Counted from the stretch's first letter, positions 1 through 64,000 are shown. The stretch: DNA of 64,000 bases from a virus (IMGVR_UViG_3300018481_000020:1-64000), one strand, 5' to 3'. Program-made: numbers and translations. Notes: a model not told the origin generated them from the letters alone.

Positions 1-36
1 TATCTGCGATCTGTTCTGATTCCATCTTCGTTCCTC

Positions 37-264
37 TCATTGGTTACTGCCGTAGTAGTGCTTCTCGAACTGCTTCCGTGGGACCAGGTACTCCATGCCC
101 CTGGTCCGCTTCTCGTTCCGGATCACCACGTTGAGGCAGTGGATCCGGTAGGCAGCCTCCAGGTGCTCGGGAGACCCCCACTCGTGGAATGCGAGCTCAG
201 CGAGTAGCTGGCTGTATCGCTTGTCAGCTGGCTTGCTGACCGATCTACGCCATCTGAACTTCAT
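37..264 (-). CDS. hypothetical protein
   Basis: ORF with ATGA overlap to upstream gene. Confidence 0.7.
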   Translation of the reverse strand: MKFRWRRSVSKPADKRYSQLLAELAFHEWGSPEHLEAAYRIHCLNVVIRNEKRTRGMEYLVPRKQFEKHYYGSNQ

Positions 265-659
265 CGAACGATCACCGTGGTCTCGGAGACCACCTCGATC
301 TTGGTGTAGCCGTTCACTGCGAGCAGCAGCATCGCGGCCTCCTTCATTACTGCCGGATGCACCTTCTTCATGACCACCTCTGAGGACTTCTGAGGGGCCT
401 TCTGGCGCTTCCGAGGCATCGGCTGGACCTCACCCTTGGCGATCTTCTGCACGGTCTTCTCGTCCAGGCTGGCGGTCCTCAGAACAGTCGCGCTGCCCTT
501 CTCGCGATGGTTGTGGGTGTCGGTCTGCTCACATTTTGGGCAGCAGGCTTTCAGGCCCTTGTCGAAGATGCGCTTGGTGCAGGCGGCATAGGTCGCATTG
601 CAGTTCGAGCACTTGTCGCCCCTGTGTTCAGTGAGCCATCGCTCCGCAGTGGTGTTCAT
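261..659 (-). CDS. hypothetical protein with CxxC motifs (putative Zn-binding)
   Basis: CSNC, CCPKC; AGGAGG RBS. Confidence 0.75.
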   Translation of the reverse strand: MNTTAERWLTEHRGDKCSNCNATYAACTKRIFDKGLKACCPKCEQTDTHNHREKGSATVLRTASLDEKTVQKIAKGEVQPMPRKRQKAPQKSSEVVMKKVHPAVMKEAAMLLLAVNGYTKIEVVSETTVIVR

Positions 660-667
660 CAGTCCTC

Positions 668-895
668 CTAGTGCTTGCGTCGGTTGGACTCGAAGTGGTT
701 GGAGAGGTAGTTGACCTCACCCGCCGGCACGTGGATTGGAATCAGCCCAGATCCCTCGCAGCGGATCTCCACGGTCTGCTGCGGCACGTCAGGGACTCCC
801 GCGAACGGGGTCCAGGTGGTCTTGTGCGGCATCGCCTTGCCTTGCGGGTCAAGCGTTACCTCTTTGCCACAGGTGTCACATGGTGCTGTAGCCAT
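668..895 (-). CDS. small putative Zn-binding protein
   Basis: CDTC...H...C pattern; GAGG RBS. Confidence 0.7.
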   Translation of the reverse strand: MATAPCDTCGKEVTLDPQGKAMPHKTTWTPFAGVPDVPQQTVEIRCEGSGLIPIHVPAGEVNYLSNHFESNRRKH

Positions 896-971
896 CGATC
901 CTCATCTCATCTCCTTCATGGTTTGGTCTCACCCCGGTTGGGGTGGCATGCTGGAACTTCCTTTCATGGTT

Positions 972-1012
972 GGACAGGCCCCCCGGTATCCGCGTCGCCG
1001 GGGGGCCTGTTC
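972..1012 (-). terminator. GC-rich intergenic hairpin (terminator or processing site)
   Basis: ACAGGCCCCCCGG / CCGGGGGGCCTGT inverted repeat just after the stop at 1019. Confidence 0.55.
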
Positions 1013-1018
1013 TTGTGA

Positions 1019-1225
1019 TCAGCCCTTCTCCACCTGCTTCTCCTCGGGGGCCATCGTGACCGTCACTCGGTACGGCGTGTGCAGGAACGGGAACCGGACT
1101 ATGAGTGCAGCGGTCTCTTCGCCCTCCACGATGCGTACGACGGTGACCGTGGGCTCGGATCTAGAGAGCACGGCGAACAACGCACCAGCTGCTACCAGCT
1201 CGTTGGCCAGTCGTTCCTCATCCAT
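1019..1225 (-). CDS. hypothetical protein
   Basis: AGGAGGAG RBS, coupled to upstream gene. Confidence 0.7.
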   Translation of the reverse strand: MDEERLANELVAAGALFAVLSRSEPTVTVVRIVEGEETAALIVRFPFLHTPYRVTVTMAPEEKQVEKG

Positions 1226-1520
1226 CGAGCTCCTCCTGGGGAGCGCGAATCGAGTCCGGCTCGTTGTTGACCCGCTCGATGAGGGCCAGGTCCTCGGTGG
1301 TCAGGCTCTCCTTGTCGATCTTGCTGACCACGATCCGCCACCACAGCGTCTGATCGATCCCACACTTCGGGCAGGTCCGTGGCGACAGGATCTTGAAGTT
1401 CGCCATCATCGGCGGATAGTCCCAGCCCTTGTCGTACGCCTGGTGCGGGGTCAGGATCTCCTGGGCACCACACACCTCACAGATGTGCACCAGGGGTTCT
1501 TCGTCCTCGTTCTCACTCAT
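1218..1520 (-). CDS. Zn-ribbon protein
   Basis: CEVC...CPKC; start moved to ATG 1520 (AAGGAG RBS, ATGA overlap). Confidence 0.75.
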   Translation of the reverse strand: MSENEDEEPLVHICEVCGAQEILTPHQAYDKGWDYPPMMANFKILSPRTCPKCGIDQTLWWRIVVSKIDKESLTTEDLALIERVNNEPDSIRAPQEELDG

Positions 1521-1837
1521 CGGGTCATCTCCTTCCATCGGCCCCGGTGGTGCTCGATCAGCCAGGCGACAGCACGTTTTGCCCCTTCTCGGTAGCTTCC
1601 CTTCTCGTCGTGGTCACTGCCTCCGAAGCACAGGCAGCGACGCTCCAGGTGGGGCACGTCCCCGAGCGTGGACCGGAGCAAGCACTCGGTGTGGAAAACG
1701 CCGCCCATCCGCATCGCGTCCTCGTCGTACTCGATCTTCTCCTGACACATCCCGCAGGTCAGTCCGGTGAGATCTGCCAGCACCGCGTCATCGGCCATCG
1801 GGGCGTCCCAGCGCCGGCCTTGATAGAAAGTGGTCAT
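1517..1837 (-). CDS. LIM/treble-clef-like Zn-finger protein
   Basis: CGMC...FHTEC; GGAGG RBS. Confidence 0.7.
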   Translation of the reverse strand: MTTFYQGRRWDAPMADDAVLADLTGLTCGMCQEKIEYDEDAMRMGGVFHTECLLRSTLGDVPHLERRCLCFGGSDHDEKGSYREGAKRAVAWLIEHHRGRWKEMTR

Positions 1838-2298
1838 GGCTCTTCCTCCTTGGCTAGTGGTGAGTCCTTCGGGTACATCACGACCATCGCGTCATTTCTG
1901 AACGAGTCCTCATCGGAGGTAGGCCTCCCAGTGTTGGCGTCGTCCAACGCGGTGAGGAGCTGGGTCAGAAAGGAAGGCTCAGCACCCTCTGGAGGTGGAT
2001 CGCCTGGTGTCCAGCCAGTCCACTTCGTGACCATCACCTGGTGGCCGAGCTCCGCCTCTTCCTTGGTGCAGTACCGGACACAGTCGAGGTCGACGGAGCT
2101 CTCGCCGCCGAAGACCATCGTCTCGAAGATGATCGGACGCCCACCTTCTAGGAAGTTGTGGTCGATCCCGAGCAGCACCGTGGACACGAAGCAGCCACCA
2201 GGTAGCTCGGTCTGTTCGACGATCTTCTGTGCAGGATCCTCGAATAGCGCTGCCCACTCCTCCATCGAGATCGGCTGGCCGTCCATGCCGTAGTACAT
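1834..2298 (-). CDS. hypothetical phage protein
   Basis: Start moved to MYYGMDG (GAGGGG RBS); VSTVLLGIDHNF...PIIFETMVFGG. Confidence 0.75.
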   Translation of the reverse strand: MYYGMDGQPISMEEWAALFEDPAQKIVEQTELPGGCFVSTVLLGIDHNFLEGGRPIIFETMVFGGESSVDLDCVRYCTKEEAELGHQVMVTKWTGWTPGDPPPEGAEPSFLTQLLTALDDANTGRPTSDEDSFRNDAMVVMYPKDSPLAKEEEP

Positions 2299-2312
2299 CG
2301 GCTCGCCCCTCA

Positions 2313-2396
2313 TCACAGCAGCCACCACAACAGTGGGATGTAGATGAGTGCAGCCATCGTCAGCGCTATCACCAGCAGTCTTGTGCTGATGGTCAC
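2313..2396 (-). CDS. 27-aa membrane microprotein (not in ORF track)
   Basis: GTG start in GTGA overlap, AGGAGG upstream; MTISTRLLVIALTMAALIYIPLLWWLL. Confidence 0.55.
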   Translation of the reverse strand: MTISTRLLVIALTMAALIYIPLLWWLL

Positions 2397-2626
2397 TTCT
2401 CTCTCCTCCTTGGGTCGTTGAGGGGCACGAACTGTGGGCGCTCGGGGTGTCCGTTGGCCTCACACGAGACGCAGAAGGGCTCGTCGGGTGACGCGACCAT
2501 CGCGTGGCACTTGTCGGTGAGCGTCCTGGTTACTCCCTGGGTCGACGTGTGCTCGTGCATCAGCAGGCACACGCATTGGTGTTCGATGACCTTCTCCCGG
2601 ATCGGGAGTAGTTCTGGTTGTTCCAT
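2393..2626 (-). CDS. small Cys/His-rich protein
   Basis: Start MEQPELL after GAAAGGA; CVC...C...CVSC. Confidence 0.65.
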   Translation of the reverse strand: MEQPELLPIREKVIEHQCVCLLMHEHTSTQGVTRTLTDKCHAMVASPDEPFCVSCEANGHPERPQFVPLNDPRRREK

Positions 2627-2649
2627 CTGATTCCTTTCATGACATGGCA

Positions 2650-2706
2650 GCACGACCCCCGCCCACGCGATCCACCCCTTGGAAAGGTTCGTGGGCAGGG
2701 GCCGTG
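2650..2706 (-). terminator. intergenic hairpin
   Basis: CACGACCCCCGCCCACG / CGTGGGCAGGGGCCGTG imperfect inverted repeat. Confidence 0.45.
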
Positions 2707-2711
2707 CGATC

Positions 2712-3407
2712 TCAGTAGCCCCGACGCTTGCGGGACCTCTCTTCCTCGTACAAGCGATCGCTCTCGTACCTGGTGATCGGCTTGCGGAAGTACTCCCCAA
2801 GGGGCACCGGCGGTGGATCAGGAGCCAACCAGCGGTTCTCGGAGGCAGCCTCCAGGCGACGTACCTTGGCTTGCAGCTCCTGACGCTCCATACCAGCGTT
2901 CAACGCATCGTCTGCGGCCTTCTTCTGGGTGTTCTGGAGCTTTTCCTGGAGGTCGTGGCACCTCTCCGCCAGGTCGAGGACATCGGGCTTGTACGGCCCG
3001 ATTTTGAGCGCCTCCTCGTAGTCCGCATTGATCTTCTGGACCTCGTGCAGCTCGAACTCCCGTTGCTGCTTCTCGGTGACCTCCTGCTTGGTGCTCCGAG
3101 TCGTGCCACCCGCGACGTGCAGGACGGCGATACTTGCGAACATCAACGGCCACAGCAGGGCCATCGGGAACGCCGGCACCAGGTGCTTGAGCCGAGGCGT
3201 TGGGTCATCCACCGTTCTCGTCTGCAAGCAGCCCTCCATGTGGTGCTTTCTGCAGAGCTCAGTGTCAGTGCTCCCCGACCGAGAGCAGTGGTGCTCCGTC
3301 TCTGGTCTGGCTGCGACCTTCCGGACAAAGAAAACGGCTGCCGGCGTGATGCCGATCAGCCACACTAACTTCAAGATCATCTCCACGATGTCGAACACCA
3401 GATCCAC
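2712..3407 (-). CDS. membrane protein with C-terminal coiled coil
   Basis: Two hydrophobic segments, then E/Q/K-rich heptads. Confidence 0.7.
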   Translation of the reverse strand: MDLVFDIVEMILKLVWLIGITPAAVFFVRKVAARPETEHHCSRSGSTDTELCRKHHMEGCLQTRTVDDPTPRLKHLVPAFPMALLWPLMFASIAVLHVAGGTTRSTKQEVTEKQQREFELHEVQKINADYEEALKIGPYKPDVLDLAERCHDLQEKLQNTQKKAADDALNAGMERQELQAKVRRLEAASENRWLAPDPPPVPLGEYFRKPITRYESDRLYEEERSRKRRGY

Positions 3408-3409
3408 CC

Positions 3410-3679
3410 CTATGCTCCTAGTCTCGCTTCACTTTTTTCTGACCATGTGACCCATCGCTTGATGCCACCTCGGGTGACCCACCGACCACCACTCAGACGC
3501 ACCTCGTACTCGGTGACACGACCGCTCCAACGACTAGGTAGACCCTGTCGCTGCGCTTCGCGGCTGACGTTGCTGACGCTGTTGATCTGGTACTTCTCCG
3601 CGAGCTGAGCCAGCGTCATGCCGGCGTCCCAGTCCTCGCAGAACGGCTCGATCTGCTCCGGTTCTAGCCATTTGTTCAT
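3410..3679 (-). CDS. helix-turn-helix DNA-binding protein
   Basis: WDAGMTLAQLAEKYQINSVSNVSREAQRQGL; AGGAGG RBS. Confidence 0.65.
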   Translation of the reverse strand: MNKWLEPEQIEPFCEDWDAGMTLAQLAEKYQINSVSNVSREAQRQGLPSRWSGRVTEYEVRLSGGRWVTRGGIKRWVTWSEKSEARLGA

Positions 3680-3699
3680 CTGTTCCCCCTCCTACATGG

Positions 3700-3731
3700 A
3701 GCAGGGCCCCCGGCGAACCAGGGGCCCCGCT
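3700..3731 (-). terminator. intergenic hairpin
   Basis: GGGCCCC / GGGGCCC inverted repeat after the vWA gene stop. Confidence 0.45.
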
Positions 3732-3743
3732 ATGTGATCTCAG

Positions 3744-4358
3744 TCAGCTGGTCGGATCGCTCAGGTCTGCGTCCTTGTCTCCCTTGCGGGTGTTGGTCAC
3801 CATTGCGCTGGTGGCGGCGTAGGCCGACTTGGTACCGGCGGAGTCACCTGAGTAGGACATCGTCTGCCCCGCAGCGACCCCGTAGCCACCACCGACGGTG
3901 ACCGCGTCCTGGTCAGCACCCAGATAGGCGAACTTCCAGCCCCACTTGTTGGTCTGCTCGGTGACGGCCTCGAACAGCGCATCACGAGTCCACTCTCGCG
4001 AGGAGTTCTCGTGGCCATCAGTGATCACCACGAAGATCACGTTCTCGGGACGCTCGTCCTCGGGAAGATCAGCCAGCTCCTCCCCGAACTCAGTCATCAG
4101 CCGGCCCCAGGCGTCCAGCAGCGCGGTCGATCCGCGCGGAACCAGATCCGGGTTCTTGACCTCGGCCACTGGGATGGACTCGCAGACCACCTCGTAGTGG
4201 TCATCGAACTGCGAGATCCGTACCGTGCACTTGCCCGGTACCTCACGTTGCTCCTTGAGGAACGTCGCCATGCCTCCGACGGCGTCCTCACGGGTGGTCA
4301 GCATCGATCCGGAGCGGTCGATGAGCATTGCTATTGCGGTGTAGTCCTTGTTGGTCAT
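3744..4358 (-). CDS. von Willebrand factor A (vWA) domain protein
   Basis: MIDAS motif LIDRSGSM, TALLDA, VVITDGHEN. Confidence 0.9.
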   Translation of the reverse strand: MTNKDYTAIAMLIDRSGSMLTTREDAVGGMATFLKEQREVPGKCTVRISQFDDHYEVVCESIPVAEVKNPDLVPRGSTALLDAWGRLMTEFGEELADLPEDERPENVIFVVITDGHENSSREWTRDALFEAVTEQTNKWGWKFAYLGADQDAVTVGGGYGVAAGQTMSYSGDSAGTKSAYAATSAMVTNTRKGDKDADLSDPTS

Positions 4359-4424
4359 GTTTCTCCAATCTTGAATGAGTGTGGGGCCCCCGGGATATGA
4401 CCCATCCCGGGGACCCCTTGTGGC

Positions 4425-5300
4425 TCACTTCAGCTTGTTCGCTGGGCTGAGCCGCTTGTTGTACTCCGCGACGATCATCCGTGCCATCGCGGTGGAGCGG
4501 GACACCGAGCCGCCGCCACCCTTCACCCCGAGCATCCCGAGCGCCTGCCACTCGTCGGGGTGCTTGGTTCGCAGCTTGTCCACCAGCCGGTCGTAGTCGA
4601 GCTTCGACCGGTTGTGGTGGATCACCTGGGCGATCGCCTGGAGCAGGTTCCCGTCCCAGACCCACGGGTGTGCCCCGAAGGCGATCTCTGCGTAGGTCAG
4701 GGTGTTCCCCAGCAGGTCCGTGAGCGTCTCACCAGCAGCCAGACTCGCCTCGGACGAGTCCCACCTGGTGATGATCCGTCGACAGGACGCCACGGCCGAG
4801 ATCGACCGGTTGCCCTTGGACTTGCTGAACTCCAACCCACGCATGGTTGCTGCGGTGGCCATCAGAATCTCGATGGGCCGATTCGCCTTCAGCGCGATGC
4901 GGTACTTGTCGTACACATTGATCGGCTTCTGGTGAGTGTTGTAGTCCAGGAACATGTCGGCCTCTTCCTCGACCGACAAGCCCTCGAAGATCTCGCAGTC
5001 CATGATGGCTGCGGGATCCCTGCGTTGTGCGACCACCGTGCGGTGCTGGCCATTGATGATGTAGCAGTCGCCGTTGGTACGACGACTCACCATGATGATC
5101 CCGACCTTCTTGGGATCCCAGGCCGCCTCCAACCGGTCCAGCCAGTTGGGGTCGGTGGCACGCTGGACATCGATGTCGACCTTGAGGTCGGCAGCGAAGA
5201 GCTCCTCGAAGCCCTTGGTGTACTTCCCTGCGTCGAAACTCCGACGAGCAGGGGGCGAAGCCGGCGTCTTGCGCCGGGTGGTGCGGTTGGCCGAAGCCAT
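4425..5300 (-). CDS. ParB/Srx-like (DUF6551/DGQHR-like) domain protein
   Basis: VQR...IMVSRR...YIINGQHR...EEEADMF; start uncertain (5300/5318/5348). Confidence 0.75.
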   Translation of the reverse strand: MASANRTTRRKTPASPPARRSFDAGKYTKGFEELFAADLKVDIDVQRATDPNWLDRLEAAWDPKKVGIIMVSRRTNGDCYIINGQHRTVVAQRRDPAAIMDCEIFEGLSVEEEADMFLDYNTHQKPINVYDKYRIALKANRPIEILMATAATMRGLEFSKSKGNRSISAVASCRRIITRWDSSEASLAAGETLTDLLGNTLTYAEIAFGAHPWVWDGNLLQAIAQVIHHNRSKLDYDRLVDKLRTKHPDEWQALGMLGVKGGGGSVSRSTAMARMIVAEYNKRLSPANKLK

Positions 5301-5403
5301 AAGCGTCATCCCTTTCATGGATGAGAGAGTCCGGTGTTGGACTCCCATTCATTTACTGTATTACATGTGATACCTCCAGTATCGTTCCGAGATTCCCGAG
5401 TGA

Positions 5404-6060
5404 TCAGATCTGAGCTGGCTCGATCACCTGCTCCTTCTCCACGAAGCTCCACTGCTCGGGGTCGAAGACGTACTTCTCGCGCTCGTCCGCGACCATGTTG
5501 TGGAGCTCACCGAGCGTGAGAGCGGCGTACACCGCGACGTACTCGTAGATCTGGCTCAGGGTGTTCCCACCGTTGAACAGATCTGGAATCGACTCCTCGT
5601 AGTTCCAGTGCGGCTGGTTCAGCTCGCACGAGCAGTCCGTGTCGCGACCGTAGTCCTCGTACTCGTGGTAGCACTCAGGGTCGATCACCGGGATGTGGAC
5701 TCCCAGTGCCTCACAGGCTGCTACCGAGACCGAGCGTCCGTCCATGGCCTCATCCGCGAACAACAGGACATCGCTCTTCGAGTAGCCGAGCAACCGCGCG
5801 AACCCGGGTGCCTCAGTTACGTGGTAGTGCAGCGCGATCCCTTCCAGGTGCATGGTCCAGCCGGCGAAGCAACCGGCAGTGCCACAGGAACCGTAGCCAG
5901 CCAGGGCTCCAGTCTCCTTGTCGAAGACCTTCTCGAAGGTCTTTCGTGGCAACGAGACCGTGCTCCAGAGAGCCTGGTCGTGGCGGTGGTTGGTGTCGTA
6001 CTCGTTCAGGTCCTCGATGTGGGCGAGAACCTTGACTGCCAGAGCAGTGTTGAAGGTCAT
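5404..6060 (-). CDS. hypothetical actinophage protein (CGTAGCFAGW motif)
   Basis: HDQxxW...CGTAGCFAGW; coupled ORF. Confidence 0.75.
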   Translation of the reverse strand: MTFNTALAVKVLAHIEDLNEYDTNHRHDQALWSTVSLPRKTFEKVFDKETGALAGYGSCGTAGCFAGWTMHLEGIALHYHVTEAPGFARLLGYSKSDVLLFADEAMDGRSVSVAACEALGVHIPVIDPECYHEYEDYGRDTDCSCELNQPHWNYEESIPDLFNGGNTLSQIYEYVAVYAALTLGELHNMVADEREKYVFDPEQWSFVEKEQVIEPAQI

Positions 6061-6323
6061 GCTGGTTCCTTCCAGTTGTGCTTGCAGGGAAAGACGGGCG
6101 AGTTGAAGTGATGAGTGATGTCGCTCGAGTCGTCGAAACCGACCAACGAGACCATCCGTATGTGTCTCGCTTCTGGTTCCTTGTTCGTAGGCTCGATGGC
6201 CTCGAACAGCATTTGTGCGTACTCAGCACACGCTGAGTGCGCGTCTTCGTGATCGTGCACGAAGACCACGTTGTTCATGCAGTAGGTGATGCCCACCTTG
6301 TAGCTGGTGGTGCGTACTGTCAT
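6057..6323 (-). CDS. hypothetical protein
   Basis: GAGG RBS, ATGA overlap. Confidence 0.65.
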   Translation of the reverse strand: MTVRTTSYKVGITYCMNNVVFVHDHEDAHSACAEYAQMLFEAIEPTNKEPEARHIRMVSLVGFDDSSDITHHFNSPVFPCKHNWKEPA

Positions 6324-6387
6324 ACATCTTCCTCTCGGTCGTGCAGAAGCCCCCAGATCATCTGTGCCTGGGGGCTGGTGGAACCGA

Positions 6388-6774
6388 TCAGGGTTCCTGG
6401 TGGCTCTCGCCGGCGATGGCGTCGTAGGCGAGCCAGATCTTCATGATGGCCGAGGTCGTGTAGGTCCGGCCACCAGGCTCTTCGATCCGGATGCCGCTGA
6501 CCCCGCGCTTGCGGTCCCGGATCCCGACCACCTCGCCGGTGGCGATCTTCCGTATCCCACCGGGACCACCGTGCTCCACCTTGTGGAGCTCGACCGGCTT
6601 GTTCTGAAAGATGGTGAGACTGTAGAGCGAGCCGGACTCGGTCCGGAACTCGACCGTACGTCCGGGGTAGATCAGGTCCTCCATCTGCTCCGCGATGGTG
6701 GGGACCACTACTGCGTGAGGGTTGACCTTGGCCAGGGTGGCGTTGATCAGGTCCTCGGGGTTGGTGAATACCAT
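6388..6774 (-). CDS. hypothetical protein
   Basis: AAGGAG RBS before MVFTNPED. Confidence 0.7.
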   Translation of the reverse strand: MVFTNPEDLINATLAKVNPHAVVVPTIAEQMEDLIYPGRTVEFRTESGSLYSLTIFQNKPVELHKVEHGGPGGIRKIATGEVVGIRDRKRGVSGIRIEEPGGRTYTTSAIMKIWLAYDAIAGESHQEP

Positions 6775-6802
6775 TTCAATCTCCTTCATGGTTGTGGCAT
6801 GC

Positions 6803-6833
6803 AAAAAGGCCCCCCAGCCGAAGCTGGAGGGCC
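6803..6833 (-). terminator. intrinsic terminator
   Basis: Minus strand GGCCCTCCAGC-TTCG-GCTGGGGGCC-TTTTT. Confidence 0.8.
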
Positions 6834-6891
6834 TTCCTGACCGGTGCTTGGATACACCGGGTTTGTGGGCATGCTTACGCCCGTTGACTCT

Positions 6892-6920
6892 ATTATAGCC
6901 TATTTAGGGCACTAAATCCA
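6892..6920 (-). promoter_or_regulatory. leftward sigma70-type promoter
   Basis: Perfect TATAAT (6897-6892) in an AT-rich patch; palindrome ATTTAG-TGCC-CTAAAT in the spacer. Confidence 0.65.
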
Positions 6921-6929
6921 CTACAAACG

Positions 6930-7118
6930 CTACTTTAGAGCCTCCGTGGAGGGCCTTTTCGGGCAATCCAGGTCGTGACCGAGCTGCTGACCACACTCGT
7001 CACAGTGGTACGGATTCTGCCGTTCTGAGCCCATCATGGGGCCCAGACCAGGAGAACGATCCCGAGCAGGAGCATTCCGGTGAGGAAAGCACTGCAGATT
7101 GCGAACACCTGCACTCAC
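6930..7118 (-). CDS. small Zn-finger-like protein
   Basis: CDEC...H...C; GGAGGTGGAG RBS; GTGA overlap. Confidence 0.55.
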   Translation of the reverse strand: MSAGVRNLQCFPHRNAPARDRSPGLGPMMGSERQNPYHCDECGQQLGHDLDCPKRPSTEALK

Positions 7119-7606
7119 TCCACCTCCAGAGGACCCATCCAGGGCCCAGTGAGCACCTGACGGTCCTTGTACCTGGAGTCGAAGCTCACGTGCCAGGGAA
7201 ACCTGTCCTTCTGGTCAGGCCAGATGAGCTGGATTGCTGAGATATCCCCGAACAGGCGCGTAGCCATGTTCAACGGGAAGTCCTCGTGGTGCACATCCAG
7301 CACCTCTACCCAGGCCACGTGGAACCCGTTGGCCAGCACCTCCTCGGAGTAGGTGTTCGGCTGGTAGTTGACTCCGTTCCTGATCTGCTCCACGACCCAG
7401 CTGAGGAGCCCGTGCATCTGCTTGGGATCCATGCCCATCACCAGGATCTCGGGATGGTCCATCTCGCACAGGCCCACCGTGTAGTTGAACGGGAGCCCCG
7501 GCTCATCCTTGGTGGGGAAGATGGCCATGTCTGACCACCCCACCCTGGCCACATCGTCGAGTACCTTGCGATCCACCTGATCCCATTGCTTGTCCTGCTT
7601 ACTCAT
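7115..7606 (-). CDS. DUF4262-like protein
   Basis: GW...PFNYTVGL...HPEILVMG...QLIWPD..RFPW. Confidence 0.8.
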   Translation of the reverse strand: MSKQDKQWDQVDRKVLDDVARVGWSDMAIFPTKDEPGLPFNYTVGLCEMDHPEILVMGMDPKQMHGLLSWVVEQIRNGVNYQPNTYSEEVLANGFHVAWVEVLDVHHEDFPLNMATRLFGDISAIQLIWPDQKDRFPWHVSFDSRYKDRQVLTGPWMGPLEVE

Positions 7607-8075
7607 ATTCACTCCCAGTGGCTGCTGCGTCCATCTCGGTGGCCAGCTTCTGGACCAGCTCTGGCCAGATGTGCCAGTCGTTCTCGCCGGCGGTCTCGAA
7701 CTCCTCCTTGGTGATCTTCCACAGGGTCACTACGTGAGCCGATCCGTACTCCCCGGTCGGTTCCACCTCCGAGAACCACTTTCCAGTGCGATAGCCCCGA
7801 CCATGTGAGTCGAGGATTTGTTCCAGCTCGTACCTGGTCTCCTCCTCATCCTCACCACCGGCGTCTTCCACCACGTCGACCTGGGTCTCCAGCTCACCCC
7901 AGATCACCAGGTCGTCGATGAACCTGACCACGTAGTCACCCCAGGTGATCGCCCACTGCTCCGATAGTGCTTCGGCAATGGCCTTCTCCTCCTGTTCGGC
8001 CATGTAGCCGAGCATCTCCTCGGTGGAGTCGAAGCCAAGGATGGACTGCCCACGAGTCAGCTTCTGCTCCCTCAT
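7599..8075 (-). CDS. acidic hypothetical protein
   Basis: AAGGAG RBS, ATGA overlap. Confidence 0.75.
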   Translation of the reverse strand: MREQKLTRGQSILGFDSTEEMLGYMAEQEEKAIAEALSEQWAITWGDYVVRFIDDLVIWGELETQVDVVEDAGGEDEEETRYELEQILDSHGRGYRTGKWFSEVEPTGEYGSAHVVTLWKITKEEFETAGENDWHIWPELVQKLATEMDAAATGSEYE

Positions 8076-8242
8076 GACTCCTTCTCCCACTCGTCCCACG
8101 TCCTGCGCTCATCCATGTTCCACTCGGGGTGCTCGATGGCAGTGGACGCGACCGCCTCGATGGCAGAGAACACGTCCGTCCCAGTGATGATGGTGGCCTT
8201 GATCGTCAGGTAGTTGCGCCGCGTCATCTCCCGCACACTCAT
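8072..8242 (-). CDS. 56-aa hypothetical protein (not in ORF track)
   Basis: MSVREMTRRNYLTIK...WEKES; ATGA overlaps at both ends; GGAGGAG RBS. Confidence 0.7.
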   Translation of the reverse strand: MSVREMTRRNYLTIKATIITGTDVFSAIEAVASTAIEHPEWNMDERRTWDEWEKES

Positions 8243-8538
8243 GACTCCTCCCCGGGAACATCGATCCCGATGAACTCAATGTCCTTGCCCATCGCCCGGA
8301 ACATCTGCTGGAGGTGCATGATCAGGTCCCGAAGAGCATCCTTCTGGTCCTCGTACCCATGGGTGACGATGGCACCGTCGTCGGCATCCTTCAGGAGCAC
8401 GATCCCGAACACATCTTCGTTCTCCTGGTAGGCCAGGGGTTCACACATCTCCTCACACAGCGCCGTGAGTCGATCAGTTGGTACTGGACTCACCGTCGGT
8501 CCTGGCTGGTCCTGGTTCATCTCTTGCTCGTCCTGCAT
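8239..8538 (-). CDS. hypothetical protein (first gene of the leftward arm)
   Basis: Start MQDEQ after AAGGA. Confidence 0.7.
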   Translation of the reverse strand: MQDEQEMNQDQPGPTVSPVPTDRLTALCEEMCEPLAYQENEDVFGIVLLKDADDGAIVTHGYEDQKDALRDLIMHLQQMFRAMGKDIEFIGIDVPGEES

Positions 8539-8567
8539 GTTCGTCCTTCCGAGGTTGCTTTGGACAT

Positions 8568-8614
8568 GAAAAGACCCCGAGCCGGGGAGAGCGAGCTCCT
8601 CCCGAATCGGGGTT
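8568..8614 (-). terminator. terminator-like hairpin in the leader of the leftward operon
   Basis: Minus strand ACCCCGA...TCGGGGT followed by CTTTT. Confidence 0.55.
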
Positions 8615-8647
8615 ATCTGCACGTGACTATCTAAGGCACGTGTAACT

Positions 8648-8676
8648 AGTATATCAAATACTATACACAAGCACAA
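8648..8676 (-). promoter_or_regulatory. leftward sigma70-type promoter with overlapping palindrome
   Basis: TTGTGC-N17-TATACT with TGn extension; TAGTAT-N5-ATACTA palindrome at 8647-8663. Confidence 0.7.
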
Positions 8677-8907
8677 GGGCCAGACCCACTGATTGAGTCT
8701 GGCCTGTTCGGGGGTATCGATGCCATCCAAAGATGGTCTTCGGTCATCCTAACGATGACCTTGCTTCGAGTGACCCCGAGAAGATCTGTGTTGACCTTCT
8801 TGTTCACGGTTCGCTAACCCTTTGGGACTACCTGTTGGTAGCTGACTAAGGCCAGGAGGTCATCTCTGACAGCTTTCCCATCGGGATCTTCGCTACTTGC
8901 GCGAACA
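8672..8907 (-). ncRNA. candidate structured non-coding RNA (~235 nt)
   Basis: Promoter upstream, about nine nested stems, terminal hairpin with U-rich tail, G-U pairs on the minus strand, no credible ORF. Confidence 0.55.
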
Positions 8908-8914
8908 TATATAT

Positions 8915-8943
8915 AGTATCTCATACTATACATACCAAGTCAA
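8915..8943 (-). promoter_or_regulatory. leftward sigma70-type promoter with overlapping palindrome
   Basis: TTGACT-N17-GATACT with TGn extension; TATAGTAT-CTC-ATACTATA palindrome at 8912-8930. Confidence 0.65.
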
Positions 8944-8996
8944 TACCTATCCGAGAAGACCACCTCACTACCGTGGAGGTAGAGGAGGTGTCCATC

Positions 8997-9086
8997 ATGA
9001 GTGAAGAGATCTACCACTTGCTGACTCTGATTGGAGTCATCATCATCATCGTTCTCCTATGTGTTCCATTTGTCCGGAGAAGGTAG
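8997..9086 (+). CDS. 29-aa membrane microprotein (not in ORF track)
   Basis: AGAGGAGGTG RBS; MSEEIYHLLTLIGVIIIIVLLCVPFVRRR. Confidence 0.7.
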   Translation: MSEEIYHLLTLIGVIIIIVLLCVPFVRRR

Positions 9087-9092
9087 AACCAG

Positions 9093-9365
9093 ATGAGGAA
9101 CTTCTTCGGGAACAGACCTACCAGTGACATCCTGATCCTGGTCATCGCAATCACTGTTGTTGGTTACATCTTCCTGTCCATGATCATGGTGACCTGCATG
9201 ATCTTCTTCACCGACATCGATCCAACTGCTGCAGCTAGGAACCTGGCTGACATCATCAACACTCTGATCGGGCTGCTAGCTGGTTACCTAGCTGGTAGAG
9301 CTGGTCTGGCCAAGAAGAAGAACGGGAACCTTGACGACCCCCAGAGCCCTTCGGCCTCCGGCTAG
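9093..9365 (+). CDS. 2-TM membrane protein (holin-like topology)
   Basis: Two hydrophobic helices, basic tail. Confidence 0.7.
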   Translation: MRNFFGNRPTSDILILVIAITVVGYIFLSMIMVTCMIFFTDIDPTAAARNLADIINTLIGLLAGYLAGRAGLAKKKNGNLDDPQSPSASG

Positions 9366-9762
9366 CGCCTCCGGCCTTCGGACTCTGATGGGGTCCTATG
9401 AGTACTGCTAGCCATGTGGCTCCGAGGGAGCCCAGGAGCTGCGCACGGTTCTTCTCCCCCCTATCCCCCCAAGGGGGTTGCCCGCGCCAATCGGGCTGTG
9501 GCTCGTCAGGCCACGGCTCAGTGGCTCTGCAACGAGGGTTAGAGCACGGGGGTCAGCCGGCCGCTGGCTTCGGTCATCGCGTCCTCATGTTCACCGCATG
9601 GGCGCTCGCAGTGATGATCAGTTACTCATGGGGTACGATCTCCTTACTGCGTAGTCCGATAGCTCGCACGCTAGGCCTGACTCACCTTCAGGTCAAGCAC
9701 AGGTGGCCCCCTTGGTCCGTGGATGTTCCTGAGGGGGCCTCCTTCATGCCCAGGGGGTAGCA

Positions 9763-9900
9763 GTGCGTTGGCGATGGGGTCGGGATCTCATCCTGGCGAT
9801 CGTCTCCGTGGTCCTCATCCTGGGCCTGATGATGGCCTTCACCTTCGGGGTGGCACACCTGGTCACCTCGGTCCTGAACGACCTCATGGGAGATGTCTAG
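9763..9900 (+). CDS. 45-aa membrane microprotein (not in ORF track)
   Basis: GTG start after AGGGGG; MRWRWGRDLILAIVSVVLILGLMMAFTFG... Confidence 0.6.
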   Translation: MRWRWGRDLILAIVSVVLILGLMMAFTFGVAHLVTSVLNDLMGDV

Positions 9901-9942
9901 CCAGCTCTGTCGTATGTCTGTTCGCGGTGCTAGCGTCAAGCG

Positions 9943-10269
9943 ATGCCCACGGTTTGGCTCCGGGATGACCCGGAGCATCGCACTCGGTTCCATCGGGTCC
10001 CAGACTGCAAGCAGCTCAGGAAGAAGCCGGCCAAGGGTGAACCCCACGACCTGATCTCCGCTGACCTCAACGAGGTCTTCGTCCGCCCGTGCAAGACCTG
10101 CTACCCGGACGCCCCTCGAATCAAGATCATCAAGCGGTACTGCTCGATCTGCGATACCAAGGCACCCTGCGAGCACAACGGTGGGGTCCTGGTCATTGAC
10201 CGGATCGGACGACGGCACTGGACCTGGCCGGACAACAACCAGATGCCACTCTATCGAAGATCAGCCTAG
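9943..10269 (+). CDS. Zn-finger protein
   Basis: FHxxxDC...PCKTC...CSIC...CEH. Confidence 0.75.
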   Translation: MPTVWLRDDPEHRTRFHRVPDCKQLRKKPAKGEPHDLISADLNEVFVRPCKTCYPDAPRIKIIKRYCSICDTKAPCEHNGGVLVIDRIGRRHWTWPDNNQMPLYRRSA

Positions 10270-10277
10270 CCAGGCTA

Positions 10278-10310
10278 TTGCAGTACAGCTCACTAGAGCG
10301 TATACACAAT
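10278..10310 (+). promoter_or_regulatory. possible promoter for the replication operon
   Basis: TTGCAG-N17-TATACA in AT-rich intergenic DNA. Confidence 0.4.
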
Positions 10311-10371
10311 CATATATGTGTGGCCCAGACCTTGCTACGCATGGACGAGCGCCAGACAAGGGAGCATCCAC

Positions 10372-11670
10372 GTGCCAGCAGTATCCGCCGAGGCATTGTT
10401 GATCTCAGCCCTGATCAACAACTCAGGCGTCGGGGAGGAGACCCAGTACGGGATCTCCATCCACGACTTCGAGGGCTATGCCGATGAGTACAACTGGCTC
10501 GTCAACTACGTCGAGACCTATGCGGCCCAACCCACTCGGGACATCTTCGGGCACAAGTTCTCCTCGTTCCCGTTCTCGGCCCACACCGAGATCCGCTCGG
10601 CAGCGGACATGGTCCACCAGGCAGCCAACCGCCGGCGGATGACCACGGCGATCACCGAGGCGATGGACCTGATCCACCTCGGGGAGACCAGTGCGGCCTA
10701 CGACCTGCTCTGTGAGGCCAGACCCAAACGGGCACTGGCCAAGCCACACAACCTGCTCACCGATGCCCACCACCTGGATGAGTGGGACACCAGGCCGTAC
10801 CGGGTGGAGCTCCCGTACACCACGCTGCAGCGGCACACCGGGGGGATCATGGCTGGCAACCTCTGGTACGTGGCTGCCCGACCTGGTCAGGGAAAGAGCG
10901 CCCACCTGACCTCGTTCGCCAAGCACGCGGTGCTCACCGGAAACCGGGTCCTGTTCTACTCCCTCGAAATGAGCGAGGCAGAGGTCAGGGCCCGGTTTCA
11001 TGCTTCTCTGGCCACTGAGCTGGGGTACGCCACCATCACCCTGGACAACCTCCGTAGCCGGCGCGTGGACCGTGCTGTGTACCGGAAGTTCATCGGGGAG
11101 CTGGGAGAGCGTCTGGAGGCCACTGGAGGCGGTCTGGACGTGCACACACCGGTCGACGGACCGGTATCACCATCAGAGGTAGCAGCCCGCGCTGGGGAGT
11201 ACCAGCTCTCCGTCATCGACTACGTGGGGCTCATGTCCCAGGACGGTGGCGGAGCGGCGATCGACGACTGGCGAGTGATGGCCAGGATCAGCAACTCGCT
11301 GAAGACGATCGCCTTGGCACAGGGCACCGGTTTGCTCTGTGCTGCTCAGATCAACCGTGACGGCGAAACCGGGATGGCACCACCGAAGGTCAAGAACCTG
11401 GCCCAGTCCGATGCCCTCGGGCAGGACGGGGATGTGGTGCTGACGATGCGAGCCAGGCCCAAGAACGTGGCCACCTTCTTCTCACTGGAGAAGAACCGGC
11501 ATGGGCCCAGCGGCATCTACTTCAACACAACCTTCGACCCGAACACCGGCGTCTACACCGAGATCAGTGCTGTCCAGGCTGAGGATCTCGTAGCGAACGC
11601 CGAGGCTCTGGTCGAAGGTGCCTCACCCCCACCCCAACTACGGGTCATCAAGAGCAAGGACAAGCTATGA
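10372..11670 (+). CDS. dnaB: DnaB-like replicative helicase
   Basis: Walker A ARPGQGKS, YSLEM, IDYVGLM, AQINR, QDGD, KNRHG. Confidence 0.95.
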   Translation: MPAVSAEALLISALINNSGVGEETQYGISIHDFEGYADEYNWLVNYVETYAAQPTRDIFGHKFSSFPFSAHTEIRSAADMVHQAANRRRMTTAITEAMDLIHLGETSAAYDLLCEARPKRALAKPHNLLTDAHHLDEWDTRPYRVELPYTTLQRHTGGIMAGNLWYVAARPGQGKSAHLTSFAKHAVLTGNRVLFYSLEMSEAEVRARFHASLATELGYATITLDNLRSRRVDRAVYRKFIGELGERLEATGGGLDVHTPVDGPVSPSEVAARAGEYQLSVIDYVGLMSQDGGGAAIDDWRVMARISNSLKTIALAQGTGLLCAAQINRDGETGMAPPKVKNLAQSDALGQDGDVVLTMRARPKNVATFFSLEKNRHGPSGIYFNTTFDPNTGVYTEISAVQAEDLVANAEALVEGASPPPQLRVIKSKDKL

Positions 11671-11798
11671 GTATAGAAGACTGCTCATCCCAGACAGACG
11701 ACCAACATGCACTCTTCCAGGACATAGGAGGGCACACATGGGTGTGCACCCTCGACGAATGCGACGGTGAGCATCACTACCTGCAGACGGTCGCATGA
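11667..11798 (+). CDS. 43-aa Cys/His-containing protein (not in ORF track)
   Basis: ATGA overlaps with both the helicase stop and the primase start. Confidence 0.55.
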   Translation: MSIEDCSSQTDDQHALFQDIGGHTWVCTLDECDGEHHYLQTVA

Positions 11799-12622
11799 GG
11801 GCATACACGCTGGCTGAAGCTCTCCGCTTCGGAAGGGGTGTGGAACGAAGTTTCCTGTGCCCCGAACACGGGGACTCGCGACCGAGTGCGTCGGTGAACA
11901 TCATCAAGAAGGTCTGGGTCTGTTACACCTGCCACGCGCACGGTGACCTCACCGGTGAGGCAGCCCTGGCCGAGCCCGACTACCACTCCATGAAGCTCTG
12001 GCTGGACAACAAGCTGTCCGAGGGGACGATCTACCCCGAGGCCTGGCTGAATCGATGGGATGCCGGCGAGGTCCACCCCTACTGGCTGAACCGGGTAGGT
12101 GAGACGGCGGCACGTGCTTTCCGTCTCGGATCGGATGCCAGTACCAACACGCTCACCTACCCGTTGCGGGACCCCACCGGCCAGGTACTGGGAGTGGTAC
12201 GACGGGCGCTGGGAGCGCATGGACCGAAGTACCTGTACCCAACCGGTATCGACGTGGGGAGCCTGCTCTTCAACTACACACCATCTGCTCGCTCAGCGGT
12301 AGTCCTGGTCGAGGGTGCGCTGGATGCGATCGCGCTCTGGAACGTGGGCGTGGATGCCTTCGCGATCTACGGATCCAGGTTGTCACCCGCCCAGGTCAAG
12401 CTGATCGACCGGATCGACCCGGAGTACGTCTACACCTGCTATGACCGCGACGACGCCGGCTGGGCTGCCTATCGAGACACCGAGCGTGCCTTCAAGCACC
12501 GGCTGGTGTCCCGGCTGAGCTGGCCGGCGAGCTGGGGCAAGGACATCGATGACATCGGAGTAGATCGCCGCAGGAATGTCGTCCATGATCTTGTATCTAC
12601 AGGTCTGGCCAGCATAGAGTGA
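11795..12622 (+). CDS. dnaG: DNA primase (CHC2 Zn-finger + TOPRIM)
   Basis: CPEH...CYTC; VLVEGALDA; YDRDDAG; KDIDD. Confidence 0.93.
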   Translation: MRAYTLAEALRFGRGVERSFLCPEHGDSRPSASVNIIKKVWVCYTCHAHGDLTGEAALAEPDYHSMKLWLDNKLSEGTIYPEAWLNRWDAGEVHPYWLNRVGETAARAFRLGSDASTNTLTYPLRDPTGQVLGVVRRALGAHGPKYLYPTGIDVGSLLFNYTPSARSAVVLVEGALDAIALWNVGVDAFAIYGSRLSPAQVKLIDRIDPEYVYTCYDRDDAGWAAYRDTERAFKHRLVSRLSWPASWGKDIDDIGVDRRRNVVHDLVSTGLASIE

Positions 12623-12626
12623 GTCC

Positions 12627-13034
12627 ATGGAAGACGAACTCGTAGAGAACTACCTGGAAGCGCGTGCACGACTCGATGAGGCACAGGCCAATCTGGACAA
12701 CCACGCTGCCCGGCTGATCAAGCAGATGGAGCGGGATCAGCGCAAGAACTACCGGTGGTCCGAGGGTGGTGCGAACAAGACCCTGACCTATGTACAGGCG
12801 CATACCACCGTGATCGACGAGCCCAGGCTCCGCAAGATGCTCCGGGCCAAGGTCTACGACCGGTACACCAAGCGAGTCCTTGACCGACGCGCCATGGAGC
12901 GGGCGATGGACGCCGGCGAGGTCGACAAGACGGTCGTGAGTCAGTGCGTCACCCTGCGACCGAACAAGCCGCACCTGAAGTACACCGAGACCGATCGAGC
13001 TGAGGAGAGCAATGGGGAAGTCACAGATCGTTGA
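12627..13034 (+). CDS. hypothetical replication-region protein
   Basis: N-terminal coiled coil; operon context. Confidence 0.75.
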   Translation: MEDELVENYLEARARLDEAQANLDNHAARLIKQMERDQRKNYRWSEGGANKTLTYVQAHTTVIDEPRLRKMLRAKVYDRYTKRVLDRRAMERAMDAGEVDKTVVSQCVTLRPNKPHLKYTETDRAEESNGEVTDR

Positions 13035-13335
13035 TGCATCGGAGGTGAACCGGATTCCTCGGAAGGCTCCAGCCACCCGACTGGCGGAGTCTCTTCGTAC
13101 CGAAGGTCTGTTGACCGCTGAGGATCTGGCGGCGCACTTCGACGTGGGCATCGAGACCATTCGCCGGCTGGCGCGCAAGAAGAACGAGGATGGCAGCAAG
13201 CGCTTCAAGGGCCCCAGCAAGGCGGCCCGTTCTGGTGATCTGCACGTGTGGGGCTATACCCCCGAGGATGTGGATGAGTTGGCCACCTACTTCGGTCAGC
13301 CAGTCCCGAGAAAGAGAGGCAAGAAGAAGGCATGA
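13012..13335 (+). CDS. MerR/Xis-like HTH DNA-binding protein
   Basis: LLTAEDLAAHFDVGIETIRRLAR...YTPEDV. Confidence 0.75.
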   Translation: MGKSQIVDASEVNRIPRKAPATRLAESLRTEGLLTAEDLAAHFDVGIETIRRLARKKNEDGSKRFKGPSKAARSGDLHVWGYTPEDVDELATYFGQPVPRKRGKKKA

Positions 13336-13574
13336 ACGAACCAACCATGAGAGCAACAGGGGCCTATGAGCTGTTCCCCGGCGATCAAATCCTGGTGGGT
13401 GTGACCCACGAGATCAGCGTCGGTCGGGACAAGTCATGGGTCAAGTACGAAGCCACGACAAAGCTTCGTCCAGGTGAGGTAGCCGAAGACGCAAGGACCA
13501 GGGCCGTGGGCCACGTCAACAAGAGCGTCATGTACACCGTGAACCAAGTAGTCGACGCAGTAAGGAACGCATGA
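13332..13574 (+). CDS. hypothetical protein
   Basis: ATGA overlaps at both ends. Confidence 0.7.
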   Translation: MNEPTMRATGAYELFPGDQILVGVTHEISVGRDKSWVKYEATTKLRPGEVAEDARTRAVGHVNKSVMYTVNQVVDAVRNA

Positions 13575-14359
13575 TGAGGTTTGGAAAGAGCGCCAAGGAA
13601 GCAGAGCAAGAGCCGAGCAGGGGAGGAGTCGGCGGGGACTTCATCAAGTACCTCCGCGACGGGGACACCACCTTCCGGATCCTGCAGGACCCCGATGACT
13701 GGACCTACTGGTGGGAGCACTTCAACCCCAGCGGGTTCAGCTTCCCGTGCCCTCGCTCACCACAGGACCCGATCGAGGACTGCCCAGGTTGTCGCAGTGA
13801 CAACGAGCGGATGAGCAAGGTGACTCGGAGGGTCGGGTTCAACGTGCTGAGCTCGTTCAACGGTCAGGAGTACGTCAACGTCTACAAGGTGGCCTCTGCG
13901 GTGGCGGACAAGCTGAAGAACAGGTACTCCCGGTTCGGCACCGTGACCGACCGCGACTACACGATCACCCGGTACAAGACCTCCGGGGACCGCTACGACT
14001 TCGACGTTGATGGTGGCACCCCGACACCGGTGGATCCCTCGAAGTACGACCTGAAGGACATCGAGGCGATGCTGGCCGAGACCTACGAGGAGCAGTGGGG
14101 TGACGGTGCCCAGCAGTCTCCTCCGCCTCAGCCAGCTCGGACGGCTCGTCCCACGATCGCGCCGGCCCCGGCACAGGTGGGGAGTGATGAGCCCCCTTTT
14201 GAGCCAAAGCCCGAGAAGGTCTATCGGGAGGAGGAGCTCCGCAAGATGGAGCACGGGGAGCTCCTGGTGATGATCAAGCAGGACATGAATCTCACCCCGC
14301 CGGCCACGCTCACCACCACCGATGGTGTGGTCAACTGGTTGATGGAGCTCAACTCCTAG
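13571..14359 (+). CDS. gp32-like single-stranded DNA-binding protein
   Basis: FIKYLRDGDTTFRIL...EH...CP...CPGC...DYTITR; Pro-rich/acidic tail. Confidence 0.75.
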   Translation: MMRFGKSAKEAEQEPSRGGVGGDFIKYLRDGDTTFRILQDPDDWTYWWEHFNPSGFSFPCPRSPQDPIEDCPGCRSDNERMSKVTRRVGFNVLSSFNGQEYVNVYKVASAVADKLKNRYSRFGTVTDRDYTITRYKTSGDRYDFDVDGGTPTPVDPSKYDLKDIEAMLAETYEEQWGDGAQQSPPPQPARTARPTIAPAPAQVGSDEPPFEPKPEKVYREEELRKMEHGELLVMIKQDMNLTPPATLTTTDGVVNWLMELNS

Positions 14360-14393
14360 TGGGAGTCCACTCCTAGTGGGAGTCCACTCCTAG
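14352..14393. repeat. 17-bp tandem repeat, 2.5 copies
   Basis: ACTCCTAGTGGGAGTCC at 14352 and 14369, partial copy at 14386. Confidence 0.9.
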
Positions 14394-14396
14394 AGC

Positions 14397-14442
14397 GTAG
14401 GTAGGGCCAGGCGTCCCCCCGACCGGGCCCTACCTACTTCCT
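14397..14442 (+). terminator. terminator-like hairpin
   Basis: GTAGGTAGGGCC / GGCCCTACCTAC 12-bp stem. Confidence 0.6.
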
Positions 14443-14474
14443 GCGTAACGAGCATCCACAAGAAACGTGATGGC

Positions 14475-17210
14475 ATGAGAATCATCCCCACATTCAGGGT
14501 CATCCCCAGGCCGGCCAGCAACTGGTGGTCACTGCACACGCACTCGCGATACTCGGTGAACGACGCGATGCCCACGGTAGAGGCGATCGTGGCCAAGGTC
14601 TCCCGAATGGGCCAACCGGCCCTCGCGATCACCGACCATGGCAACATGGCTGCCTCGGTGGAGCTGTACCAGGCCTGTAGGAAGGCGGGGATCGCCCCGT
14701 TCCCGGGCTCAGAGCTGTACTTCGTGCCGGACACGGCGCAGTACCGAGCAGACCGGGTGAACAAGGCGGTGAAGGCCACCATGTACCACCTCGGTGTGGT
14801 GGCCTTCACCACCGAGGGCTACGAGAACCTGGTGAACCTGTCCACGCTGAGTCACCGCAACCACCACTACAAGCCACTGGTGGACTACGCGATGCTGGCT
14901 CAGCTGGCCCAGGATGGGCGTACTGAGGGCCTCGCGGTGACCACTGGCTGCTTCTTCGGGTACCTGGCCCAGACACTGATCAGCGCCGGCGAGCAGCCGG
15001 CTCTCCAGTTCCTGCACACGCTCTCGTCGTGGTTCCCGGATAGCGTGTATGTGGAGGTGCAGAATCATCACATCACTCATGAGGACGGGCTTGGTGATGA
15101 GGAACTGGCTGATGCGATGGTGGCGCTGGCCCAGACGGCTGGCTTCCCGGTCGTCCTCACGCAAGACGCACACTACTTGGATCAGGAAGACCGGGCTGAC
15201 CACGAGGGCCTCAAGCGCCTGGTCGCTTTCGGCCCAGACCCAGACGACGCTGTTTTCCCCGGAGATGGGTTCCATGTGGCAGATGCCGGATGGATCGAAG
15301 ACCATCACAGTGAACATCGGCTTGCGCGAGGAATGGAAGGACTGGCAGATCTCCTCGGTCGCCACACACTCTCGATCCCTGTCCTTGACTCTTACTCCTA
15401 CTCGGTACCGGAGGTAGTAGAGAACCCGCAGCGGGCGATGATCCTGCGGGTCCACGAGGCTGCCGCAGAACTGGGTCTGCCGAAGCGCTACTGGTACCAG
15501 CTGGACGAGGAACTGGTGACCATCGAAGCGGCGGGGATGGCCGGCTACATGATGCTGGTGGCCCAGGTGACCGACTGGCTACGCGAGCAAGACATCATGT
15601 TCCAGACCCGTGGCAGTGCTGCTGGATCGCTGGTGTGCTGGCTGCTCGGGATCAGCAATGTGGACCCGATCAAGTGGGACCTACGTTTCGAGCGGTTCTT
15701 GTCCAAGGACCGGACCAAGCCACCTGATGTGGACCTTGATGTGGCCCACGACCGTCGTGATGAGCTCCTCGCGATGCTTGATACACGATTCACTGCCCAT
15801 CAGATCGGCTCGTGGGCCACGTACTCACTGAACGACACCGAGGACGAGTTCGGTGCGACCCAGCGAGGGTCCTTGAGGGTTCGTTACTTCACCGCCTCCG
15901 GGAAGAAGGATGAGGGTGCCACCTCATGGTCTGAGGTACCCACTGAGGACAGGGATATGCTTATGTCTCTATCCAACAGACACCTCTACAAGGGGATGGG
16001 CACCAACGCTGCTGGCATCGTGCTGACCAGTACCTCGGTGGAGTTCGACAAGTTGGTGCCCATGGCCTGGATGGCTCGTGGTGCACACTCCGGTGGCTTC
16101 GTCACCCAGTACTCCAAGGACCAGATCGAGGCACTGGGCCTGGTCAAGCTGGACGCGCTCGGGTCCAAGACGATGACCATCCTGGACCACACCATGCGCC
16201 TGCTGGACATGCCGATCTCTCGCATTGCGGACATTGAGTACCGGGACGGGCCTACCTATCAGCTGATCAGGGGTGGCCAGACCGATGGCTTGTTCCAGCT
16301 GGAGGGCAAGTCCACGAAGTGGGGACTGCGGGACCTGAAGCCAGGCGCGATCAAGGACGTGATCGCAGCGATGGCGCTGTTCCGGCCGGCCACGATGAAC
16401 ACGGGTGCGACCAGAGCATTCATCGCACGCAAGCACAAGGAAGCTGAGATACCCCAACGACACGAGCTGATCAGCAAGGTCACCAAGGACACCCACGGGA
16501 TCATGCTGTACCAGGAGCAGGTCATCGACGTGCTCCGGGGACTAGGGATGGGAGCAGATGACCTGACCACCTTCTTGAAGGCTGTGAAGGCCTCCAACAA
16601 GGACATTGGTGATGCCGGTGCTGTGATCGAGACGTACCAGGCCTGGATCCAGCAGCGGTGCGACGAGATCGGGATGACCTATGAGGATCAGAACTACCTT
16701 CACGATGCCATTGCGGGCTTCGCTGAGTACGGCTTCAACCGTGCTCACGCCACTGTGTACGGCATCACTGCGTACCGCGCGTCCTATCTTGCGGCTCGGC
16801 ATCCGCTTGAGTACCACACCGCTCTCCTGGGCGTTGCGAGCGAGGGAGAGTCGAAGAAGGAGAACAGGTACATACAGACGACTCGACGCAGGGGCATCCG
16901 AGTTCTCAGCCCTGAGATCAATACTTCAACAGCCAGCTATTCCATCGACGACCGCCGTGGTGCGATCCGCAAGGGGCTTCAGAGCATCGACGGTGTGGGA
17001 GCTATCTCAGCAACCAAGCTTGCTGGACTCCAACCTTTTGCCAGTCTCGATGACCTGGTTGAGAGATCTGCCACCGCCTCCATCTCCGGATTCAAGGAGT
17101 ACGACGGAACCCCCGAGTCACTGACCGGCATCCTCGGTCACCTGAACAAGTCAGGGTGTCTGGTCACCCTGATCCACGGAAGGAAGGAAGAGAGAAATGT
17201 CCCACTGTGA
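14475..17210 (+). CDS. dnaE: DNA polymerase III alpha subunit (family C)
   Basis: PHP motifs HTHSRYS, AITDHGN, TQDAHY; RGSAAGSL; FERFL; PDVDLD; YQEQV; YGFNRAHA. Confidence 0.96.
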   Translation: MRIIPTFRVIPRPASNWWSLHTHSRYSVNDAMPTVEAIVAKVSRMGQPALAITDHGNMAASVELYQACRKAGIAPFPGSELYFVPDTAQYRADRVNKAVKATMYHLGVVAFTTEGYENLVNLSTLSHRNHHYKPLVDYAMLAQLAQDGRTEGLAVTTGCFFGYLAQTLISAGEQPALQFLHTLSSWFPDSVYVEVQNHHITHEDGLGDEELADAMVALAQTAGFPVVLTQDAHYLDQEDRADHEGLKRLVAFGPDPDDAVFPGDGFHVADAGWIEDHHSEHRLARGMEGLADLLGRHTLSIPVLDSYSYSVPEVVENPQRAMILRVHEAAAELGLPKRYWYQLDEELVTIEAAGMAGYMMLVAQVTDWLREQDIMFQTRGSAAGSLVCWLLGISNVDPIKWDLRFERFLSKDRTKPPDVDLDVAHDRRDELLAMLDTRFTAHQIGSWATYSLNDTEDEFGATQRGSLRVRYFTASGKKDEGATSWSEVPTEDRDMLMSLSNRHLYKGMGTNAAGIVLTSTSVEFDKLVPMAWMARGAHSGGFVTQYSKDQIEALGLVKLDALGSKTMTILDHTMRLLDMPISRIADIEYRDGPTYQLIRGGQTDGLFQLEGKSTKWGLRDLKPGAIKDVIAAMALFRPATMNTGATRAFIARKHKEAEIPQRHELISKVTKDTHGIMLYQEQVIDVLRGLGMGADDLTTFLKAVKASNKDIGDAGAVIETYQAWIQQRCDEIGMTYEDQNYLHDAIAGFAEYGFNRAHATVYGITAYRASYLAARHPLEYHTALLGVASEGESKKENRYIQTTRRRGIRVLSPEINTSTASYSIDDRRGAIRKGLQSIDGVGAISATKLAGLQPFASLDDLVERSATASISGFKEYDGTPESLTGILGHLNKSGCLVTLIHGRKEERNVPL

Positions 17211-17514
17211 GGCAATGGTGCTGATCAAGAGCGCCAGCAAGCCCGAAGGCCTGTACCACGCCTGCGGGAAGGAGCCGGCCGAGCTGCACCACAAGGTGAC
17301 CAGGGCGCGGGGTGGAAAGATCCTGGACGAGGCTGGGGAGACCTACCACCACCTGTACCTGTGTCGTGAGCACCACAACGTGGCCCACTCCCAGCCGGCG
17401 TTCGACAACGGGTTGTTGACCATGGGCTATGTCACCACGCATCTGGACGGCAAGCCGCTGTACCAGGGCCCTGACTCCTACCTGAGCGAGCACTACGGAC
17501 CGAGGACGCGATGA
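17197..17514 (+). CDS. HNH-like endonuclease
   Basis: C...CG...ELHHKVTRARGG...LCREHH. Confidence 0.7.
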   Translation: MSHCEAMVLIKSASKPEGLYHACGKEPAELHHKVTRARGGKILDEAGETYHHLYLCREHHNVAHSQPAFDNGLLTMGYVTTHLDGKPLYQGPDSYLSEHYGPRTR

Positions 17515-17666
17515 GTCCCGGAGAGCACCGAAAGCAGGCTGAGCTGATCCTCAAGGAGGTAGCCCAGGACCTGCCGGTGGCGCAGACCCAGCAGGCCCTG
17601 CAGGTGATGGGGATCCAGGTGCAGATGGCCCAGGCCCATGCCCTGCTCGCGGGGGAGGTGACCTGA
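17511..17666 (+). CDS. 51-aa hypothetical protein (not in ORF track)
   Basis: MSPGEHRKQAELIL...AQAHALLA; coupled at both ends. Confidence 0.65.
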   Translation: MSPGEHRKQAELILKEVAQDLPVAQTQQALQVMGIQVQMAQAHALLAGEVT

Positions 17667-17860
17667 TGGACTTCCAGCAAGGTATGCGGATGGCCAAGCA
17701 GATGAAGAAGAAGGACGCCTACATCAGGACGGCCATCGACAAGACCGTAGCCGAGAACCATGGCGTGGTCGCGCTGAAGTTTCGCGACAGGGGTCGGCAC
17801 ATGGAGATCGAGATCCTCGATGAGCCCTTCGACACCGAAGTCCGGGTGTATCCGGGATGA
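17666..17860 (+). CDS. hypothetical protein
   Basis: GGAGGTG RBS, TGATG overlap. Confidence 0.7.
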   Translation: MDFQQGMRMAKQMKKKDAYIRTAIDKTVAENHGVVALKFRDRGRHMEIEILDEPFDTEVRVYPG

Positions 17861-18612
17861 GATTCTCAGAGACCCTGAAGATGAATGACCCCGGGCTGGT
17901 GGTCAGCAGGAGACACGACGCCTGGGTGACCAAGGATGATCATCCGATCTTCAGTGAGGAAGCCCTCAAGTTCGCGCAGAGAGAGCTGACCAAGGGCGAT
18001 CGAGTGCGCAAGGGCACAGTGAGTGCCTCCTCCCTGGGTGAGTGCAAACGCGAGCAGCAGTTCACCTTCGCGGGGATGGAAAAGCTCCCGATGGACGCGA
18101 AGAACGCGATGAAGGTGTCCAACGGCTCGTTCATGCACCTGAGGTGGCAGATGGCCGGCATCACCGAGGGCTGGCTGCCACATGCGGAGGTATCGGTAGG
18201 AACCAACCCATACCAACTCTCCGGGACCATGGATGGAGTGCTCTACGAGGAGTCAGTGCTGGAGCTGAAGTCGACCAACATGAATGGCTTCAGCCGGGTG
18301 CAGACCTTCGGGCCGATGATCCCGCACCTGTACCAGATGGCCACCTACATGCTGTGCACGGGGCGGGAGAAGGGTGTCTTCATCTATGAGTGCAAGGACA
18401 ACCAGGAGTACAAGGAGATCCCGATCAAGCGCGATGAGTTGCCGATCGAGGATGCCATGGGGTCAGCCAACCAGATCTGGGAGGCCATCGAGACCAAGCG
18501 GCTGTACGAACCACTGAACGACTGCCTGGACAAGAAGGGCTGGAGGTACAACTCCTGCCCGTTCCGGGATAGGTGCCTGGGGATCCATGAGTGGAGTGAG
18601 ATCGATGGATGA
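17857..18612 (+). CDS. Cas4/RecB-like PD-(D/E)xK exonuclease
   Basis: SASSLGEC, GTMDG, LELKS, YQMATY, C-terminal Cys cluster. Confidence 0.88.
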   Translation: MRFSETLKMNDPGLVVSRRHDAWVTKDDHPIFSEEALKFAQRELTKGDRVRKGTVSASSLGECKREQQFTFAGMEKLPMDAKNAMKVSNGSFMHLRWQMAGITEGWLPHAEVSVGTNPYQLSGTMDGVLYEESVLELKSTNMNGFSRVQTFGPMIPHLYQMATYMLCTGREKGVFIYECKDNQEYKEIPIKRDELPIEDAMGSANQIWEAIETKRLYEPLNDCLDKKGWRYNSCPFRDRCLGIHEWSEIDG

Positions 18613-19030
18613 CCTCCCAGTGGAGTACATCGCCGGCGTGCTGGATGCAGTGGGTGTGTTCAAGCTACGCAAGGTTCCGGGGAGTGGAACCAAGCTCGCC
18701 CAGATCAGTGTGCACGGGATGCCACCAGAGGTGTTGCGGGTACTGGCCCAAGCCACTGGAACGAGCGTGGTGAAGACCGAACGCAAGTACCACGGGGTGA
18801 GGTGTGCCGAGCACTGCACCGAGTCTCATGTGGACACCACCAGCGTCTCGCACAAGTGGGTGGTGACCGGAGTGAAGGCCACTGTGCTGCTGAGCACCGT
18901 GCTGCCCTATCTGCGGGCCAAGAGCGAGAAGGCGGCACATGTGCTCGAAGAGGGCATGGCAGCCCCGTATAAGCCAGAGACGATGCGCAAGATGGAGCGC
19001 CTGGGCTGGGATGTGAGTCATGTCGCGTAA
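18605..19030 (+). CDS. degenerate LAGLIDADG-family protein
   Basis: YIAGVLDAVG; LPYLRAKSEKA; catalytic acidic position replaced by Val. Confidence 0.7.
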   Translation: MDDLPVEYIAGVLDAVGVFKLRKVPGSGTKLAQISVHGMPPEVLRVLAQATGTSVVKTERKYHGVRCAEHCTESHVDTTSVSHKWVVTGVKATVLLSTVLPYLRAKSEKAAHVLEEGMAAPYKPETMRKMERLGWDVSHVA

Positions 19031-19202
19031 AGGAATCTCAGAGGCGAACTCGAAGATGACGCCTTGCCCAGTGTGTGGACGGAACGCAGTGATGGCATCA
19101 GGCAAGGTCCGCCGGCACCCAGGCAAGCGCCGGTTCGGGGATTCGATTCACGAACCCCTGTGCCCAGGAACCAGTGAGGTGGCGGGTGAAGATCATTCCT
19201 GA
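19020..19202 (+). CDS. small Zn-binding protein
   Basis: CPVCGR...RRH...CPG. Confidence 0.6.
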   Translation: MSRKGISEANSKMTPCPVCGRNAVMASGKVRRHPGKRRFGDSIHEPLCPGTSEVAGEDHS

Positions 19203-19602
19203 AGTACGAGCGCCTGAAGTGAAGAGATTCACTCGGAGGCTCACAGATGTAGAGGTTCTTGAGGGACTACCGAGTGTTGATGATCTCCATGACGAGTTGC
19301 TGAGGTATGCAGATGTGATCTTGGGGAGAGCAGATCCTCCGTTAGAGATCGATGGGTTCTACCTGGACCTGATGGAGGTGGCTGCCGCGTACTACGCGCG
19401 GGCCAAGGAGATCGACATGCTGATCCACTGGGAGGAGCAGAACAGACGAGTTATCCGAGGTAGCGGTTACTACAAGTTTCGTACCGGGCAGCTGAGGTCA
19501 TTCATCGAGATGGCCAAGATGATGGCTGACCTGGGCTCACGCCGGCTCAGTCAGGAGAGATTGCTCTCCGAGCAACGGTATGACGCGGGGAATGGCGAAT
19601 GA
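19186..19602 (+). CDS. hypothetical helical phage protein
   Basis: GAGG RBS, operon context. Confidence 0.75.
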   Translation: MKIIPEVRAPEVKRFTRRLTDVEVLEGLPSVDDLHDELLRYADVILGRADPPLEIDGFYLDLMEVAAAYYARAKEIDMLIHWEEQNRRVIRGSGYYKFRTGQLRSFIEMAKMMADLGSRRLSQERLLSEQRYDAGNGE

Positions 19603-19976
19603 GGATCGTCCCAGATCCCTCCTGGGAGGAGCACTACGCCAAGCGGCTACGAGCTGCGGGATGGGTATGCCATCCCCCAGGTCAGAGCTGTGTGGGTGCT
19701 GCGCATGCGTTCAATGGCAAACGGAGCACCTCACATGCTGCGAGTGTCTATGTGCTCCCCAGGACTGGCACACAGCGCTATCAGATCCTGGATGCGCTCA
19801 AGCGTGGGCCGGCCACTGATCCAGAGCTGCAGCAGCTGTTGGGGCTCAGTCCTAACTCAGAACGGCCTCGTCGCCTGGAGCTGGTCGATGGTGGCTTCGT
19901 GCGAGACTCAGGACGTGTACGGCGGCATCACGGCATGGAGCACACCGTCTGGGAGATCTGTGATGACAGCGACTGA
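19599..19976 (+). CDS. winged-HTH DNA-binding protein
   Basis: ILDALKRGPATDPELQQLLGLSPNSERPRRLELVDGGFV. Confidence 0.75.
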   Translation: MRIVPDPSWEEHYAKRLRAAGWVCHPPGQSCVGAAHAFNGKRSTSHAASVYVLPRTGTQRYQILDALKRGPATDPELQQLLGLSPNSERPRRLELVDGGFVRDSGRVRRHHGMEHTVWEICDDSD

Positions 19977-20121
19977 GCCAGAGCCCACGAGGCAGCAGAT
20001 CCTCTCTGCCCTCGATGGAGCTCTGATCAGTCTGGAGGAATGGGCTGGTAGCAACGCAGACAGGTACAAGTACGTCGCAGAGGAGATAACCACACTGAAG
20101 TGGCTGAAGACTCAGTACTAG
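19963..20121 (+). CDS. 52-aa hypothetical protein
   Basis: MTATEPEPTRQQIL after GGGAG. Confidence 0.55.
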   Translation: MTATEPEPTRQQILSALDGALISLEEWAGSNADRYKYVAEEITTLKWLKTQY

Positions 20122-20145
20122 ACATGACACGTCTCAACACACCTA

Positions 20146-20183
20146 CGTCCATACGACTGGATGTGTTGCGTCCATACGACTGG
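20146..20183 (+). promoter_or_regulatory. direct-repeat operator
   Basis: CGTCCATACGACTGG at 20146 and 20169, upstream of a TACGTT -10-like box and an RHH gene. Confidence 0.65.
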
Positions 20184-20203
20184 GTTGATGTACGTTGGTG
20201 TAT

Positions 20204-20377
20204 ATGGAATCACAGCCCAATACTGCCCAGGTTCAACTGCGTCTGCCCATCGGGATGCTCACCGAGATCGATGAGGTGAAGGACCCGGAGATGTCCCGCT
20301 CGGCATGGATCAGAGGAGCTGTCCGGCTACGGATACGCAAGACTCGTACTGAACAGGAGAAAGAGGTCGGGACATGA
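20204..20377 (+). CDS. ribbon-helix-helix (CopG/Arc-like) regulator
   Basis: QVQLRLP..MLTEIDE...MSRSAWIRGAV. Confidence 0.8.
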   Translation: MESQPNTAQVQLRLPIGMLTEIDEVKDPEMSRSAWIRGAVRLRIRKTRTEQEKEVGT

Positions 20378-20568
20378 GTGTGATGACCAAGGAGCTCAGA
20401 GCGGCTGGTAGTGCGCGTCAGAAGGCCATGCAGCGATACAAGGATGCGATCCTGGAGGCGAAGAGCAAGGGACTGACCAACGTGGAGATCGCCCATGTAC
20501 TCGGGGTCAGTGAAGGTGCGATCCGGATGTTCGCCAAGAGGCATCATCTGCAGGCTAACCAGAACTGA
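20374..20568 (+). CDS. HTH DNA-binding protein
   Basis: GLTNVEIAHVLGVSEGAIR. Confidence 0.8.
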   Translation: MSVMTKELRAAGSARQKAMQRYKDAILEAKSKGLTNVEIAHVLGVSEGAIRMFAKRHHLQANQN

Positions 20569-20588
20569 CACAGAACACTGAGGATGAC

Positions 20589-21239
20589 ATGGCGCTCACA
20601 GTGCCCAAGGCCCTGATCAATGGCCACGTGTACCACAAGCCCACGGGTGTTCCATACGCGCACGGGTGCAATCGGGAGTCAATCCGGGATGCAGCGCGTA
20701 CGGAGAGATGGGACGGCATCGACCTGGACATCAATCCGAACAAGGAGCTGACCCCGTTCGTGCACCACCAGCTCTACCCCACCAAGAAGGATGCCTGGTA
20801 CGACCCCAAACACCACATCAACGATAGTCACTCATGTCGGAAGCTGAGCGATGAGCAGATGAGCCGGCTACGGGTGCGCTACCAAGGTGTGTCGCGTCCG
20901 ATACTCACTGCCAGGCAAGCAGCGGTCTTCTGTCGGGATGTGAATCATGGACCACTGATCCCCTGTTTCGAGGCCAAGGGCAGGCATCCGTGCTATCTGG
21001 ACCCCCACTGGTGGTATCGAGAGTTCGTGAAGGGCATTCCAGGGAGCTGCCATGTGGTGATCATGACCCTGCCCGGGACCAGGGACTTTGGCCTACAGAA
21101 GCTGGAGGCGGCCCATGAGGCCGGCCTGCCCACGATGTGGCTATGGCGCGGAGAGACCGCTGCTACCAAGTCCAAGGCGTTCAGGGATGCAGTGGATCTG
21201 GTCAAGTCTCGCCCTGGTCGAGGGATCTACCGGATCTAG
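20589..21239 (+). CDS. glycerophosphodiester phosphodiesterase (GDPD)-like protein
   Basis: YH...N..SI..A...DGIDLDI...PFVHH...FEAK. Confidence 0.6.
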   Translation: MALTVPKALINGHVYHKPTGVPYAHGCNRESIRDAARTERWDGIDLDINPNKELTPFVHHQLYPTKKDAWYDPKHHINDSHSCRKLSDEQMSRLRVRYQGVSRPILTARQAAVFCRDVNHGPLIPCFEAKGRHPCYLDPHWWYREFVKGIPGSCHVVIMTLPGTRDFGLQKLEAAHEAGLPTMWLWRGETAATKSKAFRDAVDLVKSRPGRGIYRI

Positions 21240-21241
21240 CC

Positions 21242-22228
21242 ATGGCCACGCTGCCTTCGTTCACACACATCCACTGCTCCTCGCGCTATGACCGCACGGT
21301 GGCCTCCCTGGAGCGAGATCTGGACAGCTGGATGAAGCAGTGCTCCTTGATCACCCTGACTGAGGTGGCCACTGATGCTCGGGCCAGGACCATGAGGGAG
21401 GTTGGTTGGGGACTGTGGAACTCGCCCAGCCACACCCTGCGTGCCGATGACTGCGCGATCCTGTGGGATCTGAAGTACTGGCGCGAGCAGATGCACATGA
21501 CCCGGAACCTGTATGGCCCGTTCCGCCAGGAGAAGCGAGTGATCAACGGGATCACTGCGTGTACCAACCTGCTGCGACACCAGAACACCGGGCACAAGCT
21601 GCTCACCAGCGTGACCCACATGCCTCTGCACGCGGGGATCAAGACTCCTGGACACAGGGATGCGCGCTGGGACATGTCTCAACGTGCGCGCGCGAGGAGG
21701 GTGGCCTACCAGGTCTCGGTGAGGGCCTGGAACACACACATCGATGCTCAGGTGCGCAAGCACAAGCCCGATGGGGTGCTGATCGTCTCGGACTGGAACT
21801 TCAACCTGAAGCTCACCTGGGTCAGGCGCTACCTGAACAACAGCTTCGGGGCTGGATATCACCAGGCCTGGACTCGATTCCCCACTCATGGAGGAAGCCT
21901 GCGTGGAGGCCCGGTAGCGCCCCTGGGAGCGCCTGGGCGGGGTAGAGGCGACCGGATCATCGATGGCTCGATGATGGACAGTGGACTGCGAGTGAGCACC
22001 CATCCGAACCTGATGGCCAGGACCATCAGCTCCGATCACCGTCCCTACAAGGAGGGGTTCACCTTCACACGAAGAGCCGGCCACCCTGGCGGTCCGATCC
22101 AGGGCGGCGAGGACGCCTCTGGCGACATCTACGAGGGCGACGCCTGGTGGGGCTTCGGTGACTACATGGATGACGAGCTCTACCCGGTCGATACCGCCAT
22201 AGAGGAAAAATCGGAAGGCGTACCCTGA
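21242..22228 (+). CDS. endonuclease/exonuclease/phosphatase (EEP) family protein
   Basis: LITLTEV, VTHMP, SDWN, IIDG, SDHRP. Confidence 0.8.
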   Translation: MATLPSFTHIHCSSRYDRTVASLERDLDSWMKQCSLITLTEVATDARARTMREVGWGLWNSPSHTLRADDCAILWDLKYWREQMHMTRNLYGPFRQEKRVINGITACTNLLRHQNTGHKLLTSVTHMPLHAGIKTPGHRDARWDMSQRARARRVAYQVSVRAWNTHIDAQVRKHKPDGVLIVSDWNFNLKLTWVRRYLNNSFGAGYHQAWTRFPTHGGSLRGGPVAPLGAPGRGRGDRIIDGSMMDSGLRVSTHPNLMARTISSDHRPYKEGFTFTRRAGHPGGPIQGGEDASGDIYEGDAWWGFGDYMDDELYPVDTAIEEKSEGVP

Positions 22229-22231
22229 GTC

Positions 22232-22375
22232 ATGGCCATACTGGGAGTGATACTGCTCGTCATCGGGATCGTGCTCAGCATCTACTGGCTGACGATCATC
22301 GGAGCGATTCTGCTGATCATCGGGCTGGTGCTCTGGTTCGTGCCTGTCGGTGGACACAGAAGGCGCTACTACTAG
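22232..22375 (+). CDS. 47-aa 2-TM protein, DUF6131-like (not in ORF track)
   Basis: MAILGVILLVIG...IIGAILLIIGLVLWF..VGGHRRRYY. Confidence 0.7.
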   Translation: MAILGVILLVIGIVLSIYWLTIIGAILLIIGLVLWFVPVGGHRRRYY

Positions 22376-22893
22376 TGATCTACATGGGCGTGGACCTCGG
22401 TGTGCACAAGCTCTCCTGTGCTGTCCTGGACGCCAGCGCGCCTGAGCATCCAACGATCCTGGCGGTGGAGAGCGTGGAGGTGAGCAACGAGACATCTCGG
22501 GACCTGCAGCTGTGCGCTCTGGGCAGCTACGTCCATGACATGGCCCTGACCATGGATGTGGGCTCGACCTGGATCGAAGAGGTGATCATCGGCAACAACC
22601 GCAAGTACTCCCTGCAGCTGGCCGAGGTGAAGGGCGCAGTGCTCTCCGACCTGGCTCACCTACGTATGCAGAATGGGACAGATACCCGCACAGTGGACAA
22701 CAAGGTGTGGAAGCGGGAGATCATCGGAGGGGGAAACGCCTCGAAAGAGGAGATCAAGAACTACATCATTGCTACTCACCCAAGTTACGCTCCTTTCTGT
22801 GGAGAACAGGACGAGTTCGATGCCGTGGCCATCGCCCTCTACGGACTCCGCATCTCCGCCAGGGCCAGCAAGCTCCACCTACAGCCTGGATGA
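22375..22893 (+). CDS. ruvC: RuvC-like Holliday junction resolvase
   Basis: MGVDLG, WIEE, WKR...GNASK, DEFDAVAIA. Confidence 0.88.
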   Translation: MIYMGVDLGVHKLSCAVLDASAPEHPTILAVESVEVSNETSRDLQLCALGSYVHDMALTMDVGSTWIEEVIIGNNRKYSLQLAEVKGAVLSDLAHLRMQNGTDTRTVDNKVWKREIIGGGNASKEEIKNYIIATHPSYAPFCGEQDEFDAVAIALYGLRISARASKLHLQPG

Positions 22894-22957
22894 CTGGCTG
22901 ACCAACACCCACCAGCAGGTGCCCGACGAGGACACTCAACGGTGGGTTTCATACTCT

Positions 22958-23413
22958 ATGGCCGATTTGTACCCCGAATGGCAGCGTAGGCCTGAGGGAG
23001 AAGGTCCTCGGTGTACAGATGTGGGCCTGCAGTACTACTTCGGGGAGGACACTGGCTCCCAGCCAACGATGAGCATCTCCCAGGTCAGGCGAGCATCGAA
23101 GCTCTGTGATGCCTGTCCCGTATTCTTCGAGTGCTTGCGACACAGCTTGGAGTTCCGGGAGGCGTACGGGGTCTGGGCGGGGACTTCGGGACGAGTACGC
23201 CGCCGGATCTTCAAGATGATGGACAATGGCCTCACCACGATCGGTGAGGTCATGGAGGTGTTTGAACGTGGCGAAGGTGACCGATATCGAGTCCCCCCGC
23301 AAAGGCAGGGGAGTAGCGCGTTCAAAGAGTTCGCCCCGGAGCCCGTCCCCAGAGCTGATGGACAAGGCCAGGGCGGCCTACGAGCTGATGATCGGGGGGA
23401 AGTCGCGCTCTGA
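22958..23413 (+). CDS. whiB: WhiB-family Fe-S transcription factor
   Basis: C...CDACPV..EC...YGVWAGTS..RR; start uncertain. Confidence 0.88.
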   Translation: MADLYPEWQRRPEGEGPRCTDVGLQYYFGEDTGSQPTMSISQVRRASKLCDACPVFFECLRHSLEFREAYGVWAGTSGRVRRRIFKMMDNGLTTIGEVMEVFERGEGDRYRVPPQRQGSSAFKEFAPEPVPRADGQGQGGLRADDRGEVAL

Positions 23414-23750
23414 GATCTCCGAGATCCTCGGCTATGAGCACGCTGAGGATGTCTCCCGGTTGATGACCCAGCGCTTCGCGGCTGATTCCTCGCACCTCTC
23501 CGCGCAGGAGACCAAGGACATCCGGGCCCTGGAGACGATGCGCCTGGACGCCCTGCAGGCTGCTGTGTGGCCCGCAGCCATGATGGGTGACCCCAAGAGC
23601 GTGGACTCTGCGGTGAAGATCATCCTGGCCCGGATGCGGGTGAACAACCTGGATCAGGTCGACCCGGTGGTGAACAAGCAGATGATCCTGGTGATGGGCG
23701 ACAAGGAAGAGGACTACATCGCTGCCCTGAAGGCTGCGGCGGACGACTAG
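23268..23750 (+). CDS. HTH protein, probable terminase small subunit
   Basis: AYEL..GGKSRSEISEILGY...RLDALQ..VWP.AM.GD; GGAGGTG RBS. Confidence 0.65.
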   Translation: MAKVTDIESPRKGRGVARSKSSPRSPSPELMDKARAAYELMIGGKSRSEISEILGYEHAEDVSRLMTQRFAADSSHLSAQETKDIRALETMRLDALQAAVWPAAMMGDPKSVDSAVKIILARMRVNNLDQVDPVVNKQMILVMGDKEEDYIAALKAAADD

Positions 23751-23772
23751 CGCTGATCAGGAAGATGGAGAC

Positions 23773-24159
23773 ATGGGAGCTGCCTACGTACCGATGGAGA
23801 TCGACCAGGGCGAGGACTGGACGACCTCGATCGTCTACACCGATGACTACGACGAGCCCTACAACGTGATCGCGCCCTGTCGGATGGACATCAAGTCCAA
23901 CGGTGGTGCTACCCAGCTCAGCCTGAACACTCCTGAGGTCACGCTCCCCGAAGGAGAGATCCCCGAGCTGGGCATCTCATCGGAGATCGGTTTGATCCAG
24001 ATCCACATCGAGGACTCGATCACCGCAGCCCTGATCCCCGGGGTCTACAAGTACGACCTGTTCGTCACCGTCAACGATGGCAACGAGTACGCCGGCAACC
24101 AGGTGCAGCGGCTGGTCTACGGTGAGGTCGTCGTGAACCAGAGAGTGACCCAGCTATGA
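23773..24159 (+). CDS. virion structural protein (Ig/BppU-like)
   Basis: IDQGEDW...YKYDLFV...RLVYG.V.V. Confidence 0.65.
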   Translation: MGAAYVPMEIDQGEDWTTSIVYTDDYDEPYNVIAPCRMDIKSNGGATQLSLNTPEVTLPEGEIPELGISSEIGLIQIHIEDSITAALIPGVYKYDLFVTVNDGNEYAGNQVQRLVYGEVVVNQRVTQL

Positions 24160-24172
24160 GAAGGATGACCTG

Positions 24173-24853
24173 ATGGCCAACGTAGTCAGGCTGGTGAACG
24201 GTGGCACCATTCAGGTGCGCACAGGCGTGATCCAGGGGATCGGCCCACAGGGCCCGCGCGGGGTAGCTGGGCCACAGGGCATCGACGGAGCTCAGGGTCC
24301 AGTAGGTGAGGTCGGCCCGATGGGCCAGATCAACCAGCTCCAGGGCAAGACCACGGTGGCCACCAACAACCCGCTGGCTGCGAACACCAACACGGTGATC
24401 GCCTTCGGCTCGGTGGGCTACGACGACATGTCTGCGTTCACCTCCACCACCAACACCACATTCACTGCGGCCGGGGACTACCTGTTGAGCGCCTATCTGC
24501 GGTTCAACGATGCTGCAGCTGGGCTGCGCGAGGTCTGGTTCGCGGTAGGTGCGACGACCTTGATCAGGACCACTCGACAGAGTGTTGCCGGCTTCCCGTT
24601 CTACGTGGACCTGGCGGTGGCCTACCGAGCTGCAGGCGGTGAGGTGGCCAACGTGATCGCGCGTAGCGCTGCAGCGACGGGGATCTCTGAGGGCTCGCTC
24701 ACCGTGACCAGGGTGGGCTCTGGTCCGATCGGTCCAGTGGGTGTGGAGGGGCCAGTCGGCCCAGTGGGAGCCACTGGTGCCCAGGGTCCGCCTGGACCTG
24801 CTGGATCGGCGAACTCGGGTTTCGGTACTTACGCAGAGATCCTTCCGCACTAA
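24173..24853 (+). CDS. collagen-repeat minor tail/fibre protein
   Basis: Two Gly-X-Y tracts flanking a C1q-like beta domain. Confidence 0.75.
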   Translation: MANVVRLVNGGTIQVRTGVIQGIGPQGPRGVAGPQGIDGAQGPVGEVGPMGQINQLQGKTTVATNNPLAANTNTVIAFGSVGYDDMSAFTSTTNTTFTAAGDYLLSAYLRFNDAAAGLREVWFAVGATTLIRTTRQSVAGFPFYVDLAVAYRAAGGEVANVIARSAAATGISEGSLTVTRVGSGPIGPVGVEGPVGPVGATGAQGPPGPAGSANSGFGTYAEILPH

Positions 24854-24862
24854 CATCTGTCT

Positions 24863-27800
24863 ATGACGTTCGACCAGGCGCAGTCTCCGCGTCTGGGCCA
24901 GCGCACGGCGATCGAGTCCACCTATGTCCGGATGTTCTCCGGGACAGAGATCCCCGAGGCAGCCTGGCCCGGACAGCTGATCTACCGCAACGAATCCCAG
25001 GGCCTACAGATCTTCAACGGGAATGCCTGGGAGGACGTGGTCGGTGGTGTCCCCGGCACCCTGACCTTCGTCGGTACCACGATCCCGGTGGCACAGCATG
25101 CCGGCGACATCTGGTTCGACTCCGGAAACGGCAATCTGATGTACGTCGCGCACAGTCAGGGCGCGGATGCCATCGTGGCCGGCGAGTGGGAGCTGGTCTC
25201 GGCCGAGGTGCCCGCGATCACCGAGAACACCTACATCTACCACCAGGACACTCCACCAGGAGCAGGAGACACCCCACAGCCCAAGGAGAACGACTTCTGG
25301 TACGAGACCCCGGGGAACCACCAGTACTACTACGTCAGCGCCGCTCCTGGGACGCACTGGGTCTCGGTCCGGGACACCGGTATCGAGCAGGCCCAGGAGG
25401 CTGCGGAGGGAGCCCAGGGCACCGCAGATGAGGCCCTGGGCACCGCGAACGAAGCCCTGACCGCAGTGGGTGCGATCCCACCGAGGACCGATGGGCAAGT
25501 GCCTGCGACCTCACCGGCCGTGACGGTGACCCCGTTCGCACTCCGTAGCGTGCGTGCCTCCTGGGGTTCGGTGAGCAATGCGGAACCGGTGCGCTACCAG
25601 GTCTATGTCTCGGATGCTCCGATGCCGGGGACTACCCCGGACCCGACCAAGCTGTTCGATACCACGGCCGCGCTCAGCGTGGTGATCCCGGCCACGGTGC
25701 GGAAGTACGTGCGGGTACGCGCGGTGGACGAGGACGGCGGCGCGGTCAGCTGGGGTGCCGAGGGCAATGCGATGCCGGTGGTGTTCGATCCGGTTGACCT
25801 GGTCAACCTCACCGAGGATGTCACTGACTACATCGACCAGCAGGAGATCGATGCGCTTGCTGGGATGGAGAGCAGCATCGCCCCGACCATCAAGGGCTAC
25901 GTGGTCGAGTACGCGGTGAACTCTTCGGAGACGGTCGCGCCCACCACGGGCTGGTCCACGGCTCAGCCAACTCGTACCCCTGGTCAGTTCATCTGGACCC
26001 GTACCACGGTGACCCGACACGACGACACCACCTCCACCACGGCACCTGCGCTGTTGACTGGGAACACCGGTGCCACTGGTAGCCAGGGAATCCAGGGCTC
26101 GGCTGGGACAGCTGGGACTACCTACTACACCTGGCTGAAGTACGCATCGAGTGCGACCCCAGCTGCGGGCGATATGTCCGACTCGCCGGCGGGGAAGACC
26201 TACATGGGCATCGGGGTGGGCAAGACCTCGGCCATCGAGAGCACTTTCTACACCGATTACACCTGGTCGCTCATCCAAGGACCACAGGGAAACCAGGGCA
26301 TTCCAGGCACACCGGGCGCAGATGGGGTCACTACCTACACCTGGGTCAAGTACGCCCCCAACGGAGCTCCTACCAACCTCCAGATCTCCGATCTGCCAGC
26401 AGGTATGACGCACATTGGTCTGGCCTTCAACAAGACCACGGCCACCGAGTCAACGGTCGCTACTGACTACACATGGTCCTTGATCCAGGGCCCACAGGGT
26501 TCACCAGGGATTCAAGGTAATCCCGGAGCGGACGGGATCACCTACTACACCTGGCTGAAATATGCCTCCAGTGCCACTCCAGCAGCCGGAGACATGGCTG
26601 ATCTCCCAACTGGCAAGACCTATATGGGCATCGCGGTGGGCAAGACCTCTGCGGTTGAGTCGACGGTCTACACCGACTACAACTGGTCACTCATCCAGGG
26701 AGCACAGGGAAACCAAGGGATCCCGGGTACCCCTGGCGCTGATGGCGTGACGACGTACACCTGGGTGAAGTACGCGCCCAACGGCACACCAAGTGATGCC
26801 CAGATCTCTGACCTGCCGGCCGGGATGACCCATATCGGTCTGGCGTTCAACAAGACGACTGCCACGGAATCCACCTCAGCGGCGCAGTACCAATGGTCAC
26901 TGATCCAGGGTCCACAAGGTAGTCCGGGCATCCCTGGCACACCGGGTGCTGATGGGATCACCTATTACACGTGGCTCAAGTACGCATCCAGCTCTACTCC
27001 CCTTGCTGGGGACATGTCCGACTCTCCGGTCGGAAAGACCTATATGGGGATCGCGGTAGGGAAGACCTCGGCTACTGAGACCACCGTGTACGCCGACTAC
27101 ACCTGGTCCTTGATCCAGGGTCCACAGGGCAACCAGGGCATCCAGGGACCTGCTGGGGCAGACGGACAACCCACCTATACCTGGGTGAAGTACGGCACTT
27201 CTGTCGCCGGCGCAGGGATCAACGACTCGCCAGTGGGGATGACCTACATCGGGCTGGCCTTCAACAAGACCACTGCGGTCGAGTCGACCGACCCGTTGCA
27301 GTACCAGTGGTCGCTGATCCAGGGACCTCAGGGCTCACAGGGGATTCAAGGCCCTGCTGGGCCCAACGGCGCATCGCTGTACACCTGGCTGAAGTACGCG
27401 GACACCCCCACCACCGGGATGAACGATCTGCCGGCAGGCAAGACCTACATGGGTGTCGCGTACAACAAGACGAGCTCCACCGAGTCGAGCACCTACACCG
27501 ACTACGAGTGGTCACTCATCCAGGGTCCACAGGGCAACACCGGCATCCAGGGTCCAGCTGGAGCCAATGGTCAGCCCACGTACACCTGGATCAAGTACGC
27601 ACCGAACGGCACCCCCACTGATGTGCAGATCTCGGACCTTCCTGCTGGGATGACGTACATCGGGTTCGCCTTCAACAAGACGGTTGCTGCTGAGTCCACT
27701 GTCGCGACCGACTACACCTGGTCGCTGATCCAAGGGCCGCAGGGTAACGCTGGTACGCCCGCCTCGATGGTCGACTTGGTCGCGACAACGCAGGTGCTGT

Positions 27801-30800
27801 CTGCGACTGCTGTCGCTGGTGCAGCAACCACTCCGACGACTGCGGTCGTGACCGGCACGGCCACCAACACGACGATCAGCACCTGGACGTTCAACCCAGA
27901 CGGAGCTGGGTTCGGAGCTGCCCCCGCGTACGTCTCTGTCGCCGGGAACGTGGTGACCGTCACTGGTGCCACCATGACGGCCAAGTCGCTGGCGATCAGA
28001 GCCACCGGCGCGAGCGGTGTCACCGACACCATGACCATCGCCAAGGTCACCGCTTCTGTCGGCATCTCAGGTGCGCCGGTGATTACCTATCAGGCTGGCT
28101 CTAGCGCCACGACCGCACCGACCGGCTCCTGGGTGACGACTCCGCCGGCCACCACTCCAGGGCAGTTCCTCTGGACTCGCACGATCACGACGTACACCGA
28201 CAACTCGACCGGTACTGCCTATGCGGTGGCCGCGCACGGCACCACTGGTACACCGGGTACCACCGTCACTGGCAACGTCATCGATTATCAGGTCGGCAGT
28301 AGCGGGACCTCGGTTCCGGTGAGCACCTGGGTGACCTCACCAGTGCCCGTCACCACCCCTGGCCAGTTCCTCTGGACCAGGACCACCACCAGCTACTCCG
28401 GTGGCGTGCCCTCGGCGGTCTCCTACTCGGTTGCAGCGCACGGTACGTCAGGAGCAGCTGGTGCCGACGCCATCACGGTGGTGCTGACCAACGAGTCCAT
28501 GAACTTCGCAGGTGGCTTGACCGCTGCGCTCGGTGGCACTGAGGACACCGGGGTGATTGCCTACAAGGGTGCGGTCCAGCAGACCATCGACGTGGGCACC
28601 ATCACCGTGGTCGGTGCTCCTGCCGGCATCAGCGCGGCGATCCTCTCGGGCGATCTCAGCACCGCCCCGATCATCCGAGTTACGACTACCACGGGATTGA
28701 CGGCCACTTCCGGCACCATCGACGTGGCCCTGATCGTTGCTGGCCAGTCGTTCACCAAGGTCATCTCCTGGGCGGTGAACCGCACCGGAGCCCAGGGTGG
28801 CCAAGGAAATCAGGGCAACAGCATCACCGCTGTCACTCCGTACTGGGCTCAGGTGACCACAGGTGCAGCCGCGCCAACGCAACCGACCACCCAAGCGACG
28901 CCACCTGCCCCATGGGTGGCCACCGAACCGGCGTACGCCTCCAACACCGAGATGTACACCACCGAGAAGATCACCTACTCCAACGTCACCTACACCTACA
29001 CCACGGTGGCGAAGTCCTCGACCTACTCCGGGATGCTTCCCAAGATCTCGCTGATCGGGACGAGCGGCAAGGCGTTTCGCGGAGTGGCGACGTACATGGA
29101 GTCCTCCACGAACCTCGTCGGGAACATCGTGATCGACACCCCGATCACGTTCACCGCCCAGATGTGCAAGTTCCGCATCTCGGGTTACAACTACCACAAC
29201 CTCAACGGCACGATTGACCTTGAAGTGGCTGCCTACGCCTACACCACTCCATCGGTGGTGAATGCCTCGGCGGTCAACAGCGGCAACATGCCAGTCACGG
29301 TGCGCATTGGTCGGAAGATCTCCACCGGGACAATGCGCATCATCATCAAGTCAGAGGCTACGAGCAACTACTGGCAGTACCCAAGGATCGCAAATCTCGA
29401 TGCGGAGATTGGTTCCACAACCGCTCCCGACTCGTGGCTGAGCGGCTGGACCATCACCCGTATAGACGAGGCCACCACCCTGTCGAGCAGCGATCTGGTA
29501 GTTGCGCCCACCACCGCGAACCTCCCGGCAGACCTGTCCAGCAAGGTCCAGTGGGGTGCCAGCGCCCCAGTGAACGGGTCCACCATCGGCAAGGTCGGTG
29601 ACCTCTACTACGTAAAGTCCGGTACCACCCCGAATACCCAGATCGACGCGATCTATGAGTGCACCACCGCGAACAACTGGACCATCCGCTATGTCGAGTC
29701 CGCTGCGATCAAGAACCTAGCGGTCGGGAAGATCACCGCGCTGGGCACCGAACTGTCCAAGCTCACCGGGGGTGGGCATCTGATCGACCCCAAACCGACG
29801 CTGGTTGCCAACGATCCGGTTGTCGGGTCCATCTCCTGGCCTCAGTTCAAGGTCAAGTATCAAGAGCACGAACTCACCGTCCCGTTGGGCAACACCGCGA
29901 ACAAGTGGGTGATCTATCGGTGGAGTGGTACGGCTGGGTCCATTGCCTACTCCGACACCAGACCCACACTGGCTGTGGGCGACATGATCCTGTTCTCCAA
30001 CGTGAGCGGCGTCCCGTTCCGGGTGTTCGGCACCGTGCTGGTGGACGGTGACATGGTGATCGACGGCTCGCTGTCCACCAAGTCCCTCATTGCTAACGAG
30101 ATCTACTCAGATGAGGGCTACTTCGGAAAGCTGGACGCAAATCAGATCGAAGCTGGGTCAGGCCTGATCAACGAGTTGGAGCTCATCGGTGGGTTGAAAC
30201 TGAACGTGACGACCGCGTTCCCTGACGGCACGATGCGGCTCAACCCCAGAGAAGGTCTGTTCTTCGATCACCCCGATCCGGTAACCGGCCTTCCTACTGG
30301 CAAGAAGACCTACATCAAGGCAGATGGCACCGGCTCACAGTTCATCGGTAACGCGACTTTGGACAACCTCACCGTGAACGGTGGGATGAACCTGTCCGGT
30401 GCGAACCTGGCGATCTCCGGGACAGTGCGGACACTGAATGGGTATGCAACCCCGACCAACCCAGTTTCGGTGACTGGTTCCCACCCGGTGAACACAGCTC
30501 GCGCCTCCTCTTGGTGGGATGGTACGGGTGGAGCCAGAGGGACCACGAGTGAGTACCACGCCGGACTCTGCGACACCGTGGGTGGGGGCGAGTTCGTCAC
30601 GGCCCGATACGGCATCTATGGAGGCCCTTATGGCGACATAGTGTGGGGCTCGCGCATCGACAGCACCTCGTTCATCGAGGAGAGCCTTCCGACAGGATGG
30701 TCTCCAATAGGCGGAGTCACTCGGATTGGTGGCACCTACTACACCCTTTGCTGCCCCAGAAACGCCACCGGGGTGTACACCTACACCTCGTGGCGGATCT

Positions 30801-32137
30801 ACAAGATCGCTCAAGGCGGCACGGTCACCGGCTCTTTCGACATGACTCATGGTCTCGGCTCGTCGTCGCGCATCCCCTCCATCGGAAACGACGGCACCAA
30901 TCTCCTGTTCGCGATCCCCACCACGAGCGACACCCTCTACATTCGGACCTGCCTGCCCACCTTCACCGGCACGCTCGATTCAACCGGACAAATCTACTGC
31001 GGTGCCTACGCCACTACGACGAAGGGGATCATTCGCACATTCGCGGCGGGGCCGACCGGACTCGATCGGTATTACGTCATCTCGGCGGGTGGGTCTTACT
31101 GCCATACGACAGCCGGAGTTCGGACCAACGCGGAGAACTTCTCGCTTGCGGCCGGAAGTTGCAATGGCGCGTTCATCGACACCGCTGGTGGCGGAACGAT
31201 CAAGACCCTGCACAGTGACGGAAAGGTCTACTCCTACACCTGGCTCAGTGGGACCTGGGCTGTCGGTCACTCCTGGTACGGAACCGCTCGTGCACCGAAT
31301 GCGGCAGCAGAGACATTTGCCAAGGTCATCACAGTCACTCCACCTCGGTTTGCCGACTGGACTGTCTCATTGTCCGAGGCACCACCTGGTACTGATGCCG
31401 ACACCGCCAGTCCCAACGCGGCTCGGATCTATGCAGGGCCAGTTGGTGCCCCGACTTTTCAAGACCTCCTGACGAGCGGTGCACCGTGGTCGAAGACCTA
31501 CACGACTCCCTGGCCGGTCACTACGCCGGGTGTTCCTACCAGCAACGGCTTCTCTACCCGTCCAGGTGGACTGGGTGTACTGGAGTCCTGGGCGAAGCAA
31601 ACTGATCTCGTCACACCTATCTGGCGGGTGCAAGGCTCGGGGGATGGGTTCATTGGATCAGCTCTGTCATGGGACTCGACGGGCACTTCCACGGTGCCCA
31701 CGGCGGGCTTCCGTAGCACCACCACCGACCAGACCCTCGCCACTTCCGGTGCGTGGGCTGCGCTCTTGCTCACCGGTACACCCGATCACAACGTCGGTGG
31801 GATCACGTACTCAGCCGGGGTGATCACGGTTCCCGTTGCAGGGATCTACGTGGTCAACATCCTCGTCAACTGGGTGTCGTCCGCAGCCGGTGGTCGACGG
31901 ATCGTTCAACTCGCACGATGGGCCTCAGCGGCGGGTGTACCCGTACTGGGCTTCAACGGCAACTCGCTCGGGCGGCAGGAGATCAGTCCTAACTCATATG
32001 CCACGAACATGCTCGTCATACAGGCCAGCCTTGCGGCTGGAGACAAGCTGAGAACAGATTGCTATCAGTCCTCGGGTGTGTCTCTTGCTATCGACAACAG
32101 CACTCCCGCCCATTTTGACGTTCGCAAGATTGGATAA
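24863..32137 (+). CDS. giant tail fibre / receptor-binding protein (2424 aa)
   Basis: FN3-like domain, collagen linkers, eight ~70-aa repeats, GQFLWTRT modules, C1q-like C-terminus. Confidence 0.85.
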   Translation: MTFDQAQSPRLGQRTAIESTYVRMFSGTEIPEAAWPGQLIYRNESQGLQIFNGNAWEDVVGGVPGTLTFVGTTIPVAQHAGDIWFDSGNGNLMYVAHSQGADAIVAGEWELVSAEVPAITENTYIYHQDTPPGAGDTPQPKENDFWYETPGNHQYYYVSAAPGTHWVSVRDTGIEQAQEAAEGAQGTADEALGTANEALTAVGAIPPRTDGQVPATSPAVTVTPFALRSVRASWGSVSNAEPVRYQVYVSDAPMPGTTPDPTKLFDTTAALSVVIPATVRKYVRVRAVDEDGGAVSWGAEGNAMPVVFDPVDLVNLTEDVTDYIDQQEIDALAGMESSIAPTIKGYVVEYAVNSSETVAPTTGWSTAQPTRTPGQFIWTRTTVTRHDDTTSTTAPALLTGNTGATGSQGIQGSAGTAGTTYYTWLKYASSATPAAGDMSDSPAGKTYMGIGVGKTSAIESTFYTDYTWSLIQGPQGNQGIPGTPGADGVTTYTWVKYAPNGAPTNLQISDLPAGMTHIGLAFNKTTATESTVATDYTWSLIQGPQGSPGIQGNPGADGITYYTWLKYASSATPAAGDMADLPTGKTYMGIAVGKTSAVESTVYTDYNWSLIQGAQGNQGIPGTPGADGVTTYTWVKYAPNGTPSDAQISDLPAGMTHIGLAFNKTTATESTSAAQYQWSLIQGPQGSPGIPGTPGADGITYYTWLKYASSSTPLAGDMSDSPVGKTYMGIAVGKTSATETTVYADYTWSLIQGPQGNQGIQGPAGADGQPTYTWVKYGTSVAGAGINDSPVGMTYIGLAFNKTTAVESTDPLQYQWSLIQGPQGSQGIQGPAGPNGASLYTWLKYADTPTTGMNDLPAGKTYMGVAYNKTSSTESSTYTDYEWSLIQGPQGNTGIQGPAGANGQPTYTWIKYAPNGTPTDVQISDLPAGMTYIGFAFNKTVAAESTVATDYTWSLIQGPQGNAGTPASMVDLVATTQVLSATAVAGAATTPTTAVVTGTATNTTISTWTFNPDGAGFGAAPAYVSVAGNVVTVTGATMTAKSLAIRATGASGVTDTMTIAKVTASVGISGAPVITYQAGSSATTAPTGSWVTTPPATTPGQFLWTRTITTYTDNSTGTAYAVAAHGTTGTPGTTVTGNVIDYQVGSSGTSVPVSTWVTSPVPVTTPGQFLWTRTTTSYSGGVPSAVSYSVAAHGTSGAAGADAITVVLTNESMNFAGGLTAALGGTEDTGVIAYKGAVQQTIDVGTITVVGAPAGISAAILSGDLSTAPIIRVTTTTGLTATSGTIDVALIVAGQSFTKVISWAVNRTGAQGGQGNQGNSITAVTPYWAQVTTGAAAPTQPTTQATPPAPWVATEPAYASNTEMYTTEKITYSNVTYTYTTVAKSSTYSGMLPKISLIGTSGKAFRGVATYMESSTNLVGNIVIDTPITFTAQMCKFRISGYNYHNLNGTIDLEVAAYAYTTPSVVNASAVNSGNMPVTVRIGRKISTGTMRIIIKSEATSNYWQYPRIANLDAEIGSTTAPDSWLSGWTITRIDEATTLSSSDLVVAPTTANLPADLSSKVQWGASAPVNGSTIGKVGDLYYVKSGTTPNTQIDAIYECTTANNWTIRYVESAAIKNLAVGKITALGTELSKLTGGGHLIDPKPTLVANDPVVGSISWPQFKVKYQEHELTVPLGNTANKWVIYRWSGTAGSIAYSDTRPTLAVGDMILFSNVSGVPFRVFGTVLVDGDMVIDGSLSTKSLIANEIYSDEGYFGKLDANQIEAGSGLINELELIGGLKLNVTTAFPDGTMRLNPREGLFFDHPDPVTGLPTGKKTYIKADGTGSQFIGNATLDNLTVNGGMNLSGANLAISGTVRTLNGYATPTNPVSVTGSHPVNTARASSWWDGTGGARGTTSEYHAGLCDTVGGGEFVTARYGIYGGPYGDIVWGSRIDSTSFIEESLPTGWSPIGGVTRIGGTYYTLCCPRNATGVYTYTSWRIYKIAQGGTVTGSFDMTHGLGSSSRIPSIGNDGTNLLFAIPTTSDTLYIRTCLPTFTGTLDSTGQIYCGAYATTTKGIIRTFAAGPTGLDRYYVISAGGSYCHTTAGVRTNAENFSLAAGSCNGAFIDTAGGGTIKTLHSDGKVYSYTWLSGTWAVGHSWYGTARAPNAAAETFAKVITVTPPRFADWTVSLSEAPPGTDADTASPNAARIYAGPVGAPTFQDLLTSGAPWSKTYTTPWPVTTPGVPTSNGFSTRPGGLGVLESWAKQTDLVTPIWRVQGSGDGFIGSALSWDSTGTSTVPTAGFRSTTTDQTLATSGAWAALLLTGTPDHNVGGITYSAGVITVPVAGIYVVNILVNWVSSAAGGRRIVQLARWASAAGVPVLGFNGNSLGRQEISPNSYATNMLVIQASLAAGDKLRTDCYQSSGVSLAIDNSTPAHFDVRKIG
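26119..27746 (+). repeat. eight intragenic ~210-bp repeats, alternating A/B types
   Basis: YTW(L/V/I)KY...WSLIQGxQG eight times. Confidence 0.9.
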
Positions 32138-32142
32138 CACGG

Positions 32143-32415
32143 ATGGTTGATCTACCCACGTTCACGAACCTCACTGCCGCACAGGCTGCGACACTCCTGG
32201 ACACGTTCAAGCCGTTCGAGGGAGCCACCCAGGCGCAGACACGGGACGCCTATCTTGCAGACCTGCGGGAGTGGCTGATGGCTAAGGCCAAAATCCACCG
32301 ACAAGAAGTCCGAGCAGCTGCACAGGTTCAAGAGGTGATTGCGGAGAACGAACAGATGGAGACCTCGCTACCGGTGGTGGTCAAGCCGACACCGCCAGAA
32401 CCGCCGCCACCGTGA
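32143..32415 (+). CDS. hypothetical protein (possible fibre chaperone)
   Basis: Directly after the fibre gene. Confidence 0.6.
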   Translation: MVDLPTFTNLTAAQAATLLDTFKPFEGATQAQTRDAYLADLREWLMAKAKIHRQEVRAAAQVQEVIAENEQMETSLPVVVKPTPPEPPPP

Positions 32416-32456
32416 CGACTAGCGTGAACTGAGACCATGAACTAGAGGAGGCAGCC

Positions 32457-32783
32457 ATGCCAGGAACCACCCCAGCTCAAGCCTTCCGGATCCCGATCAC
32501 CACGGATGATCCGGATGTGGTCGACGACATCACCCAGCTGGCCAAGATGATCGAGAAGCGGGTGATGGGGGTCTACGCGACCACTGCCGCGCGCGATACC
32601 GCTACCGCGACAGCCGGGGTGGAGGAGGGTATGTTCGCCTTCACTAAGGACGCTAACAAGGTCTGGTACTACGACGGAGCGGCTTGGGTGGCCTTCCCTC
32701 CGCCCCAGCCCACGATCACCTCGGGGACCTCGGTGCCGGCCAACTCCTCGGGTGTCAACGGCGACATCTTCTTCAAGGTGTGA
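32457..32783 (+). CDS. minor tail protein
   Basis: ARD...EGMFA...YDGAAWV; SGTSVP...GVNGDIFFK. Confidence 0.7.
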   Translation: MPGTTPAQAFRIPITTDDPDVVDDITQLAKMIEKRVMGVYATTAARDTATATAGVEEGMFAFTKDANKVWYYDGAAWVAFPPPQPTITSGTSVPANSSGVNGDIFFKV

Positions 32784-32784
32784 C

Positions 32785-33894
32785 GTGCCGATCTACCAGA
32801 AGGTCGACGATGTCTGGACCCAGGCCCAGCGTCCCTACGTCCATCTCAATGATGTCTGGACGGCGGGCAAGAACGCCTATGTGAAGCGCAGCGGGGTCTG
32901 GGTCCAAGCCTACGAGTACGACGTGCTCCCACCGAAGCCACCTGAGGTGTCGCTGAGCATCTACGAGGACCGGAATGGCAACAAGCTGGTCACCAGGTGG
33001 ATCAGGGTAGGAATACGCCTGCCCGGGGCCAGCAACGACGCGGACGCTCGCCTGGTGCGGGTGCTGACCGACTACGCGGGGAAAGCGCCCACCACCCAGT
33101 TCGGGGGCACCTGGACTGCCTATTCGGACTCCAGCTACCCCAGCGAGCCGTGGAGCGAGTGGCGCTACAACACCTACGGTGTGCACAAGGACACCAGTGT
33201 TGATATCGGCAAGCAGTGGCCACGCAACGCCAAGGCTGGCACCATCATTGCCGGGGAGCGGTACTACCACTTCGGAGCCTGGAGCCTGGACAACAACGGG
33301 AACTGGAGCATCGGCACCCAGGCCAGGATCTGGGTGCCCAAGGCCTCGGTGGACGCTCCGAACATCATCATCAAGGAAGCCCACGTCCAGCCGGTCTACT
33401 CGGGCTCCTGGACCTCGTCCGGGTACACCTCCGGTTCCCTGGTCCAGCAGAGCTCCCCACGATCCCAGGGCTTGTGGTTCTACGGCCATCAGTTCACCGA
33501 CATGATCGGGGCGCACACCACCTATGGGGAGAGGATCAGCGTTCGGGCTGCCCAGATCTACATCAAGCGCGAGGATGACAATGGTGCGGCGAACGCAAAT
33601 ATCTACCTGTTCCGGACGGGTTACCCCTATATGAGCTCGCTGCCAGCTGCGGGGCAGTACCTCAGCGTTGCGGAAACCGTCAAGCTGGGCACCCTGGCCA
33701 AGGGTCAGGCCAAGTGGTTCGAGCTGCCGGACTCTTTCAAGAACAACCTGAACAAGGACATCAAGGGCATGGGGTTGCACAACAAGGATCCGGTCAAGGC
33801 CACCGCCTTCCCGGAGGACTACTCCTCCGTCGTCGGCACGGCCGTCAATCTGCGGGTCGGTGAGGTGCATATCGTCTGGCAGGAGGAACTGTAG
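32785..33894 (+). CDS. minor tail protein
   Basis: N-terminal YxKVxxVW repeats; beta-rich; context. Confidence 0.7.
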   Translation: MPIYQKVDDVWTQAQRPYVHLNDVWTAGKNAYVKRSGVWVQAYEYDVLPPKPPEVSLSIYEDRNGNKLVTRWIRVGIRLPGASNDADARLVRVLTDYAGKAPTTQFGGTWTAYSDSSYPSEPWSEWRYNTYGVHKDTSVDIGKQWPRNAKAGTIIAGERYYHFGAWSLDNNGNWSIGTQARIWVPKASVDAPNIIIKEAHVQPVYSGSWTSSGYTSGSLVQQSSPRSQGLWFYGHQFTDMIGAHTTYGERISVRAAQIYIKREDDNGAANANIYLFRTGYPYMSSLPAAGQYLSVAETVKLGTLAKGQAKWFELPDSFKNNLNKDIKGMGLHNKDPVKATAFPEDYSSVVGTAVNLRVGEVHIVWQEEL

Positions 33895-33932
33895 AACCAG
33901 GAATGACTAGCCAACACAGTGAGGATGAAGAC

Positions 33933-34331
33933 ATGAGCGAGAAGAAGACGAACCTGGCCGAAGAGAACGCCGAGCGCACGCGCGAGGGCAACCAAGCCAA
34001 TGTGGAGGGCGATGACAACTCCCAAGTGGTAGATGCCGGGGTTCCTGGCCAGATCCAGTACCCCGACCGTGAGGTGTATGCGGAGCGAGCAGCCGCGTTT
34101 GCTGCTGGCAAGGTGGACACCTTGTATCCCGAGGAGGAGACCGGCGACCGCCAGGTCTACAACACCCTCCCCGAGCGGGAGACTGGTGATGAGACCGGGG
34201 AGGAGACCGAGCCGGCTGCGATGCGTGGCATGGGCACCGACCCCAACGAGGACAATGAGGGTGGCGACACCAAGACCGGTGACAAGGACGACGACACCAA
34301 GTCCAGGAGCCAGAAGAGGAAGCAGTCTTGA
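33933..34331 (+). CDS. acidic low-complexity protein
   Basis: D/E-rich ORF with basic tail; start 33903 or 33933. Confidence 0.65.
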   Translation: MSEKKTNLAEENAERTREGNQANVEGDDNSQVVDAGVPGQIQYPDREVYAERAAAFAAGKVDTLYPEEETGDRQVYNTLPERETGDETGEETEPAAMRGMGTDPNEDNEGGDTKTGDKDDDTKSRSQKRKQS

Positions 34332-34447
34332 GCAGTGGCCGTGGTCCTGAGCCCGAAGACGAGGTCAGTGACGAAGACGTATTTGACCCGGAGGAAGAGG
34401 CTCAGGAAGACGAACCCGAGGCAGAAGAGGATTCCGAAACCCCCTAG
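34328..34447 (+). CDS. possible 39-aa highly acidic peptide
   Basis: TTGA overlap; GPEPEDEVSDEDVFDPEEEAQEDEPEAEEDSETP. Confidence 0.35.
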   Translation: MSSGRGPEPEDEVSDEDVFDPEEEAQEDEPEAEEDSETP

Positions 34448-34459
34448 AGAGAAGATCTG

Positions 34460-34993
34460 ATGTCCACATCGGTGAACGGTTGGCCGGTACTCCAATCAGG
34501 CTCCAAGATGCTGCACAAATGGGATGTACCGGACTGTGACCGGCACTTGATCCTGCGACGGGGCTCGGCTGGGTTCCTATTGATCCACAACGCCACCTTC
34601 ATCGATCGCTTCGTGGAGAGGCTGGACCGGCATGGCTCGGTCTGGGATGAGTGGGGGCACGCGGTCCGTCCGATCAGGGGACAGACCTCGGGTTATTCCA
34701 ACCATGCTTCTGGGACGGCCACCGATCTGAATGCGACAAGGCACCCCAGAGGGGTACGTACCCGGTCAACATGGACCGATCATCAGCTCAGCCAGATCCA
34801 CCGCCGGCTGAAGATGTACGAGGGCTGTCTGACCTTTGGTGGTGACTGGACCAAGATCCCGGATGCGATGCACTGGGAGATCTCCGATGACCTGGGACAC
34901 TGCGAGCGGGTCGCCCGGAGACTGCTGCGCACCAAGATCGGCAAGGCCGTCCTGGATGACAACCCTGGCCAGCGCCGGGTGATCATGTCATGA
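34460..34993 (+). CDS. endolysin, M15-family Zn peptidase
   Basis: S.NGWP, RPIRG, SNHASGTATDLN, DAMHWE. Confidence 0.9.
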   Translation: MSTSVNGWPVLQSGSKMLHKWDVPDCDRHLILRRGSAGFLLIHNATFIDRFVERLDRHGSVWDEWGHAVRPIRGQTSGYSNHASGTATDLNATRHPRGVRTRSTWTDHQLSQIHRRLKMYEGCLTFGGDWTKIPDAMHWEISDDLGHCERVARRLLRTKIGKAVLDDNPGQRRVIMS

Positions 34994-35292
34994 GACCACC
35001 GCCGACCTGCACCATCACTGGCTCGTTCGAGCAAGGAAAGCGTCCGGTCCAGGGCCTGGTCCGGTTCACGCCGGAGCGGCTCTGGGTGATCCAGGAGGGG
35101 ATCGCCTGGGCCGTTCTGGCACCTGAGGTGGTGCTGGAGGCCGATGGCAGCTTCGTGGTGGCGGTGACTCCCACCAACGTCGACCCGGTGCCCTGGCGTT
35201 ACCTCGTGGAGACCCCCGCTGGCAGCTTCAAGATCGCGGTAGCCATGAACGAGATGGGGCACACACTCAGGGAGCTGCTGCAGCGCGGATGA
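34990..35292 (+). CDS. hypothetical beta-rich protein
   Basis: GLVRFTP...L.ADGSF.V...WRY.V; coupled. Confidence 0.65.
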   Translation: MRPPPTCTITGSFEQGKRPVQGLVRFTPERLWVIQEGIAWAVLAPEVVLEADGSFVVAVTPTNVDPVPWRYLVETPAGSFKIAVAMNEMGHTLRELLQRG

Positions 35293-36794
35293 GCCAGATC
35301 GTACTGGGGCGAGGACCGCGCAGCGATGACGAACTGTACGAGCTGGTCAGGACGCTGTGGGGAAAGACCATCCCACGGCACAAGGTCTGCCCGGAGCACG
35401 ACGCCCCCTTCGACGCCTTCGCCGCTGCCTACTTCCGGCGGGGCTCCTCGATCCTGATCCACGGCTCGCGTGGCCTGTCCGGCAAGAGCGTGCTGATGTC
35501 CATCCTGGGACTCACCGTGGCAGCCGTGCGGGGCAGCGACGTGAACATCGTGGGTGGCTCCCTGAACCAGTCGATCAACATCCACAACACCATCAGGGAC
35601 GCTTGGGACTACGAGAACGCACCGAGCTACATGGTCAAGGAGGAGAGCGCGACCAAGATCCACCTGTACAACAAGGCGAAGATCATGCCGCTGACCGCCT
35701 CCCAGAAGTCCGTGCGTGGCCCGCACCCGCCGACCCTGCTGCTGGATGAGATCGACGAGATGGAGCTGCCGATCCTGGACGCGGCGCTGGGCCAGCCGCT
35801 GCCCCAGGAGAACTGGCAGGGCGAGATCATCCGCCCGCAGACCACGATGAGCTCGACCTGGCAGTACCCGGACAAGACCTTCTACACCGTCTACCAGCGG
35901 TTCCTGGAGAAGGGCGACCCGATCTACACCTGGTGCTACAAGGACACCTCCAACCCGATCGACGGCTGGCTGGACCAGGAGACGATCGATGAGAAGAAGC
36001 GGGACATCCCCGCTGAGATGTGGCGAGTCGAGTACGACCTGGGTGAGCCCTCGATCGGGAACCGTGCGATCGACTCCGAATCGGTGGAGCGGATGTTCTG
36101 CCTGGATCCCGAGCCGATCAAGAAGAAGGAGTCCAAGGACTACCTGGAGTACGAGTTCGAGAAGCCGAAGCAGGACGCCGAGTACGTGATCGGTGCGGAC
36201 TGGGCCCAGTCCCAGGACTTCACCGTGATCACCGTGGCCGATGTGACCCGGATGCCGATCAAGGTCGTCTACTGGCTCCGGGTGCGCCGGCAGCCCTACC
36301 CGGTGATGATCGGTCACTTCAACCGGCTGATGAAGGCCTACAACGCCGAGGGCATCCACGACGCCACCGGGCTGGGAGCGGTGGTCGCGGACTACGTGGA
36401 CCGGCGCGCACGGGGCTTCCAGATGGTCGGAGCCCAGCGGGACAACATGCTCAGCGAGTACATCTCCTCGGTGGAGAACGATCGCTGGAGGGTGCCTCGG
36501 GTGCCGATCTTCTACAAGCAGCACCTGTACGCCAGCGTGGAGATGATCTACGCACGCGGGAAGGAGTTCCACCTCCCCGACGAGATCTGTTCGATGGCAC
36601 TGGTCTGGCGGATGGTCAGCAAGCGGGCCATCGCTGCCCAGCCGGTGGTGATCGCCGGCACCAACGATCCGAGCTGGATCGAGAACGAGATGCAGCACAA
36701 CAAGGACGCCCAGCGGAAGCCCGGCAAGTGGGTCGTCGGCTCGGTGCAGAACAAGAGCCTGGAAGCGCCACCCGAGTTCGACCTGATGGTATGA
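35289..36794 (+). CDS. terL: terminase large subunit
   Basis: GSRGLSGKS (Walker A), LLLDEIDE (Walker B), IGADWAQSQDFTV, HDATG, PDEICS. Confidence 0.92.
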   Translation: MSQIVLGRGPRSDDELYELVRTLWGKTIPRHKVCPEHDAPFDAFAAAYFRRGSSILIHGSRGLSGKSVLMSILGLTVAAVRGSDVNIVGGSLNQSINIHNTIRDAWDYENAPSYMVKEESATKIHLYNKAKIMPLTASQKSVRGPHPPTLLLDEIDEMELPILDAALGQPLPQENWQGEIIRPQTTMSSTWQYPDKTFYTVYQRFLEKGDPIYTWCYKDTSNPIDGWLDQETIDEKKRDIPAEMWRVEYDLGEPSIGNRAIDSESVERMFCLDPEPIKKKESKDYLEYEFEKPKQDAEYVIGADWAQSQDFTVITVADVTRMPIKVVYWLRVRRQPYPVMIGHFNRLMKAYNAEGIHDATGLGAVVADYVDRRARGFQMVGAQRDNMLSEYISSVENDRWRVPRVPIFYKQHLYASVEMIYARGKEFHLPDEICSMALVWRMVSKRAIAAQPVVIAGTNDPSWIENEMQHNKDAQRKPGKWVVGSVQNKSLEAPPEFDLMV

Positions 36795-36801
36795 GGTAGT
36801 T

Positions 36802-37380
36802 ATGACCAAAAATCTTAATGTGGGCGATGTGATCTGTACCCGCAGCGACAGTCCACAGAGCGCGTGGATCAGGTTCCAAGCCGCGATCATGGGCCGGCCG
36901 AACACCGTCAACCACGTGGCCATCTTCATGGGCCCTGGCTCAGACAATGTTGATCGGGTGATCGAGGCCCGACCAGGTGGAGTGGGCTGGCGTGATGCCG
37001 CCTCCTACCTGGAGGACTACTGGACCATCGACAACTCCGAGCAGCCGAAGACAGCACGCCATCGGGAGAAGATCGGCAAGGCTGCGCTCGCACTGCTGGG
37101 CACCCCGTACGACTGGGTCGGGATCGGGCAGAACGCGATGGAGGCGATCCATGCCCCGGACATCTACCGGAGCAAGCGTTGGAAGAACGGGAAGTCCCCG
37201 GACCACGTGGTCTGCAGCTCGTTGGCTGACTGGGTCTACGCCGAGGCCGGCCTGGCCAACCCGGGCAAGACCGGACGGGGCGACGCACTCACCACCCCAG
37301 GGGACTGGGCCGAGTTCATCGTGACCAAGGCCTGGGAGCGGTTCGAGCGCCCTCGCGGAGTGACACCGTCCGGAGAATGA
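36802..37380 (+). CDS. permuted papain-like NlpC/P60 (YiiX/YaeF-type) enzyme
   Basis: GDVI...NHVAIF...IEA...GTPYDW...VVCSSL...TPGD. Confidence 0.85.
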   Translation: MTKNLNVGDVICTRSDSPQSAWIRFQAAIMGRPNTVNHVAIFMGPGSDNVDRVIEARPGGVGWRDAASYLEDYWTIDNSEQPKTARHREKIGKAALALLGTPYDWVGIGQNAMEAIHAPDIYRSKRWKNGKSPDHVVCSSLADWVYAEAGLANPGKTGRGDALTTPGDWAEFIVTKAWERFERPRGVTPSGE

Positions 37381-37384
37381 AGTC

Positions 37385-37753
37385 ATGGCAGGGATCTCAT
37401 TAGCACCAGCAGTGCTGGACGTGTCTGGGATCAGAGCCGGCGACCGGAACATGTTCCAGCTCACAATCCGGACCAGCGGTACCGCCTTGAACCTGACTGG
37501 ATACGAGATCACCGCTCAGGCTCGCACCACGGCTTCCGCTCCAGCTCACCTCGATGCCGTGGTGACCATCACCAACGAGACCGGTGGGGTTTGTCTGGTC
37601 CGGTGGCCAGGCGAGGCCGTGCGTACCTGGCTGGGCGGGCAGAACTCCGTCAATGGCGTCTGGGATCTCCAGCTGCTCGATTCGGCTGGGAACGATCCCT
37701 GGACGGTACTGACCGGGAGCTTCAAGGCCGAGATGGATGTCACCCATGAGTGA
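37385..37753 (+). CDS. virion structural protein (Ig/BppU-like)
   Basis: AGD...NLTGY.ITAQAR...GVWDLQL...DVT. Confidence 0.7.
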   Translation: MAGISLAPAVLDVSGIRAGDRNMFQLTIRTSGTALNLTGYEITAQARTTASAPAHLDAVVTITNETGGVCLVRWPGEAVRTWLGGQNSVNGVWDLQLLDSAGNDPWTVLTGSFKAEMDVTHE

Positions 37754-38039
37754 GTACGTAGAGATCACCATAGATCTGAACAACTCCCCGGCGGTCACGA
37801 TCCCCGGCGCTTCCGCCGATATCACCTTCACCGCGCCGACACCATCAGTCACTGTGCAGGCCGAGGCCCCTGCGATCACCGTGGGTGTTCCCGGACCTGC
37901 CGGTCCCGGGATGGCAGTGGTGCATCATGGGACAAATCCCAACGTAGCCCGACCTGCAGCCCCCTGGGTGCTCTGGTTGGGCACCGCCACTCCCGCCAAC
38001 GCCCTCGCCTGGGATGCGTGGGAGACCGAGAACATCTAG
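37746..38039 (+). CDS. small structural protein
   Basis: Short collagen GVPGPAGPG; ARP...W.G...P.NA...D.W. Confidence 0.65.
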   Translation: MSEYVEITIDLNNSPAVTIPGASADITFTAPTPSVTVQAEAPAITVGVPGPAGPGMAVVHHGTNPNVARPAAPWVLWLGTATPANALAWDAWETENI

Positions 38040-38047
38040 GAGATCTG

Positions 38048-38269
38048 ATGGAAGCCGAACGACCAGTCCGTGGATGCGACATTTGTGGCATCTCGGATGA
38101 CCACCCTCGTCACGTCATCGGCACGGCCGACGGCGGAACTTCGATGCGGCACATGGACTGCTGCCGCGAGGCGGGATGCCCCGATGGCACCTGCGATGTG
38201 GTCACCAAGGGAGCCTTTGATCTTCGTGGTGACGAGCTGGTGCAGCACCTGACAACGAGGAGTGAATGA
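38048..38269 (+). CDS. small Cys/His-rich protein
   Basis: CDIC...DDHPRH...HMDCC...CPDGTC. Confidence 0.7.
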   Translation: MEAERPVRGCDICGISDDHPRHVIGTADGGTSMRHMDCCREAGCPDGTCDVVTKGAFDLRGDELVQHLTTRSE

Positions 38270-38270
38270 G

Positions 38271-38669
38271 ATGGCACTAGACCAGACCCGGGCGAACGAG
38301 ATCCTGACCTGGATGCACGGCGGTGCCGCTCCCACGGCACTGACCGGTCCGATCCGGGTTCGACAGATGACCGCGAACGGCACCGCGACGGCCAACGGAA
38401 CCGAGGTCGCCACTGGTGGTGGCTATACCTCCGGCGTCGGTGCGCCCTCGGTGACCTACGGGGCGGCTGCGACCGGCACCCAGGCCACCAACGCGGCGAT
38501 CAACATCACCAACTACCCCAGGGTAGAGACGGTGAACGGCGTCGAGATCTGGGACTCCGGCGGTACCCCGAAGCGGGTGGAGTGGGGAGCCCTGGCCTCG
38601 CCCAAGACGATGGCCATCGGTGACACCCTGTCCTACGCCTCGGGAGCCATCACCTCCGCGCTGGCCTGA
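38271..38669 (+). CDS. fibre/appendage subunit-like structural protein
   Basis: T/G/A-rich beta protein (GTEV..GGY...IWDS...GDTLS). Confidence 0.65.
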   Translation: MALDQTRANEILTWMHGGAAPTALTGPIRVRQMTANGTATANGTEVATGGGYTSGVGAPSVTYGAAATGTQATNAAINITNYPRVETVNGVEIWDSGGTPKRVEWGALASPKTMAIGDTLSYASGAITSALA

Positions 38670-38695
38670 TCCGCACCCCGAGAAAGGGGTGAGCG

Positions 38696-41197
38696 ATGGC
38701 TGTCGCGTTCGTCCGTAGCCACGGCAACTCGTTCATCAAGGTCAACGGCGGCACTGTCTACCTCACCACGTCGCTGGTCCCTGCGGGCAGCCTGCTGGTC
38801 ATGGCTATGGTGCACGACAACACAGCGACTGCCAACAGCCCGACCGCCTCGATCATCTCCAAGGGTGCGGGCGAGACCAACTCGTGGGTGCTCCTCGGGC
38901 GGGCCACCTATCCAAATGCCGGTACTGCTGGTGCGTTCGCCAGCGGTGAGTTGTGGGTGATCAAGACCACGGTGGACTGGGCCAGCGGCACCTCGCTGAG
39001 CTGCCAGTACACCCCCACGAACACGATGAAGGCCCAGAACCTCCTGGAGTTCTCCGGGGCCGAGGCGACGGTGCGTGGCACAGTCGGGACGGCTTACTCC
39101 ACCACGACTACAGCGGCCAACGCATCGACCTCCTCCAGCACTGCTGTGATCGGTGATCTAGCCCTTGGACTTCTCTTCGGTTCCAATGTCGCGGCTGCCC
39201 AAGCCGGGAGCACTCACGCTCTCGGCGGTACGTGGAGTACTCCCATTGGGGTCGGGTCCACGGGCGGCAACGTAGCCACCAACAACTTCGGCGTCGCCCA
39301 GTACAAGACGATGAACGCCGCCGCTTTCGCGTCGATGGTCAACTCGGCAGCGATGACGGCGGGCAACGGCTCCATTTGTGCGATCTTGCAACCTGCTCTC
39401 GTTACCCAGCAGGCCACGGCATCGTTGGTCGCCACCTCCACCTTGGAGGCCGCCGGCTTCCAGCAGACACAGGCGACCGCAGCCCTGGTAGCCACCTCGA
39501 CACTGACTGCCACTGCTACGCGCACGGCTGCGGGCGTAACCAGCTACCGCGTGCTGGATGAGTTCACGCCGCCCGACAACAACTTCACTGATACTGCACC
39601 GATCACGGTCAGCATGGAGTTCTACGTCGATGCAGACGGATGCACGGCGACAAAGGCGTACTTCGACCGTTCGACTGCCTTTGCCTCCGACACATGGACG
39701 ATGAAGTTGTGGCAGGTGGATAGCCCCACTACGGGCACAGTGCTCGCCACGAAGGCGCTCACCTATGACGCAGCCACTCCGGCTGGCTGGGTAGCAGTCA
39801 CCTTCGACAGCCCGGTCCCGCTGACGGCCAACCAGCGATACCGGGTTTCCGGGACACCGGCTTCTGAGAACTACGCTGCGACCGGGGGTTGGTGGACGGG
39901 TACTGGACCGGGTGCTGCGGGGATAGACGACGGACCACTGCACGCACCGCCGTCCGGCACTCCGGGGCAGGGCCAGTTCGTCTACTCGACCAATGGCTTC
40001 ACGGTCGAGTCCTTCAACGGCGGCAACTACTGGGTTGATATCGAGGTCAGTGCTCCCGGTGCCGGTGGCCCGGTCACCCAGCAAGCTACTGCTGCCCTGG
40101 TCGCGACCTCGACCCTGACTGCGACGGCTGTTCGTCAGCCGCAAGCCGCTGCCAGTCTGACCGCCACCTCGACCTTGACCACTACGGCTGTTCGGGTGCC
40201 CCAGGCGACCGCTGCCCTGGTTGCGACCTCGACGCTGACCACCACCGGCGTGCGCGTACCACAGGCTGCCGTCAGTCTTATCGCCACTTCCACACTGGCT
40301 GCCACCAGTGTGGTCACTCGGTTCGCAGCTGCCGCTCTGACGGCTGCCTCGACGTTTGGTGCGGCTGGTGTGCGGGAGCCCCAGGCAGCGGTACCGCTGG
40401 TGGCTACCTCCACTCTGACCGTCACAGCACTGCGGACCGTGCCGGCAAGTGCTGCTCTCACCGCTACCTCGACGTTGACCAGCGAAGCGGTCGGAGTCGG
40501 TGTCGTCTCAGCAAGTGCTTCGCTGACTGCGGTCTCCACGCTGACCGCCGGCGCTGTTCGGGAACCACAAGCAGCAGCCTCCCTGGTCAGCACCTCCACG
40601 CTGAGCGTCACCGGTACCCGGACCCAGCTGGCGACCGCCGCCCTGACTGCCTCCTCGACCCTGGCTGCGTCGGCAGTACGGGTACCCCAAGCCGCTGCCA
40701 GCCTTACTGCCACCTCCACCCTCACCGTCACAGCGGTGCGCGTGGTTGTTGCCTCGGCACCCCTGAGCGCTACCTCTACGCTGGCCTCGGCAGCGGTAGG
40801 CATCGGCATCGTCCAGGCCACGGCCACCCTGAGCGCCACCTCGACCCTGAGTGTGACCGGTACTCGGGTTCCTCAAGCAGCAGCCTCACTGGTCGCCACC
40901 TCGACACTGACCACCATCGGCGTGCGGGTATCTGGGGCGACAGTGGTCCTGAGCGCCACCTCCACACTGACCGTCACGGGTGTACGGGTAGCCCAGGCGA
41001 CGGTCGCTCTGAGTGCCACCTCGACACTGAGCATCGCTGGCGTCCGGGTGCCACAGGCCGCCGCATCACTGGTGGCTGCTTCGGTCCTGTCTACTACCGG
41101 GACTGTCTCCGTCATGGGGACTATCCGGAACCTCAGTGGGGCTGCCATCCAGGTCAGACATCCAGATGCGAGCTGGCATGCCCTCACTCCTGTCTGA
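38696..41197 (+). CDS. fibre protein with DUF4082-like domain and 20-aa repeats
   Basis: GWVAVTFDSPVPLTANQRY...NYWVDIEV; AxLxATSTL repeats. Confidence 0.75.
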   Translation: MAVAFVRSHGNSFIKVNGGTVYLTTSLVPAGSLLVMAMVHDNTATANSPTASIISKGAGETNSWVLLGRATYPNAGTAGAFASGELWVIKTTVDWASGTSLSCQYTPTNTMKAQNLLEFSGAEATVRGTVGTAYSTTTTAANASTSSSTAVIGDLALGLLFGSNVAAAQAGSTHALGGTWSTPIGVGSTGGNVATNNFGVAQYKTMNAAAFASMVNSAAMTAGNGSICAILQPALVTQQATASLVATSTLEAAGFQQTQATAALVATSTLTATATRTAAGVTSYRVLDEFTPPDNNFTDTAPITVSMEFYVDADGCTATKAYFDRSTAFASDTWTMKLWQVDSPTTGTVLATKALTYDAATPAGWVAVTFDSPVPLTANQRYRVSGTPASENYAATGGWWTGTGPGAAGIDDGPLHAPPSGTPGQGQFVYSTNGFTVESFNGGNYWVDIEVSAPGAGGPVTQQATAALVATSTLTATAVRQPQAAASLTATSTLTTTAVRVPQATAALVATSTLTTTGVRVPQAAVSLIATSTLAATSVVTRFAAAALTAASTFGAAGVREPQAAVPLVATSTLTVTALRTVPASAALTATSTLTSEAVGVGVVSASASLTAVSTLTAGAVREPQAAASLVSTSTLSVTGTRTQLATAALTASSTLAASAVRVPQAAASLTATSTLTVTAVRVVVASAPLSATSTLASAAVGIGIVQATATLSATSTLSVTGTRVPQAAASLVATSTLTTIGVRVSGATVVLSATSTLTVTGVRVAQATVALSATSTLSIAGVRVPQAAASLVAASVLSTTGTVSVMGTIRNLSGAAIQVRHPDASWHALTPV
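40075..41110 (+). repeat. about 17 tandem 60-66-bp coding repeats
   Basis: QAxAxLxATSTLxxxxVRxP units. Confidence 0.85.
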
Positions 41198-41230
41198 GTC
41201 GCGGAGTGACATTGCCGGGAGACTGGAGGC

Positions 41231-42115
41231 ATGAGGAGTGCGTTCGGAGTCGAGCATGTGGTGGCTGCGCCAGTCTCGAAGTCGCTCAGTGGCGGAGTCT
41301 TCAAGCCGGCCTCGAAGCTGAGCCAGGCTGAGCGCAAGACGGTGGGTGGCTACCGGAAGGCCAAGGGTGTCACCACCAGTGACGCGGAGTGGGCCAGGAA
41401 CATGGGACAGGTCAAGCGACTCCACGACCAGCCCCATCCGGGAATGAGACACACCAAGACGGTGCACGGCAAGCAAGGAACCACTGAGCACTACAAGCAC
41501 AACAGTCGCTCCACCGTGGTGCCACCGGGAGCTGAGGGGTTCCATGTCCGTACCGGGGGCAAGAAGGGCACCTCCTACATCCACATGAAGGACAGCGCTG
41601 GCAAGAGCGTGACCAGGCACGAGGTGGCCCACTCCACCCCGAAACGCACCAGCTACCGGATGAAGCAGATCGTCGACAACCCGAAGAAGACGATGGCCGA
41701 GGAGGGCCGGGCGGACTACGTCGCCTCGGGGCACTACCTGAAGAAGAAGCCCCAGAGTGGCTATGCCCAATCAGCTCGGTACCGCAACGCCGAGGCACGT
41801 GGGGAGAAGAGCGCGAAGAGTGCCCGGAAGTATGGTGGCAAGCCAGCGCGTGGTCTCATGCGCGCAAGAAACGCACCATCTCGGTTCAAGGTGAAGCAAG
41901 CCAGTGGTTCGATGTCTCGAACGATGAACAAGCCAGTGGGTCGTCAGGAGATCGACGAGTACCGCCGGGTGCAGGACAAGATGCATGGCGGAGCTCCGAA
42001 GACTCCCGGGATGAGCACTCGCAAGAAGGTGGCCATCGGAGCCGGCACTACCGGTGTGGCCGGTGGCGGTACCTACGCTGTTTCGCGGAACAGGAAGAAG
42101 AGGTCGAATGGCTGA
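41231..42115 (+). CDS. SAFG-leader protein 1; basic, zincin-like HExxH motif
   Basis: MRSAFGVEH...VSK; RHEVAH...EEGRAD; C-terminal Gly zipper + RNRKKR. Confidence 0.75.
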   Translation: MRSAFGVEHVVAAPVSKSLSGGVFKPASKLSQAERKTVGGYRKAKGVTTSDAEWARNMGQVKRLHDQPHPGMRHTKTVHGKQGTTEHYKHNSRSTVVPPGAEGFHVRTGGKKGTSYIHMKDSAGKSVTRHEVAHSTPKRTSYRMKQIVDNPKKTMAEEGRADYVASGHYLKKKPQSGYAQSARYRNAEARGEKSAKSARKYGGKPARGLMRARNAPSRFKVKQASGSMSRTMNKPVGRQEIDEYRRVQDKMHGGAPKTPGMSTRKKVAIGAGTTGVAGGGTYAVSRNRKKRSNG

Positions 42116-43991
42116 CGTGCGGCTCCCTCAGGGCGACATCTCCACCTGGGACGAGGACAACGCAGGGGACGAGGTTCCACAGCGCACCAAGCCCATGGAC
42201 GAGCTGGGTGTCACCGGGGTCAAGCGTGTCTCTGGCTATGTCGATGAGGAGTTCTTGCCGGCGCTTCGGGGCCGCAAGGCGGTCCGGGTCTACCGGGAGA
42301 TGTCTGCCAACGACTCCATGGTCGGTGCGCTGCTGTTCAGTATCGACAAGCTGCTGCGCGAGGTGGAGTGGAAGGTGCTCCCCGCCGAGCAGTCTGATGA
42401 GGGAGTAGCCGCCCAGGAGTTCCTGGAGTCCTGCATGGACGACATGAACGAGCCGTGGGATGGGTTCATCGGTGAGGTGCTCTCGATGATGACCTATGGC
42501 TGGAGCTGGCACGAGATCGTCTACAAGCGCCGGATCGGTCCCTGGGAGAAGGATCCCCGCAAGCGCAGCAAGTACCAGGACGGGCTGATCGGGTGGCGCA
42601 AGATGCCGATCCGGGCCCAGGAGACATTAATGCGCTGGTCCTTCGACGAGACCGGTGGGGTGAAGGCGATGATCCAGATGGCCCCGCCCCGGTACCAGAC
42701 AACGGTGATCCCGATCGAGAAGTCGATCCTGTTCCGGACCGCGATCGCCAAGGGCAACCCCGAAGGCGTCTCGCTGCTGCGTACCGCCTATCGCGCCTGG
42801 TACTTCAAGAAGCGTCTGGAGGAGTTCGAGGCGATCGGTGTCGAGCGCGACCTGGCCGGGATGCCGGTGGCCAAGGTGCCGGCGGACTACCTGACCGCAG
42901 CCAAGGGCACGCCCCAGGCCAAGACGGTGGATGCCTACCGGAAGATGGTCCGTGGGGTGCGGCGGGACGAGAACGAAGGACTGGTGCTCCCGAACCAGTA
43001 CGACCCGGACACCAAGCAGCCACTGTTCGAGTTCGAGCTGATGAGCTCGGGAGGAACCCGGCAGTTCGACACGAACTCGATCATCCAGCGCTACGAGCAG
43101 CGGATCCTGATGAGCGTGCTGGCCGACTTCATCCTGGTCGGGCACGAGTCAACCGGCTCCTACTCGTTGCACACTGACAAGACCGGGATCTTCCGGGCAG
43201 CCCTGAACTCCCTCGTCAAGTCCATCGCGGACACCTTGAACAGGTATGCAGTGCCTCGGCTATTCGCCCTGAACGGCTGGAAGCTCGACGAGCTGCCCAG
43301 GTTCGAGCCCACCAACGTGGACCCGCCCGATCTGACCCAGCTGGCCTCGTTCATCTCGGCCACCGCTGGTTCGGGGATGCAGTGGTTCCCGGACCCGGAG
43401 CTGGAGAAGTACGTGCGCGAGATCGCGCGCCTGCCGGAGATGACGGATGAGGATGTGGACTACAAGCGTCAGATGCGCCAGCAGGAGCAGGCGATGGAGT
43501 TCGCTGGCTCCCAGATGGAGCTGCTCGGGATGAAGCAGAAGGCCGAGATGACCGCTCAGGGATACACGCCGGAGCAGGCCGAGATGGCCGCTGCCTCACC
43601 GACACCGGAGATGGCTGCCCAGGAGGCTGAGCAGGCTCAGATGATGAACCAGCCGCCCCCGGAGGATCCGGCCGAGGGAGCTCGGCACAGCCGAGACCTG
43701 GAGCGGATGACCACCGAGGAGAAGATCGCGGAGAAGACCCATGCTCGGGAGAAGGAGAAGCTGCGGCTCCAGGACACCATGTCCAACCGAGACCACGGTA
43801 GGACCAAGGAGCAGATGCGCCTGAAGGACCGCTCGGCGGCCCAGAATGCGAAACTGACCTCACAGACCCTGAAGGACAAGGCCAAGTACAGCCGGCCCAG
43901 CCAGGGACCTGCGAAGCCACCTGCAAAGAAGCCTCCTGCGAAGAAGTCCAACGTGGCCGCGAAGAAGCCACCACCGAAGAAGAAGAGGTAG
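42108..43991 (+). CDS. portal protein
   Basis: Position in the head module; YREM..ND..V; YGWSWHEIVYK; NPEG.SLLR.AY..W. Confidence 0.9.
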   Translation: MADVRLPQGDISTWDEDNAGDEVPQRTKPMDELGVTGVKRVSGYVDEEFLPALRGRKAVRVYREMSANDSMVGALLFSIDKLLREVEWKVLPAEQSDEGVAAQEFLESCMDDMNEPWDGFIGEVLSMMTYGWSWHEIVYKRRIGPWEKDPRKRSKYQDGLIGWRKMPIRAQETLMRWSFDETGGVKAMIQMAPPRYQTTVIPIEKSILFRTAIAKGNPEGVSLLRTAYRAWYFKKRLEEFEAIGVERDLAGMPVAKVPADYLTAAKGTPQAKTVDAYRKMVRGVRRDENEGLVLPNQYDPDTKQPLFEFELMSSGGTRQFDTNSIIQRYEQRILMSVLADFILVGHESTGSYSLHTDKTGIFRAALNSLVKSIADTLNRYAVPRLFALNGWKLDELPRFEPTNVDPPDLTQLASFISATAGSGMQWFPDPELEKYVREIARLPEMTDEDVDYKRQMRQQEQAMEFAGSQMELLGMKQKAEMTAQGYTPEQAEMAAASPTPEMAAQEAEQAQMMNQPPPEDPAEGARHSRDLERMTTEEKIAEKTHAREKEKLRLQDTMSNRDHGRTKEQMRLKDRSAAQNAKLTSQTLKDKAKYSRPSQGPAKPPAKKPPAKKSNVAAKKPPPKKKR

Positions 43992-43993
43992 TC

Positions 43994-44263
43994 ATGTACA
44001 GCGCATTCGGTGTAGATCATGGAGTGGTATCCACGACGACAGTCTCCAAGGGCCTCAACCCGTTCAAGGCGTTCGTGGGAGCGAAGAAGGCCAAGCCGGC
44101 GGCTCAGTTCAAGCCCGTCAATCCCGGAATCAATCCTGGGTTCGGAACTCGAAAGATCGCTCCCGGTGGACCAGTGCAGCGTGGATCCAGTGGTGGCTCG
44201 AACGCCATGGAGGACCAGCGGAAGACCGCTCTAGCTGCGGTACAGAAGCCACGGAAGGTGTAG
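43994..44263 (+). CDS. SAFG-leader protein 2 (89 aa, basic)
   Basis: MYSAFGVDHGVVSTTTVSK. Confidence 0.8.
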   Translation: MYSAFGVDHGVVSTTTVSKGLNPFKAFVGAKKAKPAAQFKPVNPGINPGFGTRKIAPGGPVQRGSSGGSNAMEDQRKTALAAVQKPRKV

Positions 44264-44265
44264 CC

Positions 44266-47200
44266 ATGCCGTACACGTCAGATGCTCAGCGCAAGTTCAT
44301 GCACGCGAAGCATCCTGAGATCGCGGCGAAGTGGGATGCCGAGATCCGTGGGAAGAAGAAGAAGATCGCGAAGGGCTGGGCCAAGCCGATCGGCATCGGC
44401 GTGGGAGCCAGCGTGCTCGGTGGTGCTGCGGCCAACCAGATTCCTCCAGTGCAGAAGACTGAGTGGTACCAGGAGCGCCGGCGCAAGAAGAAGAAGAAGG
44501 GTCAGATCAAGAAGATGCTGGCCCCGGTCAGCGATGACCCCTTCTTCAACCAGGAGGCGGCCCAGAAGACCTTCGACCTGATCATGAAGATGGACGACGA
44601 CACCGCTGCGGTGTTCTGCTACATCGTCGCCTCGGACCTCCTGGAGCGGGAGGTGGAGGAGAACCGGGTCACCCTGCAGAAGCACCTGGACGAGGTGGTG
44701 GCCAAGCGACTGACTGATCTGAAGAAGGCCACCCTGCGGGCGGTCAGCAAGGGCATGGAGAATCCTCAGCCGTACGCCCAGGCGCTGGCCATGATCGACT
44801 CGATGATCAGCAAGGCTGATGACGACATCCCGGACTGGGAGTTCGAGCGCAAGATCAAGCGCGACCCCTCCTCGGGTCGGTTCCGGACCAAGTTCAGGTC
44901 CACGCCGCTGAAGAAGCCGATGCCAGACAAGACTGCGAAGACGCTGGGGATCGCAGGTATCACCGGTGATAGGTACAAGAACAAAATGAGTCCCAAGGAG
45001 AAGGCCCGCTACCAGCACCAGTACCTGCAGATAGCCGACTTCCTGGGCGCGGTGAATGCTGCCACCGATGGCGACAACGAGACCTTGGTCCACTTCCGGA
45101 ACGAGGCGACCGGAGAGACCTGGGCAGAGAAGGCCACCAGCACCAAGCCCATGACCACCATGCTGGAAGAGAACGTCTGGGCGGTAGCTGCCGAGGCGAA
45201 GCCAACCACCCTGTCCGTGGGCGGGGCGGCGTTCAGCCTGGCTGGAGCAGCCGGCAAGACCATGTCTGCTGATCAGGTGAAGGCCTTCAACACCGCTGGG
45301 GAGAAGAGTGACGAGTGGAAGGCCTCCTGGCTCACCGACGATAACGGGCAGAACCAGAATGCTCGGCTCTACCAGCGCACGCACACTTTGGGGACGGTGG
45401 CCCAGGAGCTGGGGCCTGATGGCAGCAAGGTTCAACTGGCCGGCAAGATGGCCTCGATCGTCGGACAGTACGGACCTCAGGCCGAAGAGGTGCTCGGGCC
45501 CAGTGCCAGGAAGACCGCCTACCGGTACCGGGGCACGGAGCGGACTCCCGACGAGCGGCTGATCGGTATGTACTCCCGGGCTATCGATCAGAACAAGCGC
45601 CAGGGCGGGCTCAACCCCTTCGAGGAACAGGCTGAGAACCGGATCAGGACTGCGCGCGGAGCCAAGAAGCAGCCGTTCGGGTCTGAGACCGGAGTACGTG
45701 GCAAGGGATCTTCGCGGCCTATGGCTCAGCCCGGAGTCACGCCGGCGATCACCCAGATGGTCCGGGAGCGAGAGGCTGCTGCCGGTCGTGCACCGGATTG
45801 GCGTGAGCGGGAGTTGGGCCGGGTGGCAGTACAGCGCTACCTGATGGACGAGCTGCCCTCCAAGAAGTACTACAAGCTCCAGCTGGCATCAGGGAACACG
45901 CCGCCTTCCGAGGGTGTGATCATCAACTCCGAGGGCCAGATCGTCACCCAGGCCGTGGGCTATGGCGATGACCACTACCTGCCGTTCAACCTGAAGAACC
46001 TCAAGGGACTCAAGGGCGGGGAGTACATCCGGAACCGCTCGGTGGGTGGGCTGACCGCCGAGGATGTGTACACCGGGCTGATCAGCGGAGCCCGCCGGGT
46101 GACCGTGGTATCCCGCTCGGGAACGTTCACGATGGAGTTCAAGCCGGACTTCCGGGGTGGTCGGCGGCACAACGACAAGGCTCGGCGGATGACCAGGCGC
46201 TACGAGCAGGTCCTGGATGCGGTGCAGTCTGAGCAGGTAGAGCGGGCCCCCGTGCCGATGCGTTGGCGCAAGATGATCGAGGAAGAGGTCAAGGCCGAGT
46301 ACGGGCCCACTGCTTCACCGCGTCTGGTTCGGGCCGAGATCGATGCTCGGGAGAGGGAGTTCAAGGCCAACCCTCAGGTCAACGGTCGGGACATGGATCG
46401 GGCCGAGGCCAGCATCAGCCAGTTCGAGGAGCAGCAGAAGCGAGGCCTGGTCAGTGCACAGGACGTGGCCGACTACCGCAAGCAAATCCATAGTGAGCTG
46501 CGCGATCTCAAGGAGATCCACTTCCGGCTGAACGGGGTCGGCTACGAGGCTGCCCTGGACTCCTTGCGCGAGCAGTTCCCCTACTACATCGACGCCCAGT
46601 CGCACCCGACCGCAGAGAACCTGGAGGGTGAGATCCAGGAGCACGAGATGGACATGGGCTACGTGGAGCCCGGCCGGAATCGACCCACCTCGGCCCAGGC
46701 TGGCTGGTTCGGCACTCGCAAGGAGGAGAGCGGCAAGTTCTCTGCGGCCTACTCCGATTACCAGCGTGGTCTGCCGGGTACGCCGGAGCCGCACGGGCAC
46801 CCGCGTGAGAAGGGGAAGTTCAAGCCCACCAACGTCACTTCTTCCACCGGCTCTTCTGGCGGCGGTGCGAGTGTAGGCCTGCGTTCGGATCGTGAGCGGA
46901 CTCGGGACGCTGCGATTGAGGCCCTCCAGGCGAACCAGGCCAAGGAAGGTGTGATCAGCTCCGCAGTGGCCCTGCAGCAGGCAGTCAAGGTGCACAAGCC
47001 GCCCACGGGTATCTCCACCCCGGAATGGTGGTATCACTCCGAGGATCAGATGCGGGAGTACCTGGGCAACGATGCGAACCGGAAGAAGTTCGACACCACC
47101 GTCAGCCAGATCGGAGCGGCCGACTTCGATGAGGCCGGAGCCTCACGGCCGTGGCAGGCCTACCAGACCGCCCGCAAGCGCACCGGTGGTGGTAAGCCCT

Positions 47201-47970
47201 ACTCCCCTGAGCACGCAAACACCTGGCCGACGGAGGGCCCGTACAAGTTCACTGGTGACAACGAGCGGGATGCCTACCGGGCCAGCCCGTTGCCCGGTGC
47301 GGTTGATATTGAGGTCAAGCGACTGGATGGTGAGGACACCTCACTGAAGTTCGGTCGACCACTGTCCGCGCTCAACGGCCGTGAACTCCGCGAGGAGTTC
47401 GAGCTGTCCAAGAACGTGCGCGAGGCGATGAAGACTGCGAAGCTGCAGGGCACGGCAGCCCAGGACGCACTGGGCTCGCAGTTCCAGAACTCTGGATCTG
47501 CCTTCGCCAGCAACTTCTTCCGCGACGACGCTGGTGCCGCCAAGCACTTGGAGAACATCCACCGGATGCACCACCTGAAGTCAAAGAGTGGTGGTGGAAC
47601 CACGGGTGGCGGACCTGTCGGTGGAGTCGGTGGCTTCGGACGGCCCACTCCTCCCCGACCTGGTGGACAAGCTCCTAGTGGAGCCAGGGTCCAACCTCCG
47701 CAAGGTGGTGGTGACAGTAGTGGTCGGTTCGTGGAGCTCGACCCAGACGACGAGAGGTTGGTCGAGGACGCTCGTCGGAAGTACCTGAAGGCTGCCGAGC
47801 AACTCATCTTGAATCCGGAGAGTCAAGAAGAACATGATGCGCTGTACATGTTCAAGGAAGGGATGAAGGGGTCTCATCCGGCGAAGGGATTCAATGAGCA
47901 CACCAAGTGGCTCGAAGAGCTGCCTGACAAGACTCGGACGAAGCTATATGCGCAAGCGGGCTACTCGTGA
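44266..47970 (+). CDS. large multidomain head-associated protein (1234 aa)
   Basis: MPYTSDAQRKFMHAKHPEIA leader, Gly zipper, RDxxxGRF motif, degenerate JAB-like segment. Confidence 0.8.
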   Translation: MPYTSDAQRKFMHAKHPEIAAKWDAEIRGKKKKIAKGWAKPIGIGVGASVLGGAAANQIPPVQKTEWYQERRRKKKKKGQIKKMLAPVSDDPFFNQEAAQKTFDLIMKMDDDTAAVFCYIVASDLLEREVEENRVTLQKHLDEVVAKRLTDLKKATLRAVSKGMENPQPYAQALAMIDSMISKADDDIPDWEFERKIKRDPSSGRFRTKFRSTPLKKPMPDKTAKTLGIAGITGDRYKNKMSPKEKARYQHQYLQIADFLGAVNAATDGDNETLVHFRNEATGETWAEKATSTKPMTTMLEENVWAVAAEAKPTTLSVGGAAFSLAGAAGKTMSADQVKAFNTAGEKSDEWKASWLTDDNGQNQNARLYQRTHTLGTVAQELGPDGSKVQLAGKMASIVGQYGPQAEEVLGPSARKTAYRYRGTERTPDERLIGMYSRAIDQNKRQGGLNPFEEQAENRIRTARGAKKQPFGSETGVRGKGSSRPMAQPGVTPAITQMVREREAAAGRAPDWRERELGRVAVQRYLMDELPSKKYYKLQLASGNTPPSEGVIINSEGQIVTQAVGYGDDHYLPFNLKNLKGLKGGEYIRNRSVGGLTAEDVYTGLISGARRVTVVSRSGTFTMEFKPDFRGGRRHNDKARRMTRRYEQVLDAVQSEQVERAPVPMRWRKMIEEEVKAEYGPTASPRLVRAEIDAREREFKANPQVNGRDMDRAEASISQFEEQQKRGLVSAQDVADYRKQIHSELRDLKEIHFRLNGVGYEAALDSLREQFPYYIDAQSHPTAENLEGEIQEHEMDMGYVEPGRNRPTSAQAGWFGTRKEESGKFSAAYSDYQRGLPGTPEPHGHPREKGKFKPTNVTSSTGSSGGGASVGLRSDRERTRDAAIEALQANQAKEGVISSAVALQQAVKVHKPPTGISTPEWWYHSEDQMREYLGNDANRKKFDTTVSQIGAADFDEAGASRPWQAYQTARKRTGGGKPYSPEHANTWPTEGPYKFTGDNERDAYRASPLPGAVDIEVKRLDGEDTSLKFGRPLSALNGRELREEFELSKNVREAMKTAKLQGTAAQDALGSQFQNSGSAFASNFFRDDAGAAKHLENIHRMHHLKSKSGGGTTGGGPVGGVGGFGRPTPPRPGGQAPSGARVQPPQGGGDSSGRFVELDPDDERLVEDARRKYLKAAEQLILNPESQEEHDALYMFKEGMKGSHPAKGFNEHTKWLEELPDKTRTKLYAQAGYS

Positions 47971-49985
47971 CCATTGCGCCGTTCGTCGAGCTCGGGTTCC
48001 ACCCGACTGATCTGCGGCCTGGGGATCTGCCCAAGACCGGGGCATTCCTCGGATCCCCGGCCGAGGCGATGGAGGCCGCGCTGGCCATCGTCCGGGCTCG
48101 GATGGTCGACCAGATGCACGCCGAGATCAAGGGGATCGCACAACCCACTCAAGCCCAGCTGCTGACCATCATGGACCTGGCCTGGCAGGGCATCTTCCCG
48201 GCGTTCCGGAAGGTGTCCGCCCCGATGATGGCCGATGCCTATATCCGGGCATACCGCTCAGCTGATGCCGGTGACGTACCGCTGAGTGTGATCTACGCAC
48301 TGGCTGACAAGCATGCGGAGAAGGTGGGGCTGTACTTCTACGGATCCTCCCGCGAGGCTATGGCCGAGGGGTTCAACACCCTGGTCAACCGGCGATTGCC
48401 GGCCAAGGCTGCTGCTGGGAAGTTGATGGATGCCTGGGGTCTGACTCCACGGCAGGTGCAGGCGTTCATTGCTTCCCAGCAGCTCGATACTCCAGTGAAG
48501 TCGGCGTCCCCATTCGCACTGAAGGCCAGGGCCCGGGCCTACATCGACCGAGCCTTCACCTCCAGGGCCAAGAAGCTGAGTGCTCAGGAGGAGCACAACA
48601 TCGAGGAGCAGGCGAAGCAGTACGCCTGGATGTGGCTCCAGGACAAGGGCCGGCTGTCGAAGAAGGCCCAAAAGATCTGGATCACCGCCAAGGACGAGAA
48701 GGTGTGCAAGGTCTGCGGTCCGCTGAACGGGAAGAAGGTCGGAGTCAATGAGCAGTTCCGCACCCCCAAGGGAGAGTTCTGGACTCCCGGTGTGCACCCG
48801 AACTGCCGCTGCTATATCCGGCTGATCGAGAACCGGTTCTCCAAGTCCGCCTTCGGGATAGTCAGGAAGGACCTGGCCGGCACTGCCCTGGCGGAGTTCA
48901 ACGAGCTGCACCCACGCACGGAGTCAGGTCGGTTCGGTACCAAGGCCCGGACCAAGACCATCGATGTGGATGAGGAGTTCAAGCGGCTGGTGTCCCAGCC
49001 GAGCTTGATCAAGCCGGTACGACACCTCACCTACGCCGATGCCGAGCCTGATCCCGAGATCGACGAGCAGTTCTTCCAGCTGATCTCAGCCCAGCCGAAG
49101 CGGCGGGGGTTCACCTCGGTCTGGGGCAGCCCACTGGAGGTGAAGACCTTCCGGGAGGAGGCAAAAGCACAGATCGCTGATGTCGAGCCGATGATCAACT
49201 TCGCCGCTGACGTGGCGGTAGAACTAAGAGCCAAGTCCAGGCTGGAGACCAAGCCGAAGCAGCGGATGAAGACTCCGACCATCCCTGTCGGGCAGCCGGC
49301 GTTCGCCGTGATCCAGAACGAACTACTTGGAGACGGAGAGATCGACCGGATCCGTTTCAACCACGGCGTCACCTTCCATACCGACGCGATCGGCGCGGCC
49401 CAGGAGGCTGGCGAGCTGAAGAAGGAAATCGTCGATCGCAAGGTGGACGACATGATCGACCAGCTCGCTAAGGATCGTGGGCGGACGGTCAAGATGGAGG
49501 ACCCGAAGACCGGGGAGATGCTCTACGCCAAGATGAGGCCCAAGGACATCGAGGCGATTGCTGACTGGTACGGGCGGAGCGCTACCTCGCATCACCACGA
49601 TGACTTCGATCCTGAAGACCTGGAAGATGAAGGTGCTCAGCTCGACTGGGGGGACCGGGAGGGGACTGTGGTCACTTGGTACAACGAGAAGGGCGAGGCC
49701 TGGGGAACAGACCAGATGTCCTATCGCCATCTAGGTCACACTTACTTTGCGCAACGATCCTCGGACTACGAGGTCTATGTGGCCGGGATTGACCAGATTG
49801 CGACTGATAGTGAAGTGAACGACATCAGCGGTAGCGCGAACAGCAGGCACCGGGAGTTCAGTGTCGATGGCGACTACGTGCTCCGCCCGGAGACAGTGAA
49901 GCGGACCAAGGCTGATCACTTCTACGACGCCACCAGCTTCATGATGGACCCGGAGGGATCCGTGGAACTGCCCAAGGACGAGTAG
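47967..49985 (+). CDS. MuF-like minor head protein with unknown C-terminal extension
   Basis: KIWITAKDEKVCKVC...PGVHPNCRC; HPRTESGRF. Confidence 0.85.
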   Translation: MTIAPFVELGFHPTDLRPGDLPKTGAFLGSPAEAMEAALAIVRARMVDQMHAEIKGIAQPTQAQLLTIMDLAWQGIFPAFRKVSAPMMADAYIRAYRSADAGDVPLSVIYALADKHAEKVGLYFYGSSREAMAEGFNTLVNRRLPAKAAAGKLMDAWGLTPRQVQAFIASQQLDTPVKSASPFALKARARAYIDRAFTSRAKKLSAQEEHNIEEQAKQYAWMWLQDKGRLSKKAQKIWITAKDEKVCKVCGPLNGKKVGVNEQFRTPKGEFWTPGVHPNCRCYIRLIENRFSKSAFGIVRKDLAGTALAEFNELHPRTESGRFGTKARTKTIDVDEEFKRLVSQPSLIKPVRHLTYADAEPDPEIDEQFFQLISAQPKRRGFTSVWGSPLEVKTFREEAKAQIADVEPMINFAADVAVELRAKSRLETKPKQRMKTPTIPVGQPAFAVIQNELLGDGEIDRIRFNHGVTFHTDAIGAAQEAGELKKEIVDRKVDDMIDQLAKDRGRTVKMEDPKTGEMLYAKMRPKDIEAIADWYGRSATSHHHDDFDPEDLEDEGAQLDWGDREGTVVTWYNEKGEAWGTDQMSYRHLGHTYFAQRSSDYEVYVAGIDQIATDSEVNDISGSANSRHREFSVDGDYVLRPETVKRTKADHFYDATSFMMDPEGSVELPKDE

Positions 49986-50007
49986 CGCAGATGAGGACGA
50001 TGGAGCT

Positions 50008-51048
50008 ATGAGCACAGTGCATGAGCTGCTGGCCACCGACGACACGTTCCGTGAGGTGGCTGATCTGCTGTTCGGTGGGGGCGGGGACCAGCTGATCAGC
50101 AAGATGAACCCGGCCCAGTCCGATGTGGGTTCCCATGGCGGGATGTCGGATCAGAAGAAGCGGAAGATCACCGCCGGCCTGAGCGCAGTAGGTGCGGCTG
50201 CTGGTGGTGCTGGTCTGGCGCTCGGGGGACACAACGTCAGGCGTGGCTACAAGACCGCTCGTGGCCTGCAGAAGGCCGGCCAACTCGCTGGTGGGAAGAA
50301 GAAGGCACTCAAGACTGCCGTCAGTCACGAGAAGCTGGCCACTGGACTGGTTCCACTGGAGATAGCTGGTCTGACCGGTGAGATCGCGGCCACCAAGATC
50401 CTGCACGGGGACACCAAGAAGAAGCAAGGCTCATTGGTCAAGAAGAACCTGGGTGAACTGCTCAACAACGCTTCAGACAAGGCACCGAGCAAGCGGAACG
50501 CTACCAAGGCTGTACTGGACCCGAACAAGCGGCGCAAGGGTCTGGAGTACACCAAGAAGACCGGAGGCGCGCTGCGCCGACTGCCGGACAAGGTGAAGAC
50601 CACCAACGAGGTGAAGAAGTCAGAATCGCCCACAGACCAGGTCGAGGTGGTCTGGGAGGGCGAGATCGCCAAGGCGGACTCCGACAAGCAGCAACTCTTC
50701 GGCTGGGCCTCGGTGATCGAGGTCAACGGCGAGCCGGTGGTGGACCTGCAGGGTGACTACATCTCCGCCGATGAGATGGAGAAGGCCGCCTACTCCTATG
50801 TGCAGAAGTCTCGCAAGGGCGGGGACATGCACCTGCGTGATGAGTGGGAGCCGATCCAGAAGTCGGAGATGATCGAGAGCTTCATCGTCACACCCGAGAA
50901 GCGTGAGGCCATGGGTCTGCCGGAATCGGTGCCCACCGGCTGGTGGGTGGGGTTCAAGGTCAACGACCCCGATGTCTGGTCCAAGGTGAAGTCGGGCGAG
51001 CGGACCGGGTTCTCGATCCACGGGCAGGGTCGGCGCACGCCGGCGTGA
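50008..51048 (+). CDS. XkdF-like capsid maturation protease
   Basis: FGWASV...DLQGDYI...EKAAY...GGDMH...GWWVGFKV.D..W.KVKSG..TGFSIHG. Confidence 0.88.
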   Translation: MSTVHELLATDDTFREVADLLFGGGGDQLISKMNPAQSDVGSHGGMSDQKKRKITAGLSAVGAAAGGAGLALGGHNVRRGYKTARGLQKAGQLAGGKKKALKTAVSHEKLATGLVPLEIAGLTGEIAATKILHGDTKKKQGSLVKKNLGELLNNASDKAPSKRNATKAVLDPNKRRKGLEYTKKTGGALRRLPDKVKTTNEVKKSESPTDQVEVVWEGEIAKADSDKQQLFGWASVIEVNGEPVVDLQGDYISADEMEKAAYSYVQKSRKGGDMHLRDEWEPIQKSEMIESFIVTPEKREAMGLPESVPTGWWVGFKVNDPDVWSKVKSGERTGFSIHGQGRRTPA

Positions 51049-51052
51049 TCCG

Positions 51053-52369
51053 ATGATCAGCGCATTCGGCGTGGACCACGGGGGCGAGGTCTCGAAACTG
51101 GACGACCAGCAGAAGAAGCAAGCCGCTGCCGGTACCGCCGTAGGAGTCGGTGGGGCTGCGGCTGCCTCCCAGGTCCGGGTGCCCGAGCACTCGCACTACA
51201 ACAAGAAGACCCGGGCCTACCTGCACACACTGCCAGCTGGGGTGCACGAGGTGGACACCGCGATGCTGGGCAAGCGCCCCCGCAAGCTCGGAGCCAGGAA
51301 GCAGCAGACTCCGTACGTGGCCGCGATGGCTCAGGAACGTCCCGCGCCTTACTCGCCGGTGCCGATCACTCGATACAAAGGTGACAAGGGCGTCATCCAG
51401 CGTGACAACGCCCACTCGGTGATGGCAAACGCGATGAAGGGCAGGAAGACCACCATCAAGATCGAGGACTCTCCGCATCACCGTCCGGTTCGTCCCGCTG
51501 GTGAGGAAGCGGTCCGTCGACTCCAGGGCAGGTACCAGCAGCGCCGGCTGAGGCAGAACACGAATCTGTCTGAGAAGAAGATCAACCAGCACGTGAAGGC
51601 ATACAAGCCAAGCTCGCGGAAGGCCAACACCACTAAGCGCCCGCACGGTGTGATCGAGGATCAGATCAAGTCCAGTCGGCACAAGTACGGGGCCAAGGTG
51701 GCCTTGGGTCTGATTCGCAAGGATCAGCGACGCCGAGACACGGCCGCTGGAGCTGCCGGGGTGGCGGGCGGAGGCGTACTGGCCACCACCCCGGTTCGGC
51801 GCTCGGGAGCCAAGGTGAAGATCCACGAGACCAAGTCGGGACCAAGGATCAGGTCAGCCGAGGCCAAGAAGATCGTCAGTCCCGGCTACCGGCCAGGCAA
51901 CCGACGGGCCATCCAGGGGATGGCACACAAGCTGCCGAAGAACGCTCAGGGCCCAACCAAGGTGATCAGATACAAGGGCGGCCAGGTGATCCCCTGGGAC
52001 GGCAACCACCGTGCCACCGCACGGATCGCGCGCGGGGACAAGTCCATCCCGGTCAAGGTGATCGAGGGTGGTGAGCGGCCAGCAGTCAGCGTCACCCGAA
52101 ATGCCATCCATGTGGGACAACAGCGGGTGCACCAGCGTCGGATGAACCGTGGGGACTTCACATCTCTGGGCAAGCCGAGCAAGCCAGGCAAGGCCTACCA
52201 CGCCATCGCCAACGCCTCTCCGACTCGATCCGGCCGCAAGGAGCTGACCACCGTCCGAGCTGCCTCCGGTCCGACCAAGGCAGCGCTGCGTACCAAGCAA
52301 GGTGCGACAGTTACCGCAGGAGCAGCTCTCCTGGGAACTGCTCACCACCTGAACCGGAAGAAGGACTGA
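51053..52369 (+). CDS. SAFG-leader protein 3; tandem ParB/Srx-like domains
   Basis: MISAFGVDHGGEVSK; WDGNHR...IPVKVI; duplicated RYKG unit. Confidence 0.75.
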   Translation: MISAFGVDHGGEVSKLDDQQKKQAAAGTAVGVGGAAAASQVRVPEHSHYNKKTRAYLHTLPAGVHEVDTAMLGKRPRKLGARKQQTPYVAAMAQERPAPYSPVPITRYKGDKGVIQRDNAHSVMANAMKGRKTTIKIEDSPHHRPVRPAGEEAVRRLQGRYQQRRLRQNTNLSEKKINQHVKAYKPSSRKANTTKRPHGVIEDQIKSSRHKYGAKVALGLIRKDQRRRDTAAGAAGVAGGGVLATTPVRRSGAKVKIHETKSGPRIRSAEAKKIVSPGYRPGNRRAIQGMAHKLPKNAQGPTKVIRYKGGQVIPWDGNHRATARIARGDKSIPVKVIEGGERPAVSVTRNAIHVGQQRVHQRRMNRGDFTSLGKPSKPGKAYHAIANASPTRSGRKELTTVRAASGPTKAALRTKQGATVTAGAALLGTAHHLNRKKD

Positions 52370-52370
52370 G

Positions 52371-53261
52371 ATGGCGCGAGCAATGAGCGACACCGAGATC
52401 AGGCATCGCAAGAAGCTCCAGGCCGGGGCCTCCCAGGCTGGCGGCGTGCTCGGACTGACTGCGCTCGGCGGCACCATGGTGGCCAGCAGGGGCGGTCGGA
52501 ACACCCTGCGCAAGATCCCACAGCTGAAGTCGCGACTGGCTGCCCCGCCGCCCAAGGACCCGAACCGGGACCGGATCAAGGGCGCGGTCACCCCAGTGCT
52601 GGCCACCGGGGCTGGTATCGGTGGAGCCTCGGCGTTCAACTTCGCCTCCTATACCCGCGCGGAGTCCAAGAAGCGACAGAAGCCAGCGGTGGTCGGCCAA
52701 CCACCGTCACGGATCAAGAAGAGAGAGGACGAGCCGATGGAGATGGGCTACTACGGTGAGGTCGGCCGTCCCGTCCGACTCACCGAGATCGAGGTGCCAG
52801 TCAGCAAGGCCTGGCAGCCATCGGCCGGGAACTTCGACTCCGAGACCGCTCGGAAGAAGCGGACCAAGGGATACCAGGGCGCTGCCCTGGTCGGGGCGGG
52901 TGCCGGTGGTGCCTATGCCGGACATCACGGGATGAAGGCCGCACACGCGGCTGGCAAGATCAAGCCAGTCTCGATGGGCCTCATGGAGACCAGGACGGTT
53001 GACGCCCATGGGACCACCCGCCGGGTGCCGAAGGTGGCCGGCAGAAGGGGTTCCAAGAAGGCGCACGTGATCGAGGAGAAGGCGATCCCGACGAAGGCGC
53101 TGAAGGCTGCTGGCAAGCATGGTGGTCGAACTGCCCTTGGAGTGGGTGCGGTGGCCGCTGCTGCCGGCACTCATCGGGCGCTGAAGCGCAAGGAGAAGGG
53201 CTCCTGGCAGCCATATGCGAAGCGTGACTCGGCCAGCGCGTTCGGAATCAACCACGCATGA
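52371..53261 (+). CDS. basic Gly-zipper protein with C-terminal SAFG motif
   Basis: Four Gly/Ala segments; ends YAKRDSASAFGINHA. Confidence 0.75.
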   Translation: MARAMSDTEIRHRKKLQAGASQAGGVLGLTALGGTMVASRGGRNTLRKIPQLKSRLAAPPPKDPNRDRIKGAVTPVLATGAGIGGASAFNFASYTRAESKKRQKPAVVGQPPSRIKKREDEPMEMGYYGEVGRPVRLTEIEVPVSKAWQPSAGNFDSETARKKRTKGYQGAALVGAGAGGAYAGHHGMKAAHAAGKIKPVSMGLMETRTVDAHGTTRRVPKVAGRRGSKKAHVIEEKAIPTKALKAAGKHGGRTALGVGAVAAAAGTHRALKRKEKGSWQPYAKRDSASAFGINHA

Positions 53262-53301
53262 GTGGACAGCACCGTGAGACTGAGAACTAGAGGTAGATGA
53301 A

Positions 53302-54132
53302 ATGCCACGTCCAAGGATGAACTTGACCGACATGGATATCGATGAGATCTCCACGGTCGACAAGGCAGCGAACCAGCTCTCGCGGTTCGTCATCGCGAAG
53401 AGGGCTCCCGAGGAGGATGAGATGCCCAAGCTTTTCAACCAGGAGGGACAGCCCCTCGATGAGCAGGACCTTGAGTTCGGTGATGTTGTGTTCGACGACC
53501 AGGGCAATGCCTATGAGTACGTCGAAGACGGCGACACCGAAGAGTACGAAGTGCACGAAGAAGAGTCTCAGCCAGAGCTTGCCGGAGTCGGCAAGCGGGC
53601 ACCGGAACAGTCCGCCTTCTTCGAGAACAAGCCTCAGCAGGGCTCGTTCACTGCATCGGTGATGGAGGAGCTCTCCAAGGCGTTCTCCGATGAGGATCGC
53701 GACCAGGTGATCGCCAAGGCGCTGGGTCGGGTCGAGCAGATCGAGTCCCAGTTCAGTGAGGTCGCCAAGGCGGCCCAGGCTGAGCGCGACCTTCGGCTCA
53801 CTCGGGAGTACATCTCCAAGGCCGCCGAGTACAACCTCCCGGTCGACGCAGCTGAGCTTGGTCCGGTGCTCTACCGGATGGCCGAGCAGATGAGCTATGA
53901 CGACTGCTCGGTGATCGCCAAGTGCCTGGAGACGGCCGGCGAGATCATCTACGAAGAGGTCGGCTACCAGGGTGGCGGCGACAACGCCGATGTCTACTCC
54001 CAGGTCGCGCAGCACGCCTACGACACATTCGGCAAGGCCGAGGACTTCACTGAGGTCACGGCCATCAACAAGGTGTTCGACGACAACCCGGATGCCTACG
54101 ACGAGTACCTGGCCGCGCAGCGGAACCAGTAG
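53302..54132 (+). CDS. scaffolding protein with N-terminal protease-like strand
   Basis: Acidic, helical, upstream of the capsid genes; EISTVDKAAN. Confidence 0.8.
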   Translation: MPRPRMNLTDMDIDEISTVDKAANQLSRFVIAKRAPEEDEMPKLFNQEGQPLDEQDLEFGDVVFDDQGNAYEYVEDGDTEEYEVHEEESQPELAGVGKRAPEQSAFFENKPQQGSFTASVMEELSKAFSDEDRDQVIAKALGRVEQIESQFSEVAKAAQAERDLRLTREYISKAAEYNLPVDAAELGPVLYRMAEQMSYDDCSVIAKCLETAGEIIYEEVGYQGGGDNADVYSQVAQHAYDTFGKAEDFTEVTAINKVFDDNPDAYDEYLAAQRNQ

Positions 54133-54150
54133 GAAAGGTAGGGAAGCTCG

Positions 54151-54555
54151 ATGGCATACGAAGAGAGCCTCAGATCCATCACGCTGAACGCGGATGCGTC
54201 TCTGGGCATCTACACGGGCGTGCCGGGCCAGCCGGGCTCCCCCGATCCTCACGGAGCGAAGCAGTATCACTTCGTGAAGGTGACTGGGGTCCACCAGGTA
54301 GGTCTCGCCGACGCTGCCGCCACTACGGTGGTCGGGGTGCTGCAGAACAAGCCTCAAGGTCCAGGCCAGGCTGCCACGGTCGGCTACCACGGAGTGACCA
54401 AGGTCGTCTCCGACGTGGCGCTCACCGCTGGTGACCCGATCAAGGTCAGTGCCGATGGCCAAGCCGCGAAGACCGGAGCTGGTCCCACTGTCGGGATCGC
54501 GCTCAACACCACTGCTACCGCTGGAGAACTCGCCGTTGTTCTCCTGACGATCTGA
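54151..54555 (+). CDS. capsid decoration/cement protein (DUF2190-like)
   Basis: QYHFVK...GVLQNKP...AGD.I...ADGQA...GIAL. Confidence 0.8.
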   Translation: MAYEESLRSITLNADASLGIYTGVPGQPGSPDPHGAKQYHFVKVTGVHQVGLADAAATTVVGVLQNKPQGPGQAATVGYHGVTKVVSDVALTAGDPIKVSADGQAAKTGAGPTVGIALNTTATAGELAVVLLTI

Positions 54556-54568
54556 GAGGAGTCAAGAC

Positions 54569-55567
54569 ATGCCGAACCCCACTCAGAGCGATCTCCACGT
54601 CAACGTTCCGCTGACCAACGTCAGCGTCGCGTACATGCAGGACAAGGCGACGTTCATCGCGGACAAGGTGTTCCCGAGAGTTCCGGTCAACAAGCAGAGC
54701 GACCTGTACTGGAAGTACTCGAAGTCCGATTGGCGTCGTACCGACGCGCAGAAGCGTGCGCCCGGTACCGAGACTGCTGGTGTTGGCTGGAAGGTCGACA
54801 CGGGGCAGTACTTCGCCGAGGTCTGGGGTGTCCACAAGGACATCGACGACCAGGTGCGGGCCAACGCCGACAGCAACTGGCGGCTGGACTCGGACGCCAC
54901 CACCTTCGTCACGAACCAGCTCCTGCTGCGCCGTGACCTGGACTGGAACGACAAGTTCTTCAAGACCGGCCAGTGGGGTACCGACCTCGCCGGAGTCACC
55001 GGGACTGTAGGTGCTGGTCAGTTCCTGCAGTGGAGCGACCCGAACTCAGACCCGATCGTGCAGTTCTCGGACTTGCAGACCAACTTCGTGGAGCAGTCTG
55101 GTCGCAAGGCCAACACGATGGTCCTCGGAGCGCGAGCGATCACCCAGCTGAAGAACCACCCGGACATCATTGACCGGATCAAGTACACCCAGCGTGGTGT
55201 GGTGACCACCGATCTGCTCGCCAGCCTGTTCGATGTCGAGCGGATCCTGGTCAGCTACGCGACGGTGACCGACGTGGCCGAGATCAACGACGCCAAGGCT
55301 CAGGACGCTGCGGCGACGTACCGGTTCATGTCCAACTCCAAGTCGGCGCTGCTCTGCTACACCCCGAGCTCGCCGTCGCTGATGACGCCGGCCGCTGGCT
55401 ATTGCTTCACCTGGAACGGATACCTGGCTGGCAACAAGTTCGGGATCCGGATCAAGAACTTCCGGATGGAGCCGATCGCTGCGGACCGCATCGAGGGAGA
55501 AATGACCTACGACATGCGCGTCGTGGCGCGGGACATGGGCATCTTCCTGTCCAACGCTGTGGCCTGA
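54569..55567 (+). CDS. major capsid protein
   Basis: HVNVPLTNVSVAY...FIADKVFP.VPV.KQSD.Y...RAPG; context. Confidence 0.92.
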   Translation: MPNPTQSDLHVNVPLTNVSVAYMQDKATFIADKVFPRVPVNKQSDLYWKYSKSDWRRTDAQKRAPGTETAGVGWKVDTGQYFAEVWGVHKDIDDQVRANADSNWRLDSDATTFVTNQLLLRRDLDWNDKFFKTGQWGTDLAGVTGTVGAGQFLQWSDPNSDPIVQFSDLQTNFVEQSGRKANTMVLGARAITQLKNHPDIIDRIKYTQRGVVTTDLLASLFDVERILVSYATVTDVAEINDAKAQDAAATYRFMSNSKSALLCYTPSSPSLMTPAAGYCFTWNGYLAGNKFGIRIKNFRMEPIAADRIEGEMTYDMRVVARDMGIFLSNAVA

Positions 55568-55578
55568 TCACACGATCT

Positions 55579-55617
55579 GAGGTGGGCTGTGGGTTAACCT
55601 CCTGCAGCCCATCTTTC
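55579..55617 (+). terminator. intrinsic terminator after the capsid gene
   Basis: GGTGGGCTGTGGG / CCTGCAGCCCATC + TTT. Confidence 0.7.
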
Positions 55618-55631
55618 AATAGGAGCCAAGG

Positions 55632-55964
55632 ATGGAATCAGCGTTCGGTGTAGACCACGGAGAGATCTCCACGACGACAGTCTCCAAGTTCGCATCCACT
55701 CTCGTTGCTGGTGGCGCTGGTGGTGTTGCTGGATCCAAGCGAGCCAAGAAGAAGTACAAGAGTCAGGCGGCAACTTCGGGAATGCTGCGTACTGCAGGTG
55801 GCGAGCTCGCTGGCCAGACGGTTGGCGGTCTAGCTGGATTGGCTGCTGCTCGGGGTCGGCCAACTGGGATCCTGGCTGGCGGCGCAGCTGGCAGTGTCGG
55901 GGGCGGCGTCCTCGGCAACGCATCAGCACGCGGGAAGGCCAAGCGCGAGGGGTGGACGAAGTAG
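55632..55964 (+). CDS. SAFG-leader protein 4 (glycine zipper)
   Basis: MESAFGVDHGEISTTTVSK; GxxxG repeats. Confidence 0.8.
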   Translation: MESAFGVDHGEISTTTVSKFASTLVAGGAGGVAGSKRAKKKYKSQAATSGMLRTAGGELAGQTVGGLAGLAAARGRPTGILAGGAAGSVGGGVLGNASARGKAKREGWTK

Positions 55965-56489
55965 ATGCCCAGTCAACTGCTCGCCAACGACAAGATCTCC
56001 TTCGTGGTCTGCAAGCCGTTCACCTCGCGCGGCAAGGACTACCAGACAGGTGACGACTTCCCGCAGGAGGAAGCCCGAGACATCGAGGTGTTCGTCCGAG
56101 CCCGGTTCGTGATCCCGGTGGTCGACGACATCGAGGACAAGAAGTTCATCCGGCACTGGCACAAGGAGATCCGCCCCAAGGACGAGGTGCTGGCCCGGCT
56201 GTTCCATGACCGGGTCCAGCTGCGGATGCACCACGAGCCGGACTCCGAAGAGGTGGTCAGCATCGAGAAGCTGGTCCGTCCGAACTCTCCGGACGTGCCA
56301 GACGACGATGGTCAGCCCGAGCTGCCCTTCGATGAGCCCGCCGTGGCGGCCCACAAGGACCAGTACGACCCCAGCTACCACACGGTGGTCGAGGTCAACG
56401 AGTACCTGGCTGTCCATCCAGAGGAGCGAGAGCGCATTCTCGAAGATGAGCGCGGCGGCAAGAACCGCAAGGGAATCTTGGAGGTGTGA
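55965..56489 (+). CDS. hypothetical head-associated protein
   Basis: C-terminal TVVEV.EYL...RIL..E..GKNRKGIL helical module. Confidence 0.7.
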   Translation: MPSQLLANDKISFVVCKPFTSRGKDYQTGDDFPQEEARDIEVFVRARFVIPVVDDIEDKKFIRHWHKEIRPKDEVLARLFHDRVQLRMHHEPDSEEVVSIEKLVRPNSPDVPDDDGQPELPFDEPAVAAHKDQYDPSYHTVVEVNEYLAVHPEERERILEDERGGKNRKGILEV

Positions 56490-56842
56490 TGACGACCAGT
56501 GCATTCGGAGTCGACCACGGCTTCGAGGATGTTGAGAAGGCTTTCGGCATGGGCGGCGGTGGCGCGTTGGGCGGTGGCCTGCGCAAGCTCGGTCAGAACA
56601 TCGGGATGGGCGCGCGCAAGGGTGCGGCCGGAGCCGGCAAGATGGCCCGGCCCAACGTCGGTGCGGGCGGGGCTCGTGGAGTTCTGGGTAGGGGCCAGGT
56701 TCAGGCCGGTCGTGGTCTGAAGCAGGCTAGTAACTTCGCCATGAAGCGGCCCGGACTCACTGGCGGGCTCGCCGCCGGCGGTACAGCTGGTGCCGTCGGT
56801 GGCGGTGGGTACGCCATGGGGAACCGCCGTAGGCAGTACTGA
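56489..56842 (+). CDS. SAFG-leader protein 5 (Gly/Arg-rich)
   Basis: MTTSAFGVDHGFEDVEKAF. Confidence 0.8.
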   Translation: MTTSAFGVDHGFEDVEKAFGMGGGGALGGGLRKLGQNIGMGARKGAAGAGKMARPNVGAGGARGVLGRGQVQAGRGLKQASNFAMKRPGLTGGLAAGGTAGAVGGGGYAMGNRRRQY

Positions 56843-57183
56843 TGTACAGCGCGTTCGGGGTCGACCATGGAGACATCTCCAAGGGCCTCAAGCTGAGCTG
56901 GGCCAAGCGACCCAGGAAGCTGACCCGTGCCCAGATACGCACTCAGGGCCAGGGCACTGGCAAGGGCACCCGGACCGAAGCCGTCACCAGGAAGCTGAAG
57001 AACGCCACCGAGACTCCCGTCTCGATCGCCGGCACGGGTCGCGCTGCTGGTCGAGGTATCACTGGAACTGGCGCGTTCATGCAGAACCACCCTGGGGTCA
57101 CCGGCTCCGCTCTGGTGGGAGGGGGCGGAGCAGCCGCGTATCACCACCTGAAGCAGAAGGAACCGAAGCGGAGGTCATCCTGA
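56842..57183 (+). CDS. SAFG-leader protein 6 (basic)
   Basis: MYSAFGVDHGDISK. Confidence 0.8.
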   Translation: MYSAFGVDHGDISKGLKLSWAKRPRKLTRAQIRTQGQGTGKGTRTEAVTRKLKNATETPVSIAGTGRAAGRGITGTGAFMQNHPGVTGSALVGGGGAAAYHHLKQKEPKRRSS

Positions 57184-57695
57184 TGGCCATGACGTACGTC
57201 TACGACGGACCCGGTGTCACCCGGAAGGACACCATCCGCTACCTGCTTCAGGACACCGACCCGGATGGGGCCGGGGAATGGCTGCTCTCGGACGAGGAGA
57301 TCAGCTGGCACATCACTGAGTGGGGTGACATCTGGCACTCCGACCAGATGATCGCCTCCTTCGCTGCGGAGACCATCGCCGCTCGGTACGCGCGTGAGGC
57401 GTCCTACAGTGCCGATGGAGTGTCCATCAGCCTTGGTCCGGTGGGAGACCAGTACCGGGCGCTGGCGGCGTCCCTGCGGGAACGGCACAAGATGCACAAC
57501 GTCGGCGGCTTCCCGGACATGGGTGGCCTCTCCCCGAACGAGCCGCTGGAGCCGAACACCAAGCCGTTCGCCTTCGGCAAGGGCATCCATGACTTCGTGG
57601 AGGCTGGTCAGCAGGAGTTCGGTGGCATCTACCCGCCCGACCAGGAGGTTGGGAACTGGAAGGTCCCGGACTACGAGAGGGTGGTCGAGCCATGA
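57183..57695 (+). CDS. head-to-tail adaptor
   Basis: TY...DTIRYLLQDTD...LLSDEEI...IAARYAR. Confidence 0.75.
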   Translation: MAMTYVYDGPGVTRKDTIRYLLQDTDPDGAGEWLLSDEEISWHITEWGDIWHSDQMIASFAAETIAARYAREASYSADGVSISLGPVGDQYRALAASLRERHKMHNVGGFPDMGGLSPNEPLEPNTKPFAFGKGIHDFVEAGQQEFGGIYPPDQEVGNWKVPDYERVVEP

Positions 57696-57922
57696 CCTAC
57701 AGCCGAGAGAAGTACAACGCGCTGCGTTCGGCCAGGGTGCCGCACAAGCTGGCCCTGTCACTGTCCCAGGACAGCATCCCCAACATCGGGTCGGATCCGG
57801 TCTACGTCGAGGGTGACCCGATCGAGCATCTCGCTGACAACGCGAACCCCACGGCGAACACGAACAAGATCAACGAGATCGTCGACCGGCTGAACGAGGT
57901 CATCCACGCGAGGAACGAGTAG
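57692..57922 (+). CDS. hypothetical protein
   Basis: ATGA overlap; KINEIVDRL tail. Confidence 0.65.
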   Translation: MTYSREKYNALRSARVPHKLALSLSQDSIPNIGSDPVYVEGDPIEHLADNANPTANTNKINEIVDRLNEVIHARNE

Positions 57923-57924
57923 CC

Positions 57925-58350
57925 GTGAGCACCCAGGTGCACAGTCCGATCACGGGGTACGCCCGGCGTTACGTGCGCAGCCGCGCGACGGCGGTGATGG
58001 AGTACACCTGTCAGATCTATCGGGGAGCCAAGCCCGATGCCTATGACGAGGACACCCTGATCTACACCGTGGGCGGTGTGAAGGAGCTGATCTACGACGG
58101 GATCTGCCGGATCTGGGAGCTCTCCAGCGCCAGCTCGATCGTGGTCGGGGACACCGATGTGTACCAACAGGCGACCAACCTGTCCATCCCTTGGGACGAA
58201 CCAGCGATCATCAGGCGATACGACGAGGTGGTGATCACCTCTGCTCCCCAGGACTCCCAGATGGTCGGAGAGCGCTTCGAGATCCAGACCGTGGCCAAGG
58301 CCGGTGAGCTCCGGGCCACTCGGCGCTTCGAGGTCACCGGGGTGATGTGA
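57925..58350 (+). CDS. head-to-tail stopper (DUF6093-like)
   Basis: M..TCQIYR...IYDG.CRI...LSIP...D.V.IT...ATRR. Confidence 0.7.
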   Translation: MSTQVHSPITGYARRYVRSRATAVMEYTCQIYRGAKPDAYDEDTLIYTVGGVKELIYDGICRIWELSSASSIVVGDTDVYQQATNLSIPWDEPAIIRRYDEVVITSAPQDSQMVGERFEIQTVAKAGELRATRRFEVTGVM

Positions 58351-58808
58351 TGCCGGTCCTCGGAACGGCCAACATCAGCAAGCTGGCGGACGCGCTGCGC
58401 GAGACTGCGAATCAGTCTGAACTGACCACTCAGCAGGTGCTGGTGCAGAGTGCCAACCACATCCTGGCCGAGATGGAAGCCCGAGTCCCAGTGCGGTCCG
58501 GCAACCTGCGCCAGTCCCTGGGTGTGCAGGTCCATTCCAACAAAGTGATCATCGGACCGAACGAGAAGCAGGCTCCCTATGCCGGCTACGTGGAGTTCGG
58601 GACCAGGCCGCACGAGATCCGTCCGAGGAAGCAAGGCGGGGTGCTGGTCTTCAACATCGGGGGTCGCAAGGTGTTCACCAGGAAGGTGAGCCACCCCGGC
58701 ACCAAGCCGCAGCCCTACGTGGCTCCGGCCTTCAAGGCGTGGGTGGACAGTCTGGGGACGATGGCTGCAGAAGCGAATGTGAAGGTGATCAAGAACAATG
58801 CCGCCTAG
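58347..58808 (+). CDS. HK97 gp10-like neck protein
   Basis: PVRSGNLRQS...YAGYVEFGT...HPGTKPQPY. Confidence 0.85.
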   Translation: MMPVLGTANISKLADALRETANQSELTTQQVLVQSANHILAEMEARVPVRSGNLRQSLGVQVHSNKVIIGPNEKQAPYAGYVEFGTRPHEIRPRKQGGVLVFNIGGRKVFTRKVSHPGTKPQPYVAPAFKAWVDSLGTMAAEANVKVIKNNAA

Positions 58809-59268
58809 TTCCATCTCCCGAGGACCGATCACCAACCGGCTGCTGGCCGAGTTGGAGACCGAGGGGTTCCCGGTGGGCGCCAAAGCATCACCAAATGTGG
58901 CCTACGGCTGGTCTGGAGAGCCGAACACACCTGGGGTCACCTTCACCCCTTGGGTCACACTGACGCCCGGGGCATCGACGCTACAGACCCCCTCAGGAGC
59001 ACTGGGGGACACCCAGACGGAGTGGCGACTGAGCTACAACGTCTTCTACGCCGGCCTGTCTCGCAAGCAGACCGAGGCGCTGGCTGACCGGATGCGAATG
59101 AACCTGACGAACATCAACCGGGAGTCCGTCGATACTCCGACCGGCAAGTGGCGGATCCAGAAGACCACCTGCACCGCCATCGGCAACACCACCCGGATCG
59201 GATCCGCCTATCCGGACTATTTCACTCAAGCAGACTCATTCGAGATCTGGATCACGAAGGGAAACTGA
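58798..59268 (+). CDS. tail terminator
   Basis: Position before the tail tube gene; ~155 aa. Confidence 0.6.
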   Translation: MPPSSISRGPITNRLLAELETEGFPVGAKASPNVAYGWSGEPNTPGVTFTPWVTLTPGASTLQTPSGALGDTQTEWRLSYNVFYAGLSRKQTEALADRMRMNLTNINRESVDTPTGKWRIQKTTCTAIGNTTRIGSAYPDYFTQADSFEIWITKGN

Positions 59269-59269
59269 C

Positions 59270-59464
59270 ATGCCACGAAGCAGGGAAGTCAAGATCACCA
59301 AGGACGACCAGGAGGGTTACGTGCTGCCATCGTCGGTCAAGGCGTGGGAGCGCCACGGCTGGACGGCTGAAGATGATGGAAGTAACGAACCAAGCTCCAC
59401 CGGACCTGAACCGGCTGCCGGAAACCAGCAGGCACCGGCCGAGGGCAAGACCAAGGAAGGCTGA
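59270..59464 (+). CDS. small hypothetical protein
   Basis: AAGGG RBS; SSVKAWERHGW. Confidence 0.6.
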   Translation: MPRSREVKITKDDQEGYVLPSSVKAWERHGWTAEDDGSNEPSSTGPEPAAGNQQAPAEGKTKEG

Positions 59465-59467
59465 CCA

Positions 59468-59947
59468 ATGGCCCGGATCATCCCGAACGAGAACACCTGG
59501 ATTGGTTTCACCACGGCTTCGATCACCAACCTGGCTGCGCCGACGGCGGCCCAGATTGCTGCCTGCATCGACCTGACCGGGTTCTGCATCAGCCTCAACG
59601 CTTCGGCACGAGGCAACACGGTGCCCACCCCGTCCTTCGACTCGCTGTTCGAGACCAGCACCGCTGGTACCTCGGCCGCGACCTTCGATGCCGACTTCTA
59701 CCGTGACGACGAGGATGACGAGGCCTGGGAGACGCTGCCACGCGGTACTCGCGGGACGTTCATCATCGCTCGGTACGGCGGCAGTGGTGCTGACAACCTT
59801 CCGATCGCCGGCGACGACGTGGAGGCCTGGGAGGTGATGGTCACCTCGCGGACGATGGCCAACATGACCTCGAACACGGTGCTCACCTTCACCGCCTCCT
59901 GTGCGGTGAACGTCGAACCCGCTGAAGACGCGGTGATTGCTGCCTGA
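59468..59947 (+). CDS. major tail (tube) protein
   Basis: APTAAQI...DLT...FYRD...AWETLPRG..G. Confidence 0.85.
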   Translation: MARIIPNENTWIGFTTASITNLAAPTAAQIAACIDLTGFCISLNASARGNTVPTPSFDSLFETSTAGTSAATFDADFYRDDEDDEAWETLPRGTRGTFIIARYGGSGADNLPIAGDDVEAWEVMVTSRTMANMTSNTVLTFTASCAVNVEPAEDAVIAA

Positions 59948-60004
59948 GGCGTCGCTGCGGGGATAGCATCTGATACATCCCATCCTCCCTCCAGGAAGTG
60001 ACAG

Positions 60005-60436
60005 ATGCCCTCCGCAGCGAAGACCGTAGAAGCACGGCAGAAGCAGTCTGAGACCACCAAGCGGGCCACGCTCGACGAACTGGTCAACAAGCCTCGCAGC
60101 ACTACCGAGTTCTCCCTGTTCCTCTCCGATGGGAACGGCGGGACCAACGAGGTCACCTTGAAGTATCAGGCGATCGGCATGCGTGCCTACGACAAGATGG
60201 TGGCCAAGCACCCGCCCAAGCCCGACCAGCGCGCCGAGGGTGCCTCCTTCGACATGGATAGCTTCGCGCCGGCGCTCATTTCAGCCTGCTCCATCGAGCC
60301 GGAGATCAGTGTTGAGGAGGCCAAGAAGATCTGGAACTCCGAGGACTGGTCGCGCGGGGATGTGATGGTCCTGTTCCGGGAGGCGGTCGAGCTGAACAAC
60401 CGAGGCCTGGACATCCCTTTCAACGGCAGAGACTGA
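60005..60436 (+). CDS. tail assembly chaperone (gpG-like)
   Basis: Between tail tube and tape measure; KHPP...FAPALISAC. Confidence 0.85.
   Translation: MPSAAKTVEARQKQSETTKRATLDELVNKPRSTTEFSLFLSDGNGGTNEVTLKYQAIGMRAYDKMVAKHPPKPDQRAEGASFDMDSFAPALISACSIEPEISVEEAKKIWNSEDWSRGDVMVLFREAVELNNRGLDIPFNGRD
60415..60421 (+). other. -1 programmed frameshift slippery site CCCTTTC
   Basis: X XXY YYZ heptamer; the -1 frame is open into the ORF ending at 60789. Confidence 0.75.
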
Positions 60437-60789
60437 GGAGGGACACCAACTTCTACCTGGAGATGTCCTACTGCCACGAGAAGGGCATCCCACACTCGGA
60501 GTTCTTGGAATGGGATGCCGAGGACCGGTCGAAGACCTTGGCCTTCTCACTGGAGTCCGCTGCTCGCTGCCAGATGTGCGGAACAGCCGACTGGGAGTGG
60601 GAGGACAACAAGTTCGCCTTCACCGCAGTCGAGGAGTTCTGCAGGGGTTGCTACCAGAAGTCTGTGTTCTCTGACCAGCAGGGCTCGTCACTTCCGGGTA
60701 CCAATGTCAAACTGATCCCGACAACCCCACAACTCACAGCCCAGATGGCGAGCAAGGCGCGCAAGCGGGCCAAGATGAGAATGGAATAG
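60421..60789 (+). CDS. tail assembly chaperone frameshift extension (gpGT-like)
   Basis: Continuous -1 frame QRQRLRRDTNFYLEMSYC... Confidence 0.75.
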   Translation, partial: QRQRLRRDTNFYLEMSYCHEKGIPHSEFLEWDAEDRSKTLAFSLESAARCQMCGTADWEWEDNKFAFTAVEEFCRGCYQKSVFSDQQGSSLPGTNVKLIPTTPQLTAQMASKARKRAKMRME

Positions 60790-60796
60790 GACGAGC

Positions 60797-63700
60797 ATGA
60801 CTTCCCAGCCGGTGGAAGCCAACGTCGTACTGACCACTGACAACGCTCAGTATGACCAGGCGATGATGGGTTCGGCCCAGTCCACCGACGCGCTTGGGAA
60901 GTCCATCGACTCACTCGGTCAGAAGATCAACCAGCTCTCGAAGTCTGCCGGCAAGAAGCTGCTGACCTTTACTGCTGCCGACGTGGCCCTGATCGGTGGA
61001 GCCACCGCAGCCTTGTCCAGCTACGAGAAGCAGATGTCCCGGCTGCAGTCCCAGTCGGCCATCTTGTCCCGGACCAGTGACCAGCAGAACCGCACCATGA
61101 AGGACTACACCGGTGCGGTGAAAGGGTTGCGCAGCGAGTTTGGTACGACCACTGCTGAGGCAGCCAAGCTGGTGGGGACCCTGTCCAAGGTCACTGGCCT
61201 ACGCCAGTCCCGGGACCTGGGTGAGCTCTCCAAGGTCTTCGTGGAGATGTCGCATGCCACCGGGGAGAGCAGCGAGGGCCTGGCCAACTCGCTGACCAAC
61301 CTGCAGAAGATCATGGGCACGGAGATCAACTCCAAGAACACCCGCCAGTACGCCGATACCTTCACCTACCTGTCCTCTCAGACCAACATGAGTGCGACTG
61401 GACTGGCTGACTTCACCGCCCAGCTGGCTCCGATGGGTCGCTCCATCGGTATGAACGAGAAGCAGGTAGCCGGGTTCGCTACCGCCTTCACCCGAGCCGG
61501 ATCAGAGGGCATGGGCGCTGCCACGGTCTTCACCAAGGTCACCGGTGACATCTCCAAGTCCCTGGCCAGTGGCTCCCCGGAGATCGCGCACTACGCGAAC
61601 CTGATCGGGGTCACCAACAAGCAGTTCAAGTCGATGGATGGCGGTGAGCAGCTGCTTCGGATCATGGAGTCCATCTCCGCGATGGGTCCCCAGGCTGCTA
61701 CCGAGCTGGAACGACTGGGCCTGGACGGCACCCGGTCGATGCGCGCAATCCAGGCTGTGATCAACGAGAAGGGCGGTATCCGAGAGGCCCTCGGCATGGC
61801 CGATGATCCCCGGGCCAGTGGTTCCTCACAGCGAGGCTCAGAGGCTTCCATGAAGTCGCTGAACGACGAGTACGACCATCTGCGGGAGAACCTGAAGCAG
61901 ACCGCAGAGGCGATGGGCAGCTACTTCATGCCGGCGATGAACGCCTTCGTCAGCGGGATGGTCGTGGCCACTCAGGCTGTCGAGAATCTCGCCGAAGGAC
62001 CGCTGGGCGAGTTCACCGGAATGGTGATGCGGGTCATCGCTCCCCTTGCCGGCGGAGCTGGAGCGATGCTGCTCTTCGCCGGGGCCCTGCTCAAGATCGC
62101 TGGTGCCTTCACGCTGCTGCGGAACTCTGGTTCACGCGGAATCATGGAGGGCCTTCGTGGTGGGTCACGGATCGTCCAAGGGGCTGATGGTCGTTTCGCG
62201 GCTGCGGGTGGGGGCACCCTGGGTGTTCGCGGTGCCCAGATCGCTGAGCAAGGCACCTGGTTCCAGCGGGGCCTGTACAACACTGGTCAGGCCATCGGAG
62301 CTCCTCTCGCCGGCATCGGTAGTGGCTCACGCGAGGGCTGGATACGGGCCCGGCAAGCGGTCGACCCGAACTGGTCTCCTTCGGAGAGACGACGTGGTCC
62401 GCTCTCCTACCTGGCCGGCGGGCTGGGCCGGGGGATCGAGACCTTCGCCACCCCGTTGTGGGACCAGATGCGCTACGACGATCCGACGAAGCGCTCGACC
62501 TGGTTGGGCCGGCAGGCACCGTGGGCCAGCCTGAAGGACACGCAGAACCTGAGTAAGGCGATGGGCCAGACCGGGTTGGCTCAGGCGCAGTATCAGCTTC
62601 AGAAGTCTCAGGTGGGCCGGATCGAAGCGGACCCGATGCTCACCAATGCTCAGCGCAAGCAGCAGCTGGACAACGTCCGCCAGATCCAGGAAGAGACGAA
62701 GCAGCGGATCGACGCCGGCAAGGCGGCCGAGATAGCTGCACGCGACGAGATCGCCGCCAAGCGGACCAACACCGCAGAGACGGACAAGAACTCCAAGGGC
62801 TTCGGTCGTCTTACCCGAGCTGTCGGCGGCTTCACAGCAGGTATGGGTGGCGGTCTCTACGGCGCAGGAAAAGCCGGCGTCCAGGGAATCATGGCCTCCG
62901 GGATGGCCGGCCAGGCAGGCGGGATGGCTGCCACGGTCGCGGGCGGCGCGACAGGCTCACAGGCGCTGATGCTGGGCGGCACCGGCGCGATGATCGGCTC
63001 GATGGTCGCCCCCGGTATAGGGACTGCGGTCGGGGCCGGGATCGGCACTATTGCCGGACTGGCCATGGACGCATCCGGGGCCAACGACAGCCTCACCGAC
63101 TCGCTGAAGAACCTGGACGACCAGGCTGCTGAGGTCGCGAAGAGTGGCTCCGGGCTCAGCGATTTTCGCGAGGCCACCGCGAAGCACCGGGAGGAACTGG
63201 ACAAGTTCGAGGCGAGTGTCGGATCCACCGCAGAAGGAAGGCGCGTTGACGAGTTCTGGAACGCCGCGCCGTCACTAGAGAAGTTCAAGCAGGCTCCCTC
63301 CACGGTGAAGAACTGGCTGGAGGGTGCGGTCGGCTCCTCTGATGTGGAAGAGGGAGAGAGGGAGGCACGCAAGCGAGAGGACAAGGCCCAGAGGTATGAG
63401 GTAACCGCGCGGGAGCTGGCCAAGACTGGCGGCGTCGACATCACAGGCACCCCGCAGCAGCAGCTCAAGCAGCTGGACGAGTTCATGTCCACCGAGGGCG
63501 CACAGATGCTGGATGACGCCAAGGTCGACTTCAAGGATCTAGCCGAAGCTAGCAAGACCACAGGCTTCGTGTTCAACAACCCACTCCTGCCTGGTGCCCA
63601 GAAGGACAAGGGCAAGTCTCAGTACGACCTCTTCATGGAGAAGATCGAGGACCGACCGCTGGGCGAGACCGTGGAGGACCGGGTCGCGACCACACAGGGT

Positions 63701-64000
63701 GGCCGAGCGCTGATGGGCTCCGATGAGGTCAAGAAGTCGGTGCGGCTGCAGGGTGATGTCGGAGCCTTCTACGACGCGACCAACCACCTCTTCACCACGC
63801 TGAAGGAATCCGGGTTGTCCAACCTGGAGATCCTGCGGCAGATGAAGCAGGCCACCCAGGACATCCGGGACGACAACAACCGTTACTCCGAGATCGCGGG
63901 ACAGGTCGCGCTGAAGGCACAGCAGTCGCTGACCGCACAGGCTCCCGGTATGGGTCGAGCAGGTGCCTTCCAGCAACAGATCGACATCGGCAAGTCGATG
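60797..64000 (+). CDS. tape measure protein (partial, runs off the window)
   Basis: MTSQPVEANVVLTTDN...; long Ala/Gly-rich helical frame after the chaperones; missing from the ORF track, presumably because it has no stop in the window. Confidence 0.9.
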   Translation, partial: MTSQPVEANVVLTTDNAQYDQAMMGSAQSTDALGKSIDSLGQKINQLSKSAGKKLLTFTAADVALIGGATAALSSYEKQMSRLQSQSAILSRTSDQQNRTMKDYTGAVKGLRSEFGTTTAEAAKLVGTLSKVTGLRQSRDLGELSKVFVEMSHATGESSEGLANSLTNLQKIMGTEINSKNTRQYADTFTYLSSQTNMSATGLADFTAQLAPMGRSIGMNEKQVAGFATAFTRAGSEGMGAATVFTKVTGDISKSLASGSPEIAHYANLIGVTNKQFKSMDGGEQLLRIMESISAMGPQAATELERLGLDGTRSMRAIQAVINEKGGIREALGMADDPRASGSSQRGSEASMKSLNDEYDHLRENLKQTAEAMGSYFMPAMNAFVSGMVVATQAVENLAEGPLGEFTGMVMRVIAPLAGGAGAMLLFAGALLKIAGAFTLLRNSGSRGIMEGLRGGSRIVQGADGRFAAAGGGTLGVRGAQIAEQGTWFQRGLYNTGQAIGAPLAGIGSGSREGWIRARQAVDPNWSPSERRRGPLSYLAGGLGRGIETFATPLWDQMRYDDPTKRSTWLGRQAPWASLKDTQNLSKAMGQTGLAQAQYQLQKSQVGRIEADPMLTNAQRKQQLDNVRQIQEETKQRIDAGKAAEIAARDEIAAKRTNTAETDKNSKGFGRLTRAVGGFTAGMGGGLYGAGKAGVQGIMASGMAGQAGGMAATVAGGATGSQALMLGGTGAMIGSMVAPGIGTAVGAGIGTIAGLAMDASGANDSLTDSLKNLDDQAAEVAKSGSGLSDFREATAKHREELDKFEASVGSTAEGRRVDEFWNAAPSLEKFKQAPSTVKNWLEGAVGSSDVEEGEREARKREDKAQRYEVTARELAKTGGVDITGTPQQQLKQLDEFMSTEGAQMLDDAKVDFKDLAEASKTTGFVFNNPLLPGAQKDKGKSQYDLFMEKIEDRPLGETVEDRVATTQGGRALMGSDEVKKSVRLQGDVGAFYDATNHLFTTLKESGLSNLEILRQMKQATQDIRDDNNRYSEIAGQVALKAQQSLTAQAPGMGRAGAFQQQIDIGKSM

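What the first reader, a model, noticed from the sequence alone, without database searches (positions are those of the whole stretch)
41231..57183. Family of head-module proteins sharing an N-terminal SAFGV(D/E)H leader: candidate capsid-cargo targeting system
Seen: six ORFs interleaved among portal, protease, capsid and neck genes begin with the same motif, followed within about 10 aa by (V/I)xK. They are 41231 MRSAFGVEH..VSK, 43994 MYSAFGVDHG..VSK, 51053 MISAFGVDHG..VSK, 55632 MESAFGVDHG..VSK, 56489 MTTSAFGVDHG..VEK and 56842 MYSAFGVDHGDISK. A seventh protein (52371) has it at the extreme C-terminus after a Lys motif (YAK-RDSASAFGINHA), and the MuF protein has FSK-SAFG-IVRK internally (~48846). 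After the leader the proteins differ completely (89-438 aa: zincin, ParB-like, Gly zippers) but all are very basic. Known: T4 internal proteins IPI-III share a ~10-aa N-terminal capsid-targeting sequence that the prohead protease removes. Inference: SAFGVDHG is an analogous portable tag that docks diverse cargo into the prohead and is clipped at the xxK site. I do not recognise this motif from any described system.
Basis: partly seen in the sequence, partly recalled or inferred. Interest (0 to 1): 0.9.

Follow-up and report, generated by a model that had tools for sequence, protein, structure and literature searches.

The report
Removable capsid-loading tag on phage proteins
An uncultured 81-kb phage and hundreds of its relatives attach the same seven-residue peptide, separated from the protein by a lysine cutting site, to many unrelated and extremely basic proteins encoded among the head genes; it is most likely a removable address label that loads them into the capsid, but no experiment has yet shown packaging or cutting.

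Summary
Six ORFs start with M-x-S-A-F-G-V-[DE]-H, one ends with the motif, and MuF holds a degenerate internal copy. Chance expects about 0.005 copies per genome. Codon third positions vary, so selection acts on the peptide.

The tag recurs in at least 68 IMG/VR loci of one phage lineage and in 529 protein clusters. It is strictly bipartite: all 107 non-redundant N-terminal copies are followed 3-10 residues later by [IVFL]-x-K. C-terminal and internal copies have a hydrophobic-x-K on the side facing the protein body. Some relatives are polyproteins with up to four bracketed tags.

[IV][SAE]K covers 5 of 12 scaffold lysines, against 15 of 520 in background ORFs and 0 of 17 in the capsid protein. 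It also flanks the catalytic domain of the XkdF-type protease.

Best reading: an address tag plus protease site for internal head proteins, analogous to the T4 capsid-targeting sequence. It differs in the tag sequence, in a Lys-specific non-T4 protease, and in placement at either end or internally. Docking and cleavage are inferred, not shown.

The scan has noted T4-type leader systems on other DNA, but never this motif.

The parts
41231..42115 (+). Tagged protein c294 (294 aa). Leader is aa 1-17 (41231-41281), ending V-S-K. The body has pI 10.9, an HExxH motif, and a Gly-rich segment plus basic tail at the C-terminus.
42054..43991 (+). Portal protein (phrog_113). Homologs suggest the start is the Met at 42108. 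The C-terminal tail is very basic.
43994..44263 (+). Tagged protein c89 (89 aa). Leader is aa 1-19 (43994-44050). Mature part pI 11.6.
44266..47970 (+). 1234-aa head-module protein with no family match. It is conserved in the lineage. Its four [IV][SAE]K sites all lie in the first 183 residues (first one I-A-K at aa 36), and a Gly-rich segment plus basic cluster sits near the N-terminus.
47967..49985 (+). MuF-like minor head protein (PF04233, aa 199-284). The MuF domain ends in F-S-K (48837-48845), followed by a degenerate tag SAFGIVRK (48846-48869) and then a 372-aa C-terminal part.
50008..51048 (+). XkdF-type prohead protease (PF14550, aa 219-343). Its N-terminal diverged leader ends I-S-K at aa 32 (50008-50103). 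It then has a helical Gly/Ala-rich basic extension and E-I-A-K (50662-50673) directly before the catalytic domain.
51053..52369 (+). Tagged protein c438 (438 aa). Leader is aa 1-15 (51053-51097). The body has pI 11.4, an internal duplication and a DGNHR motif.
52371..53261 (+). C-terminally tagged protein c296C (296 aa, pI 11.0). Y-A-K at 53214-53222, spacer and tag SAFGINH-A at 53223-53258, stop at 53259-53261. Homologs are found in 22 related loci, always between the protease and the scaffold.
53302..54132 (+). Scaffold-like acidic protein (276 aa, pI 4.1). Its conserved N-terminal 33-residue segment ends I-A-K (53302-53400). 5 of its 12 Lys lie in [IV][SAE]K.
54151..54555 (+). 134-aa head protein (phrog_673; weak Phage_cement match, E 0.055). 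It has no [IV][SAE]K site.
54569..55567 (+). Major capsid protein (phrog_1005, E 7e-89). None of its 17 Lys lies in [IV][SAE]K.
55632..55964 (+). Tagged protein c110 (110 aa). Leader is aa 1-19 (55632-55688). Mature part pI 11.7, 46% Gly+Ala.
55965..56489 (+). Untagged acidic 174-aa conserved head/neck-module protein (phrog_29381), flanked by tagged genes throughout the lineage.
56489..56842 (+). Tagged protein c118 (117 aa from the ATG at 56489). Leader is aa 1-17 (56489-56539), ending V-E-K. Mature part pI 12.0, 50% Gly+Ala.
56842..57183 (+). Tagged protein c113 (113 aa). Leader is aa 1-14 (56842-56883), ending I-S-K. Mature part pI 12.0. It belongs to the largest cargo cluster (14 of 107; tblastn matches in 22 related loci).

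Best explanation
SAFG[VI][DE]H is a portable seven-residue tag. It is joined to the protein body through a short spacer of variable length and a Lys site. The site is [IV]-[SEA]-K downstream of N-terminal copies and hydrophobic-x-K upstream of C-terminal copies; internal copies have both.

Proposed mechanism: during procapsid assembly the heptapeptide docks the tagged protein to a conserved internal component of the procapsid. That component could be the scaffold, the protease or the shell; it has not been identified. The XkdF-type prohead protease enters with its own diverged leader. It then cuts after the Lys, which removes the tags, releases its own catalytic domain and dismantles the scaffold at the same motif. 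The extremely basic, Gly/Ala-rich bodies, together with a few larger proteins such as an HExxH protein, stay in the head with the DNA and are probably ejected with it.

Shown here: the motif, its three placements, the spacing and Lys rule, peptide-level selection, enrichment of the Lys motif in the scaffold and at the protease domain boundary, confinement to one phage lineage, and the diversity and basicity of the bodies. Inferred: cleavage, docking, presence in virions, and ejection.
For: 1. Portability. Among the S-preceded hits, 129 are N-terminal (101 + 28), 30 C-terminal and 14 internal or other. Some ORFs end exactly at the His.
2. Lys rule. All 107 non-redundant N-terminal ORFs have a Lys 3-10 residues after the His. 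K-2 is I52/V50/F4/L1, against 13% hydrophobic at K-2 for 1,104 other Lys in the same proteins. K-1 is S/E/A in 93% against 19%. 22 of 23 non-redundant C-terminal copies have Y/V/L/F at K-2 of a Lys 1-9 residues upstream. 12 of 21 internal copies in library proteins have hydrophobic-x-K immediately before the Ser. Polyproteins carry up to 4 bracketed tags.
3. The same tripeptide marks the expected protease substrates. In the scaffold, 5 of 12 Lys lie in the motif against 15 of 520 in 53 background ORFs (Fisher 3e-5), and the MCP has 0 of 17. Across the lineage, scaffolds have 140 of 364 Lys in the motif, against 2-18% in ten other head proteins, and 4 of the 5 window sites are positionally conserved.
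4. Protease. PF14550, E 4.5e-22. The best structural match of its domain is T4 gp21 protease (Z 7.8, rmsd 4.0, 103 residues aligned). K222 before the domain is invariant and K32 of its own leader is at least 90% conserved among 120 homologs. The leader-like N-terminus is shown.
5. The variable tag-to-Lys spacing, and scaffold sites that lack the heptapeptide, argue that the heptapeptide is read separately from the scissile site.
6. Context. 63 of 68 tagged loci hold head/neck homologs in conserved synteny.
7. Bodies. They fall into 63 clusters out of 107, with pI 9.8-12.0. T4 internal proteins are likewise basic and carry a bipartite targeting/processing leader (passages of PMC9026906).
8. Peptide-level selection. 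All six Ser codons are used at tag position 1.
Against: No virion, proteomic or biochemical data exist for this lineage, and no cultured member was found. The tag's binding partner is unidentified. Internal tags in polyproteins would be unnecessary if one tag sufficed for loading, which fits a protease-exosite role equally well. Two loci with real tags (L097, L059) lie next to tail-fibre-like and replication genes, not head genes. The Lys motif is not excluded from the shell protein in relatives (median 1 site; 32 of 549 Lys). XkdF-type protease specificity has not been measured in anything I could find: the one search gave 6 papers, of which I saw the listing and abstract openings only. The A, F, G and H of the tag were part of the search pattern, so their invariance within the fetched set is partly by construction. 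The flanking Met, Ser and Lys rule were not in the pattern. The 53 hits without a preceding Ser were dropped from the counts, and a few of them may be real variants.
Confidence: 0.6

Rival explanations
1. The heptapeptide is only a recognition (exosite) element for the prohead protease. It ensures efficient processing or activation of pro-proteins. Incorporation into the head would then be driven by other features, such as the basic, Gly/Ala-rich module binding the acidic scaffold or the DNA.
For: Every module of the polyproteins keeps its own bracketed tag. The protease, the 1234-aa protein and the tagged bodies share Gly/Ala-rich segments followed by basic clusters. The scaffold is acidic (pI 4.1) and the bodies are basic (pI about 11-12).
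Against: Scaffold sites carry [IV][SAE]K without any heptapeptide, so the protease apparently needs no such element. The tag lies on either side of the putative scissile bond at variable distance, which is awkward for a single exosite geometry.
Confidence: 0.2
2. The leader is a pro-segment that keeps these extremely basic or membrane-active proteins harmless or soluble in the infected cell, through chaperone or partner binding. Alternatively, it acts after ejection in the next host. In either case it would have no role in capsid loading.
For: The leaders are acidic to neutral (pI 4.3-8.5) on bodies of pI 10.9-12.0. Many bodies have uncharged Gly-rich segments that could be membrane-active (63 of 107).
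Against: Seven to nineteen residues cannot offset 13-87 basic residues. The Lys site between tag and body, shared with the scaffold and the protease, ties the leader to head maturation. The genes are interleaved with head and neck genes.
Confidence: 0.1
3. The conservation reflects a nucleotide-level element at gene starts (translation signal, promoter, recombination boundary), or a secretion or lipidation signal, and not a capsid-related peptide.
For: The motif sits at the very start of most of the genes.
Against: Synonymous positions vary freely. All six Ser codons, four Ala codons and four Gly codons are used. The motif also occurs at C-termini and inside ORFs. The leader has no hydrophobic core or lipobox (directly visible).
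Confidence: 0.02

Closest known systems
Capsid targeting sequence (CTS) of phage T4 internal proteins IPI-III and Alt, removed by prohead protease gp21 (passages of PMC9026906)
   Same: A short leader shared by otherwise unrelated, basic internal head proteins. The logic is bipartite, with a targeting part followed by a processing part. The same cleavage motif occurs in the scaffold/core proteins. The protease itself is suspected of carrying targeting propeptides. Alt is also processed at its C-terminus.
   Different: There is no sequence resemblance to the T4 leader. The protease family is different (XkdF PF14550, not T4 gp21), although the fold matches gp21 (Z 7.8). The putative cut is after Lys, not after Glu (T4 specificity is partly recalled). 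The tag works from the N-terminus, the C-terminus or between modules of polyproteins. The capsid protein is lambda-E-like (the annotation of its Rhizobium-phage relatives) with a separate scaffold, in an ~81-kb genome.
Encapsulin cargo-loading peptides (passages of PMC7355545)
   Same: A short peptide at either the N- or C-terminus of diverse cargo directs loading into a shell. The small-hydrophobic-Gly-hydrophobic core of the tag resembles encapsulin peptides; that resemblance is recalled, not tested.
   Different: Encapsulin peptides are not described as being cleaved off. Encapsulin shells have no portal, scaffold or protease. Binding of this tag to the capsid protein is not established.
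N-terminal packaging signal of phage P1 DarB (abstract and passages of PMC9024508)
   Same: An N-terminal segment is sufficient to send a protein, and a reporter, into the capsid.
   Different: The P1 signal is about 30 residues on a single 250-kDa protein, not a shared heptapeptide on dozens of proteins. No either-end placement or polyproteins are described.
Propeptides of giant phage SPN3US/phiKZ head proteins, cut by gp245 (passages of PMC10052503)
   Same: Many head and ejection proteins lose propeptides at a protease motif that recurs within those propeptides. The protease cuts itself.
   Different: The SPN3US propeptides are mostly long (111-254 residues) and do not share a tag. The protease is T4-type.
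Capsid and scaffold N-terminal extensions of Staphylococcus phage 80alpha, removed by the host Prp protease
   Same: A shared N-terminal motif on head proteins that is clipped off.
   Different: There the motif mimics host ribosomal protein L27 and the protease is a host enzyme. Here a phage protease and a scaffold-wide motif are implicated.

Membership tests
T4-type capsid targeting sequence system | A short leader shared by otherwise unrelated internal head proteins | tested here: met
   Six N-terminal copies in the window on bodies with no mutual similarity. 107 non-redundant tagged ORFs fall into 63 clusters.
T4-type capsid targeting sequence system | The leader ends in the prohead protease's cleavage motif, which also recurs in scaffold/core proteins | tested here: met
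   Shown by sequence only. [IVFL]-x-K follows 107 of 107 leaders. The scaffold has 5 of 12 Lys in the motif against 15 of 520 background; the lineage has 140 of 364. Cleavage itself was not measured.
T4-type capsid targeting sequence system | The protease belongs to the T4 gp21 family and cuts after Glu | tested here: not met
   The protease matches PF14550 XkdF. The motif ends in Lys. Only the fold resembles gp21 (Z 7.8).
T4-type capsid targeting sequence system | The leader is sufficient to package a foreign protein | not testable with these tools
   Needs an encapsidation experiment.
Encapsulin cargo-loading peptide | A short peptide at either terminus of the cargo | tested here: met
   Both N-terminal and C-terminal copies occur.
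Encapsulin cargo-loading peptide | The shell is an encapsulin (no portal, scaffold or maturation protease) | tested here: not met
   Portal, MuF, XkdF protease, scaffold-like protein and neck genes surround the capsid gene.
Encapsulin cargo-loading peptide | The peptide binds the inner face of the shell protein | not testable with these tools
   Needs a binding assay or cryo-EM of procapsids.
Peptidase_S78_2 / XkdF prohead protease (the 50008-51048 protein) | Match to the family profile above the curated cut-off | tested here: met
   PF14550, 78.8 bits against a cut-off of 24, E 4.5e-22, aa 219-343.
Peptidase_S78_2 / XkdF prohead protease (the 50008-51048 protein) | Fold of phage/herpesvirus capsid-assembly proteases | tested here: inconclusive
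   Rank 1 of 48,161 chains is T4 gp21 (Z 7.8, rmsd 4.0, 103 residues aligned, model 220-346), but Z under 8 is middling. Foldseek gave no match at E <= 0.001.
Zincin metallopeptidase (cargo c294) | HExxH plus a downstream third ligand in a zincin fold | tested here: inconclusive
   HExxH and EE[GA]RAD are invariant in 10 sequences. There is no Pfam or PDB sequence match. The model has pLDDT 43. The atlas rows are M48/M56/M78 at TM 0.29-0.37.
ParB_N / sulfiredoxin-like domain (cargo c438) | Match to the ParB_N profile or fold, with the DGxHR motif | tested here: inconclusive
   DGNHR is present in the second of two diverged repeats. There is no Pfam or PDB sequence match. The atlas feature scores of 0.80 are leads only.

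The most novel reading that the evidence does not exclude
A position-independent, excisable address tag. The heptapeptide would bind the inner face of an HK97-fold phage shell (or its scaffold) in the way encapsulin cargo peptides bind their shells, and would then be clipped off at a Lys site by an XkdF-type protease. This would be a mechanistic bridge between phage capsid-targeting sequences and encapsulin cargo loading. A large uncultured clade of ~80-kb phages would use it to load a fast-evolving set of hundreds of ultra-basic Gly-zipper proteins and polyproteins, serving as DNA counter-ions, ejection-channel parts or injected effectors.
Probability: 0.2. Interest if true: 0.85.

Novelty: new variant of a known kind. 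Interest (0 to 1): 0.7.

Why it matters
Removable capsid-targeting leaders have been worked out experimentally in T4, with a packaging signal shown for P1 DarB. This finding suggests the same address-plus-cut-site logic arose with a different tag, a different protease family and a Lys-specific site, in a lambda-E-type capsid with a separate scaffold.

It adds two features not described for T4. The tag works from either end, and whole polyproteins are punctuated by excisable tags.

It gives a testable specificity ([IV]-[SEA]-K) for XkdF-type proteases, for which I found no measured cleavage site. It defines a large, unexplored class of ultra-basic internal head proteins (529 clusters at 50% identity). 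It also offers a compact 14-residue leader that could be tried for loading foreign proteins into phage capsids.

Tried and rejected
**Searches that found no close relative or no domain**
- Megablast of 41-58 kb against INPHARED gave no match.
- tblastn of a 25-residue leader against phages at E <= 10 gave no match; the query is too short to be decisive.
- The closest cultured capsid relatives (Arthrobacter phages Kovu and Ottawa, Microbacterium phage ValentiniPuff, at most 47% identity) have no tag in 19-29 kb around the capsid gene.
- tblastn of the scaffold against phages gave no match.
- A scan of 185,579 species genomes for ATG-x-Ser-AFGVDHG gave 3 hits. All are chance matches with no Lys site, and one lies inside a longer ORF. 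No prophage was seen, within the limits of an exact pattern.
- Pfam and PHROGs found nothing for the seven tagged window proteins. Pfam found nothing for 10 longer tagged relatives.
- Sequence searches against PDB with c438 and with the c294 profile gave nothing meaningful.

**Structure work that did not help**
- Complex prediction of the capsid protein (alignment of 121 rows) with the 36-residue leader (99 rows) returned no verdict: 0.24 and 0.06 against a mark of 0.32, and the controls were not run. This is no evidence either way. Scaffold, protease and portal were not tried because the cap is one job.
- Foldseek of the full-length protease model against PDB gave no match at E <= 0.001.
- The c294 fold has mean pLDDT 43 and was not searched.
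- The full-length protease fold gave no readable information on whether its leader docks in cis.
- The protein atlas gave leads only.

**Readings rejected**
- A nucleotide-level element.
- A secretion or lipoprotein signal: there is no hydrophobic core, and the tag also occurs at C-termini.
- A released signalling peptide: considered, but the bodies themselves share conserved properties, and nothing suggests export.

**Not seen:** supplements of the cited papers were not opened.

Full report
**What is in the window.** The window is the first 64 kb of an 81,457-bp IMG/VR virus record rated complete. It has 62% G+C and no tRNA genes. It has no nucleotide-level relative among 50,697 deposited phage genomes.

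Positions 41.2-58.8 kb hold a head/neck module on the + strand. In order, it contains:
- a tagged 294-aa protein;
- the portal (phrog_113);
- a tagged 89-aa protein;
- a 1234-aa protein with no family match;
- a MuF-like protein (PF04233);
- an XkdF-type protease (PF14550, E 4.5e-22);
- a tagged 438-aa protein;
- a C-terminally tagged 296-aa protein;
- an acidic scaffold-like protein;
- a 134-aa head protein;
- the major capsid protein (phrog_1005);
- three more tagged small proteins, interleaved with a 174-aa protein and followed by neck genes.

Upstream lie replication genes (DnaB-like helicase, primase, DNA polymerase, Cas4-like exonuclease) and a 2424-aa tail-fibre-like protein.

A six-frame scan finds SAFG nine times:
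- six copies at ORF starts (41231, 43994, 51053, 55632, 56489, 56842);
- one at the extreme C-terminus of the 52371 ORF;
- one degenerate copy inside MuF, directly after F-S-K;
- one unrelated hit at 33536.

The whole genome has 7 matches to SAFG[VI].H, all in the head module. 200 shuffles gave a mean of 0.005.

The DNA around the copies aligns only at the codon positions that fix the amino acids. Among 107 relatives, all six Ser codons, four Ala codons and four Gly codons are used. Selection therefore acts on the peptide. The six mature bodies in the window share no significant similarity (best E 0.08) and have pI 10.9-12.0.

**The tag is widespread but confined to one lineage.** About a third of the matches are unrelated or out-of-frame families.

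A relaxed search of these loci plus the genome gave 226 hits:
- 53 were not preceded by Ser and were set aside; a few of these may be real variants.
- Of the rest, 129 sit at ORF starts (101 clear, 28 with an open frame upstream).
- 30 sit at ORF ends, some ending exactly at the His.
- 14 are internal or other.

Sixty-eight loci plus the window carry 1-7 tags each. Sixty-three of the 68 contain homologs of the window's head/neck genes. The conserved order is portal, 1234-aa protein, MuF, XkdF, C-tagged genes, scaffold, 134-aa protein, capsid, then N-tagged genes interleaved with the 174-aa protein, adaptor, a 141-aa protein and neck.

Three of the five loci without head/neck homologs are chance matches. 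The other two (L097, L059) are real tags beside tail-fibre-like and replication genes.

The capsid lineage is large: 3,598 proteins match at E <= 1e-20, and many contigs are near 80 kb.

A profile of 99 leaders, searched against 1.84 billion cluster representatives, found 529 at E <= 0.001. In 143 of the best 150, the tag starts within the first four residues.

No prophage copy was found in 185,579 species genomes. The nearest cultured capsid relatives lack the tag. Two literature searches for the motif strings returned nothing.

**The leader is bipartite.** None of the following was part of the search pattern.
- In all 107 non-redundant N-terminal ORFs (collapsed from 129), the first Lys after the His lies 3-10 residues away, most often 5.
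- K-2 is I, V, F or L in 107 of 107, against 13% hydrophobic for 1,104 other lysines of the same proteins.
- K-1 is S, E or A in 93%, against 19%.
- The next residue is mostly A, G, S or L.

The rule is mirrored at C-terminal copies. 22 of 23 non-redundant cases have Y, V, L or F at K-2 of a Lys 1-9 residues upstream of the tag. The exception has no ORF behind it.

Internal copies have a site on both sides. Several library proteins are polyproteins with two to four tags, each bracketed as hydrophobic-x-K, tag, spacer, hydrophobic-x-K. The tag is therefore always separable from the body by cuts after Lys.

**The Lys motif marks the expected protease substrates.**
- In the window's scaffold-like protein, 5 of 12 lysines lie in [IV][SAE]K. 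This compares with 15 of 520 in 53 ORFs outside the module (Fisher 3e-5) and 0 of 17 in the capsid protein.
- Over the lineage, scaffolds have 140 of 364 lysines in the motif, against 2-18% for ten other head and neck proteins. Four of the five window sites are positionally conserved.
- The scaffold's strongly conserved N-terminal 33 residues end in I-A-K.
- In the protease, E-[IF]-[AS]-K lies directly before the catalytic domain in 14 of 14 lineage sequences, and that Lys is invariant in 120 homologs.
- The protease N-terminus is a diverged leader: a hydrophobic-F-G stretch, a spacer, then I-[SA]-K. Its Lys is at least 90% conserved.
- The MuF domain ends in hydrophobic-x-K in most relatives. 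Only the window and one other locus have a tag-like insert there.
- The catalytic domain folds confidently. Its best match among 48,161 chains is the T4 gp21 capsid-assembly protease (Z 7.8, rmsd 4.0, 103 residues aligned). That score is middling, and Foldseek found nothing significant.

**Interpretation.** I take [IV]-[SEA]-K to be the cut site of the XkdF-type prohead protease (about 0.8). I take the tagged proteins to be internal head proteins (about 0.75).

The heptapeptide must do something beyond marking the scissile bond, for two reasons. Scaffold sites lack it, and its distance from the Lys varies on both sides. The most economical role is docking to a conserved procapsid component (about 0.55). 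This matches the T4 capsid-targeting sequence, whose first residues target and whose last residues direct processing. The T4 cargo is likewise basic (passages of PMC9026906).

The main rival is a protease exosite with no loading role. Retention of a tag on every module of the polyproteins favours that rival. Neither reading has been tested experimentally, and the receptor is unknown.

**The cargo.** Bodies fall into 63 clusters out of 107. The median length is 100 residues, and pI ranges from 9.8 to 12.0. 63 of 107 have an uncharged Gly-rich stretch, and 57 of 107 have a basic C-terminal tail. The protease extension and the 1234-aa protein carry similar Gly-rich-plus-basic modules.
- The c294 family keeps HExxH and EE[GA]RAD invariant, but could not be placed by profile, PDB sequence search or fold.
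- c438 has an internal duplication and a DGNHR motif, with only weak ParB_N leads.
- No Pfam domain was found in ten longer tagged relatives.

**Comparison with known systems.** The system works like the T4 CTS but is not a member of that system. The tag sequence, the protease family and the residue before the cut all differ. The either-end and internal placement and the polyproteins are not described for T4. Either-end placement recalls encapsulin cargo-loading peptides, but those are not cleaved and their shells lack portal, scaffold and protease. P1 DarB and SPN3US propeptides are looser parallels.

Earlier notes of this scan describe T4-type leader expansions on other DNA, none with this motif. 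One of them prompted the scaffold-enrichment test.

A cultured Rhizobium phage has an XkdF domain (~33% identity) and this capsid type. It shows the same scaffold/capsid contrast in the Lys motif (5 of 36 lysines against 0 of 16) but has no tags. The protease rule may therefore be older than the tag.

**Verdict.** The reading is partly supported, and it is a new variant of a known kind. The finding is of real interest to phage-assembly specialists, but it rests entirely on sequence evidence.

Noticed in passing
window 50008-50103 and relatives (L042, L017, L054/L119): The XkdF protease itself begins with a diverged version of the cargo leader: a hydrophobic-F-G stretch, a spacer, then I-[SA]-K. 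In the more distant relative L042 it is close to the cargo tag.
   Followed up: partly
window 50150-50410, 44360-44520, and the C-termini of the tagged ORFs: A second shared module is present in the protease extension, near the N-terminus of the 1234-aa protein, four times in the 296-aa protein, and in most small tagged proteins. It is an uncharged Gly/Ala-rich helix-like stretch followed by His/Tyr/Asn and a Lys/Arg cluster. Its role (membrane insertion, bundling, DNA binding) is unexplained.
   Followed up: partly
P0246 (399 aa), P0296 (692 aa) and eight other library proteins: These are polyproteins in which two to four tags separate small basic modules. Each internal tag is bracketed by Lys sites.
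   Followed up: partly
window 53302-53400; L131 9366-9470: The scaffold N-terminus (E-I-S-[LT]-V-D-K-x-A-N-Q ... I-A-K) is nearly invariant across the lineage. The scaffold-position protein of cultured Rhizobium phage RHph_TM3_3_9 starts in a similar way. This may be a separate docking or processing segment.
   Followed up: partly
window 48870-48930 and MuF homologs: After the Lys site that ends the MuF domain, most relatives share an H-P-R-x(3-6)-G-R motif of unknown function.
   Followed up: no
window 38696-41197: This is an 833-aa Thr/Ser/Ala-rich protein with diverged ~20-residue (60-bp) repeats (arrays at 40091-40242 and 40894-41058). It lies between the tail-fibre-like genes and the first tagged gene.
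   Followed up: partly
window 24863-32137: A 2424-aa protein matches tail-fibre and host-range families in many stretches (phrog_38044, E 4.5e-180).
   Followed up: no
L097 2577-3185: A WhiB-like regulator is encoded in a related tagged locus. Together with the capsid relatives from Arthrobacter and Microbacterium phages, it hints at actinobacterial hosts for the lineage. The host of the window phage is unknown.
   Followed up: no
window 51053-52369: The 438-aa tagged protein contains an internal duplication (pairwise E 4e-5) of an R-Y-K-G ... D-x-x-H module. The second copy reads DGNHR.
   Followed up: partly
window 43870-43991 (portal C-terminus): The portal ends in a long Lys/Pro-rich basic tail that is conserved in character among relatives. 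This is unusual for portals and, like the cargo, strongly basic.
   Followed up: no
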